NCBI GenBank assembly: GCA_946965045.2
Contig: OX337233.1
Location: 1,922,001-1,986,000 of the forward strand
From: Epithemia pelagica
Taxonomy: Eukaryota; Protista; Bacillariophyta
Length of the DNA stretch: 64,000 bases
Direction: 5' to 3'
Program-made: the position numbers and the translations under genes
Shown here: positions 1 through 64,000 of the stretch, piece by piece
Position numbering within the stretch: position 1 is the stretch's first letter
Layout of the letters: every line of letters starts with the position of its first letter
Notes under the pieces: model-generated
Seen by the model: only the letters and a program-made list of their open reading frames with translations
Databases searched by the model: none
Told to the model about the DNA's origin: nothing

Positions 1-2622
1 ACTTCCCGCAACGTTTCTCTTTGATTACGTTGACTGATCGTAGGGCGGCCTTTTTTTGTTGGGGGGTCAATTTGGACGCGTCCTGTGGATCGAAAGTATC
101 TTGGTTGTCCAACTGAGTGAACTCCTTCAATAATGCGTCAATGGCTCGTTGCCCATGTTTCTTTATGCTGGCTTTCGCGGACATCTGAGTGAAAATGAAG
201 TTTGCCATCAGAGAGTGGATGGGTGTTCGGTCATTCACGTTGGTTGTAGCGTGTTTGATGGCCTGTTGTAGGAACTGTGCGTGCAAATAAGAGGTTGCGC
301 CATCTGCCATATCCATCTGATGATCGAGCCGGTGGGCGTACGATCGCTCCCGGTTTCCTCGAAGGTTGTACTCGTGTCTAGGCTCGGCGTTGTCGGTAGG
401 CTCGTCCATGTCATGGTCGTCTTCGTATTCCTCAGATACGTCCAGGAACTCGTCGCGCTCCTCATTCTGCGCTCCTTCGTCCTCCACGTTCCCCATTCCG
501 TGATCGTCGGTGTCTTCTCCCACGTCGACCACTTCGTCATCCTCATCAACATCATCGATGGGGTCATCGCTCGTCGTTTCACTGTCATCGTCGGAAGTGG
601 ATACCACGTGCCGTTTGGACAGTTCGCTGTCGGAGCTGTCGGGCGCTCCTTCGTCTACATCGTGTTTGTCTGTGTCGTCACTTTCTTCGCCCGCTCCTTC
701 GTTATTGGCGTTGTGGTGGGCGTCGTTGTTCGCTCCTTCTTCTGCTCCATCTTCCTCCTCCAAGTCGTTCTCGTTTGCGATGTCGTCTTCATGGTCCTCT
801 ATGGGGACGTTCGGTGCCCATTCGAAAACGAGCTCACCGTTGATGACGGGCTGTTCCTGTTGTTCAGCCAATTCTTCAACTTGGTTAATCACATCTTGTG
901 TGATGGGTAGTTCCGTCCACTGTTGTCTGGAGATTCTTGCCCCAGTCGCGAGTGATAGGAAGTAGTAACTCCCTTGGGCGTTACCTGTTGGATTGAGTGC
1001 TATGGCCCCAATGGTGCGTGGTGCCGTGGTGCTCGTCCGTCGTCGCTCCTCGAAAACTTGCGCGTATTGGCCGAATTCGATCCTCATACTGTTGTAGTCT
1101 GGATCGGGAAGGCCGGTTACGATTTTCCGGGGGCTCATAGTTGGTGAAATCCCCTTTCGGTTCGGCAGTTGGTTCAGCGTACGGACGGCCAGGGTGACTA
1201 GTTCTCGTACCATGAGGACCGGGTATCGTCGAAAAGGGAGTCCGTGGACGGTAGCCCGCACCCGCTCCTTGATTGTCCGGATGGAGCGCTCCACCTGTCC
1301 GACGTGGTCGTCTGTAGCCACGATGTTGGCGATGACTGGTCGAATGTTCGCTTGGAGGGGGGCGAACTCATTATCAGCATGCATATCGACCACTTCAAAA
1401 GCTCTGGATGAGTAGAGGTGGAAAACGCCTTTCAATTCTCGTTCCAGGGTGGCCTTGCGTCGGTTCTCGATCGCCGCAACGGTTCGAAAGTTGATGTTTC
1501 GTGATATCGTGTGGCAGAAAATGTGGCCTTGCACGTAAAAATTGTCCGCGCATATCGTCACGCGTTTGTGTTCTTGTTGGATGGTGTCGGGTAGGGTCGT
1601 TGTTGTCTGTTGTGGGACGCCGCCGGAGGACCGTTTAACCGTTTTTCCTTTTAGGGTTGCGGGGTCGGGTCCATAAATTTTGAGGGCGCGCCGTGCATCT
1701 TCGGGGGTGACGGGGCAGTTTCGGATGATGTTGTTGGTTAGGGCGTCAAGGAAATCGCGTTGGGAGGGGCGACCGAGTTGTCGGTACAAAGTACGGGCAC
1801 GATCCGCTCCTTCGACCTCCCGGGGCGAGAAACCAGTCGCATTACGAGGGACAGAGTTGAGGAACAGATAGGGAGTAGAGGTAGAGCTAATAAAGTTAGA
1901 CGGGTCGGCAACATCAAAATAGTAGAGTCCCATGGCGCTTTCACGAAAAATCATTACCGAGCCATCACGACGATGGACTGAGATGGAGGGATCACCCGCC
2001 GTGTCCATGGTGATGCGGCACCGTTGCCGTACGGCGGCAAGGGAAAGAATGTTGGCCAAGGACTGGGGGTTGTACCAGACCTCACCGAAGTTAGGAATGT
2101 CGCCAAGGAGGCGGGACACTTGGTGACCACCGTTGGTGTAGACGGTTAAGGGATGCGTCGACGGTCGAATGTTGGAAAGGAGGGAAGCATTCCGAAAAAC
2201 CGAAATGGTCGACTGACTATCGAGCAGAACCCAGGTGTCGGGGATGGAATGGTGTAGCGGCTGCAAAAAACAACAATCAACGACGGCGAACGTAAAATTG
2301 TATCGTGGGGGGGAAGGACCATGCTGTTGGAGCATGGTGACACCCGAGTTGCCACCGGCACTACTGGAAGCACCATTATCATCACCACGCAATGGGCACT
2401 GCTGACTCGCATAATGGCCGGGTCCTTGGCAATGAAAGCACGTGATGGCCTCATGAAGGATACCATCCAATCCAGGAACGGGGGACGCCGTTTGGGCGAA
2501 TTGTAAACCGCCACCACCACCAGCAGGAATCAAACTTGGTGTCCCGGAGGACTGAGAAGGGGTGGATGGCTGCTTCGGACCTCGATAGCTGACCAACATG
2601 CCATACGCGGAGGTCAGATGCC
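1..2622 (-). CDS. pol: Gag C-terminus plus Pol (zinc knuckle, aspartic protease, integrase, start of RT); the frame runs off the left edge, so it is absent from the ORF track
   Basis: Hand translation gives LTSAYGMLVSY, CFHCQGPGHYASQQC, WVLLDSQSTISVF (protease), LYRQLGRPS, ADNFYV / HADNEF / GQVERSIRTIKER (integrase D,D,E), an acidic linker, and IKKHG...AALRSVNVIKEKRCGK at the edge. Confidence 0.93.
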
Positions 2623-3620
2623 CCGGGTGAATTGGTTCTCCAACTCAATCAACAGATTGCCAAATCTTTTGCGATCGGCACCTTTGAGAAACTGGATGGC
2701 AAGGGCACGCTCGCGACTGACTCGTTTCTTCTCATCGGAGGAGGTGGACTCGTCGGGGTCCAAATACTTCTCCACCAATTCTTGGGAACCTTTGTCAATT
2801 CCAACCGAGCCACCATAATGCTCCAAAACGTCAATGTTTTCTTTAAATTGGTGAAGGTAATCGGCGAGGCTTTCTTCTGCTTGTTGTCGATGCATGTAGA
2901 AATTTGTGTACGCATCATTGAGTGACGCGTACCCATATCGCTTCTCTTCGAATTTGTGTCGGATGGCTTTGATTTGAGTCAACAACCAACCACAATCACA
3001 CCCGTCTCGAGCGGAATTGTATTTCTCGAGACCTTGGAGTTTGGCCTTCATGGCCTCACTGCACTGGCCCCAAATGACTGCATAGGCCGCTTGCAAATTG
3101 CTCTCGAGGATGTCGCAACGCGTAACGTACGCGGCAACCTTCTTTTCAAAAATCGCAACCTTGAGCCGACTGGTTTCCTCCTCTGGCAAATCCGGTGGCT
3201 CCTCGATCGTTGGGTTCTTCAATTCTCTCGTGAGGGTGGTCATGTCTCCTGCATGCTTCAGATTCTTTGCGAAGTATTCTTCTAGAGCCTCAATTGTCCG
3301 GGTAAACTGTCGCTTGTCATTACACTCATAAAAAACTTGAAAAACATGACCGTTCATGTCATCAGTGTTTCCTTTGAACGTGCTGGGGTTGGTAGCATAA
3401 CCACCGCGCCCACCACGTCCTCCTCGTCCACCTCGTCCACGTCCTCGTCCTCTTCGTCCTCGTCCTTGGTTGCCTTGACTCGGACTGGAAGTTCCGCCAT
3501 TATTAGGCGGCGTGGTACCGGGCGTAGCTTGGGCGCCGCCCGGGCTTGACGGGCTGGACCCTTGCGTACTGCTAATCTCGTTGGGCAGATAGATAGCGGA
3601 CGTTGCCCTGTCCCCGTCTT
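2614..3620 (-). CDS. gag: Gag with an RGG-rich N-terminal extension; a frameshift at ~2615 separates it from pol
   Basis: ORF 2614-3357 (FKGNTDD-MNGHVFQ...AAYAVIWGQCSEAMKAKL...ENQFTRG). The same frame stays open upstream to ~3620 (GRGRRGRGRGRGGRGGRGGRGG) without an ATG. Confidence 0.88.
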
Positions 3621-4189
3621 AGGTCGTAACCGCTGTCGGTGTGGATGACCACTAGTTTATCGCACACCTTGGCCACAACTCCTGTTCCGTCGCGGATCGT
3701 CGGTGCACGGGTGGAAAAACGTGAGGCTGGGTTCACGACCTTGACGATATCACCCACGCAGAATTTGCGTCGTCTGGGGTGTATTATATATCGCTTCCCT
3801 GTGACTTTGGACGTCCACAAGGTACAGCCGGATTGCAGTGCTGCTCTCTCGGCTGGAGTGTAGATCACCTGATTGCCTGATTTGGGGGAGAAAGTGCCGA
3901 CAACTTCAACCGTGTAACTGGCAATACTCGCACTTGAGGCCGATTCCCGACTCGTCTTGAAGGTTCCGGTGCGTTCCTCGGACGCTTCCTCTTCGTCTTC
4001 GCTGTCTCCTGTTTCGTATCCGCTGGGTTGAACTCTTGCCACGGGCACGGTGGCCACGGGCACCGACGGTGGATCTCGTAGGTCCTTGAGCCTTCGGATA
4101 ATCTCTTGCTGGCGAACACTCAGTTCGGCAAGTTCTTGAATGAGTTCGTCGATTTCTTGTAGGTTTCTTACCGTAGGGGCGGTGTTCAT
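3572..4189 (-). CDS. Extra retrotransposon ORF upstream of gag (coiled coil plus SH3/KOW-like barrel)
   Basis: 205-aa ORF overlapping the gag frame. N-terminal heptads LQEIDELIQELAELSVRQQEIIRRL; C-terminal FCVGDIVKVVN...GTGVVAKVCDKLVVIHTDSG. Confidence 0.6.
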   Translation of the reverse strand: MNTAPTVRNLQEIDELIQELAELSVRQQEIIRRLKDLRDPPSVPVATVPVARVQPSGYETGDSEDEEEASEERTGTFKTSRESASSASIASYTVEVVGTFSPKSGNQVIYTPAERAALQSGCTLWTSKVTGKRYIIHPRRRKFCVGDIVKVVNPASRFSTRAPTIRDGTGVVAKVCDKLVVIHTDSGYDLRRGQGNVRYLSAQRD

Positions 4190-6430
4190 GGAAATAGAAA
4201 GCTTTGAAAAGAGAAAAAACCGTTTTCTTTGGAAACAATGTTGAGTAGAATGGTGCAGCCGTCAGCTTTGTCCACTATACTGTAAAGTCGAAAATGATCC
4301 TAATTTACTGGCTTGATTGTTTCCAAAGATTCGTTGGCGATTTGTTCGCCTTTCCTCTTCTGACTACGTCAGCGAACGTCACGCGTGCGGAGCTCGTCCT
4401 GCTTGCTTTATTCTCCATAGTATTCTTCATTGTCTTTGGTCTTGCTTTCATTGTCTTTGGTTTTGCTTCGCCAGGCGTTCCCGCGTCGCAGTGTTTTCTT
4501 TCTTGCTCATTATTTCCAACACTCGTCCCAGCTAGTAGAATGGACTTTTTTAAGCGGAATGGACTCGATTGGTTGATTCGGTTTGTCTTTGCTTGTCTCT
4601 TGGGAATGTGTCACCAATCATGAAACAACCACAGAACGATTTGTTACGGAACAATGTTGTGTCATTTCGAGAGCCATTCATCTCGGTTGAGCATGCTGTT
4701 TTGGTTGTAGTATATAAATCGTTTGCTGTACTATATCTACTACTCATGGCCTTTCAATATACTAAATGCTGACTTTCTCGGCGCTTCTCAAGCTCAGACT
4801 GGACGAGATGATGGTTTTGCGTTTTTGTGAATCACTCTTCCTCCTTTATGGTGAGAGATCACATTAAGCTAAAAAGACGACCATCCAGTGTAGGGAAATG
4901 TACCAGCTGCGTAGGCATGGAATTTGGAATCTTTCTTCGAGGACTTCCGATATAAGAAGACTATGGCTTTGTTGCGAAAAACTACCCGTCGTCACAAAAG
5001 GAGATTTCAAGTTTTTGAGTGAAACAAATTACTTTCAAGCCGATGATGGCTATAAAACCAAGAAGCTTGTGGATACAGCGAAAGGTCTACTGTTGATCGC
5101 AGCGTCTGGTTTCTGTACTTTCGAGCATACAGTAGCTACTTTTCACCTTCCGACACAATGGTGGAATCGTGGGATGACTCATGTGTTTGTTTTCTTCTGC
5201 ATGATCAACTATCTTTGACTACGAACCACTGGGACCAAATCCATCATTTTTACCTCCCACTTTACCATTCCGTGGTGGCAATCCACATGCTTTCAGTTCC
5301 GGGAGATCCTTGCACCCGACGAGAAACAAGAGTGTTTCTCGTAGCTAATGTACGAGAGGTATCAACCTTCTCTGCCTACTCCTAGTGTAATGTATAGCTA
5401 TAGTGTCTGCCTTGTTCATGTATTGCTATTTCCATTGGTTGCCAGTAGATGAATCCTCATCAAGCAACATGGCTAGTTTAAACCCTACAGGGAAGTAAAG
5501 AGTCCGGCTAACCGTAGAACAGTTTCAAATTGGAGCATCATTCGACACCCACCCCATACCCCATACATCTCCATAGTTGGTTGTTGATCCACTGGTGGCA
5601 TGGGTGATGCTGGCAAGGGATCCTGCCGGACGTGCCTCTTTCCTGGGGCATTCTCAAGTCGACCTACATGGCATGGGCTCTGCTTTTTCATCCTTTCCCT
5701 TTTCTGTTCAACAAAATGTAGTAACAACCACAAGAGAGACAGTCCGTATCATCTACGGCAAGTTACCCTATTGCTAGTAGCCTTTCGTATCTACTTCTAT
5801 CTTCTATTGCATTGCTCTAGCTGGTAGGTTCTCGTAGACACTACAAGATATGGTCTGTTGCAGTTAGTACATGGTTCCATTGCCGAATCTGGTCTGTACG
5901 TAGCCAACCTACCAGAAATTCTGATGGCCATTCGGCCAACATAACTTTCAAGACGCTGATCATTACCAATTACTACGGAGCTACCCAGGTCGACTATTTC
6001 TAGTCATCGCAAAATTGTCGGTATCAGAAGGTGCGATTTTACCGCAACTTGGCCAACCAAACCGAGGTAATGAGAGACAGGGAGGGCAGTAATATAAAAG
6101 TATCAGTTGTGATTATTGCCGCCAATTTATTATTCTGTACTCGTACTCATTATAGATTAGCGTCGAACTATAAATACTGTACTCGGATTTGTATGAAAAA
6201 CTAAAAACTCCATACGAGTACTCTTATATACGAGTAAGAGTACTCGAAACTCGAAATATTGGGAGCCACGTGCACCACCAACACCAACGGAAAAGGAGGC
6301 TGTGGCCTGTGGCTCACACAAAATTTCGCGCCCTGTCTGCTCGTGCTTGGACTTTGGACCTCCAACCTCCAACCTCCAGCAGCCGTCTACCTTCTTCAGA
6401 CCCCTGCGTGTCAACCAAGAAAGAGATACC

Positions 6431-8489
6431 ATGGTGAGCTTTTCCAAGTTTCTTCTCAGCGCTTTTGTTCTAGTCAGTGCCAATGCTGTATCATGGGAGT
6501 CCAACTCTACTGAAGACCGGAAGCCACGGCGTCGTCGACTCTCGGGTAGTAAAAGTGGCAAGGGTAAGGGTGGCAAGAAATTTTGCTCATTGAGGACTCC
6601 GACCCAAAGGACGAGCCGGCAGAAAATTTTAGGGTCCTTAAAGACTGTCATGACGAAGACGTAGTCATCGACGTAGAGGGTTCTTTGGTTGTTCTCGAAA
6701 ACGATTTGAAATGCGAGATTCACGACGGGGAGAGGGCTATTAATATCATAGCTGACCGTGTCGTGTTGGACTGCAAGGGTCACAGCGTGGAGAATCTCTA
6801 CAATTCAAATTCCAAGGTTGGAATTGGAATCCGTGTTCAAAGCTCCAACGTCATTATCGTGAACTGCCATGTTTCTAATTTCGAAGAGGCTTTCCAATTG
6901 GACGGCAAATAAAACACCAACAAACAAATAACCGGCGCTCAAAATGTACTGATCAAGGTACCCCCAAGCAGGGGTGAATAGTCGGGTCGCACATGTGTCG
7001 TGAATTCGAGGTGTATAGTCTTATTCACCCCCACGGCGCGAGGGTCCAAAATTGGCGATTTCTCAACTTTGACACAAACCACCAAAACACACCACACATT
7101 CACCATGGAGCCAATCTTGAGAGTGTCATAACATCACCCATGAACGTTCAATCCTTCACCCAAGATGACCAACATGTCTCCCTTACCCCACCGGACCATC
7201 GTGAACCTGCGGTTGCCTCCGAAACCCGCCACAACAAGTCTCTCCATGGTGTGCATACCACCACCAAGAACAACCACACCAACGAGACAGATGACCGTCC
7301 TTTCCATCCATCCATGCAAGCTCTCCTTTTGATCCAACCATCTGCAAGCCTCCCTTGCACCTCCACAGACCAAATGGAAGCTTCGCATTCGCTCGAAACC
7401 ACAATCAACCAGGCTTTTTCCGATTACAACGGCAAGACGACTCGTGCTTGGGGATTGTCTATTTGTTTGCTTATCACCATCCATGTCATAAACTATGGTT
7501 GATTGTTGTGTTGTTGTCTTCGTCTTTGGGTAAGCTAGATGCAACAAACGAGAGGTGATTGCTGTGTGATCTTGGTGCTTTGTATCTTTGAGCTTAATTT
7601 GTGTTGTTGTGTGTGGAGAGCGAAGACCCCAATGTTGCTGAGGGCCTTGTTTTCCATGGGATAAAGATAGGCCGATGGAATCAACGAAGGAAGGAGAGAA
7701 AGGAAGAGGGGGAACATTGTCGATGCCTGATAGAAAGGAATAATGGGTGAGAAGAAGGTTGTTTTGGGCGATGCTTCTGTTGCTGCCTACCATGGACCTT
7801 GGTAAGCCAATGTCAACCTTTCCGCACCACCATCGAGTCATACAGTCCACATGCGCCTTGTTTTGGATGATGGTGGCCTTTGGGCAGTGATGATGGGCCA
7901 TGGACGATCGCATCACCTCCAGTGCCGTGGTGAATGCGCGGAGTGGTTGCGAGGTTTGTGTCAAAGTCGAGAGCGCAAGGGATGCGCCGTGGGGGTGAGA
8001 AAGACTTTGCACACCAGAATCGAATCACTAAACCTCATGACTCACCCCCGCTGGGGGGGGGTACTGATCAAGGGTGTCTCGGGATCTCACAGCACGTTTG
8101 GGCTCAAAACGAGACGCGACCCCAGTAAACTCACAATCGTGGATTCGCATTTTGACAACAATTAAGATGGGGTTTTTACCGAAGGTGGAGTAGTAGATCT
8201 CTTTCTGTCATCCCTATCTGCGAACCTAAATGGCCAAGATGGATATGACTTGGTAAACGTTGTATCCGGAACAGGTGTGGGCCTGGAGGCTAAAGGAAAC
8301 GTCCGGTTTGGTGCTAATGTTCGAGGACCCAGTACTGCTGATCTTCAGGTGCATGACTCTCTGGTCTGTGATAACCTTGATTTTGATTTCCAGGTCAAAG
8401 AAGAGTTTTTTCATGAGGCTGTCACTTGCAACTCTTCTGATGACCCCGATAGTTCCATGGACCCCAATATTTGCGATTGTCCGTGTTAA
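6431..8489 (+). pseudogene. Secreted right-handed parallel beta-helix (pectin lyase/NosD-like) protein, paralogue 1, inactivated
   Basis: Signal peptide MVSFSKFLLSAFVLVSANA; VLDCKGH...GIGIRVQSSNVIIVNCHVSNF; Cys-rich end ICDCPC. Lesions: frameshift at ~6582, TAA at 6910, transposon at 6958-8064 splitting NVLIK|GVSG, TAA at 8163. Confidence 0.85.
6958..8064. mobile_element. Non-autonomous long-TIR DNA transposon, Mutator (MULE)-like
   Basis: Termini GTACCCCC...GGGGGTAC; imperfect TIRs of ~150 bp (shared tcacccccacggcgc and actttgacacaaacc). TSD is TGATCAAG (8 bp) or CTGATCAAGG (10 bp) depending on the terminus chosen. No transposase recognised. Confidence 0.85.
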
Positions 8490-8898
8490 TCAACATTCTC
8501 ATCCATATCTCTATAAGACAATGATTCAAGTAAACTACATCTGCTGCTATGTATTCGCTAAGTCAGAGAAGTGAATATCCGTTTCACTGGGGACCAGAAT
8601 TAATTGACTTCTTCTGTGTTAAGCATAACTCCATCTCTTTGGGAGATTGGCGTTTGACGGTGACTGGGGTCCACTCTGTCGGGTCTACCTATCATCTATC
8701 ATTCCATCGTGGCGCCGGGAGCCCTGAAGAAAGAAAGTTTCAGGCCATAGCCGAGTTTGCCGGAGTTCAGAGGCGCCAAGGCCAAGGTGGCAAAGCGAAA
8801 AGAGCCAAGAAGGACGAAGGGCCACAAGTCAAAAGACAAGAAGAAAGAAGAGCTTGACGCCAGATGCCAGATACTCTAACAAATAAATGCTAGACTTA

Positions 8899-10188
8899 AT
8901 TCGCCATTATTTCCCCTCCATATTGGTGAGGCGGCCAGACCAAACTCGGTCGCGTTTCGTAGACACATGCTAGGGAGAGCTTGCTCTCAAATGGGGTGGC
9001 TTTGCCAGCTCTCCAACTGCCAGCAAGCGGCCCTGCGTGGATGACGGTTGGTTGTTTCATAATTCAAAATGCCGGACAAGCACACAATCCTTTTCTCTTG
9101 CCAAAGCACATCGTATCAATGACATTCCAGGTGAGCTTGATCCATTGAGGATTGCCATGACAATTACATTGCTCATGCTCACTCACACTTGTCACTTTTG
9201 CTTGCTCTGCTCATGGGACGAGAGTCTGCTCATCTGCTGTGTCTCTGGCTCAGCAGCTCATTACTTGCCATTGTTCATTTCTGTCGAAATGATACCCATA
9301 ACTTCCATTGCATTTATCCACAGCCTAAAGACCTCCTTTTCTTTATTAACTAGAAATAGAACTCAAGTGCTAGCCATCCATAGAGTTTAGTGCCTTCTGT
9401 ATTCGTGTAGTACATCAGTTTTCTGTTTTGAGCACGTCAATGACCCTCAGTTTCACCATGAACACACGACAGAGCAGCTCTTACACGCTTATACAGCTAC
9501 AAATTGAATCATTCGCTGTTTGACTCTAGCTCTAGGAGCTGATAATTGGAAAGTAGGGTGTGGCAAGTGGCAAGAGCAAGATGGAGCCATCTACTTGAAG
9601 CAAAAACAACAAAATGTTCGGTCGTTGAGAAATGATTGACAATGATACTATGAATAGTGAATCATCTATCCTACAGAAAACATGAAAGTAATCAACCAGC
9701 CAACAATCAAACAACAAAAGAAGTACAAGAAGGGAAAAGGGAAGGATGTTCCACTTGACCACAAGCAGCTTATACCCAGTCTACTTGTACAACATGAGAC
9801 AAATCCAAAGGATCATGCAAGAACAAAAGGAAAGATTGCAGCAGTGATGAGAAAGAAGAAAGAAAAGGAGACGACAAGATTAGAAATAAGCAGCAGTAGT
9901 GGGAAGTTAAATGCGATTCAGCCCAGCATGATCCGTCCATGGTTCTTACCTCACGTCATGGTCAAGCATTTGCCTCGGTTTTGGGTTTTGTGACAGACGA
10001 GAACAAGAGGGTTGCCCAAATTTATGAGCATTCAGACACCACTGGACGCAAGCCGACCTTGATGTAACGGCGTTGGCAATTAGAGATACTTAGAGCTACC
10101 TGGAGCAGTGGCGGGCGATATTCAAGAAAGATAGGGTTGGGGATATGTCTGGCCGCCTCACCAATATGGAGGGGAAATAATGGCGAAT
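8899..10188. mobile_element. Non-autonomous TIR element A (1290 bp), 42-bp perfect TIRs, no evident TSD
   Basis: ATTCGCCATTATTTCCCCTCCATATTGGTGAGGCGGCCAGAC at 8899-8940 and its exact reverse complement at 10147-10188. Flanks ACTTA | ATTAC. Confidence 0.92.
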
Positions 10189-10580
10189 ATTACTACTTGT
10201 TGTACGAACGTTCGTTGCTCTTGTGCTCTTGATTCTTGAGTCTTTTGACTTTTGATCAACGGAAGAACGGAAGAGGAAAGCCAAAAGCTGACATAACAAA
10301 TAATAATAAACTGTACTATGGGCAATATTATGAATCATCAATGGCCCTCCAGTAACAAAATTTCGGATTTCAGTTGTACAGATTTATTGTATTGCCCTCC
10401 AAAATTCCGAACCCTGATAATGTGTTTGACACGACCAACATGTCTCATTTTTCAGAATAACGCCAATTGGGTGGTGGTTGGCGCTTCAAGCAAAAGAGGC
10501 GCGAAAAACTGTAGTGTTACTTTCACAAAAACAGGGCCTTGGGTTTGGGGTTTGGGGATTGAAACAAGATACCAGATACC

Positions 10581-11837
10581 ATGGTGCGATTTCTGCTGCT
10601 GATTCTCAGTACTTTTTCCCTTTCCAGTGTGGAAGCTCTTCACAGGGGAGTAACCTCGAAGAAAGAATGGAATCCTAGGCCTCGTCAATTGATGGGCATG
10701 GGCATGGGCATGGACAAGTTCTGTAAAGCAGGCGAAGAATTCGCCATTATTTCCCCTCCATATTGGTGAGGCGGCCAGACATATCCCCAACCCTATCTTT
10801 CTTGAATATCGCCCGCCACTGCTCCAGGTAGCTCTAAGTATCTCTAATTGCCAACACCGTTACATCAAGGTCGGCTTGCGTCCAGTGGTGTCTGAATGCT
10901 CATAAATTTGGGCAACCCTCTTGTTCTCGTCTGTCACAAAACCCAAAACCGAGGCAAATGCTTGACCATGACGTGAGGTAAGAACCATGGACGCATGGAC
11001 GGATCATGCTGGGCTGAATCGCAGCCACCCCATTTGAGAGCAAGCTCTCCCTAGCACGTGTCCACGAAACGCGACCGAGTTTGGTCTGGCCGCCTCACCA
11101 ATATGGAGGGGAAATAATGGCGAATCTTTCAAATCATTGACGGGAATGACGACTTCTGCGGTAAGAACATCGAAACTTCAAACTCATTGATTGTCCTCCA
11201 CGAGGATGTGGAATGCCCTAGAAGGGGACTCCGGATCAATGCAAACCATGGCACGTTGGACTGTAAGGGCAACAAGATTACGGGTACAGGTATCGGGAAT
11301 GGAATCCGTGTGAGAAATGTCGACAACGTTGTGCTATTGAACTGTCATATTTCAAATTTCCGTCGGGGTGTCCGTATTAGAGATTCAACGAATGTCCTTG
11401 TCCAAGGATTCTCGTCAAGCTACAACACACGGCATGGTCTTGACATTGCGGGGACATCCTCCGATATAACTTTGGTTAACTCACACTTTGATAAAAATGG
11501 GAGGAACGGCGTTGACGTCGCGAAGAAAACCGGTTCTACCGCGGGTTCTACCGAGAATCTCTTTCTTGCTCACCTCTCGGCGGATGGAAATGGAAGAGCC
11601 GGATATCGATTTAGAAACTTTATGACAGGGGTGGCCGTCGGCCTGGAGGCCTCAAAAAACAAGGATGGTGTTCGAGTTCGTGATGGCAATATGGAACTCT
11701 TAATTACCGATTCCACCTTCTGTAAGAACGACCGTGACGATGTCCGAGGTAGCCAAAATGACTTTGAACACTTGTCGATTACGTGCGACAATACTCAGGG
11801 CAAGCAAAACGGAGATATTTGCAACTGTGAATGTTAA
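10581..11837 (+). pseudogene. Secreted beta-helix protein, paralogue 2, interrupted by element B
   Basis: Signal peptide MVRFLLLILSTFSLSSVEA; TLDCKGNKITGTGIGNGIRVRNVDNVVLLNCHISNF; ends ICNCEC. Removing 10739-11125 restores one uninterrupted frame (AGE-D-FQII). Confidence 0.88.
10739..11125. mobile_element. MITE, element B (387 bp): internal-deletion derivative of element A in opposite orientation
   Basis: Same 42-bp TIRs. 10739-11022 is the reverse complement of A 9913-10188 and 11023-11125 of A 8899-9001, with a few substitutions and an extra 8-bp duplication (catggacg). Confidence 0.95.
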
Positions 11838-12545
11838 TTGCTTCTTGTTCTCAAGATAACAGAAAATCAGTTCCAAGTTTGTGTACGGACGATTAAAAGA
11901 AGCATATAGTAGATGTGAAGGACATGATGCCAATAGGCCATTCGTTTGTTACTGTAGCAGGAAAGATTATCTTGGTTTTTCTCATAGTCCAAATGTCACT
12001 TTCCAACACGTAGAACATGATTTAGGTGGGAAAAGTTGTTTTTGTCGTTTGGATTATCATGAGAGTGTCCTCTTTCATGGGAGCCAGGTGACTATTCTAG
12101 GAGCAGTATTTTCTTTTGGTTGCGGTCGCGATAAGTTGCGAAGATGTCAATGCCTCTCGCGCAGAAGTTGGCATTAGGTCAGCCATGGATTCTTCCAATG
12201 CACCTGAGAAACTCAAGCTTCTATTGTTCCATAAACAGTGAACCATGGGAGACGAAAACATTCTGCCATTGAGCATCTTCGAAAGAAAAGATTAATTGCC
12301 ACTTTACGCGGTAAGTGTTTCCGCCATGAAAGTGTCCCCGGGGTCCCCAAACAAGCTTCATGATATGCTGAATCGGCATCCCTCCGTAGTCGATCAGAAG
12401 CTAGCAAGTCCCCGTGGAATGTCTCACCAACCAAGTAGGGAGGAGTAATTCCAAGGTACTCGATCGGCGGTCATAGTGCTTCATGTTTCTTGCTTGTTCG
12501 TTTGTTAGCGACGGGAGGTCTTTGGTGTTGTCGCACCTGCGATGG

Positions 12546-15500
12546 TCATTTCTCCCAAAACGTACGAGTTTCCACCGCTCGGACAACTTCATGTTGTAAA
12601 ATTTGATCCCGCAACAAGTCGAGGTCATGCTGGTTGTTTTCATCCTCAATAAAGATACAATGGCCTGCACATAGTCTTTCCTGTTCATGGCGACGAAATC
12701 GTTCAGTGATGCCCTGTTCATCCTTCTCTTCTTCTTCCACTGAATCGTCCCCGCCATGCTCTGTCAATGAAGACGACAATTCCACTGCAAAGGCTCCATA
12801 TAGAGCATTCCACGCATAACCAAACAAGACCAACTGCGACAATCGCAATAATGGAAAACAACCACCATGTCCGCCTCCACCATATTCTTCAACTTCTCGT
12901 GAAATCAAATTCGTCTTTCCAACACAGCGACTCGACGACAACGCCGGAAAAGAAGAGCCATGTTTCGGGAATGGCCCAATATTGTCCACGAGCAAAATGG
13001 GCAATGTATAGGGCAAGGTTTGAAATTCATTGTCTGAACCACCATGACTCCCTTGCTCCAGCAAATGCGCCATGAATTGATAATCCAAATCATTGAGACG
13101 TTCGGCTAGATCCTTGACATTTTCTCCATCCTCCGCGTCCACATCATGCTTATGAGTCGGTGCACGAACAAACTCCAAAGTTTGTTGCCACCACACATGA
13201 ATTGCACGGTTCAAGATATTCTTTTTGTCATCGATGTCAGCTATGTCGTCCTCGTTCCCTTCAAACTTCTCCTCACTACGACAAAGGGTCCGGTGGTTAC
13301 CTCCCGTCGCCAATCGCGGCGGACCCACAACAGCATCGTGACGACCTTGCGTTCGCCGGCGATGACCATTGGTGTCATGCTCATCATCATTCTCTTTGCC
13401 ATGGATCCAGTGCGACAAGGTCAATACTTCCTCTCCGCGGTGACGATCATGACTACTTGCCAAAGTGGGAATCCAAAAAACGTGGCCAGGGATTTCTTGG
13501 TAGGCAAGAGCCTTTTCACGGGTCAATGATACAGTATCCAGGGACAGCTGAATGTCTTGTCCTCCCTGATGGTGTACTCCGGTTATGTACCATCTTGTTG
13601 GCACAACATCAACAGCCATGTTTTGTAGGGCCTTCTCACTAATGATCCATTCGTCATTGACGTTGTAGAGGTTGGCGTCTGATCCTTCATCCATGAATTC
13701 TTCCTTCTTGTGGCTTGTATTATCATTCGGGAAAGATTGTTCCTGGTTGCGGTGACCCGGCAATGGTGAAGATATAACTGCAATCAAGCACATGTCCAAT
13801 ACTATGTCATCTAAACTGGTGGCAAAGGCCTTCATATCTTGAATTGCGGCATCCTTAACAATTGGCGAAATTTGAAACAAAAGAACACAGGGTTGTCCAT
13901 TCCATTGATTCAAATTCTGTCGAACTGACTGGAGCATGGCCGCACCGGCCTGTCCTCCCATGGCAGCACTGATTTGGACAGTTTGAACCAACGTAACATC
14001 CAGCTCGGAGTCCAAAGCTTTGCTGGCCGTGGCTTTGGAGCGACGATCTTTAGATTTCGGATTCCACCCCGGTGCAGTGGAAAGAAATTCGATTTCGTCC
14101 CTGTTCCTCCAGGACAAGGTGTAACGGCATTCCATTTTGAACTTGGAAGACGCCGCCGCATGATGACGACCACGGTGGTTGTCACCCAGACCAGACAAAC
14201 AATAAAGTCGTGAAGGAAGTTGACTCCGATCATCCATGCTGTTTTTGGAACGACAGGCTCTCCATTCGGTAGGAGGAACTCCCAAGGGAGAAGTCGGAGT
14301 TTGTGAGGTGGACGACGAGGACCATAACTTCGATAGGCGATTTGCAGTGTTGCTCTTGTGTGCATCAAAACTTGAAGTGGGAACGACAATGGCGCCTTCG
14401 GGAAGTAATACTTTGACAACACTGGGGGACGCCGGCCCTTGATCCACATACTCCTGTTCTAAAACGGCCAATTGCTGAGAACGAAACCGTCGTTTCCATT
14501 CTTGAAAATGGAAAAAAGGACCTGTTATGCCCTGAACAGATCGCAAGGCTGGAATGTTAACATTTTGAAACGCTTGTTTGTACAGCTTACCCTTGACCCA
14601 ATACACATTTTCCTGTGCACTGACCGGTGTTGTCAAACACAGGTACTTTTGATATTTGGGTTGGACCCAAAACATGCAATGAGGTTCCTTGTCATTATCC
14701 TTGATCTTGTGGCTATGAAACGGTAGTGACAATGGTTCCATGGCTCCCACAGGTATCTGCAAGGGTTGGCGCAGATCTTGGTAGACTGGGTCAGTAAGGA
14801 ACCAATCCGGTGCAAGATCCAAGAGAGAGGACGGGGACAAAGCTTTGTTGGAGGTCGAGTCGTGTTCCTCGTCTGTACGTGATAATTCGTCCTCTGCAGA
14901 AGTGTCCAATTTGACGAGGACATGCCCTCGCTCCCTTGGGATCTGCTTCTTCTTCTTCTTTTTGGATTTTTCTTCGTTCGGTCGTGGGAACATGTACAAG
15001 CCTTGTTGGTAGACACCATCTTGTGTCGACACATCAGTCCATGCCTTGACGGCATATTTGATGGAAATATCGGTTCGTTCCAATAGGGCGGCGGAATAAC
15101 ATCCTTCGGCCGACTCCAATTGAAATCCTGCATTGCTGGAGAGCATGTTATACCATCGTTCGTCCATTTTGCTCAAATAGTCGCACTCTCGCCACCACAC
15201 TTGTCGACTGGCCACAGTATTCTTGTGCATGGTGAATTGTCCCTTGACATACAATCGCTCTTGATCACCAAAGCCAAAAGTAACAACATCATAATCGGTC
15301 CATTCTGATTCATCCAAATGACGACCCAAATCACCAAATACCATGTCCAAATCTGTATAGCCCCAGTGCGTATAATATAGTTCATCATCGGCATCATCTT
15401 TGGCACCATCATGGATCAACAAGTCTTGAAAAATGTAGCCGTAGGCAGGCTTGTATTCCACCAAGGTGTAGGGATAAAGTTGTAAATGAGCAGTCAAAAT

Positions 15501-16163
15501 AGTCTCCAGTCGAGAAGCGGGAAACTTCAAGTTCCTCTTCTTGTTCTTGTCGTCCGGAACGAGGACTCGGGTCAACAACTTGGCCATGGCCTGCGTCGAT
15601 CCTACATGGACCAAATGGACATTGTTGGCTTGCAAACATGCGTGTACAGGTCCATCTTTCGACTCATCTTCCTCCATCATTGTGATGCTTGACAATACAC
15701 CGTTATGAATGAGAAAAAAGTCAGCCACGTCGGCTGCTGCTGTAGCTCCTTGACAAAAGAGTGAGAGATAGGCCGGAATTTGTTCGGGGCCGTCACCCAC
15801 AAAAGGCAGCAACAAGGCCAATCGGTGATAGGGACGACCATGTTGCTTCTTGGTTGCGACAGGTCGTTTGGGAGGACGTGGCAATCCCATCAAAGCCATG
15901 GAGGGAGCGACGGCATGATTTGCATGGTTGGACGAGCCTCGTCCTTCGGTGCGAGACAGACGTGATGGCAGCTGCCAGGCCAAGAGTGCCACCATGGTTA
16001 AGAAGACAAGACCTCCCACCAAAATGATGGAACGAATCCAGAGGGGGTCCACGTTGGCCCTAGAAACTCTTTTTGTAGTGCTCAGTTTTTGATGATATTT
16101 CATCTTGATTGTGCCGTTGTTGGAAGTGGTACGAGTGGTGGGTTCCGTCCGCGGATGTGGCAA
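12546..16163 (-). CDS. Type II membrane protein with a DUF6625-like putative glycosyltransferase domain
   Basis: 1205-aa ORF. N-terminal TM segment IILVGGLVFLTMVALLAW; VEYKPAYGYIFQD...THWGYTDLDMVFGDL (DxD) matches my recollection of the DUF6625 motif. Confidence 0.6.
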   Translation of the reverse strand: MPHPRTEPTTRTTSNNGTIKMKYHQKLSTTKRVSRANVDPLWIRSIILVGGLVFLTMVALLAWQLPSRLSRTEGRGSSNHANHAVAPSMALMGLPRPPKRPVATKKQHGRPYHRLALLLPFVGDGPEQIPAYLSLFCQGATAAADVADFFLIHNGVLSSITMMEEDESKDGPVHACLQANNVHLVHVGSTQAMAKLLTRVLVPDDKNKKRNLKFPASRLETILTAHLQLYPYTLVEYKPAYGYIFQDLLIHDGAKDDADDELYYTHWGYTDLDMVFGDLGRHLDESEWTDYDVVTFGFGDQERLYVKGQFTMHKNTVASRQVWWRECDYLSKMDERWYNMLSSNAGFQLESAEGCYSAALLERTDISIKYAVKAWTDVSTQDGVYQQGLYMFPRPNEEKSKKKKKKQIPRERGHVLVKLDTSAEDELSRTDEEHDSTSNKALSPSSLLDLAPDWFLTDPVYQDLRQPLQIPVGAMEPLSLPFHSHKIKDNDKEPHCMFWVQPKYQKYLCLTTPVSAQENVYWVKGKLYKQAFQNVNIPALRSVQGITGPFFHFQEWKRRFRSQQLAVLEQEYVDQGPASPSVVKVLLPEGAIVVPTSSFDAHKSNTANRLSKLWSSSSTSQTPTSPLGVPPTEWRACRSKNSMDDRSQLPSRLYCLSGLGDNHRGRHHAAASSKFKMECRYTLSWRNRDEIEFLSTAPGWNPKSKDRRSKATASKALDSELDVTLVQTVQISAAMGGQAGAAMLQSVRQNLNQWNGQPCVLLFQISPIVKDAAIQDMKAFATSLDDIVLDMCLIAVISSPLPGHRNQEQSFPNDNTSHKKEEFMDEGSDANLYNVNDEWIISEKALQNMAVDVVPTRWYITGVHHQGGQDIQLSLDTVSLTREKALAYQEIPGHVFWIPTLASSHDRHRGEEVLTLSHWIHGKENDDEHDTNGHRRRTQGRHDAVVGPPRLATGGNHRTLCRSEEKFEGNEDDIADIDDKKNILNRAIHVWWQQTLEFVRAPTHKHDVDAEDGENVKDLAERLNDLDYQFMAHLLEQGSHGGSDNEFQTLPYTLPILLVDNIGPFPKHGSSFPALSSSRCVGKTNLISREVEEYGGGGHGGCFPLLRLSQLVLFGYAWNALYGAFAVELSSSLTEHGGDDSVEEEEKDEQGITERFRRHEQERLCAGHCIFIEDENNQHDLDLLRDQILQHEVVRAVETRTFWEK

Positions 16164-16731
16164 TCCTTGTGCTTTCTCCTTCCTTTTTATGGAATAAAAA
16201 ATATTGATCTAGTATTCTTGTTGTGGTTGTAAGACAAAGGGGGTTTGCATGTCAAGATTGGATAGACAATATCAGAACAGGAAGATTCAAAGGTTCACTA
16301 ACACGTCCAAAACACACAACGAGAAGGAAAACTTGGCTGTATCAGGAATATTCCAGTCCCTTCTTGTCGATGAGGGTATATTCCTCAACCTTCAGAATCA
16401 AAACGGTCCCTCAGTGTTTGGCAAGGAGTGGGTTTGTTCCTGTCATGGTTGTGTGTCCAGATTCATCGCACCGGTGTGACGAGAGAGAAAAAACCGTGAC
16501 AAGCGCGGCTCTTCTGTGACTTATAAGCGACTCTCCATCAGAGACGACTCTCGCGCCGGATCGTCCGTTCGGCTCGGGAGTGTCCGCGCTCGTCTTCGTC
16601 TTGGGTGGAGCATTGGCGCCAAATCTTTCTTGGGTACCTCTGTTGTGCTTGTCTGGAACAACGACAACGGATCAAAGTATTCTCCTTCCGATCACTTTGT
16701 GGTTGCATCAAAATCATCATCCTGCATCATC

Positions 16732-17980
16732 ATGTCTGCTGCCGATGCGGCCGTAGGTAGGTCATGTGGATTATTCGTGAGAGGCCTGCTCCCTTGTCGA
16801 TCGTTTCATGTCATTGTTCCTTGGTGCTCTTTTCATCTTTGTGTCTGGATTGTGTCTCATGAAAACTTTATAATTTTGTTGTTGTTTCGAACGATGGACA
16901 TTTTCCGGACTTGGATGTCTACGTTTGTTAGGCATTATGGACGGCGCCTACTTTGTAGGTCGCAAAGAGTTGTTGGAATTTTTCAATGAATTGTTGGACA
17001 TTAACCTTAGCAAGATTGAACAAACGGCGTCCGGTGCCGTTGCCTGTCAAGTGACGGAACTCATTTTCCCCAATTCCATACCCATGTCTCGCGTGAATTG
17101 GGAAGCTCGGTCGGATTACGAATTTGTCCAAAACTACAAGTTGTTGCAAGCCGCCTTCACCAAACATCGCGTTCAACGACACGTCGATGTCGACAAGTTG
17201 ATTCGGGCGAAGTATCAAGACAATTTGGAATTTTGTCAATGGCTCAAGGCTTTCTACGACCAAGCCGGGACGGGTGGTATGAGACCGGATGATTACGATC
17301 CGGCTGCCGTACGAGCCAAGGGCAAGGGGGGAAAGAAATTCAATCAACTGCAAGGATCGGGTGGTGGCCGCAGCCGAGGAGGTGCCACGCGAGCAGGAGC
17401 AGGAGGAATCGCCAAGAGCCGTGTAACCCCCACTTCGTCTCGATCGCCCGTACCATCTTCCGCGTCCCCCTTGCGATCCCACAATTACAATCACCACAGC
17501 GCTAGCAAATCCAATGGAACTGCCCTGGCGCAGGAAAATACGCAACTACAAGAAAAGGTATCGTATTTGGAAAGTGCCTTGGAAGAAGTGGAACGTGACC
17601 GTGATCAAATCGTTATGGATGTGGAAAAGGAACGCGACTTTTATTTCGGCAAGTTGCGGTCTATTGAGGTCATGCTGCAAGTGCATCAAGAGGATCAAGA
17701 CCAAACAGGCGATGATTCGCAACAACTTGACGAGAATGGGGAACCCAAGGAAAGGCCGACCACCGAGGAAACTCTCAATCATTTGGTGGAAAGGGTATTT
17801 CAAATCTTGTACGCCACGGCCGAAGACAACTTGACGGTCAATTCTCGTGGCCAAGTTGTGGATGCTGCCACCTTGGAAGAGGAAGAAGAGGGAGAAATCG
17901 ACCCCATACACCAACCTATTGCCGAGCATCCCTCGGGCGACGGCGACAGTTTACTCGCTGAAGCCCTGGATGAGGAGTAA
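16732..17980 (+). CDS. EB1: Microtubule end-binding protein EB1 (CH domain plus EBH domain); exons 16732-16756 and 16932-17980
   Basis: MDGAYFVGRKELL...YQDNLEFCQWLK and ERDFYFGKLRSIE. GT-AG intron 16757-16931 joins MSAADAAVG|IMDG in frame. Confidence 0.97.
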
Positions 17981-18537
17981 ACCAAATGCCGAGGAACCTT
18001 GTTTGGACAAAGGCAACCAAGGGAATGAACGGAAAAGGAAATTGGATCTAGTTTTCCATGTTATGATAGCCACAAGTAAATCGAACTTTCCATGATTGTC
18101 CTTTCTTTCATTCATGACTAAGGAAATCTGGAATGAGAGCTCCACTCGCCAATCTTACGATTCATATGACTAAGGGACCTAGGAGTAGGAGAGGAGGAGG
18201 AGTATTGGATTTTCGAAGCAGGAGTAGATGGTAGATAAGGTAGATACGGCTACACCACCGACCGAGCGAGCGCGTCATCTCACTTGCGACAAGCGGGAAC
18301 GCCAACCAACATGGGCGCACGCAGAAGCAAAAGCGAGAGGTTTTCTTGTCATTCCGCCCCCATTGATCTCTTGATGCCGTGAGAGTGTGAGGATTTCCTG
18401 GGAAGGGGGAGAACTTGAGGCATCGAAGCAAAGTCTTTTGGCGTTGTCGTACTGATTACGCTTGTTTACTTTTGTTGTTGTTGAGGGGAGTTCGATCGAA
18501 TCAAAAGCGTCCAGTTTCTGTTCGATCTTTTCCAAAA

Positions 18538-19229
18538 ATGTCTGTATCTTCCGCCGTTCGAATCGCGTCAATGAAGACGTCTGCACTACGAATGTATACC
18601 ATTGGTTGCAGTATGGCGCAGCAACCTCTTGGACCCCTGGCATTTCACAGTGGCGCCATGTCGTCGTTTTCGGAAAAGACCTCAACGACATTTGGTTCGC
18701 GCCATTTTTCTTCCACCACTACCGGTGCGACGACGACAACGGCTGCGGAGGAAAGCGCTCTCATTGGATTGAACAATTTGACCGAATCCGTGGCAGCATC
18801 GCACCCAGATATTTCCAAATCCAAAATCAAAGCCATTTTACGAAGCACGTCATTGGAAATTGTCAAGGTACGTCGGTCGAACTACTTGTAGTTCTTTTGT
18901 ACTGTGTTGTGACACGAGTACGGTACCGGATATGAATCTCACCCCTGTTGGAATTTGTCTGTTTTATCATTCCTTGTTTTCTTCTGGACTTGAAATAGGC
19001 CGTTTCCGATGGAAAAACTGTCCGATGGCCCAAGTTGGGAACATGGTCGGTACGGACGCAGAAAGCTCGTGACTTTACTAATCCCCAAAATCCTGAAGGT
19101 CCGAAAGTGTCCAAACCGGACAAACAAGTTGTGAAGTTCAAGACCCCAGCGCCTATCAAGGCCATTGTCGCCGGAGAACGTTCGATTGATGAAGTGTTTA
19201 ATCCGCCGCCGAAATCAAAAACTGAGTAG
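18538..19229 (+). CDS. HU/IHF-like DNA-binding protein 1 with a mitochondrial-type presequence; exons 18538-18867 and 18999-19229 (186 aa)
   Basis: Spliced product: LNNLTESVAASHPDISKSKIKAILRSTSLEIVK|AVSDGKTVRWPKLGTWSVRTQKARDFTNPQNPEGPKVSKPDKQVVKFKTPAPIKAIV. Intron GTACGT...ATAG. The presequence ends RHFSS. Confidence 0.88.
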
Positions 19230-20518
19230 GGAAACATACATGCCATATTGGATCGCGAGCTATTTTGATCTTGGTTGAACGCCTTGTCATTCAAAATCGA
19301 GAATGATTTACTTCAACAAGATTGTATCCGACAAAGCCTTTCAAGTCACAAAACGATCATACCTATTCGCACGAACCACAACTAGCAGCATTTCCTCAAC
19401 ACTCAAGCCAGTCATAGTACTTTTAGTATCATATCTCGAGTTCGTCATTACTAGGAGTATGGCCTTGTTGTCTGGAAAACATCTATGAGTCAGCGATCAA
19501 CAATTATGCAGCTTAAATGTTCAGGAGCAAGAGCTCATCATATGGACTCCGTAGCAACAGTGACAGATTCATTCACTCTCATTATCCTTCCTACCTACTA
19601 TCCGATAGGTCTCCAAAGTCTTTTTACTCATCTATTTCTACCACTCCTACAGACTAAACTATCTAAAGGAGGGGTTCACAATCCATAATCCTGTAAGATC
19701 GTACCATTTCTTTATCATGTTCAACCTTTGCTCGGTCCACTTGCAAACCCTAGCAGAAACTGCTCTCAAGCGATCCATCGGCAGAATAGTCAATATTTTA
19801 AACAAGAATGTACCGCTACCATCTTGCAATTTGCAATGTATCGAAGTTTCGCGTCACGGCGACCACAGCTTCTCCGCCGCAGCTTTACAAGGTCACCGGA
19901 GTTTCAAACGACGAAGTCAAAGGATGAGTATGGGGCACTTCTTATTGGCAGTCTTCTAGGAAGTCAATTCCACGATCCTTAGCTGTGTTTGCCATGAAAC
20001 GAGAGGAAGCAGTGACGAATGTGCGAGAGTTCCCATTTTGTGACGCGGCCACCTACCAACCTAGCCAAAAATGGCAGGCGGTGACAAGTGTGAAGGATGT
20101 GTCTTGTTCTCGCGAACATCATCTCGGCGGACGCGCATAACGTTATCCAGATGTCGTTTTGGTCTTGAGGGATCAAGACTGATAAGAATCAATTATTGCC
20201 CTCGACATTATTGGTCGCTGTATTCCTACCCGTTATAAATGTCTCCCGGTCGCTTGGCGCACACAAAATGGTTGTGTCGTTTGACTCTCACAAAATTTCC
20301 CCGGATTCTTGCATATTCGACAAAAGGCAATCCCTTCTTCAAGAATACTCGTGCTTGCTTACAGGATCAAGTTCGGCAAGGATGCTCCATCATAAGCGGA
20401 CACATTTCGAGTTCTTAGCATCTTCCGACAAGTTGTTTTCCTGGCTTGCGGCACTACGTGACAACAACAACAGACCAACTCAACGAATAGCACTGTGCTA
20501 CTTGATACTGTTGATACA

Positions 20519-21094
20519 ATGAAGTTCACATGCAACCTGATCATACTGCTGACCTACCTAATCTCAGCTGCTTCCGCAGTAAGATTTGAGTACTCAAGAA
20601 ACTTGGTCGAGGTCGAGAAAAAGCACAAGGACTCCAAGGATACAAAGAGAGCCAAGAAATTGAAGAAAGATAAAGAGGACTACGATGACATGTCCATGTC
20701 CTTTTCAATGCCACATAAAGGGAAAAAAGACGGAAACGATGGAAAGAAGGCATCCAAGTCGCCTTCATACTACAGTCCGACAGGAAAGAAAGGAAAGAAG
20801 GACGACAATGACATGGATATGGATATGTCAATGTCGATGCCCGCTAAAGGCAAGGGTGATTACTCCAAAGGAAAAAAGAATGACAAGAGTAGCAAAAGTT
20901 CAGAAGGAAAGGGAAAAGGAAAAGGTGACTATACACCAAGTCCCTCGAAGGGCTCAGTACCGTCGAAAGGAAAGGGAAAAGGTAAAGGTAAAGGAGACTA
21001 TACATCAAGTCCTTCTAAGGGCTCCGTACCATCAAAAGGAATGGGCAAAGGTAAAGGAAAAGGAGATTCCAAAGGATCGACCCGTCGGTGGTAG
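20519..21094 (+). CDS. Secreted Lys/Ser/Gly-rich low-complexity protein (silaffin/cingulin-like composition)
   Basis: Signal peptide MKFTCNLIILLTYLISAASA; MSMSFSM and MDMDMSMSM motifs; KSSK and KGKG; tandem GKGKGKGDYT(P/S)SPSKGSVPSK. Confidence 0.75.
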   Translation: MKFTCNLIILLTYLISAASAVRFEYSRNLVEVEKKHKDSKDTKRAKKLKKDKEDYDDMSMSFSMPHKGKKDGNDGKKASKSPSYYSPTGKKGKKDDNDMDMDMSMSMPAKGKGDYSKGKKNDKSSKSSEGKGKGKGDYTPSPSKGSVPSKGKGKGKGKGDYTSSPSKGSVPSKGMGKGKGKGDSKGSTRRW

Positions 21095-21818
21095 TAAACG
21101 AAAATGAGAATGGAAGACAACTCGACGTTGTTCCTACCGAGAATGATACAAACCGTCACCTCTCCCAAAACCGTTGTATACAAGTCCCCCAGATTATTTT
21201 TATGTTTTGTTTGAAAGCACGCAAAAAGGACAAAATGAACCGCAGCTGTCACCAAGCTTATGGTGTTTGTTTCCATTTGTTGCTTCTCGTCCTATACAAT
21301 AGCACTTCTATTTAGAGCTCACTGCCACATATTGTCACGTCAATGGAGAGACGGAAGATGAAGAGAGGATGGCTAGGATTGAACGGAGTATTGTTGACAG
21401 AACAATAGGTAAACTAGTGGAAGCGACTACTGTGCATCTATTTCTCTTGCTGTAATCCAAAATGGCAATGTCATCTAGGCCGCGTCGAGAACGCGGGGGT
21501 TCCTGCGTAGTCTCTCGGTAATGCGAAGAATAGAGCAACCCCGAAAAAACTTGCCCTCAAGATATTATTCAACTAGTTGACTGTATTACATATAATATGA
21601 TGCGTCGAACTTGAATGGTGCGTAGCATGTACGCGAGTTGCAAAGTAAAAAAATTGGCTCCTTTGCGATTTGAGCCAGAGCACAATTTAAGGGGTCGAAA
21701 ATGCGTCTTTCGTTTAAATTTGATCTCTGGTACATGCAAATGACTACATGCATCAACCGATTAAGTCCTTCGTTGTGCGTGGGGATTACATGCTCCCATC
21801 GGCTGTCTTTATCTTTCT

Positions 21819-24800
21819 TCATCGCTTCCATTTTCGGCGTTTCCGTGTCTTACTGTTTCGTTCCCCATTGCCCGTTTTCTTCTGCTTATCCCCCATCCCA
21901 AAGATACGTTTGAATTCCTCCCAATCAACAGTACCTGTATCATCCAAGTCCAAGGCATCAAGAATATCCTTGATATCTTGCTCTGTATAGGTTGGATCGA
22001 AATCTTTGAGAAGTGAGCTAATTTCGTTCAATTCGATTTTACCAGTCTTCCCAGTACCCACAAAATCAAAGGCATCGCGGAGGGCCGCTTCTGTTTTCGG
22101 AAAGCTTTGACCAGACTTGGCACAAAAAGCTTTTTGAAATTCACGACGTAAGCAAATTTCCCGAATGCTCTCTTTGAAGGAAGGATGGGAATCCAACAAT
22201 TTGTAAAAGTCTCGCGCTTTCATTACAAACACTTTGCATTCATCCGCTACGCATTTGGCATCAACATTACGCTTCCGGCCAAAGACAAAGGAATGCTCAC
22301 CCGTCATTTCACCCTTTCCGACATAAATAATGTCTTGGTCACCAGTAGTTAGTACAACCTGGCCTTCGTCGACCAAAAATAAAGTGTTACCCTCCTCGCC
22401 CTTTCGAAAGAGATAATCTCCCTTCTTATAGAGTCTCTCTTCCATGTTCTTCTGAAGCTGCAAAAGCATCTTGGCGCGCTGTCGCTTTCGCGCCTTGTCC
22501 TTTTCACGCAAATTCAGTTTCACACCTACCAAGAGGAAAAAGAAATGAAACAGATTGGGTGAGTGACGAGTTCATGTCGAACCCCATTAGAACAGACAAA
22601 ACGATGAATCGACCACAAGACAAGCTTTCTTTCGTACCATGATCTGTTGCAATATATTTCTCAAAGTACTCGCGACTAATTTCAATAGCATGAATAGGCG
22701 TGACACACTTGATGGAGGCCGATCGAATTTGATTGGGATTCAAGAGGGCGCCTTCTCCAAAAAATTCTCCCGATTGTCGTTGCGCACGGTAGCCGTCCTT
22801 GGTGAAAATTTCAATCGTGCCCGAATTCAAAAAGAACATGGAGTGACCTGCCTCGCCTTCTCGGTATATCATATGACCCTTGGGGAAGTACTTGTTGTGC
22901 ATGTGTTCGGATAAAATGTCAGAGAACCCCGACAGCGACAAATCACCAACGCCACCCAAGGCACTTTCGTCTTGTTGTCCTTGATCTCCCACTAGTTTCC
23001 GTAATTCCTTGGCCGGAATGTACCCTCGATGATCGGGATCGAACATTTGAAAGGATCGTTCAATTAGGGATGTTCGTTTGGCGACTGAATTGTCAACAAT
23101 AGCCGCCGTGCCGGGACCTCCCTTACCCGTGCCACCCGCCGCATCACCATTGACACTATCCGGAACGACCGGCTCGTCTGCCGAAAACAACTGCGTCGAG
23201 GATGCCGTGGACGATACAGAGGCCGCAGCTGCCTTCTTTTTGGGGGTTCGCGCCGCCGTGGTATCGTCGCCACCATCATTGATATTGTGTGCGCCCATAC
23301 TCACAGCTACCATACCCGCAAAGGCCTTGGCTTGCAAGGAGGTTTGAAAGGCTCGATAGGCCGACAAACGCTTGTCGGAATCTTGCATTTTCTGGGTACG
23401 TGCCGTTTCGCCGCGTACCCAGGGGTTTTCCAACAATTCCTGGGCCGTCACACGATTCATGGGATCCCATTGCAACAACAATTCAATCACTTTTACCGCA
23501 TCCGCAGACAAGTGCGCCGTCAAGGGCGAATTGCCCAGTGGAGGATTGTGTCCCGATACAATGGCTTGTTCAATTTCCTCGTCTGTGGACGTTCCAGACA
23601 AATCAAACGGATGAACCGCTGTCAACAGAATATACAAAATGACTCCCAACGCCCACATGTCAAAGGACGGATCCAAGACAGACGCTGGTCCCGGTGGTGA
23701 TACAGCATTGGCAGGGGATGGTTGTCGTTGTTGTTGCGCTTTGCGTTCCTTCTTGAGCTTGTCCACAAGTTGCTTGCGCTTCAGTACTTCGGGCGAACTG
23801 TAAGCCGGTGTCAAGGCGGTTCCACGTGTGCTGCCATTGCTGGCCTCATCTTGGTAAGAGACCGAAGAAGAAGCCGATGCGGATGCGGATCCATTCGATG
23901 CGGACTGTTTGGGTTTGCTCCGTCCCCACGCCAGAGATACAAGGGAGGACAAGTGTCCGGTTGTTTGGGGTTCGGCTGGATCGGCCACGGGTCGTATTTG
24001 GGCACAGCCAAAGTCCACCACCTTGACGACAGCCGCCGCCTTTTCGCGGGTGGACAACATGAGATTTTCTGGCTTCAAATCGCCATGGACGACACCGAGT
24101 CCATGCATAAAATTCAGCGCACTGGCCACTTCGCGGACCAGCCGCGCGGCATCGGCTTCACTGTAGGGACCCTGTTCGCACAAGTGATGAAACAATTCGC
24201 CTCCAGCAATCAAATCCAACACCAAATAATAATGACCATCGTCACTGTCAAAGGCGGCTTGCAAACCGCAGATATTGGGATGTCCGCCGTGATCCCGCAA
24301 TTCCAACAGGACCTGCATTTCATTTTGAAAAACGACTTGATCGGTGCACGATTTGGTTATCTTTTTGATCGCCACAGCTTCCCCCGTGGCACGGTTGGTG
24401 CCGGAATAGACGGCACCAAAGGTTCCCTCGCCCAAGGGACGACGCCAATTCACCTTGAATTTGCTCTCGAGTGTGACACCCTTTTCACTGGCCTCGGCCA
24501 ATTGACCCGCCACGGTAGCACCGCGACGGCGCGCCAAACTGCGATTCCGAGGCTGCCCTGGGGGTGGCGAGGAGGGTGTGGGTGAAGGAGACACGGACGA
24601 GGAGGAAGAAACGCCGGCTTCGGAAGAGGCTGCTCCAAACATGTTGCTCGTGGCTCCTGCTTCGGCTGCTTCCATGGAAGTGGTTAATACTTTCCGAGGA
24701 TGATAAAAGACACTCGAACACAAGGCGGTTAACGTGGAAGGATCCACCAAAAGGCCTTGCTGTTGCTTGTTGTTGTGATGGAGGGCGGCACGAGAATGGT

Positions 24801-25662
24801 TGGGTGTGATCCAGCCATAGTAAAGTGCATAGTTGGGATAGGAATAGGGTTGTGAAGGATGGGTGGTAAGCCTTCCACTGATCAAGGACCAAGAGGAGGA
24901 ACATGCTGCCGAAAACTGTGGCAATGGCACTTGTTGCAAGACAGGTATTCTAGTGCGAGGCGATGGAACCAATTCAAGCTGAGGATTCGGTGCCGTTTCA
25001 CAATCGTCCTCCTCCGACAGGTCCAGTTGCTGCGTGAGGTATCGTTGTTGCTGTTGTTCATAGTGTTCATTCACAATCACGGCTGCTTGTATTAACAACA
25101 AGGCTCCAAATCCTATCGCAGGTATACTCGGACCAGCAGTACTTCCACTGCTGCTACTTGCCATGGCCGCAACGCCAGATCCTATCGAACTTCTTCTTCT
25201 CCGACTCGAAAATGTTCGAGCTGCTGCCACTACCGATTTTCGTGGTTGAGATCGTTTGTGGAAACTCGTGGAAGTCACTCGTTGTTGTTGTTGTGAAGCA
25301 GATTTTGTGGTAGATCTCCTACTGGAGGACGAATGATAGCATCGTTGTTGCTGTTGTTGTTGTGAATGTAGAGATTGCGACGCATGGGAGGTGGATGTTG
25401 GAAACGCCAATCTCGATGGTTGTGAATGATAGTGTTGTTGGTGTTGTTGTTGTTGAAGTACTGGGGAAAGTAGATTGATATCGGAAAAAGAGGAACTTCC
25501 CGCACTCATTGCTCTCCTATCCAAACTGGAAGCACCAGATTGCTCATGATGGTGGTTGTTTTTCATGGGGCGTCGACCACTCGTATTGCTCATGGTGGTG
25601 GTGGTGGCCATTTGTTTCTTCCGACCCAATGAGGTGTACCACGAAAAGAGTGGGTGATTCAT
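21819..25662 (-). CDS. CAMK-like Ser/Thr kinase with an EF-hand, two cNMP-binding domains and C-terminal EF-hands; exons 25662-22638 and 22525-21819
   Basis: GEGTFGAV, VAIKK, HGDLKPEN, DFG, AYSSPE, DMWALGVILY; DPDHRGYIPAKE; IYREGE...FFGEGAL; LFRKGE...MTGEHSF; DDTGTVDWEEF. Intron 22526-22637 joins H-G|VKLNLRE in frame. Confidence 0.93.
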
Positions 25663-26720
25663 TATTGGAGCAACAAGGACGTACTAGGTAGGTACTCACA
25701 CTCCAACGCGGGCCCACCAAAGACCGGGGGAAGACAGAGAGGAGGGAGACTCAAAATCAAGAGAGAGACGGTACGCGGGAAAGGACGCTGATGCCGTTTT
25801 CCCTTTCGGTTCTTTGTTTATGTCGTGTGGTTCTCGCTTTGTTGTTGGTTGCTCCACGTCGTTCGTCTCATCCGCTGAGATACGATGACGACAAGCACTA
25901 CACAAGATAGGATATTGGGTGTCTGCGAAACCTTTTTGTTGCAGAAAGATCGGGCCGGCACCTTCGACACAACACCCCAGACTGAATAACTGTTATGGTT
26001 ATGGGTGTTGATGCAATAATTCTAATCCCGTCGTAACGCTGGATTGTGTTTCTCCATGAGAATGCACCGAACCAGCTCGGCGGTGTTTCTTCCTTACGTG
26101 TGCTCGTTGCGAAAAATTTGCATAATTCTCATAGTTCCACGTGGAAGTACGTGCTGAACTTCGGTAATTATATGCGACCTGTAGAGCGACCCTTTATGCG
26201 ACCTATATGAGTTCTATTTTAACGCATCTGGCGCGCATGCCGTACCGTGTCGTTGAGGTCGCAAATTTTGGCGTGGGTCTTGCGGGATCCGCTTTGAGTA
26301 CTCTTGAGCGATTGAAGATATGGAAATACCGTAAGACATGGATATTCGAAAGGGACGATCTGGGAAGTGGGGTGTAAATGGATGCCAAAATCGGCGACCA
26401 ACTCCGCGCGATTGCCTGCGGGGGTCTTGCGAGCCGGGGGAGCATTCCCTTTGGCGTTCAGTTTGGGGGACGTTGGGGGCGTTTCGTCGATTCGCCGTGC
26501 TAATGCTCGCCGTTGGGTGTGTCTCTTTTCAGCGATGTCTCGGGCTCACGAGTCCAGTTCCAGTGGAAGGAAATGGGGGCAAATCGACAATTGGGCCCAA
26601 GAACGATCGTTTTGCGGTGGTTTGATGGTACCCATGCCTCGCCGGTTTCCTCGCTTGTTGTACTAGATTTCTGCATTGTCGTCGCAGTGAGCTTCTGAGC
26701 CGTGAGACCAGCACCATTCA

Positions 26721-28469
26721 TTGATTCCTTCCATATATCATTTGTTGTTTGGTGGGAGTACCTTTCTTTCGTGGAGCGTGGAGCACGACACAATACCGGT
26801 TTCTCCTTCCTCCAAACGTTTTTCTGGATTTGGAAACTACCACGGAGGCACGAATCCGCCGGCGCCTCGACATCCATATCCTGTTTCTTCCTCTTCACCA
26901 TCCATCTCTCTCAAGGAAGAACGTTTCTCTCCATTGCAAAACGTAACAATGGAGCATTATCATCACTCTTGTTCTACCAGAACAACTCTTCCACATCAAA
27001 AAGAAGAGGGAAAGGACGGGTCGCATTCACCATTGACTCCTTCCCACCACACCCAGTGCTCCTCCTTCCCTCATTCTACCCCTCCTCCTTATTATCACCA
27101 CCACCAAAACAATCACCAAGATACTCAGAGCGAATATGACGAGGAAGAGGATGATGGAGACACAGCTCTAGTCATTGCCTTGGAAACCATGAGTCTATGG
27201 AGTGTATGGGTGGCTTCCACAGTTTGGACATGGCTCGTCCAGCATCTATCCGTCCGCATGCCTCGGTTGGAGTCCTTCTTCTTGTACCAACGATTGTTCC
27301 AGCAGCGGCTCCAATCATGTCAAGACGACAACGATGCTGCCACTAATAGCAACGAGGAGAAGGAAGAATGGTACGACGTTTCCACAACGGCAGCGTGTCT
27401 GGTGGAACGGAAGAAGGTTCATCCTGTGTATTATGTTTCTTCTTCTTCGACCATGTCTCCACCCCTTCGTTCCATTCTCAAAACGACAACCTTCCCATCC
27501 AAGTTTTTGGACGAAGAGACAGATGATACATATTCGGACGATGATACATCCTTTTCGTCTACCACCAGCAGTCAGTCGGAACTTTTGCAAGTTTCCGATC
27601 ATGTTACCGATCCGGACCACGTTGTTTCCTCTTCCTCTCTGATAGTCCCACAAGAACATGACTATGATCCTTCGCAGCAACAACAACCACAAGGACAACG
27701 CAAGGTTCGCTTTGCCGCTTGCAACAGACTGACGGAACGGTCCAAGTGTCCCCCACCCATTTGGCATTTCTATCCAGATTTGCGCAATGACGAACTGTGG
27801 TATACATGTCGAGAGTTGGCCACTATGCGACGACAAGTCCTCTTGTTGCATGCTCGCCAGATTATTGCGCAATCATCGGCCACATCCTCGTTATCTTCGT
27901 CATCTTCGTCATCTTCGTCGTCGTCATCTACAGTTCCCCAGTGGCGTCGAACGCAATGGTGGATTTCGCTCTCGTATTTTCACAATCAGTTGAGACGACA
28001 ATCGTCACAACAATCCTTGGACGGCATGCCACAACAACTATCCGAAACCATTCCTCCGCCCATGCTCCAGGATGACCAACGAACCAAGAATATGCGTTCC
28101 AAATTGACATGGGCCTATGTACAAACACCGGAATTGATTGGTATGGAACGAATGTTACTCGATTTGCTCATGGAAGTGATTGCCCAAAATCAACAACAGC
28201 AATCGCCACAACGCGATGGAACAACAACCGACGACTCGATACAAGAATCAAGTACGAATACTCGTACAGCCGTCTTACAGTATCGGCAGTACCTTGCGGA
28301 ATACCACGGCACGGAGAATTGCATTCCTATGGATCGAATGGAACAAGATCAACGAGTGGCCGACTATCAAGAACGACTCAGTCAACCGCATTGTCAATTT
28401 GCACATGAATTGGCCATGGCGCAAGCTCATGCCTTGCAAATTTCTTTGATGCAAGAAGAAGAGGACTAA
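26721..28469 (+). CDS. Uncharacterised low-complexity protein with an RVxF (PP1-docking-like) motif; true start uncertain (possibly 26946)
   Basis: 582-aa ORF; RKVRF at ~27699 followed by ELWYTCRELATMR. Confidence 0.6.
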   Translation: MIPSIYHLLFGGSTFLSWSVEHDTIPVSPSSKRFSGFGNYHGGTNPPAPRHPYPVSSSSPSISLKEERFSPLQNVTMEHYHHSCSTRTTLPHQKEEGKDGSHSPLTPSHHTQCSSFPHSTPPPYYHHHQNNHQDTQSEYDEEEDDGDTALVIALETMSLWSVWVASTVWTWLVQHLSVRMPRLESFFLYQRLFQQRLQSCQDDNDAATNSNEEKEEWYDVSTTAACLVERKKVHPVYYVSSSSTMSPPLRSILKTTTFPSKFLDEETDDTYSDDDTSFSSTTSSQSELLQVSDHVTDPDHVVSSSSLIVPQEHDYDPSQQQQPQGQRKVRFAACNRLTERSKCPPPIWHFYPDLRNDELWYTCRELATMRRQVLLLHARQIIAQSSATSSLSSSSSSSSSSSSTVPQWRRTQWWISLSYFHNQLRRQSSQQSLDGMPQQLSETIPPPMLQDDQRTKNMRSKLTWAYVQTPELIGMERMLLDLLMEVIAQNQQQQSPQRDGTTTDDSIQESSTNTRTAVLQYRQYLAEYHGTENCIPMDRMEQDQRVADYQERLSQPHCQFAHELAMAQAHALQISLMQEEED

Positions 28470-28940
28470 ACACAAGCAAGCTGTCACGCCAACGAACGAC
28501 ATGTCGATTCACTGTTTGACACTTGTGTGTGCAGTGGCAAACTTTGTCTTTCGAGAACTCTCTCTCGGACCCAACGACATGAATAGATTCACAGTGCAGC
28601 ATGTTTTCCGGAACGGCGAGCACGCTCTCTGTGATACAAGAAACATTGATATGGAGATGTATTCATCTTTCTCTGTCCCTCTAAATTATCATTCTAGAAA
28701 GCATTCCCATTTTTAGAAACAAATCGATCTGGACATAGGAATAGTGCAAGTTGTATCTACCTGCTGCATTGCGATGCGTTCCAAGTGGCTTCCCTTCTCT
28801 CATACAAAATGCACCCTTACTGCTTCGATGTTGCCCCCAGGTACCTACATTTTTTGATGAAGAATAATCAATAGATCAATGATGAAACAATGTTTGCTGA
28901 AGCATTTCCTCCGTGCGAGCGACCCCATCATATTCGGCGC

Positions 28941-31433
28941 TCAATCGTCAATGACAATGACTTGTACCGAGGATGCGGCATTTGAACTTGGTGCGGAAGA
29001 AGAAGATGCTGTCGTATCCTTTTCATCGAGTCGCTGTCGTTTGTTGGAGCGACTGTCATTGTTCTCGCCTTCAGGTTTGTTGTCGTCTGCTAATGTCCCC
29101 GTCTTGCGCTTTTTGTTTTCATCCCTCGATTTATTTCGAACAACCAAGACAATATCCTCGTCGTCGTCATTGTCCTGGCTGTCTTTTGTACTTACCGTTT
29201 GGCTTTTACCGGCAGTACTTGGATTGGTTGTCGATGCATCAGTGGGATTTCCGGTAGGACTGCTGCCCTTACTGGTAGAACCCTTGAGCAAAAACGGAAA
29301 TTCTTCGGTTGTTGTTCCACCCTCCTCTTCTTGTTTTTGACTCACATCTTCAAAGGCATCGATATGAGACACATGGATACTCATTTCCAGAGACTGCGTA
29401 AAATCGTCCACATGCACAATGGACCCATTTGTAATGCCACCAGCCGGCAAGTCTGCCAAAGATTTTGTCCAGTTGACTTGAAAGAGTTCTTGATCCGAAT
29501 CGGGTCCTTGTTCCCAAATTAAGGCCCCTGCCGTTCCAATGGTAATACTAGGTTCTTGTAAGCCTAATTCTTGTTGCAAGACCCGTTCTACCAAATGCTG
29601 CAAGGTCCAACGTTGCGTGTTGCAAGTTAATTCCACCGTCCCCTGACGACACACAAAGCAATTCGGATTGGGCGGATCCAATTTGACGGCTGTAATCACC
29701 AAACCGTTACGGGTAGGATTGCGAAGAATATTACTGTAACAACAACGATCCAAAACACTAGGAAGTGTCGCCTCGTTCGCATTGACCGACTTGTCTGTAT
29801 TGTTTTCCTTGAGTTTTTGTTGTTGTTGTTGTTTGCGAGCCAAAATGACTTCCAACACGCGATATACCTGTATCATTTGCAATCCAGCGGCAATGGCATT
29901 GGTCGTGGCAACTACGTTCCATGAAACCAAGGAACAGAGGTGTACGGTAAAAGTGCCGGCAAGGGGAAAATGGAACAAAACTGTGAGGACCACATTTATT
30001 TCTGTAACCAAGTTACCAGCAAGCACACAAACCAACGCACGTCCAACCAGACAAACGACTTTTCCGAAACACACAAAACAAGACTTTTTACACGTACTGG
30101 CAGGGATAATATTACCAGCAATACCCTTGGCGGAATATAAGGACTGGATGGGTTGAATGGAAAAGACAAGATTGCGTAGATTGGAAGCGGCCGTTACAAA
30201 CAACATGGCTCCGTCATGATCCTTGTCAAAGGATTCCGGAAACGTATGAGTCACTCCACAACATTGCTGCAAGACGGCCGTTAGTTGCGCCACGCATTGA
30301 TCCGGTACTTGCCAATAAGAAACGTCAGTATGAGGAGGAGATGCCGCAGTCGCTGCAGTCTCATCTTGGTCTCCCTCCTTCCAGTCCATGAGTTGATTCA
30401 ACGGTTTCGGTGGATGCAAGGCTGCCTTGTGTCGATCCAAACTCAATTGTTTTTGAATTTCGTCACAATACAAGGTGCGAATCAAGGTCCGAATCAAGGC
30501 CGTACTGCTAGTCGTTGCAGCGGACGATGTATCACTGTTTTTCAGTAATACTTCTCGTACTTGATGAACCGTTTTCATATAGGTGGAAGGCTCTCCATTG
30601 GCTTCTGAATCGGGCTCGTAGAGCATGGATTCTTGTACTTGCGGATGAAACAAGAGTTTGTAAAACTCCTTGGCCCAAACAATGGTATGAACGGGTCGAC
30701 TCGGTGTGGATCGAATGGTACAAATGGGATACACCTTGGGTGTTTCGACTGTTTTGCATTCATAACAGGACGTGGCGGCACCGTCGGAGGGTTGATAAAT
30801 AACGTGCGCTTGTCCCAAATAGCCAGTGGTACCCGCTTCCACCAAGGGAACCTGAGCGGCCAAACACAAGCGATTAACGCGACGACGAGCAGTCAAATTG
30901 TCCAAGGCATTAATGACGACATCGAATCCCTTGACAAATCCCACATGAACCAAGGATGTGTCACAAACGTTGCCGAAGATGGCCTTGTACTGAATAGCGT
31001 CATTGGGAGGCATCATTTGTGAGGCCACTTGAGCCGCTGTGGTACATTTAGGCTGTCCCACATGTTGCGACCGAAACAACAGTTGTCGATTCAAATTCGA
31101 AACATCAATGGTATCCAAATCCATGACCGTGACCTCACAAAAGCCGCTCAAGGCCAAATTCTTCAACACTTCACACCCAATGCCTCCGGCACCTACCAGT
31201 AGCACCTTGCATCCATCCTGTTTGTTGACGGTGGTGGAAGGATTGTACTTGTTTCTGTGCTGCATCCAATCCAACAATTCCGAATTCTCCACCACATTGG
31301 TCAAGGGAGGGAAGGCGGATGAGAATGTCATCTTTCTTTGGTATTTCCGAGTCGAGGCAATCCAAGGAAGACAGCCTGGAAGTGATCTTGGACTCCAGAC
31401 TCCAGATACGAGATGGCGCAACAAAAATGACAC
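28941..31433 (-). CDS. UBA2: SUMO-activating enzyme subunit 2; in-frame 186-bp intron at 29912-30097; start uncertain
   Basis: VLLVGAGGIGCE, DLDTIDVSNLNRQLLF, CYEC, YPICTIRSTPSRPVH (catalytic Cys), GNIIPA|IATTNAI after splicing, PNPNCFVC, C-terminal UFD. Confidence 0.95.
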   Translation of the reverse strand: MSFLLRHLVSGVWSPRSLPGCLPWIASTRKYQRKMTFSSAFPPLTNVVENSELLDWMQHRNKYNPSTTVNKQDGCKVLLVGAGGIGCEVLKNLALSGFCEVTVMDLDTIDVSNLNRQLLFRSQHVGQPKCTTAAQVASQMMPPNDAIQYKAIFGNVCDTSLVHVGFVKGFDVVINALDNLTARRRVNRLCLAAQVPLVEAGTTGYLGQAHVIYQPSDGAATSCYECKTVETPKVYPICTIRSTPSRPVHTIVWAKEFYKLLFHPQVQESMLYEPDSEANGEPSTYMKTVHQVREVLLKNSDTSSAATTSSTALIRTLIRTLYCDEIQKQLSLDRHKAALHPPKPLNQLMDWKEGDQDETAATAASPPHTDVSYWQVPDQCVAQLTAVLQQCCGVTHTFPESFDKDHDGAMLFVTAASNLRNLVFSIQPIQSLYSAKGIAGNIIPASTCKKSCFVCFGKVVCLVGRALVCVLAGNLVTEINVVLTVLFHFPLAGTFTVHLCSLVSWNVVATTNAIAAGLQMIQVYRVLEVILARKQQQQQKLKENNTDKSVNANEATLPSVLDRCCYSNILRNPTRNGLVITAVKLDPPNPNCFVCRQGTVELTCNTQRWTLQHLVERVLQQELGLQEPSITIGTAGALIWEQGPDSDQELFQVNWTKSLADLPAGGITNGSIVHVDDFTQSLEMSIHVSHIDAFEDVSQKQEEEGGTTTEEFPFLLKGSTSKGSSPTGNPTDASTTNPSTAGKSQTVSTKDSQDNDDDEDIVLVVRNKSRDENKKRKTGTLADDNKPEGENNDSRSNKRQRLDEKDTTASSSSAPSSNAASSVQVIVIDD

Positions 31434-32894
31434 ACACCAGGCCGTAGTAACTCCTAGCGGTGTATTTTAAATGGTGGTGTAGGGATAGGGTGTAGGCAAG
31501 GATTGAAACTACCTCTCGTATCCACGTCCTGAAGAACTACAATTGACCGATAGAGAGTGTGGTACATCAGTGTGTATAGTGTCAGTTGTCCGTCGGTACA
31601 GGTCAACGCTGTTTTCTGTCTGTAGTCGGTCGCCCCAACACCCTACTCGTAAACTCTAGGAGTACTGTAGATATTATCGTTATTACTCCTATTTAAAATA
31701 CAAGCTGGTTTCGCGCGCCATATACCTCGTCTATTAAAGTACAAAAATTGTGTACAAATCTAGCAAATACTCCCTTTTTTGGAGTACAAATTATCTCATA
31801 GTAATCTAGCGGTGCGGACGAGTTGCAGTTTTCCGGTTCCTCACATAATTTCGCGATGGTATTCGAGAACGAAAACAACTGCCACCGCTTCAGGTCACCA
31901 TCGCCGTCTGAGGCCGCTGGTACCTGAAGTAATGCACCAGATCGATAGCATAGGTATAACATCAACAGATAATAAAAAAACTTCATGTACGCGGTGCCTG
32001 TAGCTCGAGATATAGCAGTACTTCACGCAACAACAACAACAACAACACGAGAAACTTTCGCCTCGGCCGCTCCCTCGTTTGTCTCCCCAGCGGTCGAGAA
32101 GCAAAGGGGCATAAATGATTACTATGATGGTTTATGTACATAATTGTCAATACAGTATTTGTACTGTAATACACTAGGCAGGTCCCTCGTGAAACCAGCT
32201 TGTATGAGCATCACTCATATTCGTACTCCTATTATTGTACTTCCTCGATAACTGAATTCTGAATTCTGGTAGCTCCAGAGAGGACTTCATTTCTTTGTTA
32301 TTGCCCTCCTTCAAGAACCCCTCCATCTGTGACTGGTCATAGTGCTTAGGGACTACGGACTGCGGGACTACTCGTAGTCCTACAAGCCTTCGAGCTCGTA
32401 CAAACTCGATGAGGTTAAACGTCGATCCCAGTCACAAAAGGAGAGTGTTATGTGTTATGATTTATGATATAGGTTGCGAAGACGAAATAATGATAATGGA
32501 AAAGGGAACATGGAAGTTCACAGAGAACCGGTAGAGGGAATAAAGCTGGGACTACATCCACCGTCGACCATTCTACCATTACTCCTACTCGTACCTCGTA
32601 CACCACGTTTCAGTGTTCTGCTATGTCAACGGTTCCCATCGAGAATAAACTGAATGACAAAACCTTCTCATCCATCACAAAATACAACGCGAGACAACAA
32701 GGCAGGGAATACATCTTGGGAATACAAGACGGAATCTTTGCAAAGTGTCATCTGTGAATGACACCATCACGTGAACATGTTTGTATCCTTCAGAACATGG
32801 TTTTGTCGAAACAAAAAGCTCTTGCTGAGGCCCTCAGTCTCATAAAAATCAATTCCAGCAAATTGAAAAGCCTTCAAGCCACACTCGCATCATC

Positions 32895-33467
32895 ATGAAG
32901 ACTTTTGGTTATGCTCTCCTTCTCCTCACGACCGTTGTCAGCAAGACTTCGGCACAAATGCTTCGAAAACTCCAAAAACCTCCGCCACCGCCACCACCTC
33001 CTCCCCCTCCTCCTCCGTCCAACGACTTTTGCAACAACGCCGAAACCATTGCATGGCCCAGTGCTGGAAATAAGGAAGAAGTTTCGGGATCAATCAATAT
33101 TGTCACTGCGCCGGACCTTTTCAACACTGGGGGTTGCGTCACGAGCGGCAAGGGAGTTTGGTACAAGTTTACGACAGACTCGGCAATTCCTACTGGCACC
33201 ACCGTTAAGATCACAACATGTTATGAAACCTCTACCACGACATTCGAAACCTCCATTACTGTGTTTGATGGAACATGTCCCACATCTCTCATTTGTGAGC
33301 ATGGCACTTTTGACAAATATTCTGATGGTCATACGTGCAACACTGGAAGTTACCATGGGACTGTCCAGAACTCCATGGAGGTCACTTCTGGTACCATTTA
33401 TTACATTCTTGTTACTCATGAAGGTGGCAATGGAGGTGATTTCAAGTTCAAGCTCAAACACAACTAG
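32895..33467 (+). CDS. Secreted protein with a poly-Pro linker and a Cys-containing beta-sandwich (PPC/CUB-like) domain
   Basis: Signal peptide MKTFGYALLLLTTVVSKTSA; P13 run; NDFCNNA...GVWYKF...ITTC...FETSITVFDGTC...IYYILV. Confidence 0.7.
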   Translation: MKTFGYALLLLTTVVSKTSAQMLRKLQKPPPPPPPPPPPPPSNDFCNNAETIAWPSAGNKEEVSGSINIVTAPDLFNTGGCVTSGKGVWYKFTTDSAIPTGTTVKITTCYETSTTTFETSITVFDGTCPTSLICEHGTFDKYSDGHTCNTGSYHGTVQNSMEVTSGTIYYILVTHEGGNGGDFKFKLKHN

Positions 33468-34015
33468 GAGGTCCAACAACGAAGGACATCAAATCACTTT
33501 AAAATGGGTTGGGGACAAAGGTTCACGTTTTTTCAGGAAAAGATTCCTTTCAGTGTCATCATTTTTTGCCTAAGCATTCATTTCTATAAACGATCAATTC
33601 AATAATACTCTTTCGTTGTTGTACCAATCATATGCTAATTTTCGAGATGCTGCCTCTACAATCCCTTTGGTTCTACCGTGGTAGTTTATGGTTACGTTGG
33701 CAGCTCTACTAGGGTGAAATTCTGGTTGTTCAATCTAAAAGTTGGCCATATAGTTGTCATCGACATCTGGATTTGCGTTATCTGTTGGCGATTGAAAAAA
33801 ACTCTATCATTGTAGGGGACCAACAAGTCCATGGAGATGAGGAATGACAACAGTCCAGCGTGACAACAAGGCCAGACCTGCCATCAGACGTGCTCTGTAT
33901 CTCATATTGAAATTGTAGTACTCATCTGATTTTGTCGGTGTTGCAACTTTTATGAAATAAATCACATGTTCTGAGTTGATTGCTCATGAACATGTAGTGA
34001 TAACTGACATGTTCA

Positions 34016-35097
34016 TCAGCGAGACTGGTCCAGGGCTTCCTGATCCTCGTCTGTTTCCTCATAGAATTCATCGTTTTCTTCGATTGTTTCTTCGAGTAGT
34101 TTTTCTTCCCCCCACAAGAGGGATTGGTCATATGCCGTATCCTCATCCGCACCATATCGAACTTGCTCCTTGAGTTTGCGAGACGCTGTGAAGCGGGCAA
34201 TTCGAGTGGCAGGCAACATCCTTCGTTTGCCCGACTGCCAGTTTTGCAAGTCGACGGCTTCATGTTCTTTTCGGGTATGAACTTTCCATTTTCCTAGTCG
34301 ATACAAGGCGACTGTACGGCCTTCTTTCAATGCCTAACACCAAGCGTTCGAGGCCACAATTATCAAGTGTAACATTTGAGTGAGTTCTGTCTCCCTGAAC
34401 ATATGCAGTAGAGTTACCTGTCACGGTAATTCAAATTCAAACTTACATCTTGAATCTGTTTTGTCATGGTTTGAACAATTTGTTTCATTTTAATTTTCGT
34501 AATATCATGGTTCGCCGCCACAGAATCAATCAAATCTTTGGTCGTACAAACATTATCACTGTTTCCTTTTCGTCGTCGTTCTCCTCCAGCACGAGAAGAT
34601 GCCGTTGATAACCATTCGTCATTGACAGGTGACAAGAATGGATCCGAGGTAATGCTCTTATTGTTGTCGTTGTTTTTCGGGGATTCATACCAGTTCCATT
34701 CTGCTTCCTGTGGTTCCAGAGGTGGAGGTTTTGGCCGAAGAGGACCACGACGATCCCCGTCTTGCGAACTGAAATATCTTGCCTTCTCAAAAATGCGGTT
34801 TCGACAAGACCAGAACCCGAGGCTTCTATGATGATGGATTGGATCGGTGACTGCGGGAGTGTTGCGTCGCGCCAAAATTGAAATTTGATTTGAAAGATAG
34901 TTATCAAGCTTGTCAGAGGATCCACCGCTCCTCTTTGTTGCCAAGAAGCACAACATCCTGTTATCTTTTGTTTCAGCCGATGCAACGGAACCTTGGTGTG
35001 GGAATTTCATGTGAAGGCTCTTCCAGTTGTTCGGAAACCGAGCCCTTGTCTTGAATGCCGCCCATAGCTTTGAAGCTTGACGACAAAGATGGATCAT
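34016..35097 (-). CDS. HU/IHF-like DNA-binding protein 2 with a mitochondrial-type presequence and acidic tail; exons 35097-34447 and 34333-34016 (322 aa)
   Basis: Spliced product: TTKDLIDSVAANHDITKIKMKQIVQTMTKQIQD|ALKEGRTVALYRLGKWKVHTRKEHEAVDLQ...MLPATRIARFTASRKLKEQV. Intron GTAAGT...TTAG. KARYFSS upstream. Confidence 0.85.
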
Positions 35098-35511
35098 CGT
35101 CTTACAAGAGTGGCTTGTCAGGGTCTTCTTGATGCTTTCCGGTCCTTAAATATCGTCGTATGTTAATGTCTCCGCGTTGAAGTCCCCATCATGGATGTTT
35201 TGTCGGATCTTGCGATCCTTACAAGCATATAACTTTGAACCCTATTGAAGAAGATACCTATAGATGGAGCATCAGACTGTACATAGCTACTCCTCTGCTT
35301 GAGCTTTCAGCCCATGAATGGGGAATGGGGACCAAAGACCTCTAATGCACAGAGCATGGAATGGTCAAATAATTTCTTCATGAAGCAAACTAATTCTACT
35401 AGCCATACGTCTTTTGATAGAACTACGATACGCGTTATGGGGAAAATAATTTCGTTTGAGTTCATTTCTACCTTAGTGTTCAACAGACGACCAACCGACC
35501 TCACAATACTG

Positions 35512-38500
35512 CTATCGTAGCGACCCCAGACCCAACTCTCCATCAACATCAAAATCCTCTTCTACGATCATCAGATCATCATCTTCATCCTCTTCCTCTT
35601 CACTTGTGTCTTCGTCGTCTGTCTGTTCCTGGTTGCTCTCCTTCGCGTCGTCGTCCTCGTCGTCGTCGAATTGCATATTGGATTCTTTCATAATCTCCAT
35701 AATCTTCTCATCCAATTCTTCCAATATCGCTGTGCGATCGTCCATGTAAATATCTGTACAGTCTTTCATTTCTTGTCGAAAGAAGTTCAATTTCTGGATT
35801 AATTCTTTCCGTTCTTCATAGGTCTTTGCTTTTATTGCAGTCTTCTCACTGTCTCGTAAGGGTGCCAAGGTCCACTCCAATTGGGTCAACAAGCCTGGTC
35901 CATACTTGGCCTCGTGTTCATCCGCCATTCGGGGGTAGCCCATTTCTCGCAAGACATGGGCGTTGTCACGTCGACCCTGTTCATACCAATAATCCTTGAC
36001 ATAGTCCCAATTGTGCCACTCGCGCCACCAAAGTTTGGGATCCCCACCGGTATCATAAAAGGGACCGTCGGCAAGGATTTGTTCGTGAATTGCCAAAGGA
36101 ATGTCACGAATGGCATAGTCGGGGTGTCCCATGCCCGTCAATCGCAACATCTCATTGTCCATTTCGATTTCGTCGTCGGGGTCTAACGGCAAGGCCAGGG
36201 TAGGAAACCAAACGAAATCAATCATGCGAAGCAAACTAACCTTTTCGGGATGATAGGCTTCCAAGAAATTTTGCAATTCCCGAATCCTCTTCACAGCTTG
36301 ACCGATTTCGTATCCAGCCAAGGCCTTTGGCCATGGATCCTCATCGGGCATGACAAAATTTTCATAGACAAACATGTCTCCTCTCACCAAGTAATAGGCG
36401 TACATGGCACACATGGCCTTTTCAAAGGGAACATCAATAAAATACCTTTCGTCGCCCCAATCGAAACCCAACGCATCGAGTTTGGCCTTGCGTTCTTCTA
36501 AATGTCGAATTTCCAAACTTCCATCCTGAATGCGTCGTGCGATATGTCCTAATTGCATCCCCGCCAAGTGCTCGGGCCATTCATGTTTCTCTGGTCGCGA
36601 AGAACTTTCTGTCATAGACGCCATGGTCGTGACAAGGTTTGACGATGATTCCAAATCACTATCAAGGTCTGACAGTTCAGAAGGATCCAATCGGGTACCA
36701 GAGGGGTCCGGGTTTTGTTGCAATCTTTGAATCTCGGCCGCAATCAAGTCTTGACTTTGATCAAACTCTCCGGCTTCTTCAAATTGGGCAATGGCTTGTG
36801 CGGCACGAGCCGAAGCATCCGGATCAAAGGCTGACGCCGGAGATGCCAAGCCCGATCGTAAGAACGTATCGTCCCCATCCATGCCATATTCATCCAGAAA
36901 TCCGGTACGGAGAGACATGGACGGTGGGGGAATGACAAAGTCAAAGTTCATGGTAAGATTGGCAAAGTTACCATAAAAAGATTGATACAAGGTGAGCGCT
37001 TCCAAGACGTCGTCAAAGACGAAGTCGTCACCAAAATCATCATTGAACCATGGAACTTCTTTTTCGCGTTTGCCTTTAATGACACGGCCCTTTCCCTCTT
37101 CAATAATACCCACTTCTTGAGCCCGAACTCGGGCCTCAGACAAGGATTCTGCCAAGGTACGGGGAGGGGCATAAGTTCCCTCATCCAGATTCTGCCGTTG
37201 CTCCATTTGCTTTTGTTGCAACCGTGCCAATTCCTGTAAGTCACCGCCTCCCTCAAATCCCCAGGTAATGGGAGCTTGTCGATCCTTGTTTATGCTTGAT
37301 AGGGCCCCTTGTGTACTGGACCGGGCTCCTGTGCCATCCTTCTCAAGAAAATCAAAGGACTTATCAAAGAGAGACGACAATTCATCATCTTCATCATCGT
37401 CTTCACCTCCCAATCCTCCAAACATTGCATCATCGGCGGAACCAGCCATTTTCATTCTCATGGCATCTTGAGGAGAGTAGGGATCCAACATTTGGTCACT
37501 CAGAGTCGATTTGTTGGTACTGCCGCTTGGTCGACCGGCTCGTCGTTGCTCGGTTCGGGGTGGATTCCAAACAAAACCCAAATCATCCAACAATTGCCGT
37601 CGTTCGGGGTGTTTGTTAACAAAAGTACCCTGCGATCGAATGGCATTGACACGGGCCCCCAATCGAAAGCCCCACAAATCAGGTTGATCCGTCCACGATT
37701 CGGGTACGATAAAAGGTTGAGGCACCAGCAGGTCACCATATACTTGCTTGTATGTGGACAAGGCTCGGTATACCTTTTCAAACCGAACGTCATTCGCCGA
37801 GGGAACTCCACCGTCATCAGTCATCATCACGGACGGAAACGACGAGGGAATCACCGTTTCCTCCTTTGGTGTGCTTTTGGTTCCTTCAGCTGCTTGGATT
37901 GGATCTTGATTGAGTAATGACTCTGACGAGATATCCGTCGGTTCTGGTGTCTCGGCCATTGACGGCGTACTGCTCGTACTGCTGGTTTCGGTGGTCGGTG
38001 CTTGTAGTAAGGCGATGAATTTACGTCGCCATTCTGGTGGAGATTGCAACAAGAGTTCCGCTCCGTTGGTCAAGAGAGCATCCATTTCCTGACCCAGGGG
38101 TAGGCCCTGAACCGTTGTCGGCCATTCCGGTGAAGTCGATGGAACCACAAAATCCAAGGGAACTGTCGTTCGACCATTATACAATTCGGCATAGTTCGAC
38201 AAGGCGGTATAAATTCGTGAGACTCGACGTGTCAATGCATCGCCGTCGTTTTCGGCATCTTCTTTCATAGTCTGCTGGTCAGAAGCGGCGACTCCCATGC
38301 TGCTGGCAGCTTGCTTGACCTCCACTGCTCGTTTGGAAGTCGCTGTGGTACCCTTGACTGTTACCGTCTTGGCTGCCTTTTTCTTTTTGGCTTTGACCGA
38401 GACCACTACCGTTTTGGTGGTCGACGCTGCCTTTTTCTTCTTCTTGCTTTTACTTGCAGTGCTGCTGGTTTGCCAGACAAATCCGGCTTGCTGCAACCAC

Positions 38501-39075
38501 GCTTGCCGAGCCGGTTGGTTGGCAATGTATTTGCCTGTAGTCCGAATGGCCTGAACGACCAGTCCCAGTCGCATCCCCCAGGCTGACTTAGGCCAGGGCT
38601 GGAGATTGGGTACCACAAATCGTTGTGGAACTTGCAAATTGCCATAGGCAGCCTTGTAAATGGTCAAGGCCGAGACAATGGCCTTCCATTCTCCCGCATC
38701 CGTACTCGTGCCGGCTTTCTTCTTGGTGCCATCATTGGAGGGGGACGACCACAACCGTGTTGTTGTTGTCGTCGTTGGTCGCCGCACATGTCTCAAAATG
38801 GAGCTAGACTTTCTGCGGTGGTGATTCGAAGAAACGGAAGAAGAAGACGAGGGAAAAAAGGATAATTGCGGCAAGGGCCGTTGCTGTGATTGTCGCCTCA
38901 CAGGATTGTTTTGCAAATAAGGCAAAGACTCAAAGGCTAGGCATCCCACTGATGACCCTGATGGAGAGCCTTCCATCAACCACCCCAGTAGAGCTAGTCC
39001 ACCGAGAAGGACCCATGAATGATGATACTGCCATTGTCTGTTTGGTGTTCCTTGCCGTCTTCGAGACCAGTCCAT
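35512..39075 (-). CDS. Plastid-targeted protein with about five helicase-associated (HA) domain repeats
   Basis: Signal peptide ending GCLA|F followed by an S/T/R-rich transit peptide. Five repeats of the form ALxxYKxxYGxLxVPxxFxVP...WP...GxxLG. Likely ATG is 39075; the ORF track extends to 39297. Confidence 0.8.
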   Translation of the reverse strand: MDWSRRRQGTPNRQWQYHHSWVLLGGLALLGWLMEGSPSGSSVGCLAFESLPYLQNNPVRRQSQQRPLPQLSFFPSSSSSVSSNHHRRKSSSILRHVRRPTTTTTTRLWSSPSNDGTKKKAGTSTDAGEWKAIVSALTIYKAAYGNLQVPQRFVVPNLQPWPKSAWGMRLGLVVQAIRTTGKYIANQPARQAWLQQAGFVWQTSSTASKSKKKKKAASTTKTVVVSVKAKKKKAAKTVTVKGTTATSKRAVEVKQAASSMGVAASDQQTMKEDAENDGDALTRRVSRIYTALSNYAELYNGRTTVPLDFVVPSTSPEWPTTVQGLPLGQEMDALLTNGAELLLQSPPEWRRKFIALLQAPTTETSSTSSTPSMAETPEPTDISSESLLNQDPIQAAEGTKSTPKEETVIPSSFPSVMMTDDGGVPSANDVRFEKVYRALSTYKQVYGDLLVPQPFIVPESWTDQPDLWGFRLGARVNAIRSQGTFVNKHPERRQLLDDLGFVWNPPRTEQRRAGRPSGSTNKSTLSDQMLDPYSPQDAMRMKMAGSADDAMFGGLGGEDDDEDDELSSLFDKSFDFLEKDGTGARSSTQGALSSINKDRQAPITWGFEGGGDLQELARLQQKQMEQRQNLDEGTYAPPRTLAESLSEARVRAQEVGIIEEGKGRVIKGKREKEVPWFNDDFGDDFVFDDVLEALTLYQSFYGNFANLTMNFDFVIPPPSMSLRTGFLDEYGMDGDDTFLRSGLASPASAFDPDASARAAQAIAQFEEAGEFDQSQDLIAAEIQRLQQNPDPSGTRLDPSELSDLDSDLESSSNLVTTMASMTESSSRPEKHEWPEHLAGMQLGHIARRIQDGSLEIRHLEERKAKLDALGFDWGDERYFIDVPFEKAMCAMYAYYLVRGDMFVYENFVMPDEDPWPKALAGYEIGQAVKRIRELQNFLEAYHPEKVSLLRMIDFVWFPTLALPLDPDDEIEMDNEMLRLTGMGHPDYAIRDIPLAIHEQILADGPFYDTGGDPKLWWREWHNWDYVKDYWYEQGRRDNAHVLREMGYPRMADEHEAKYGPGLLTQLEWTLAPLRDSEKTAIKAKTYEERKELIQKLNFFRQEMKDCTDIYMDDRTAILEELDEKIMEIMKESNMQFDDDEDDDAKESNQEQTDDEDTSEEEEDEDDDLMIVEEDFDVDGELGLGSLR

Positions 39076-39847
39076 ACTTCGACAAGAATTTGATAAGGGA
39101 AAACCATAGATGCGGATCGTTTCCTCTTGTGGTGATGGTGGTAGATCGGATAGCTTTGCCACATGAGCAGATTGTTGTCGAGAGTGACTTATGAGTATTC
39201 GTTTGGTACTGGAAGAGGAGGAAGTGTTCGAAATAACCCTGGAAGATCCTCTTTCCTTTCGCTTTTCGTTCTCCTTGCAAGTAGTCAGGTTGCCCATTTT
39301 TCTGGCTTCGGGTTTGAGCTCTATCTTGGAAGAAACGCGTGCTGTCGCTTAAAAGCACATTGAGCTGGAATAGACACACGTTCTCGGTTTTCTTCTCGAT
39401 CTCTGCCGTTCTGTTGAGGGAGGTCAATCGCACCGAGATTCAATTGTGATAGCAAGCGAGATTTGCTTTTCTGTTGTTCTCTTTTCGATGGCTTTTGGAT
39501 TGCTGAGAGAGAGAGAGATGTGATGTGTCGCTGTGATGGGTTGGATGGAGCCGGTCTATCATGCAGTGTCTTTTTCTGCATCTCTCTTTTTGTGCGGTCA
39601 TGTAGCCTGGTCCTCCCGTCGTCCGTGCACCGAAGATGTGTTCTCGTCCAATGAACGGAAGTACGGGTGACGCAAAGACGCTCGGAAGGCTACTTGTATG
39701 TCAACTACACCTAGCTAGGAGTAGCAGCAAGTATTGTAGGAGTCGTAGCAGCTTCTACAATGAATTGAATCGCCTATTGTAAGGCGAAGGACGGCTGAGT
39801 TCAGTATTCAGTATTCAGTAGTTACTCCTAGCTCTGACCCGCCGTGA

Positions 39848-40347
39848 GAGCATGCGCAGCCGTTGGAATAGAATAGGAACAAATCGGCAAATCTGTGCTA
39901 TTCCATGAAAATGGCTCTGCAGCGCGGGGAACAAACCTGGAACAAATTTAAATCTGAGTTATTCTTCCTTGTTTTTGGCACAGATACCACGAATCTGCGC
40001 CCTGTTTTCTCTAGCAGAAAGTTGGAGCATACGAGTCTTGGAACATGAGTCACAAGACATGCTATCCATATGTACAATCTGAATCTACATTATTATAATA
40101 CCAATGCACGCGCGTCAGCAACGTGACAGGATGACGGGCGTGACTTCAAACCGCTACACGCAAGCCAATGTCGCGGGCGCGCCAAAACTTCTATTTTTTT
40201 GTTCCATTTTTGCTTCATTTTTGTTTTTTACGGCTGCACAGATTTGATCAAACGTACGAAAAACGACGCAAGACGTCCATTATGGGAATAAGACTGCGTG
40301 AGTCACGCACATTTGTTCTAATTTTGTTCCAACGGCTGCGCATGCTC
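39848..40347. mobile_element. PIF/Harbinger-type MITE (500 bp)
   Basis: TIR GAGCATGCGCAGCCGTTGGAA (21 bp perfect, ~37 bp imperfect); 3-bp TSD TGA at 39845-39847 and 40348-40350. An empty-site copy lies at ~40366-40386. Confidence 0.9.
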
Positions 40348-40513
40348 TGACCGTGTTACTTGTAGAGCTCTGACCCGCCGTGACCGTAACTTGTCGACGC
40401 GAGCTGATCGGTGCGCATGCGACATGAAGCAACATAGCGTAGGTAGTCCCAGCCCCCTCTAGGAGCAGTAGCTTAGGTGAGATAGGTGTATCTCCATTCA
40501 CACCAAGAAGGGA

Positions 40514-40971
40514 TGGAACGGCTAAGTTCAATGATAACGCAACACCTCAAAACGCAATGCCATTACTGATTACTGATTACTGGCTCGTCGGGCGCAAGCG
40601 CCCGATTCGACCCTTTGTCTCCAAGTTGCAAGGGGAACGGCTAATAAGATCAATGATAACGCAACACCTCAAAACGCAATGCCATTACGGATTACTGATT
40701 ACTGGCTCGTCGGGCGCAAGCGCCCTCTTCGCCCGATTCGACCCTTTGTCTCCAAGTTGCAAGGGGAACGGCTAATAAGATCAATGATAACGCAACACCT
40801 CAAAACGCAATGCCATTACGGATTACTGATTACTGGCTCGTCGGGCGCAAGCGCCCTCTTCGCCCGATTCGACCCTTTGTCTCCAAGTTGCAAGGTGAAC
40901 GGCTAATAAGATCAATGATAACGCAACACCTCAAAACGCAATGCCATTACGGATTACTGATTACTGGCTCG
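40514..40971 (+). repeat. Tandem array of a 131-bp unit (first unit 122 bp); the last unit continues at 42805-42858 and 44007-44014
   Basis: The repeated ORF starts at 40557, 40679, 40810 and 40941 show the periodicity. Each unit contains ATTAC(T/G)G repeats and a GGGCGC-AA-GCGCCC hairpin. Confidence 0.97.
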
Positions 40972-42804
40972 CCACATCTCAAGTCTCCCCACGACCACCG
41001 TCAACATCTGTTCCTGTTCATGTTGCTCAGTCCGGACCGGCCCTTGTCTTGTCACCATGTCGCCCCCAACTCATTCCGCAGAGTCCGCCTCCTCCACAAA
41101 GCTTCTCCGCTTACGTACAAACTCTGAAACAATGGGATCAGCATCTTCTCGCCAAAGTAGACCTCATCCAAACCGTGGACGAAATACAACAATACTTTCA
41201 GTCCTCGACAGTTCGTCTTTTTCTCTGCAGTGATGGCTCTGCCGCTTTGTTCAAAGGAAAATTTGGTTGTATCTGCAGTACTGATACTGGACAACGGCTT
41301 TTCAAACTACATGGACCTGCACTAGGATTCCGCACCTCGTCATTTTGCTCTGAAAGCTACGGAATGCTTGCTCTCTTCCGGACCGTGCTACATCTTACTA
41401 CCCATTACCGACTGAGTTCCCCCCCCCCCCCCCCCCCCCATTGCATTTTCTACACCGACTCTCAGAGTTTGATCAAGACAGTGGAGAAACGATTAGAGTG
41501 GACATACGACTTCCCGTATTCTACCATAGAAGCTGATTGGGATATCCAACAATCGATTACTACTTCCTTACAGCAATTTCCTGAGATTCCACAATTTCTC
41601 CACGTCAGAGGACACCAAGACCGTTTTCGTGCATACTCTACGTTACCTCTTACCGCTCAGCTGAATGTCGACGCAGACCGCCTGGCCAATTTGTACGACT
41701 ATCCTCCTGATATTTCTCCGATCCGAGTTCCGTTGATTACTGGTTGTTGCGCTTTACTTCACACCCCTCAAGGTACAGTCAATTCCAATTATCGGACGAC
41801 CTTGTGCTATTTAGCAACTTGGCAACCGTTGCGACACTATCTTTGCAATAAGCATGACTGGGATATTGATACTTTCTAGTCTGTGGATTGGACTTCTCAC
41901 GGCCGTGCTCTCCGAGCTTCTTTCCATCGCCGCCAATTTCATAGCAAGTTTCTTCATGACTGGCTCCCCCTCGGCTACCTACGATCCCGTTACGCTGTGT
42001 ACTACTCTGACTCGTGCCCGCTATGTACTCCACCTGTTATCGAGACGCGTACCCACTTTCTCCGCTGCCCACATCGCCCTTGGAAAGGTCCCCTCTTCGA
42101 CGATCTTGACAAATTTTGGCGCCTCCAATATCTCGACCCCTTCCTCCAATTATTGTAGGTGGAAATTTTACAGTCATGGCTCGGCAATGTCTCACCGACG
42201 TTTCCTACTCTTTCCCCATCATACCAACTTCTGATTACTCAACAACGTCGAATCGGATTAGATCAACTTTTCTTTGGACGCTTTTCTACTCAATGGCAAG
42301 TTCTTCAAGACTCATATCTCTCTTCAACAAACCAGAAATCTCGTTCGGTATCGGGCTCCCACTTTGTCACTGGTTCTATAGAGGTTCTATGGACACATGT
42401 CCACGCCCTTTGGCTCAAGCGGAACCATAATCTACACGGCGATACCCCACAAACTATCGAAGCTGCGTCCTACGCTCAAGCCCAACCCGAAGTTATTGCT
42501 CTTTACGAGTACCGCCACCAACTTCCCCCCTCTGACCGTGACATCTTTTATTCCTCTACCACCGCCCATTTCGAGGCGGAAACGACTGCATTCTCACTCC
42601 GCTCTTGGATCAACACCTGGCGTCCTGTTATTCTCAGGACTGCTCCACTCTCTTAACCGACTTTCTTCTTTTCACCCACCAGTACTCCCATTTCCATTCC
42701 TTGTTTAGTCCTTGCTTCACATTCTGTGTGGAGCCGGGCGCATCGGTCGACGTTACCCTAGCGGGTGCGCGCGGCAGCGTTAAAATAGATTGTGTCTTTT
42801 TTTT
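40972..42804 (+). mobile_element. 5'-truncated RNase H-bearing non-LTR retrotransposon (Ambal-like)
   Basis: RNase H motifs LCSDGS, SESYG, YTDSQ, HVRGHQD, NVDADRLA; zinc finger CPLC...ETRTHFLRC; IG.DQLFFGR and LWLKRN. One frame with two TAG stops (41877, 42156). TSD TTACTGGCTCG at 40961-40971 and 42805-42815; T10 tail. Confidence 0.9.
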
Positions 42805-42858
42805 TTACTGGCTCGTCGGGCGCAAGCGCCCTCCTCGCCCGATTCGACCCTTTGTCTC

Positions 42859-44006
42859 ATTCGCCATTAGAGGTCCGCAGAAACAAGGACAGCAGACAGA
42901 CTAAACCTTAACTCCACTGTGTGAAGTCTACCACCCGTCTCACCTGCCACGCGTCTAAGTAATCCTTCCATTGGAAGGGCCGGCGTCAAAATGACAGTTG
43001 GTGGTTGGCGTCACGATTCAAATTTCGGATGCTCTCATCTCGTCACAAAAAATCTTGACATCGAACCATGAAACATGAACCATGAAGCGAACGAATCGAA
43101 GCGACCTGATGCAGCCTTCTGGCGGGTTTCTTTCTAACACGCTGTTTGTTAGAAGTAGCTTGCGTCCTTCCCATATAGGATAAATATGATCACTTGTTAT
43201 CCATTTAATCCCTCCCATTGTCCCTGTTGATGGTTGGTCTTTCAACTTTGTCTCGCTCAAGTAAAGGACAGTGGTAATCCGTCACAACTCTTTTTTGCTA
43301 TATTTTTAGAGATGGTTGATTGCTTGTTGGCCACTTTCTTCTCTTCTGTAGCACTCTCTTCATTTTGTTAGTCTCATTCATTGTTCCTGTCGACGACTGA
43401 ATGCCTACTTGGTTGTGTCGGATACACAAACACCGTACAAATAAGCCGTCCTTCATCTTGCCATTACTCCAACTATTCAATATTATCAAGATCAGTCTAG
43501 TCCAAGTCTCTATGGATGACAGAGTTGACAGGATTTGCTCAGAGCCATGGTTTGGGTGTATTTTCGAGGGTGTTGCTGAGGGTCATGGTTGTTGAATGGG
43601 GACATAAGCTGCAACGAAGCAAGAAATGCTCTGGAAGATTAAAAGGTCCACTATTATCCTGCATGGGAAAGAAACAAGCTAGTCCTAACAAGCGGCATGC
43701 TAGAAAGAAACTCAAAAGAATACTGCTTCAGGTGTCAGGTGTCAGGTCGCGACGATTCGTTTGCTTCATGTTTCAATGTTCGATGTCAAGATTTTTTGTG
43801 ACGAGATACGAGATGAGAGATGAGAGCATCCCAAATTTCAAATTTGAATCGTGACGCCAACCACCAACTGTCATTTCGACGCCGGCCCTTCCAATGGAAG
43901 GATTACTTAGAAGCGTGGCAGGTGAGACGGGCGGTAGACTTCACACAGTAGAGTTAAGGTTTAGTCTGTCTGCTGTCCTTGTTTCTGCGGACCTCTAATG
44001 GCGAAT
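42859..44006. mobile_element. Long-TIR (fold-back) element C, 1148 bp, termini ATTCGCCATTA, no TSD
   Basis: 42859-43109 and 43742-44006 are inverted repeats of ~250 bp. Flanks GTCTC | TTGCAAGG, versus GTCTC-CAAG-TTGCAAGG in the intact array units. Confidence 0.93.
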
Positions 44007-44675
44007 TTGCAAGGCGACGAGTACCGTTACGACTGCCGTCCTCTTTTCTTGATACGAGTACACCATCATTCGACTGCTTGTAAAAGTCATTTGTTGTTGG
44101 TTGGGAAAATCAGGATATTTGTATATTACAATAGATATATTTTTGAATTGTACAGTTAATCGACTTATGACCCTGCGCGATTTACAGTGAACAAAATGAC
44201 CCGAAGACATCATAAAATATGCACCTCTGTATATTCTGATATGTTATTTCTATCATCACTAACGTTCAAATCCCTGTTCAAATTGTCATTGTACTTCCCG
44301 ATCCATTGTCAGATGACTATGTCCGTTTTGCAGTCATTGTTGAAATTTCCACCCCAGACCCCATCTAAACGATCTACCCGACATCGTTCATACTGAACTC
44401 AGTCGAACATCTTTTCACGGAGGAAGGAGTAGATCTTGAAGTTTCGAGTATCGACAGCGATTATCTCATGAATTCGTCTATTCTATTCATATAGGCGCTG
44501 TTGCGGGCAGGAGATGTCCACAAAAACTTCACACCGTCTACAAAGATAGATCCGAGTATTGGTACCTTGTATGGAACCCATCGCGTTGCCACCTTATGAT
44601 CAACCAATATATAACGAAGGACGTGTTCTGGCTCTTTTCCTCCTCTGACCTATACCGAATCTCGACGATTTTCGC

Positions 44676-45845
44676 TCACTTGTCTTTGTTCTGCTCTTCC
44701 GTGGAGGCAACGGAGTTCTTTGTATTTGTAGAGTTGGCGTTTGTCGTTGTGGTAGCTATCGTTTGGTTCTGATTTTCATTATGTGCGGTTGTCTTGTTGG
44801 CACGAGCCCCGGCTCCAATTTCCCTTCGCAAGGGTTGCACCAGTCGACATCTCACCACGTCACGGGCAGGGATCCATTGTTTGGGGTGGTTGGCGGATGG
44901 CTTCGTGTCGTCGTTGGGACTCAGTGTTGGACTGGTAGTCCGACTACGAACCATGGGCTTAAACCAATGTCCAGCACGTTGGCCAATCCAAAATCGGGCC
45001 ACACCCGTCCATCGTACTGTTTGACCTTCCACCAAGGCCTACGGATGTGCAGGCATTTGTTCAAAAAAGAAAAATTGACACAAATGTACGATACATGCAA
45101 ACAAACGCAGTTTTAGAAGGACATATCCAGGAGATGCGCGATTGTGTTGAAACACTTGGTTCATACGTACTTGTCGTAGTTCGTCCATCCAAGCATGAAC
45201 AATACGTCGAGAGGCATAGAGAGGAATTCCATGCTGTTTTGACACGAATCGAATGATATGCGACAAGCGCAAGGTGCTCGTCACATCGCCGTCGGTCATC
45301 GGTTTTGGTGCGGACTCTTGTGTTGTCTTGGTCTGGTTCGCTGTATTTTGGACGCCCGTTTTACTCTTGGAGGTTTTGGTAGTGGTGGTGGTGGCTCTTT
45401 TTGGTTTGCTGCTGGTGGTTGTTTTTGTGCTGGTCTTGCCTGTCGTCTTGGAGGTGGTGGCGGTGGTTTTCTTCTTCATTGTCTTCGATGTCTTGCCGGT
45501 GGCCGGTGTCGACGTTGTAGGTGCGGTTGCTCGGGATGACAGTGTTCTGCTGGGGATTGCAACCGGAGTGGCAGTAGGTAATGACAGGAGAGGGTACACT
45601 GATATTGATATTGGGGTTGGAACATGTTGTGCTTGATCTGACCGGGGATAAATAATTCTAGATGATGACCATGGGTTTTGTTGAAGTAAAGATGTTACAA
45701 CACCGACTGGACGATGATGGCTGTAGTTATTCATTTGTCGTTGTATCATCCGTTCCTCACAACCCTTACGCAAAGAAAACGCAATCGATGATACAGCATG
45801 GGGCATCTTAGTATTCTTCATGAATCCAGCAGATATACTTATCAT
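44676..45845 (-). CDS. HU/IHF-like DNA-binding protein 3 with a Lys/Thr-rich extension; exons 45845-45171 and 45038-44676 (345 aa)
   Basis: Spliced product: LRLSHIIRFVSKQHGIPLYASRRIVHAWMDELRQ|ALVEGQTVRWTGVARFWIGQRAGHWFKP...KQWIPARDVVRCRLVQPLRREI. Intron GTACGT...GTAG. SRTLSS motif upstream. Confidence 0.75.
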
Positions 45846-46034
45846 TTTACGTTGCTTGATCGACCATCTACTTTAGTCGAAGACGGGAAGCGTCGGATGT
45901 TCTCATGGTCGGTGGGCCGAATCTTTTGTCTTCTAAAACTTTCCGGTGAACCCAGAAAAGAAACGGTCGCATTTAGGTCATACAGTGTCGCCTACATTTG
46001 GTATCTTTTTCTTCGTCATGATTCGAGGTGTACC

Positions 46035-46471
46035 ATGATGGTCCAATCAATGGCTCGCCCGACATTCCTCATGATACAGTGGCTTTGTATGGTTAGTGTC
46101 CTTCTCGATTGGTCCAGTTCGTCGGTCCTCGTGACGGCCTGGACGACGACAACGACGACCACCACCGTCTCAGTTTCGTGGCATGGTATAGCATCCGTGT
46201 ACCCCCGTCATAGAAGTATGCCAACCAAATGCCGAGTTTCCACAACGGCCTCTTCGAACCACAAGATATGGATGCGTACCACCACTCATTCACTGGTCGT
46301 GCTGCACCAATCTCAAGACCCTACGACGATACGCAAATGACAGGCACGGAAGGTGGGTTCGCTGGCTACCTCCTCCCGTATGCATTGGCAGCAGTGGCAT
46401 CGCTCGCATTAACCGCCGCCATTGTTCAGTTTGTACTCTTGCCTGGTGGCGGCGGTGGTGGTGGATGGTAG
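46035..46471 (+). other. Possible small plastid-targeted single-pass membrane protein, split by an apparent 1-nt frameshift near 46322
   Basis: Signal-like MARPTFLMIQWLCMVSVLL...VTA|W plus a T/S-rich segment in one frame; TM segment FAGYLLPYALAAVASLALTAAIVQFVLL in another frame. Confidence 0.4.
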
Positions 46472-46880
46472 ACTTCATTTCGCACACACAAGGTTGTCGT
46501 TTTGGATTTTCTTTGAAACGTGAATGTAGAAAGTTTGGTGTGGTGATGTAAGCGTCTTTTGAAATTGCAACCATTATCAACAAGCAAAAACTTGTTTCAT
46601 TGAAGGGGGATGTCCATCTCACCATAGTATTACAGGATGCTCTATAGTTATGTCATATCTTACCCCTACTTTTGTGCGTTTTTGGCTCTACTATGTCAAA
46701 CGTCCTTCATCAGGCGGCAGACCAATATATTTGACATTGACGCACAAAAACATTCATGAAAACGGTTGATGCTCAACACATTCACGAAATACCTAGGCAA
46801 AACTCCTCTCCTGCAAGGAGGGGAAGGCACTCCGATCATGTCTTGTGGGTATAGTATCACACTTCCGATAGTATGTTTCA

Positions 46881-49800
46881 CTAAACATCGTCCTCAAATC
46901 CTTTTCCAAGCGATGCCTTCTTCTTGTTTCTTTTCATTTCCTGCCGCCGTGAGAACGTCGCAACGGCGTTCTTGCCATTGACCTCCGCACTATTATCCGG
47001 CGAATGCTTGTGTTCTCGTCGCATCGATTTTCTCCCCGCTCGTTGAACGTTTGTATTCTTCACATGGTTGATCTGCTTCGAATCTTTATCACCATCCGTT
47101 TCTTGGCCAAAGTTCGCAACTTCGTCATGCGACAACATTCCTGGAAAATGCGAGGTTCGAGTTAGTTTGCGCCCCTTTTTCGATGTGGTACCTGGGGATT
47201 TCCTTGCAGTCTCTGTATGCACGGCCTTCTTTGTTCGTTTACCTTCCTCCAGTTCTTCCCCAAAGTTTTCCACCTCGTCTACCGGAAGCATTCCTGGAAA
47301 ATGAGAAGTAGGAGTTCGTTTTCGCCCCCTACTAGAAGTGGTACTTCGCCGTTCGTGTGCAGTCTCTGAGCGGACGACCGGTTTGGATTCCTTTTCTTCC
47401 TCTACTTCCTCCCCAAAGTTTTCAACCTCGTCAACAGACAGCATCCCTGGAAAATGCGAAGCGCGAGTTCTTTTCCGTTTCTTTACAGATGTAAGGGAAT
47501 TAAGGTTCCCATTGTCCTCTTCTAGATTGTCACTCCTGGACGCCGGGCTTTGCAAACGTTTCGCAGTTGTATCATTCTTTACTGTATCATTCCCGCCGCT
47601 ATTTTTCCCCTCCGGTAGATGATTGGACGAACAAGCCAAACTGCGCCTTGCATCGGAATTGATCGATTTGCGCTTTCCTGAGCTACCTAATTGTCGGCGC
47701 TGTTTGTGGAAAACGCTGAGGACCTTGTTGATATTTTCCCGTTCGGAAGAAGTCCGGTGTCGACGTTTCGCTGTAATAGAAGTGCTGTTACTGTAGCGAA
47801 GTGTTTCTCCATCGTCCATGGAACCTTTCGTTTTTTCCTCTTTTCCTTCACCCTCTCTATTGTCCATGGGACCCTTCGACTTATCAACTTGTTCCTCGCC
47901 CTCTCTATCGGCCGCGGAACCCTTCGATTTATCAATTTGCTCTACATCGACAGTCGATTCCATGTGACCCTTCGACTTCACACCTTGCTCTCCATCGGCC
48001 GTGGAATCTTTAGTGTTCTCCTCTACCCCTTCGACTTTTCTATCGTCCATGTTACCCGTCGACTTCACAACTTGCTCTCCATCGGCCGTGGAACCTTTAG
48101 TGTTCTGTTCGGGTCCTTCGCCTTTTTTATCGTCTATGTGGCCCTTTGATTTGTCGACTTGCTCTCTATCGTCCGTAGATACTTTGGTCTTCTCCTCTTG
48201 TCCTTCAAACACTCCATCGTCCGTGTGGCTTTTGGTCGTCTCCTTTCGTCCTGCACCCTCTCCATCATCTGTGGTGCCTTTGGCTACCCCCTCCGTGGAG
48301 CCTTTCACAGAATCGCTTCCTGACCGATCTTCAGAAGCCACTGTTTTGCAACCATTTAAGCTCTTGGTAGCTGAGGTGGTTTGGTATGGCTGGTTCTTGC
48401 TCTCGGACGCTGAGGTATTGTGCACTTCCTGTCGTCCAAGATCCGTTCTCGTGTCGTCTGTCTCATCATTCACGTTGGCCAGATCGAAATCAGGTTTGAT
48501 GTTTCCTGCGTCCTCAGAGTCTCCTTTGTCTCTAGTCTCACCTCTCGTATCTAACTCATCGCTGCACCCAGTGTTCTCTTTCTGTGGTCCTTCTGGTTCT
48601 TCCGTATACGATTCAGCATGGTCGAGAGCAGCAAAACCAAATCCATCGTCGCTGTCCTTCGACGCAGATGCTTGGTCATTTGATCGGGAGAGGTTTTTAC
48701 TTGAATCATGTTTCATATCACTTGCCTTCTCAGTACCTATCAGCTTTCTGACAGAATTGTCAGTTATCTTGCTATTGTCGTCCTGACCACGAGAAGGATT
48801 TTTGTTCTTCTTTGCACTCCCAATGGTTCTGGATGATTTCCTGGTAGGTTGTTCTATTGATACAAGCGAGGAGATATTGGAAATACGCTTTGGCCGCCCA
48901 CGGCCTCCTTTACCATGGCTCTTAAGAAAATCGGGCTCTGTCTCCGACTCGGTATGCGCCTTTAAAGAACGGGTCGCTGATGTTAGAAACGAGCGTTTGT
49001 AAGGGTTCTCATTCACTGAAACCAACTGCAGTCGAGACTCGGAGGTATCCACGGGTATTCTCGCTGACGTAGAGGGCTCTTCCGCTGCCTTCTCTGATAT
49101 CGGGTTCTTGCGAGGACGGCCTGGACCGCGCCGCTTTGAGGACAAAGTCGATGAATCCAAGAGAGTTTCATCATTGGCTTCCGCAAGACGGTTGCGTCCG
49201 CGTTTAGCTGGGGGTGTTCCGATCAGCTGGGATTCCACTTGAGCATAGGGGTTGTCGACAGGATCTACGGAGGGGCGACTTCGTTTACGGTGACGACGCT
49301 CTGCTTCAGGGGTGGGGTCGTGACTTGTAACCGATGGTTTCTTGTTTTCAGAAGAAACCAGCGCTTTCCTCCGAGCAGGAGACTTGGGAGGTCGTTCTGG
49401 AACGGTTACTTCCGCTATCAAGAAGTCATCAACGTCGTCAATCCCCGACTCGAAACAAGCACCGCTTTCTAAACTCTGCTTTCCAGGAACCTTCGTAGGG
49501 TCAATTTCGTATTTTGGTGATTTATCCTTCTGGTTTAGACAAAATCCTCCCTGCTCGACGGGAATTTTGTCGTCTCCTAGAAAAAGAAGACTCGATTTAG
49601 ACCGGTAGGCACGACCAAGCCAGTCAGCGTGGAAATCAATTTCTGCCTTGGTCAGTGGCCCTACGAGGCTAGGCGTATTCAGCACTGCGCGTAGTGCACG
49701 ATCAAGCGCCAAACGGTCACAATCGTCGCCATCGTCATACAAGCGGTTTCGTAGAGCCGCTCCAAACGCAACAAGTCGACATTTCCTCGCATCCTCGCAT

Positions 49801-52800
49801 CTACTTTCTCTTGTGCTGTAGACTCTTTTAAGTTGCTCGGGAGATAAATCTTCCTCTTTCTGTCCGGGTTCCAACAAGGGTTCCCAACTGGAATCGTGTT
49901 CCACCCACCATTCAGCCCAACGCCAAGCCCATCCAAGTATTTTTACAACAACAATTGCTGCATTCATGATTCTTGATCCCTCCGGGAATGTATAGCGCAT
50001 GTCATCTTTTCTCTGTCTGCGTTGAATTCGAGCCTTTTCGATTTCGTACAAGTCTTCCAGTTTGGCCCGTAGATTGTGTTCATTGCTGCAATGTTGATAA
50101 CAGTTCACTAAAGTGGAAAATCGCAAAAAGCTGATAAGCGAGACTACCACCAAGCAACACGACCCTAGTGCGTCAAAGCATCAGGACTTACCGAACCATC
50201 GTCCCTCTGGACTTTCCGACTCATTGTCATGGGATACTTCCAGCCCCGCATGGCGGGCGCATGTGACATGAAAATACTTCGGAACAAGTTTGTCGCCGTT
50301 CTGCCAACAACAATTTCCATGACACCGTACCTTCAACCCAAACTTTTTTCCGCAAAGAAAACATGGGTGGCTCTCGTTAATAAACCCATTTCCATGCCCC
50401 ATGACGACATTGACAAGATCAAGTTGACCTGGGCGGTCATTGGACCAAAATATTTTTGGTGACCACCTGACATGATACGAAAAAAACAATCAAAGTTGTT
50501 GAGTTTTCTGGCACAGTCGTTTGATTTGCAAAAGAAGATGTATGAAATTTTTGTACTTACAATCCGCAGATAAAATGAATATATTTGGCTCGTTTGAAGA
50601 GTGACTTTTCGTACTGTTGTTTGGTCTTTTTCCATTTTCCGACCCGCGCAACGTGGCACTGTCGTAAGGGTCCGTGCTTGCTAAAACATGCCACGCATTC
50701 CGGACGCCAGTTTTCTTTTTGGTCGTCGGAGTCCAACGGTTCATTGGCCAGTTTAGTCAAAGCCTTTTTCTTTGCTTCTTGTTCCGCCCTGCATGTCAGA
50801 CATTTGCCATACTCGGATACATTATCAGTATCCAACACGCACTCTCGACAAACAACCTCTCGGCACTGATTGCATCGCACAAAGTCCTTGGGGCTTTCCC
50901 ATACCAGATCACATATTTCGCACCGACATCCGACTGACCGATTAAGGGTGAGTTCACGAATCAGAGCCCTTTCGTATTCAGGGTCTCGGAACAAGTCCTC
51001 TTGTTCTTCTCTTGTTGCCTTATTGAATGGAATTTTCTCCACAACCTTCCGTGGAGGTTCTGGGATAGGTTCCGGTGGCAAAGCCTTGGCCAATTCGATC
51101 AATTGCTCTATCGACAGCGTGTTTTTCGGTTTTTCATCCTCAGGATCAATAATGGAGTGTTCCGGACACAGAAGCGTCCATGGATCGTCCGGGACATCCC
51201 CGTGACAATCCTCTCCATGAAACACTTGACAGGTTCCCACTGCTCGAGCACACGTCACGTGCATCCACCTATCGCAATCAGCGTGTCGGCACTTGATCAT
51301 GCTCCCTCTCTCACCCAAACAAAGCTCGCACCTGATGCCTTGTTTCCTAAAGCTTGCCTTGAGTTCCGTCACATCTTCAACCAACTCACAACGTTTCTTA
51401 TCAATAAACTCCAACCCTTGCCATTTTGCGCAAATCGCATGAACCCATCGCCCTTTCGACTTTGGTTTCGACGGGCTAGCTTTGACTAGACAAGTGTCAT
51501 GTGGTGACTCATTCGTTTTCACTTTTTGCTTCTCTTTGTCCTCCTTCATGTCGGTCCGTAGGAATGCCCCTCGTCGAATTGGACACAGTTCACAAACGAT
51601 GGGAAGCTCATTTAACTTTCGTTTGACCCGTTTCACTGGTTTTTTCTTTTTCCTGCTGTTGCTATTCTCAGTCGTTTCTTCCTTGCCTCGAGCGTCGTCA
51701 TCTTCTTGACTTTTGCTCTCATCGTCGCGTCCCAGATAGCGACAGGCAATACAATGATAATCGCCCACCGGCACCTGTTCAACGTTGTAACACATTTGGT
51801 GTACGGGTACATTGCAAGTGTCACAAAACAGAATTTGATTGTCCGGTGTTACTTCACCATCGTTGCAGATGCTACAGACGGCCTCCATATCTTGTTCCAG
51901 CTGCCTTTGTTTTTCCAACACGTGTTGTTTATGCTCTGCCTGCAGTTTCCAAAACTCGGCATGGACCTTCTTTTCGTTCTCGGCTTCTTCAAAGGCATTG
52001 GACTCTTCAAACTCCATCCTCTCTTTCACCACGCATTCCAAGAGATTTCGAGCTTTGGGTTCCGCTGCTTTTTCCAAGTCTTGCACTTCCTGCTGATAGC
52101 ACTGTAATAGACGCAAAAGTTCGTCCTCGTCCTCTACTGTGGTTGACACTGAATCTTGTTGTTGTTGTTGTCGAATCGTTGCGGTTCGTAAAATATCAAG
52201 TGCCGGTTCTTGATCACCGTGCAAGGGCGGAATATCAATACGGACTTCGTCAAGGATGCGTTGAGGATCCATGCGGTAGATTTCCTGAATGGTCGAAGCC
52301 AGATCATTTTTGCCCTGCTGGTCATCCAATCGGACCGTGATCGCTACCGTCAAGGATCGTGTAGATTGAGGGGGATTACCAAAGGCTATCGACTTCTTTT
52401 TGCTGCGCGAGGAGGTCAAGGAAGACGATGATGACCGCCGAGGAGGACGGCGAGGATCTGGCACGGACGGCGACGGATTCACGGGAACCAGCGCACTTGA
52501 GGAGGGTAAGGACTCGGAAGGAAGCGGTGGCGGCGGTGGTGCCAAGGCTGCCCTGGCTTCGGATTCCTTTGGAAACCGGACAAGTGACCGAAACATTCGG
52601 TTCTTGTCACTTTCGTCTATTGTATGATAATCTTTCGGTGGTACAACCCACTGGTTGACGCGTTGCATGTGTTGAAGTTGCAACAACGCCAATCGGCTAC
52701 TGCAGTTATTCAAATCGGCAATCATACAACAACGCGGATGACGTGAGGTTGATTTCGATGGGGTAGGGATCGAATCCATGCTTTTGTTGTCCAACTGCGG

Positions 52801-55506
52801 AGAAGAGTAACTGTTTGACGAAGCTACAGATTTCTCTGCGGTGGCTCTACGGCTTGAGGTCTGATGAGTTGGAGACCCTGATGGGCTATCTGCGGATTTG
52901 GTTGTGGCTGAGACTGAAACTTTAACGTCCACCTTTGGGGAGCAAGCAATGTTGAGTGTGCTTGTTGCAGTTGCTGGAGAAAGTTGCTTTTGGGTCGTCT
53001 CGTTTTGGGCTACAGCATTGGTGGATGGAACGCTTTCCCTTGTTGCTGTACCTGCTGGAGCCATGGTTTCCGTTTTGGTTGGCGGCGCTTTTTTGAACGA
53101 GGTGGAATTCGTCGTGGGAGGCGGCGGAACTTTTGCCAAGGGCTTCTCCTCCAGTTTCGCGGAAGGTGGAACAGCTTTGCCTTTTATCGTTCTGGGCTTG
53201 ACATCCATGTGGTCCTCTTGGAATGGTTTGTCACCGTACGATGGAGACGTGGCGGTGGCAGGTTCCATGGCAAAGGCGTGGACCAGCAAGTCGCGAAATG
53301 GACTGTTTCGAACTACTCCATCCAGTACGGCATAGTGGACCTTGGCCGCTCGAGCATGATCCAAAACAGTACACAAGGCCAAAATCAAATTCGCCGTTTG
53401 GTGTGGAGAGGTGTCCGAGGAAGGGCGGTTGTGGTTGGCATGGCGTTTCGAAGGCCACATCAACGACGTGAAGGAACCCACAAGGGGGTGATTCTCCTTC
53501 TCACTATTGTGGTTGTTGTTGTTGGTAGACGACGATTGGACTAAAACGTCTTGAATTTGAACCACCATGCCCACTTGTTGCGTTTGTTGCTGTGAGGATT
53601 GTGGTTGCGTTTCAAAGGGAACCCATACAAAATTGTACCAGACAAGAATGGACGGCACCGCCATGGGTGCATCCAGAGCTGTTTCGGAAGAAGGGGACAG
53701 TCGCGGCACGATGCAAAGTCCCCAACTGCCCGATGTCACATTGGGAAACAACGATTCCTCGTCCAACCAATCCGTGTCCGAATTTCGTTGGGTTCTCTCA
53801 AAGTCATCCTCACTAGTTGCAGTACGCGTCTGTGGAGCTTGATGTTGTTGATGCAAGGCCGTCCAATAACGTTGCTTGTACTCGGACCAGGTACAAACTG
53901 TCCACTCGGTGGACGATTCGTGTCGGTTTGTTGCTGATGTTGCGTCGATGGCTGTTTTCGAGGCAGAAGTTGCACATGTGTCCGATTCAGGTACTGAGAA
54001 GGACGCTATCGGTCTTTCAGAAGTATCGGTTGCAATGGTGGATGGTTTTGGTTCCGAAAAGGTCCAACTGTTTTCCGACAATGATTCATCGTCGTGTGGG
54101 TTGATCGCTGTCAATAAGCCCAGTTCCTGTCCTCGAGACAGTGTTTCCTGAAGTTGTGTGGATTGGGTTTGTTGCCAGGCTTGCCGCAATCGTTTCTTGT
54201 GCGGTGCGGCTGTAACGGGACGAATCGTTCTCCTGGAGCGATTGGGATTCGAGTACCACCGAGAGGAACGATTCCACAATGACGATGATGACGACTCCCA
54301 GGGATGGGCGACGAGTTGGAGATACAAGGGGTCGATCGGATCTGGGTCGATGTTGTTCATGGTATGAAGAGGCCTCCAAGGTCTTGCCCCATGGCCTAAG
54401 GGAGGAATGATCTGATAGGACTGATCTTGAGCGGTCCGTCGCAATGGCCATGAGGCGACGGAAGCAACAGTGCATGTCGTAGGGATGCCAGTGCTGCCAC
54501 TGGAAGAACGTCGTTTTCGTCGACGTGTTTTGTGGGAAGGTTCGTCCTCAAAGCCCAACAATCGTGCCTGATAAGCCAGGGAAAAGGTATCCGGCACAGG
54601 AAGGGACAGGGAGGAAAGGGGCCAGACTTCGGCGGAATGTTGAGGGGAGGATGGTTCCGATGGATCTTCGGAAGGATGAGTCGTTGATGGAGGAGGCCAT
54701 TCCACCAAAGGATTTACCAATCGATGCGGGTTCAAATCCGTCAATTCCACAGACGGGGTACCCGAATCATCTTCTTGTACTGATGAGGCTTTGGTGGAAG
54801 AGGCCTTACCGCCGGCTCGTGAAACGGATCGTCGTCGACCCCTCTTGGTGGTGGTTGTAGCCGTATTCGCTTTGGTCGTACCGTTGTTCTTGGATTTGGG
54901 AGGTTCTGTGGCCGTCACTAACAGGCAGGATGATTCGTTCAACGTAGTGGACGCTGTTGCACCTTTCGCCGTCGTTGAGAGGCTCATCGTTCGAGCCCGT
55001 TTGGCTCTGGGGGGTTTGGAAGAAACGGTCGTTTCAAGGGTGCTGATGTTTGTACAATTCAAATCAGCAGAAGAACTAGCAGCATCGACGCTAGGCATGG
55101 TTTGAACATCGTTTCCATCTTCGGGAGTCTCTGTCATAACATTCATCTTTGAGCTGTCGTTGTTATGAGAAACCGTTTCCTGGTTGTTCTGCTGGTGCGA
55201 GATCAATGTCGTCGTTGCAGGTTGTACAACAGCTACCGTCTCTCGACTTTTCAGTTTCTTTTCTTCCTCCCACAACAAAGGAGGTACAACACCCATGGAC
55301 GACGAAGAGGGCGGCTTGGATGCGAGGGAGGACTCTGAGGGTGGTTGAGTAGCTCCAGACGTGTGGGTAGATGGGCGGGATGAAGCGGGTGGTTGTTTTG
55401 GTGCAGTTGTAGCAGCTTCTTGTGGTTCGTTGCTTGTCGGCATCGCCTTAGTACCTGCTGTAGGCGACGTATTGCTACTCGAAGCCGCCGACATGCAGGA
55501 TGTCAA
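46881..55506 (-). CDS. ~2815-aa chromatin protein with multiple PHD/extended-PHD (PZP, BRPF/Jade/AF10-like) fingers and AT-hooks; exons 55506-50561, 50466-50192, 50107-46881
   Basis: CSICNDGEVTPDNQILFCDTCNVPVHQMCY...HCIAC; CELC...WVHAIC...CELC...CRHADCDRWMHVTCAR...LCPEH; a second ePHD restored across two GT-AG introns. The exons sum to 8448 nt, in frame. Confidence 0.9.
47110..47480 (-). repeat. Three coding repeats RKRTxxSHFPGMLxxDEVxNFGxE (~38-39 aa period)
   Basis: Visible in the translation of ORF 46881-50153. Confidence 0.85.
47770..48260 (-). repeat. Coding minisatellite, about 6-7 copies of a ~23-aa unit EQxxKSKGxxDDxxxEGxEExTKxSTxD
   Basis: Repeated ccatcggccgtggaacc / tcgacttcac blocks on the plus strand; the repeats are also visible in the translation. 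Confidence 0.85.
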
Positions 55507-56238
55507 TTGGGACGGGCCTTGTTGTGTAATTTATGCCGGTCTGGAATCAAAGATCATGACACAACACAACAGGGCGTACAAAATTCTTCCCGATTTTGCT
55601 GCATAAAAGCGAGAATGGCGATGGTGGGTAACGCGTCGCGTCTTGATCTGTCGTGGATCACAATCCGAAGCGGCTAAAACTACGAAGTTACTGTTGACAT
55701 TCTCTCCACCACCGACCTCCCACCGCTCGGAGTTGCCGGAATTGCTTCTGAGTTCGAACTTTTGAATCTTGAATTTCAAAAGTAGTACCTCGCGCGCGGG
55801 ACCTCACCAGTCAAGAGTTGTTTCCAGTCACGAATGTGGTGTAGAGTCTATCCGTCCTCCAGCAACTCGACTAGCAACGACGCTCCTTCCGCAAACTACC
55901 TAGGTAGGTAGAGGGGGAGATTGGGAAACCCATACAAGTACACGACCAATCTTGGACTTGTTGTCTTGTGTTGGTCCCACGGAAAGGAAAATCTATCTTG
56001 GTGCTTTCTTTCCAACAAGAGCAGAAATAGTCGACTTTCTGTCGGAGTTTTTTTTAATGTCTGAATGTTGGGATTCCAAAATCACTGGAGCCCAAAGTAG
56101 TGGGGGTTGAGAGAGTATGAACCGAATGTTGAATTGTGAAAGATGTGATTTCTTCTATGTGTCATTTATGTTACATTCTATTCGTTTTACATAGCCGCCC
56201 ACCTAGTCGCTTGTGTAGGTACCTGGCTTTGTGTCAAC

Positions 56239-57102
56239 TTAGTGTAGTACGTAAAAGGAACGTCCGATGCTGGGGGAGAAGGTGGAGTAGTAGTTTGGCA
56301 CGTCCTTGTGGCCCGTGCGGGTGACGGTTGTTGGTGCTGTAGTTCCTGCAATCTCCAGGATTGCCACCACTAGGAAAAGGAGGGGCGTGAGAGCAACCAG
56401 TTGACAGACCCACTGTACCAACAGACTCCACGACTCATAGAAGCGGCTGCTTGCTGTCCGTTGCGTCTTTTCTGGATTTTTCTTTGAAGCATTCTCCTCT
56501 TGTTCTTCTTGTTGTCCTAGCGATGAAAGAAGTTGATTCATGTGGTTCTGAATACATTCTAGGAACAAGACGGATTGTGCGGCAAAATCAGCTTCCTCGT
56601 TCTGGTAGTAGTGAACGAGTAACGGAGCTTGGGAAAGACAATTCGCGGTCATGTAAGTCTCTTCTTCTTGATCTGAAAGGGTCTTGTCTTGGTGCATACA
56701 TTCTTCACTCAATGGATTCATGAGGTAGTCCTCGACCAAAGCCCTGTGGTGATCCGCACAAGGTTGGCAACAACGAGAAAAGGAACCGCTTCTTGAATGG
56801 AGTGGAACTGCCAACAACGACTGGTGCAAAGACGACTCGGAGGTATTCCTCTGCGTTTCATCCGTGTCAAAAGTTTCAGCACTGCTTTGTACTGCGGAGC
56901 ACGTTTCTCGACATTCTTGGTAATGGTCCATGGTACAGACGACAATCTTTTGGACCCCTTCTTCCAGGCAAGATTCGAACTGTAGTTGTTCTTCTTGTGG
57001 ACGGTACAACACGTCAACAGCACCGGATATCGGTACAACAACCAAGAGTGTCATAAAGGGAAGAAAGCAAAAGGATGTGGAGAACGAACCAAGCTGAACC
57101 AT
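56239..57102 (-). CDS. Uncharacterised Cys-containing type I membrane or secreted protein
   Basis: Signal-like MVQLGSFSTSFCFLPFMTLLVVVPISGA; several Cys; C-terminal TM segment WVCQLVALTPLLFLVVAIL. The ORF track starts at 57180. Confidence 0.55.
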   Translation of the reverse strand: MVQLGSFSTSFCFLPFMTLLVVVPISGAVDVLYRPQEEQLQFESCLEEGVQKIVVCTMDHYQECRETCSAVQSSAETFDTDETQRNTSESSLHQSLLAVPLHSRSGSFSRCCQPCADHHRALVEDYLMNPLSEECMHQDKTLSDQEEETYMTANCLSQAPLLVHYYQNEEADFAAQSVLFLECIQNHMNQLLSSLGQQEEQEENASKKNPEKTQRTASSRFYESWSLLVQWVCQLVALTPLLFLVVAILEIAGTTAPTTVTRTGHKDVPNYYSTFSPSIGRSFYVLH

Positions 57103-57320
57103 GGTGGAGTTTTGGTTGCTGCAAATTTGTTGCGCTGAAATATTTTTATGAGGAGGGATTTGTCGGGAGGCTCGAGACATGGTGTTCGGTATGCCCTACT
57201 GGTTAGCGATCCACTGGTGTTGAAATGATTTTTACGATCTGGTTGGGTGAATCTGGAAGTTTACGAGCAGTCATTTACATTCTCTTAAGCCCTGAACCTG
57301 TGGGGTCTTAGCACTTGGCA

Positions 57321-57410
57321 TACGAGTACTCGTACGAGTACTCTACGAGTACGAGTTCCTCCTCAAGCTCTAGTCTACTCCTAGAGAGGAGTATTCGTAG
57401 CTCGTAGTTC
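57321..57410. repeat. Palindromic TACGAG/CTCGTA cluster in a putative promoter
   Basis: GAGTACTCGTACGAGTACTC (57324-57343) is a perfect 20-bp palindrome overlapping TACGAGTACTCGTA (57321-57334). Confidence 0.8.
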
Positions 57411-59068
57411 TTCTTTTACACCTAATTTCTAACTCCTCAGCCTCAGTACTCACGGGGTAACTCCTTGAATACATGATTACATTTCTCTCATACCCTACGA
57501 ATATTATTTGCTTTATGCATACGAAATACGAATAGAGATGAGCGACCATGATAGATCATGATCATGTCCACACACAACTTGGTTCGTTGTCGCTCTTCGG
57601 CAATGGCAATGACCATGACCAGAATCCTCAATTAGTCCCGTAGGGCGGAGACCCACTCGGCATCGGACACAAAGAGCACAAACGCAGAACGCAGAACCCA
57701 TCATGCTGCATCGGCTATCTTCTAGTTCTAGGAGTATTTTGTCTGGCCACAACGCGAACACTGCTCGAATGACCTCTTACAAAAAAGATGGGTCTGTGGT
57801 TTCGTGTCGGAAATCTGTCCCCTCCATTTACTCGTTGGCCCAACACCCAACATCCCGTCCCACTCTCCGCATGGATTGACAAGTAGGGTAGACAAGAAGT
57901 TACAAAGGGTATTCGTAGTCCTGACAGGTCCCACTTTGAGGTCCTCATTCCTCATTCCGTACCGATTTAGGCCCTTTAGCTTCGAGACTGCTCACTTTGT
58001 CCGGCGGTGAACAACATGACTACGAGTACGAGTGAGAGTACGAATAGAGAAAGGAGACGAAGGAGAATGAATATGCACAAATCCAGTTGCCAGAACCATC
58101 TCGGTCTCGGCGCCTAGATTCAGACTGGGGGCTACGGGTGGGCAATAGGCAAGTTATTCGGAGTGGTGCGTGTTTTGTGCTGCAATGCGACAATGCAACC
58201 GTACTACCCAGTCAGCTGTTGAGCTTTCAGGCATCGGAGGCACACTACTACTTATGAATCCAGGACGAATCACGCAGACGTTAAGTCATTGAGTCTAAGC
58301 TTTGAGTTCCAAGATGACTGGTAGCCATGCACGAGTTTTTCTATTCATGACTTTTGACAATGGGGACGCGGGGATTGGAGTTATGGAGTTATCGAGTGTC
58401 TTTTTGACTGGGTTCCAAGTTCGAGAAACGGTAATCGTCAGACAGAGTTGAACTCTTATGAAAAGTTGATCTTAAGTCAACGCCAAAGACTGAGCTGGGA
58501 GGTGGCTGAGTCGTAGCGTGTTCTTGATTCTACTAGATCGCGCATTTCTTTCTTCCACTTTAGTGCGTTGCAACTTCATCGGTTTCACTATTCCACATTG
58601 TTCCTTGACACGAAGACCTTCCCCGAAGACAATGTTTTGAGGAGAACCATATCCATCCCATCCATTGGGTCTCAAGTGGCAATGGTTACTGGTTACTGGT
58701 ACCTCAGTATATCGAAGATATGATTTCTGGCAAGGGCAACCTCTGTACTCTAGGAGCAATGTCAGAAGTACCGCGGCTTCTTCAGATCGATTTGGAGGTA
58801 CAGAAGGAGTAACTATACTCCACGAACTATTTCTAGAGGAGTACCTAGGTATCGGAAGCGGAAAATAACAAAACATAGCAATGGTAGCTTCTTTTGGCCG
58901 CGGAATGGATGGATGGACGGACGGACGATCTTGTATTGTTTTGAGAGTGTTACGGATACGGATAGGGTGTCGACCGTCGACCATGATGATATCAGTCTCA
59001 TGTCTCATGAGTAGAAACGGTGTTGTCTAATGTAAGATCCTCTATCTGTCCAATAGAGACCTCTTACA

Positions 59069-60592
59069 ATGGCGAACAGTGGTACATGCATCAGTGGGGT
59101 GAAACAAGTAAGAGGAGGTCGAAGGAGGTGTCGCACAAAAAATGTTTTTGTCGACAACACCACGACAAAGCCAATCGACAACCATTCCTTGTCTCTTCTT
59201 CCATGGTTCTCGCTCTCTTCTTTCGTTGGGCGTCCTGTGACCCGAAACATTCGACTTTGCATTGTGTTGTTGTTGGTTGGATTGTTGCCGGTTGTTCGGT
59301 TTTACACTACTCACCAAATCAACCACACTGTCCACACCAGAGCAGACTCCAACCACAACTTGGACTCGCAATCACAAGCCACAGTGATGAGTAAATTGTC
59401 GACAGAACCACCGACTAGTACGGCACAGGAAGCAATTTCAAGAAGTGGACTCTCTTTGGCGACAGATCAAACAACAACAGAAACGAACACTATCATGTAT
59501 TCGGTCCTTCGTCGCGATCGCTCGGGAGCGGTGATTCACGACATGTTGTTGGCACATGCACATGCCTATGCACGAAATTGGACCTATGGCGGAGCGTGTT
59601 GTTGCATTCGTGGTGAACCGCCTTCATTCGCCGTGCAGAAACGTCTCAATCAAACGCAAAACTTGTTGATGCAAATCTTGGGTCCCGTCCATGGGTTGTC
59701 CTTTCTTCCCTTGGCTTGTCCACAACGAGAAGAGCAAGCACAACTAGCATCCCTCTCGACGACGACGACCACCACCAAAATTGTTCCGAGCAAAGTGTAT
59801 CGAGGCTCGGACCGTCCGAACCGCGCCGTCTTTACTGCTGCGTGGAAACGTCACGTGCAACAAAGGTATATTGGACCTGCCCTAAGTACCAGCCATCTGA
59901 TTCAAGACCAACAAAAGGCATTATCTTCTACGGGGTACCAACTGGGCAGCCGCGACGACGAGGACGACGACCACCCTCTGGTTGTGGCAGTGCACGTGAG
60001 ACGTGGAGATGTCAATCCGTGCAATGGTTCGAAGCAACGGTATTTACCCAACTCACATTATCAACGCATCCTACAGCACCATGTGCTGTCCCACGACCAC
60101 CACGACAACCAGCATGGTAACACGGATTCGACTGGTCGACAACGCCGACGCATCGTGATCAAGATTCATTCGCAACGCAAGTCGTTTGAACCGTGGACCG
60201 ATCGCGTCGACTACTGGATGGGCCAGTTCGAAAACAATAAGGACCAGAGTGACAAGAACAACGTCCCTTCTCCGTTGGTGCAGGTTCAAGTGCTTTTGGA
60301 TGCTCCCCTTCATGAGGCATGGCACGACATGATGACGGCCGACATTTTAGTACTCAGTCGATCGTCATTTTCATACGTACCAGCCATTTTGCATCCCGAA
60401 GAGGAAGATGGAGTATCATCCTCACCCCGCAATCATCATCATCAAGTGATTTACACGCCCTTTTGGAATGACCCTTTGCCTGGCTGGACGGTTGTGGACG
60501 AAGATCTCGTACAAGCAACACAACAAGATTTAGAGGATATGCGAAAGTCGGATCGTTGCCGTGAGTGGGAGCAAAATCGAGAAAGATCCTAG
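59069..60592 (+). CDS. Type II membrane fucosyltransferase-like glycosyltransferase (GT11/GT23-like motifs)
   Basis: TM segment LCIVLLLVGLLPVV; VAVHVRRGDV (GDP-fucose-binding motif I); MMTADILVLSRSSFSY (motif III-like). Confidence 0.72.
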   Translation: MANSGTCISGVKQVRGGRRRCRTKNVFVDNTTTKPIDNHSLSLLPWFSLSSFVGRPVTRNIRLCIVLLLVGLLPVVRFYTTHQINHTVHTRADSNHNLDSQSQATVMSKLSTEPPTSTAQEAISRSGLSLATDQTTTETNTIMYSVLRRDRSGAVIHDMLLAHAHAYARNWTYGGACCCIRGEPPSFAVQKRLNQTQNLLMQILGPVHGLSFLPLACPQREEQAQLASLSTTTTTTKIVPSKVYRGSDRPNRAVFTAAWKRHVQQRYIGPALSTSHLIQDQQKALSSTGYQLGSRDDEDDDHPLVVAVHVRRGDVNPCNGSKQRYLPNSHYQRILQHHVLSHDHHDNQHGNTDSTGRQRRRIVIKIHSQRKSFEPWTDRVDYWMGQFENNKDQSDKNNVPSPLVQVQVLLDAPLHEAWHDMMTADILVLSRSSFSYVPAILHPEEEDGVSSSPRNHHHQVIYTPFWNDPLPGWTVVDEDLVQATQQDLEDMRKSDRCREWEQNRERS

Positions 60593-60862
60593 ATACAGGA
60601 ATTTGATTGTGCAAAGGAATGATGCATTAGAGTTTATTTCGACAGTAGTTGGATAGTGCTATGGATTTGACTAGTCCGTGCCTTGCAGATTTCAAGGGGC
60701 TGTGATCAGTATCGCCATCGACCGCCATCGGGTATGTTAATAGAAGGCCAGCAGAACGGGAAGAAGACGCCAGCAAATGTTTTCGTAGACTTGAGAAACA
60801 ATCGCTTTCCTTTTCCAGGTCGCTGCCACTTCATTTCGCAACATTGTTAAAATGGATCGATT

Positions 60863-62164
60863 TCATGATTCATGAAGCATCTCTTGTGGATGGTTATTCT
60901 TGGAGTAGCCCAAAAGGGCTTCCGTTTCCCAGTCCACGTGTTTATCCATGTACTCTACAAAAGTCGAATGAAGTGGACGTGCCGCAATTCGAGAAGAGTC
61001 ACCCCCAACCAGTGGCTGACAACGCGCCGTGGCATTTAATTCTTGTTCCAATTCACGAATAAGTGTAGGTGACCCATCGTGCACCAAGTCCTCAAAGCGC
61101 ACAACATGAAAGGAGGAAACTTGTGAAAAGTGTTGCATGGAAAGAAAGTTGAGAATCTTGGCTTTGCGAAGTGCGAGGATATTGGGGAATGGTAGTCCTG
61201 TACGAGGATCCATTTCGTAAAAGGCCGGCATAATCTGACTCTTCCGTCCTTTCCCATGAATAAAAAAGGTGTTGTTGGCAAGACAAGGAATGATTTCATA
61301 TGGACGTTTGTGAGAAGAACACTTGTTGCGACAAGTAATATTGCTTTGTTTCGCAAAGGACAGATCATCAAAAGGCTTGTCTTCTCCGTAGCGGGGCATG
61401 GTCCAGGGCTTGGTAACAAATGTGCTCCAACTCAGATTGAAATGAGAGGGCGACGAATATGGCTTGGATCGCATGGCTTCCGTCCAGTCCCAGACATTGC
61501 GAAACTGTGAGATCACTACGGCGCGGTTGATTGCCCAAGACTCTGATGATGATGTGTTGGAGCTGGTTTCGTCTACCGGGTCGTCATCAACTTGAAACCA
61601 ATGCTTGAACGTACTGTATCCCTTCACAAAGTCCACTTGATCTCCAAAGCAATCAATCAAATGGTTGCTCATCCATTTCGTTCCGCTGTGGCGTTCTCCA
61701 ACCAAATGTAGGGAGGGTCGGTAAGGGAATTCGCGGCGCCACTGACGTCTCTTCTTGATCTGGTCCTTTTGATGAGAAGAAACGGAAATCAGATCCCCAA
61801 CTTTTGGACCGGTTAAAACATCAGTATGAATCAAAATTTCTTCCTGCCCCGATGATGAAGAAAACGGAACCAGGAAGTTGTAACCTGTGCTTCGGTGATC
61901 TTCCCGGTTGTTGGTTCCAAGTTTCAGATTCATTTGATGGTGTTCTTGATTCATGTGTAACTTCGTGACGATGACAAGAAGTAACAGGAGAATATATTGC
62001 AGCACAACCTTGCGAGATACAGAGCCACTACGGTGGGATAGAGAAGGGAGTCTCGGGAACAAAGGAAAATGAATGGGGCGATATCTAAAGGCACTGAAAC
62101 CAGAAGATTTTCTTTCTTTTTCGATCTCTGCCGTAGTCGGATCCATAATCGATGTCGGCTCCAT
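60863..62164 (-). CDS. Type II membrane sulfotransferase-like protein
   Basis: TM segment VVLQYILLLLLVIVT; LVGERHSGTKW (5'-PSB-like); QFRNVWDWTEAMR (3'-PB-like); VVRFEDLV. Confidence 0.72.
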   Translation of the reverse strand: MEPTSIMDPTTAEIEKERKSSGFSAFRYRPIHFPLFPRLPSLSHRSGSVSRKVVLQYILLLLLVIVTKLHMNQEHHQMNLKLGTNNREDHRSTGYNFLVPFSSSSGQEEILIHTDVLTGPKVGDLISVSSHQKDQIKKRRQWRREFPYRPSLHLVGERHSGTKWMSNHLIDCFGDQVDFVKGYSTFKHWFQVDDDPVDETSSNTSSSESWAINRAVVISQFRNVWDWTEAMRSKPYSSPSHFNLSWSTFVTKPWTMPRYGEDKPFDDLSFAKQSNITCRNKCSSHKRPYEIIPCLANNTFFIHGKGRKSQIMPAFYEMDPRTGLPFPNILALRKAKILNFLSMQHFSQVSSFHVVRFEDLVHDGSPTLIRELEQELNATARCQPLVGGDSSRIAARPLHSTFVEYMDKHVDWETEALLGYSKNNHPQEMLHES

Positions 62165-62205
62165 GATCGAGTTCGTATCGTTTAAAGAAGTATAAGTCCG
62201 TCCTC

Positions 62206-62425
62206 TGTGAAAACTCTCCTACGGCCCAAGTAGATGAGTTGGACTCAGGTGGCAAAAGAGATTATAAGGTTAAACCTAGGGTGGACTGGAATGGAATGAT
62301 CCCGTAGGAATCGTGTGTACGTTCCCCAAAATTGTGTAGCGCATACGTTGTACGTTCCCCAAAATTGTGTAGCGCATACGTTGTGACCGTTGAGCACGCG
62401 AGGCGATATGTCCAATATTTTAACA
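62206..62425 (-). repeat. 3' LTR (~220 bp) of the right-hand copia element, with an internal 33-bp tandem duplication at 62318-62383
   Basis: Starts TGTTA directly after the polypurine tract GAGAGGGAG (62426-62434) and ends TCACA. The end point is inferred only from the TGT...ACA termini. Confidence 0.7.
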
Positions 62426-64000
62426 CTCCCTCTCGCGCACAATTGTAGTCGTCCATCCCATCACCATCTTTCGCAGTGGTGCCAAAACATTTTGAGCCAA
62501 TGGCTTGGTGAGATAATCACTCAGTTGTTCCGTGGTAGGAATAGCGTGGATCGTGATATCCCCTCGTTCCACGTAGCCCCTAAAGTGATGGAGTTTTACG
62601 TTCAGGTGCTTGGTTCGTGGTCGAAATTTATGGACCTTTGCCATTTCCAGCGCCCCACTGTTGTCCTCGAAGACCTTACAGTGTAGTTTGGCCCTGGTGT
62701 CGGCGATATCGATGCCATGTCCCTTCAGCTCCTTCAGTATCTCCATCAATGGGATGGCTTCTCTCAAAGCGTATGACAACCCCGTGTATTCGCTCTCCGT
62801 CGAGCTCAGGGCGATCTCAGTCTGTAACTGTGATTTCCACACGACGGGGCATCCTTTGTAGCGGATGATGTATCCGTGTCGCGACCGTGCCGTATCCGCA
62901 TCGGTCTCGGGTTGCTTTGGATCCCAGTTGCCTGCGAAATCGGCATCCACGTACACTTCCAATCCTGCGTCTTGGTCTGGTTGGAAGGTCATTCCCTTGT
63001 CTCTTGTTCCCAGCAGATACCGGCCAAGCCATTTCACTGCGTCACCGTGTTCCTTGCGTGGGTTGGAACAAAATCGAGCACATTGGTGTGTTGCGTATGA
63101 TATATCACTCCTCGATCCGGCTTCAAGGTAATTCATCATTCCGATGACCGATCGGTAATTGAAGTGGTTATCAAAAGGTGATGAATCGTCGTGACGCTTA
63201 AGGATCCTGGATGATGCGGCTGGGGCGTCCTTGGGTTTTGCCTCCTTGCCGTCCAGTCTAAGGGCTGACAGGATCTTGTCAATCAGGTGTGGTTGGGTGA
63301 ACAGTATTGTCCCATCTTGTTGCTGTTCGATGTTTACCCCCAGGAAGTCTTTTATGTCACCCTCCACCGTGATATTTAGCCCTGCGTCTTGTATCTCCTG
63401 TATGACTTGATCGATCTCCTCTTGATCTGGCCCTGCTATTATGGAGTCATCTGTATACAACACGTACACTGTGCTCCCTTTATAAAACACACACTCATCG
63501 ATTTTGGACTTAGTGAATCCCACGTCCTCGACCAGTCGCTTCGAGAGGTACTGGTACCATACTCGACCCGCCTGTTTCTGCCCGTATAAGTTTGCATGGA
63601 GTTTGAATGCGTAGTCCTGCTTTTTCTTTCCGTCTGCGAGTTCGTACCCGCGAGGAATCTCCATATAGACCTCGCGTTCGACTGGTGCCTGCGGGTAAGC
63701 GAGTACGTAATCGATTTGCGTGGTGTGCCATTTGTTTGCGGCGACCAAGGTAAGGATGAGCCTTATTGATGCCCATGAGGCGACGGGTGCATAGGTCTGG
63801 TCGTAATGGATTCCCTTTTCCATGCGCGACCCATCAAAGTTGAGTCGTGCTTTGTGTTTCTTTATTTCTCGGGTTTTGATGTCCCTCTTTCTCCTCATCT
63901 GCCATACTCCTGGGAAAATCTTTTCCCCTTTTGGGATTTGGCTTCGGTGGATGATTGAGAAGTTTCCATCCGTGAATTGTCTGTCCATCTCCTGTTGCAT
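62420..64000 (-). CDS. pol: Ty1/copia Pol: reverse transcriptase plus RNase H, intact frame, 5' part outside the window
   Basis: KARLNFDGSRM, TYAPVA, QIDYVLAYPQA, NLYGQKQAGRVW, LYTDDSI, YVDADFAG, ALSSTESEY, FEDNSGA, EQLSDYLTKPL. Confidence 0.97.
   Translation of the reverse strand: MQQEMDRQFTDGNFSIIHRSQIPKGEKIFPGVWQMRRKRDIKTREIKKHKARLNFDGSRMEKGIHYDQTYAPVASWASIRLILTLVAANKWHTTQIDYVLAYPQAPVEREVYMEIPRGYELADGKKKQDYAFKLHANLYGQKQAGRVWYQYLSKRLVEDVGFTKSKIDECVFYKGSTVYVLYTDDSIIAGPDQEEIDQVIQEIQDAGLNITVEGDIKDFLGVNIEQQQDGTILFTQPHLIDKILSALRLDGKEAKPKDAPAASSRILKRHDDSSPFDNHFNYRSVIGMMNYLEAGSRSDISYATHQCARFCSNPRKEHGDAVKWLGRYLLGTRDKGMTFQPDQDAGLEVYVDADFAGNWDPKQPETDADTARSRHGYIIRYKGCPVVWKSQLQTEIALSSTESEYTGLSYALREAIPLMEILKELKGHGIDIADTRAKLHCKVFEDNSGALEMAKVHKFRPRTKHLNVKLHHFRGYVERGDITIHAIPTTEQLSDYLTKPLAQNVLAPLRKMVMGWTTTIVREREC

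Follow-up and report, generated by a model that had tools for sequence, protein, structure and literature searches.

Three split genes with a shared intron site

The window (i.e. the whole 64,000-nucleotide stretch of diatom DNA analysed here) contains three split genes, referred to as g1, g2 and g3, each consisting of two exons separated by one GT-AG intron (Table 1). A first-pass annotation of this DNA had proposed that three genes appearing as fragments among its ORFs splice into complete HU folds; every peptide that it quoted was found in place, and joining the fragments across the GT-AG introns indeed yielded complete two-exon models.

Table 1. Features of the three HU-fold genes (positions within the window)
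Feature	Positions	Strand	Description
g1 whole gene	18538-19229	+	186 aa
g1 exon 1	18538-18867	+	leader, T-rich linker, HU helices 1-2, last residues EIVK
g1 intron	18868-18998	+	131 nt, GTACGT..AG, phase 0
g1 exon 2	18999-19229	+	HU beta-sheet, arm KARDFTNPQNPEG, C-terminal helix, stop codon
g2 whole gene	35097-34016	-	322 aa counted from first Met
g2 exon 1	34447-35097	-	leader, conserved extension, HU helices 1-2, last residues QIQD
g2 intron	34334-34446	-	113 nt, GTAAGT..AG, phase 0
g2 exon 2	34016-34333	-	HU beta-sheet, arm, C-terminal helix, acidic tail
g3 whole gene	45845-44676	-	345 aa
g3 exon 1	45171-45845	-	leader, K/T-rich extension, HU helices 1-2, last residues ELRQ
g3 intron	45039-45170	-	132 nt, GTACGT..AG, phase 0
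g3 exon 2	44676-45038	-	HU beta-sheet, long arm, C-terminal helix, N/T-rich tail
g3 transcript in run X5	44428-45913	-	5′ UTR at least 68 nt, 3′ UTR about 248 nt

The g1 ORF opens with a presequence-like leader of 56 aa that terminates at RHF/SS, and the 123 nt upstream of this ORF, back to an in-frame stop, are devoid of ATG codons. In g2, 18 codons separate the first Met from an in-frame stop on its 5′ side, and the start is ambiguous, with Met 35010 or Met 34956 as alternatives. The g2 extension between RYF/SS and the HU helices carries a conserved PPP..EWN.Y..ND.N pattern, and the C-terminal tail of this protein is acidic (45 aa, of which 19 D+E). The corresponding g3 extension, between RTL/SS and the HU helices, comprises 88 aa with 17 K+R and 43 S+T.

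As claimed in the first-pass annotation, all three introns are in phase 0 and share one aligned site. This site lies between Pfam positions 34 and 35; alignment to a local HU profile, built from 106 bacterial HU sequences, placed them at a single column as well. The intron sequences themselves were not similar to each other (z ≤ 1.0 among the three copies), which fits an old duplication.

The g3 gene is transcribed and spliced: a 1354-nt contig from the RNA-like run X5 skipped the predicted intron exactly, bearing out for g3 the junction proposed earlier. Contigs from the DNA-like run X2 retained this intron, and contigs from X3 retained at least the part of it adjoining exon 2. The RNA contig extended 68 nt 5′ of the ATG, beyond an in-frame stop and with no further joint, and its 5′UTR holds two short upstream ORFs before the predicted start.

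The HU domain of g1 and g2

The exon 2 products of g1 and g2 matched PF00216 (Bac_DNA_binding) with 33.1 bits (E 6.9e-8, profile 35-88) and 32.2 bits (E 1.3e-7, profile 35-89), respectively, above the curated cut-off of 22.4 bits, and exon 1 of g2 gave a weak match to profile positions 2-34. Upon splicing, g1 and g2 scored 75.4 and 85.0 bits against the local HU profile, each ungapped over the exon junction. A PDB sequence search with g1 exon 2 returned weak matches, every one of them an HU chain. Mutual identity among g1, g2 and g3 was only about 21-29%.

The arms of g1 and g2 were aligned with the R55/R58/R61/P63 positions of E. coli HU. In g1, R58, N62 and P63 are kept and a second N-P is present. 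In g2, R55 alone is kept and L/W stands at the place of the proline, with the arm tip reading DLQNWQSG. Having lost most of its arm arginines as well as the proline at the arm tip, g2 may not bend DNA in the way of canonical HU. Nothing separated the three copies as IHF from HU, and the IHF label was set aside.

Orthologs in other diatoms

Syntenic orthologs of g1 and g2 were found in Epithemia clementina (referred to as Epithemia HU1 and HU2), with a kept gene order of HU1, a cNMP/EF-hand kinase, an unnamed 582/668-aa gene and HU2. Craspedostauros australis holds a g1-like relative, represented by a spliced peptide (P0138) and an intron-retaining contig (L004). All three of these genes use the same intron site as g1-g3. 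Such sharing of one phase-0 site points to descent from a single intron-bearing eukaryotic gene, as the first-pass annotation had argued from the window copies, and the wider occurrence of the site upholds that argument.

Further features recur across the family: helix 1 is closed by His in 6/6 eukaryote sequences, and exon 2 opens with (D/E)G-x-TV in most copies, including g1, g2 and g3. Epithemia HU2 has a poly-D tail, its g2 counterpart likewise being acidic-tailed, and unlike g2 it retains H-N-P in the arm. The duplication that gave g1 and g2 preceded the divergence of the sampled raphid pennate diatoms, and g3 presumably arose before that divergence too. The family is kept in no fewer than three genera of diatoms.

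Phylogenetic comparison with bacterial HU, which the first-pass annotation had put forward, was run on four diatom sequences and the 106 bacterial ones. This tree grouped g1, Epithemia HU1 and g2 together (support 33) and was unresolved against bacterial HU, singling out no alpha-proteobacterial, cyanobacterial or other source. No eukaryotic HU cluster was found in the ESM Atlas, and querying a protein collection by words with g1 exon 1 returned no match, not even its own protein, the proteins of this genome apparently being absent from that collection.

Leader composition and a processing-like motif

The basic, hydroxylated N-termini ending in R-x-F/L-S-S that had been described for the window copies are present, and the motif turned out to be conserved in the orthologs. 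RHFSS starts at residue 55 of g1, RYFSS spans residues 107-111 of g2 and RTLSS spans residues 100-104 of g3, with RPFSS, RWSST and RWFHS (the last two being variants) found in the orthologs. The first acidic residue occurs at position 46, 42 and 30 in g1, g2 and g3, respectively, and at position 70 in Epithemia HU1, 60 in the Craspedostauros relative and 57 in Epithemia HU2. The leaders of all these proteins are acid-free over 29-69 residues, basic, hydroxylated and rich in Arg/Ser/Thr, with a pI of 10.3-10.7 according to a composition check. Conservation begins at the motif, and the sequence upstream of it diverges among copies and orthologs. The motif matches the processing-peptidase pattern, with Arg at -2 or -3 and R-x-F/Y/L followed by S/A, and in its R-x-(F/L/W)-S-type form it resembles R-3/R-2 sites of the mitochondrial processing peptidase. 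In g2 and g3, it lies 70-90 residues N-terminal to the HU domain, which would therefore keep a long extension after cleavage at this point.

The Lys/Thr-rich extension of g3 contains KKK and KPKR, and together with the acidic tail of g2, which is like that of HMGB proteins, it could speak for a chromatin-type or nucleic-acid-binding role in the nucleus or cytosol, in which case the long N-terminal regions would be disordered, uncleaved tails. The nucleus of dinoflagellates does use HU-like proteins (PMC5499826), and the R-x-F-S-S motif is short. However, an acid-free, basic and hydroxylated stretch that is kept over the first 29-69 residues despite unconserved sequence is the typical pattern of an organellar leader, the leaders of g1 and its orthologs are without a Lys-rich nuclear-type stretch, and the processing-like motif coincides with the point where conservation starts. 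We therefore consider a nuclear or cytosolic role to be unlikely.

Probable HU identity of g3

While the PF00216 profile check held for g1 and g2, Pfam and PDB sequence searches with g3 returned no match. Nevertheless, hhalign gave the spliced g3 domain 95.9% against HU (E 5.5e-9) over 89 columns, i.e. the whole domain, and its HU score of 25.0 bits compared with a maximum of 9.4 among 2000 shuffles and with -0.7 for the reversed sequence. In an ESM Atlas feature search, each half of g3 separately retrieved HU families. AlphaFold2 modelled the strands and helix of g3 exon 2 with a pLDDT of 91-97 and the arm insert with about 61-64, and the top 37 Foldseek matches of this model in the PDB were all HU/IHF (E 0.017 or weaker), although the model covers exon 2 alone and its input alignment of HU sequences makes this fold check partly circular. 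In the aligned g3 arm, K-P is kept, after which about 27 extra residues are inserted at the tip. Judged by profile methods only, g3 likely belongs to the HU/IHF superfamily, and that the window holds three HU-fold paralogues sharing one intron site can be asserted with near certainty.

Only g1, and perhaps g2, might still work in DNA packaging, with g3 decaying or neo-functionalised and no longer acting as an HU protein. Besides the failed Pfam and PDB searches and the low-confidence arm insert, such a fate could account for the very long branch and odd composition of g3 in the HU tree, and for its missing counterparts: neither tblastn nor a six-frame HMM scan over a 33-kb portion of the Epithemia contig found an ortholog of g3, nor was one found elsewhere in the searches made. 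However, a gene that is transcribed and correctly spliced, with an ORF unbroken across 345 codons, indels among DNA runs (9, 6 and 3 nt) that are all multiples of three, and an HU core scoring far above shuffled sequences, hardly resembles a decaying one, and this scenario appears quite improbable to us.

Absence of a signal peptide and predicted targeting

Import into diatom plastids requires an ER signal peptide. The first-pass annotation had reported none in the three proteins, and a hydropathy scan agreed: no uncharged hydrophobic run as long as that of a signal peptide was detected at the N-terminus of g1, g2 or g3, the highest 11-residue Kyte-Doolittle mean in their leaders (0.57-1.75) being reached at a position that is not N-terminal. 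None of the window copies thus shows a bipartite plastid leader (ER signal peptide plus ASAFAP-type site), and the leaders of Epithemia HU1, HU2 and the Craspedostauros relative, read by eye and unscored, are likewise without a signal peptide.

That g1-g3 would be plastid nucleoid proteins, with a signal peptide in an unrecognised upstream exon or an unusual import route, would agree with the prevalence among eukaryotes, stramenopiles included, of plastid-type HU with a signal peptide, which reached stramenopiles by secondary endosymbiosis (PMC5499826), with the single Bac_DNA_binding gene of Phaeodactylum, counted as a cyanobacterial-type factor (PMC4827209), and with g1 and g2 5′ ends that are predicted from DNA, but is very unlikely given these six leaders, the g3 transcript contig that passes the upstream in-frame stop without a further joint, and the in-frame stops that closely precede the ORFs of g1 and g2. 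Because a signal peptide is absent and the leaders are acid-free, basic, hydroxylated and motif-terminated, mitochondrial targeting is the best reading, and we infer that g1, g2 and g3 are mitochondrially targeted.

Proposed model and comparison with known systems

Together, g1-g3 are three nuclear genes that probably make up a subfamily, specific to diatoms, within the bacterial HU/IHF fold for DNA binding. A single ancestral eukaryotic gene, already interrupted by a phase-0 intron close to where helix 2 ends, duplicated and gave rise to proteins built in three layers, namely a poorly conserved leader, a conserved processing-like motif and an HU domain bearing copy-specific additions. As far as can be read from the alignments, g1 is near-canonical with arm prolines, g2 is acidic-tailed with a proline-less arm tip, and g3 is Lys/Thr-extended with a lengthened arm. 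Most likely, the proteins would enter the matrix of the mitochondrion, undergo cleavage at the R-x-(F/L/W)-S-type motif and serve in the nucleoid as dimers that, without sequence specificity, bend mitochondrial DNA and compact it. Most DNA binding would probably be carried out by g1 and g3, with g2 as a possible modulating partner. Import, cleavage, DNA binding and pairing between copies are the predicted parts of this account, and we give the whole account, including mitochondrial targeting of the three nuclear HU genes, somewhat better than even chances. Of the multi-paralogue mitochondrial HU set originally proposed, the three HU-fold paralogues and their presequence-like leaders thus stand, with the mitochondrial role as the inferred part.

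Little has been established about how mtDNA is compacted and organised beyond animals, fungi and kinetoplastids, and nothing was reported for diatoms in the searched literature. We propose g1-g3 as good candidates for proteins packaging diatom mitochondrial DNA, concrete ones in that their gene models are clear, other diatoms have orthologs and one transcript is confirmed. A bolder and rather doubtful reading is that a dedicated three-member HU system, forming mixed dimers, packages diatom mtDNA in place of an HMG-box protein; equally tentatively, this system might be old and vertically inherited in diatoms, possibly in wider stramenopiles, paralleling an independent case in Acanthamoeba. If the mitochondrial location is true, mitochondria would have acquired an HU protein on at least two occasions, one in Acanthamoeba and one in diatoms, and the equating of HU in plastid-bearing eukaryotes with a plastid protein would need revision. 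The copy-specific tails moreover amount to a natural experiment on the division of HU function between paralogous copies.

Several paralogues of one fold in one compartment, with possible mixed dimers, recall HU alpha/beta and IHF alpha/beta of E. coli, from which g1-g3 differ in that their pairing and any IHF-type specificity are conjecture, and identity between the diatom copies is low. Mycobacterial HupB and Deinococcus HU owe additional affinity for DNA to a Lys-rich, low-complexity extension of the HU core. The N-terminal extension of g3 is similar, but Thr/Lys-rich and located between leader and domain. To our knowledge, bacteria usually have nothing that corresponds to the acidic tail seen in g2. 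Plastid and apicoplast HU proteins (Cyanidioschyzon HU, Chlamydomonas HLP, Toxoplasma/Plasmodium HU) share the bacterial-type domain and package organellar DNA (PMC5499826). Those of secondary plastids are also nuclear-encoded, as the diatom genes are, but are preceded by both a signal peptide and a transit peptide, whereas g1-g3 and their orthologs have no signal peptide.

A literature search on the localisation of diatom HU, organelle proteomes included, found no published work. The principle of a mitochondrial HU is not new, and the view, given in the first-pass annotation, that eukaryotic HU is known mainly from plastids, apicoplasts and dinoflagellates needs correcting in light of the 2026 Acanthamoeba precedent; no description from diatoms was found in the searched literature. 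AcHupA of Acanthamoeba castellanii, a DNA-binding protein of the mitochondrial proteome, co-localises with mtDNA and has been described as a recent, Acanthamoeba-specific horizontal transfer and proposed as an mtDNA-binding replacement for TFAM/Abf2 (PMC13632651). Like the diatom proteins, AcHupA is a nuclear-encoded eukaryotic member of the HU family with a predicted leader before a single HU domain. Its localisation and DNA binding were experimentally shown, whereas the diatom genes are known from sequence and one transcript and form a three-member, intron-bearing family with added tails and altered arms.

Three split genes with a common intron position

All nine peptides quoted by the first-pass annotation were placed through six-frame translation of the window, and assembly of the genes around them yielded three two-exon models (g1, g2 and g3, numbered in window order), confirming that three split genes splice into HU-type proteins. 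For g2, Met codons at 35010 and 34956 provide alternative starts. The introns measure 131 nt (g1), 113 nt (g2) and 132 nt (g3), begin with GTACGT, GTAAGT and GTACGT, respectively, and end in AG in every case. Each is in phase 0, with a G+C content of 0.39–0.41 versus 0.48 for the window, and comparison of the three introns with one another revealed no sequence similarity. In the profile alignment of g1–g3, the exon junctions (marked here by a slash: EIVK/A in g1, QIQD/A in g2, ELRQ/A in g3) fell in one common HU-profile column, bearing out the claim of GT-AG phase-0 introns at the same aligned site. No further HU-like piece was found elsewhere in the window.

Coordinates of the HU-type genes and surrounding features (window positions, except for the last row)
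Feature	Position	Strand	Details
g1	exon 1 18538-18867; intron 18868-18998; exon 2 18999-19229	+	186 aa
199-aa ORF	20495-21094	+	
Tandem repeat	20906-21066		69 bp, 2.3 copies, 85% alike
Protein kinase	21819-25662	-	cyclic-nucleotide-binding and EF-hand domains; two ORFs
Counterpart of E. clementina 668-aa gene	26721-28469		36% identity, E 9e-41
SUMO/ubiquitin-activating enzyme E1 subunit	28941-31433	-	ThiF, UAE_UbL
g2	exon 1 35097-34447; intron 34446-34334; exon 2 34333-34016	-	322 aa from first Met
ORF with helicase-associated (HA) domains	35512-39297	-	1261 aa
Tandem repeat	40523-40971		131-bp unit, 3.5 copies, 96-99% alike
312-aa ORF	40941-41879	+	no match in Pfam search
Suggested multi-copy repeat	~43800-44400		just downstream of g3
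g3	exon 1 45845-45171; intron 45170-45039; exon 2 45038-44676	-	345 aa
g3 5′UTR	45846-45913	-	two upstream ORFs, 12 and 6 codons
E. clementina HU2 (g2 ortholog)	13222-14513 of stretch L003, contig JBGMNV010000285	-	

The shorter tandem repeat lies inside the 199-aa ORF, between g1 and the kinase gene, and the longer one just upstream of, and into, the 312-aa ORF. The genes for the E1 subunit and the HA-domain protein are neighbours of the HU genes, lying between or next to them; the Epithemia clementina stretch analysed showed neither.

Splicing of g3 in public sequencing runs

Run X5 is RNA-like, with a depth of zero between genes, and runs X2 and X3 are DNA-like, with continuous cover. A 1354-nt contig of X5 joins 45913-45170 to 45037-44428 over g3; the 132 nt missing from it start with CT and end with AC on the plus strand and are exactly the predicted minus-strand GT-AG intron, the removal of which is hence seen at the RNA level. 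The same intron is present whole in an X2 contig, and at least in its exon-2-proximal part in an X3 contig. Because the X5 contig includes 68 nt of sequence before the first ATG of g3 and crosses an in-frame stop there, this leader hides no N-terminal extension.

The second upstream ORF in the g3 5′UTR stops one base before the main ATG. In X2 and X3 (from the same organism), the low-complexity parts of g3 differ from the window by insertions of 9, 6 and 3 nt (44905, 45333, 45412), all in frame, and there are many substitutions as well; these are frame-keeping allelic or strain variants. Just downstream of g3, depth reaches ~11,800 in X2 and ~3,300 in X3, versus ~260 and ~80 over the gene itself, and short contig variants and loose ends are numerous. 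The pattern is suggestive of a repeat present in multiple copies. In a 2025 metatranscriptome of marine origin (X6), a 151-nt contig aligns to the beginning of g3 (45707-45855) with one mismatch, and another marine metatranscriptome (X1) contains 6% of the g1 stretch; marine samples thus include the window organism itself or one of its very close relatives.

Assignment to the HU family

Exon 2 of both g1 (E 6.9e-8, 33.1 bits, profile 35-88) and g2 (E 1.3e-7, 32.2 bits, profile 35-89) exceeded the 22.4-bit cut-off of Pfam PF00216, but g3 found no match in either Pfam or PDB sequences, so that a direct match to this family held for two of the three genes. The end of g2 exon 1 weakly matched profile positions 2-34 and exon 2 starts at 35, which places the intron between 34 and 35. 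On a local HU profile made from 106 single-domain bacterial HU sequences of an exhaustive representative search, spliced g2 and g1 scored 85.0 and 75.4 bits, covering approximately the whole profile with an ungapped junction; the exon-2 part of these scores is somewhat favoured, because the bacterial set was picked by likeness to g1 and g2 exon 2. The Pfam result is unaffected by the choice of that set.

Spliced g3 scored 19.2 bits on the local profile (6-58, spanning the junction) with an additional collinear C-terminal piece, and in hhalign the spliced domain matched the HU alignment at 95.9% probability (E 5.5e-9, 89 columns). Its HMM score of 25.0 bits compared with a maximum of 9.4 among shuffled sequences (n=2000) and -0.7 for the reversed sequence. 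ESM Atlas feature searches returned HU families in 93 of 100 matches for exon 2 and 63 of 100 for the last 50 residues of exon 1, which we treat as leads only because all scores were 0.83 or lower. An AlphaFold2 model of exon 2, with the HU alignment as input, showed confident strands and C-terminal helix (block pLDDT 85-97) and an arm tip of ~27 residues at low confidence. In a Foldseek search of the PDB, the first 37 matches of this model were all HU, IHF, Hbb or the ASFV HU-like protein, at E 0.017 or weaker and with the HU input alignment biasing the model to that fold. From these results, g3 is most likely a strongly diverged HU whose arm has been extended.

Relatives, synteny and ancestry

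When 1.84 billion representatives were searched exhaustively with a profile built from exon 2 of g1 and g2, just two of the best 150 matches were eukaryote-like proteins: one from the diatom Epithemia clementina (P0001/P0151) and one from a transcriptome, MMETSP1442, that bears the label Craspedosta(uros) (P0138). The E. clementina ortholog of g1, HU1, has a single intron of 185 nt after EITK/SLVEDKKV, the site used by g1–g3. Along its contig, HU1 is followed by a 229-aa gene, a cNMP-binding/EF-hand protein kinase, an unnamed 668-aa gene and a 252-aa gene, and this order is kept in the window, so that synteny around g1 and g2 extends to a second diatom. The two kinase ORFs of the window, counterpart of the E. 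clementina kinase, are probably one spliced gene. The 252-aa gene is the g2 ortholog, HU2 (tblastn 49% identity over 69 residues, E 2.7e-11), and its 374-nt intron lies at the same site again, after DEIAK/ALMEGRTV. HU2 ends in a poly-Asp tail, matching the acidic tail of g2, and keeps the arm H-N-P that is lost in g2. It is annotated as a hypothetical protein without a Pfam record, scores 49.6 bits on the local HU profile and has an ORF that stays open for a further 53 codons before the annotated start.

In a 944-nt Craspedostauros contig (L004, P0158), FMTQ is followed by a retained intron, and the transcript peptide P0138 runs directly on to TIVDGGTV; splicing at the common site is therefore seen in Craspedostauros too. 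Helix 1 terminates in His in all six eukaryote sequences, and exon 2 begins with (D/E)G-x-TV in five of them, including g1, g2 and g3. No g3 ortholog was found in 33 kb of E. clementina sequence, nor in any search. Descent from a single intron-bearing ancestor, as proposed for all three genes, is well supported for g1 and g2, but only reasonable for g3.

Leaders and predicted location

Nuclear-encoded proteins are known to enter diatom plastids only via an ER signal peptide. The leaders of g1, g2 and g3 lack a signal-peptide-like hydrophobic core, in line with the first-pass annotation, and canonical plastid import is therefore unlikely. In window copies and orthologs alike, the first 29-69 residues are acid-free, and the leaders are basic (pI 10.3-10.7) and Ser/Thr-rich. 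Leader sequences are unconserved among copies and orthologs, with conservation starting at an R-x-(F/L/W)-S-type motif (RHFSS, RYFSS, RTLSS, RPFSS, RWSST, RWFHS); the basic, hydroxylated leaders ending in the first three of these motifs were thus correctly described.

The classical R-3/R-2 arrangement is a processing-peptidase pattern, which this motif fits, and the leaders as a whole resemble those expected of matrix-targeted proteins. Less probably, g1–g3 may be nuclear proteins, a reading that the Lys/Thr-rich stretch in g3 and the acidic C-terminus in g2 would allow. Judging from the leader sequences, we lean moderately towards mitochondrial targeting, and if g1–g3 do reside in mitochondria, they would be plausible candidates for packaging mtDNA.

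Comparison with known HU systems

Eukaryotic HU proteins mainly form a plastid clade, stramenopiles included, whose members carry signal peptides (Burroughs et al., PMC5499826), whereas g1–g3 are without them. Rare late transfers of HU, such as into Acanthamoeba, are also described (PMC5499826). In Phaeodactylum, a 2016 survey counted one Bac_DNA_binding gene, which was not localised (PMC4827209), and our literature search turned up no work on where diatom HU proteins reside or on which proteins make up the mitochondrial nucleoids of diatoms. In Acanthamoeba, the HU protein AcHupA belongs to the mitochondrial proteome, binds DNA and shows co-localisation with mtDNA, and it has been proposed as a stand-in for TFAM/Abf2 (2026, PMC13632651). 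Given the Acanthamoeba and plastid precedents, an organellar, possibly mitochondrial, HU is already a known kind; what appears undescribed so far is this diatom family, which combines three paralogues that have diverged, an ancient intron common to all of them and leaders of a non-plastid type. With g1–g3, candidates for the diatom mtDNA packager become amenable to direct experiments.
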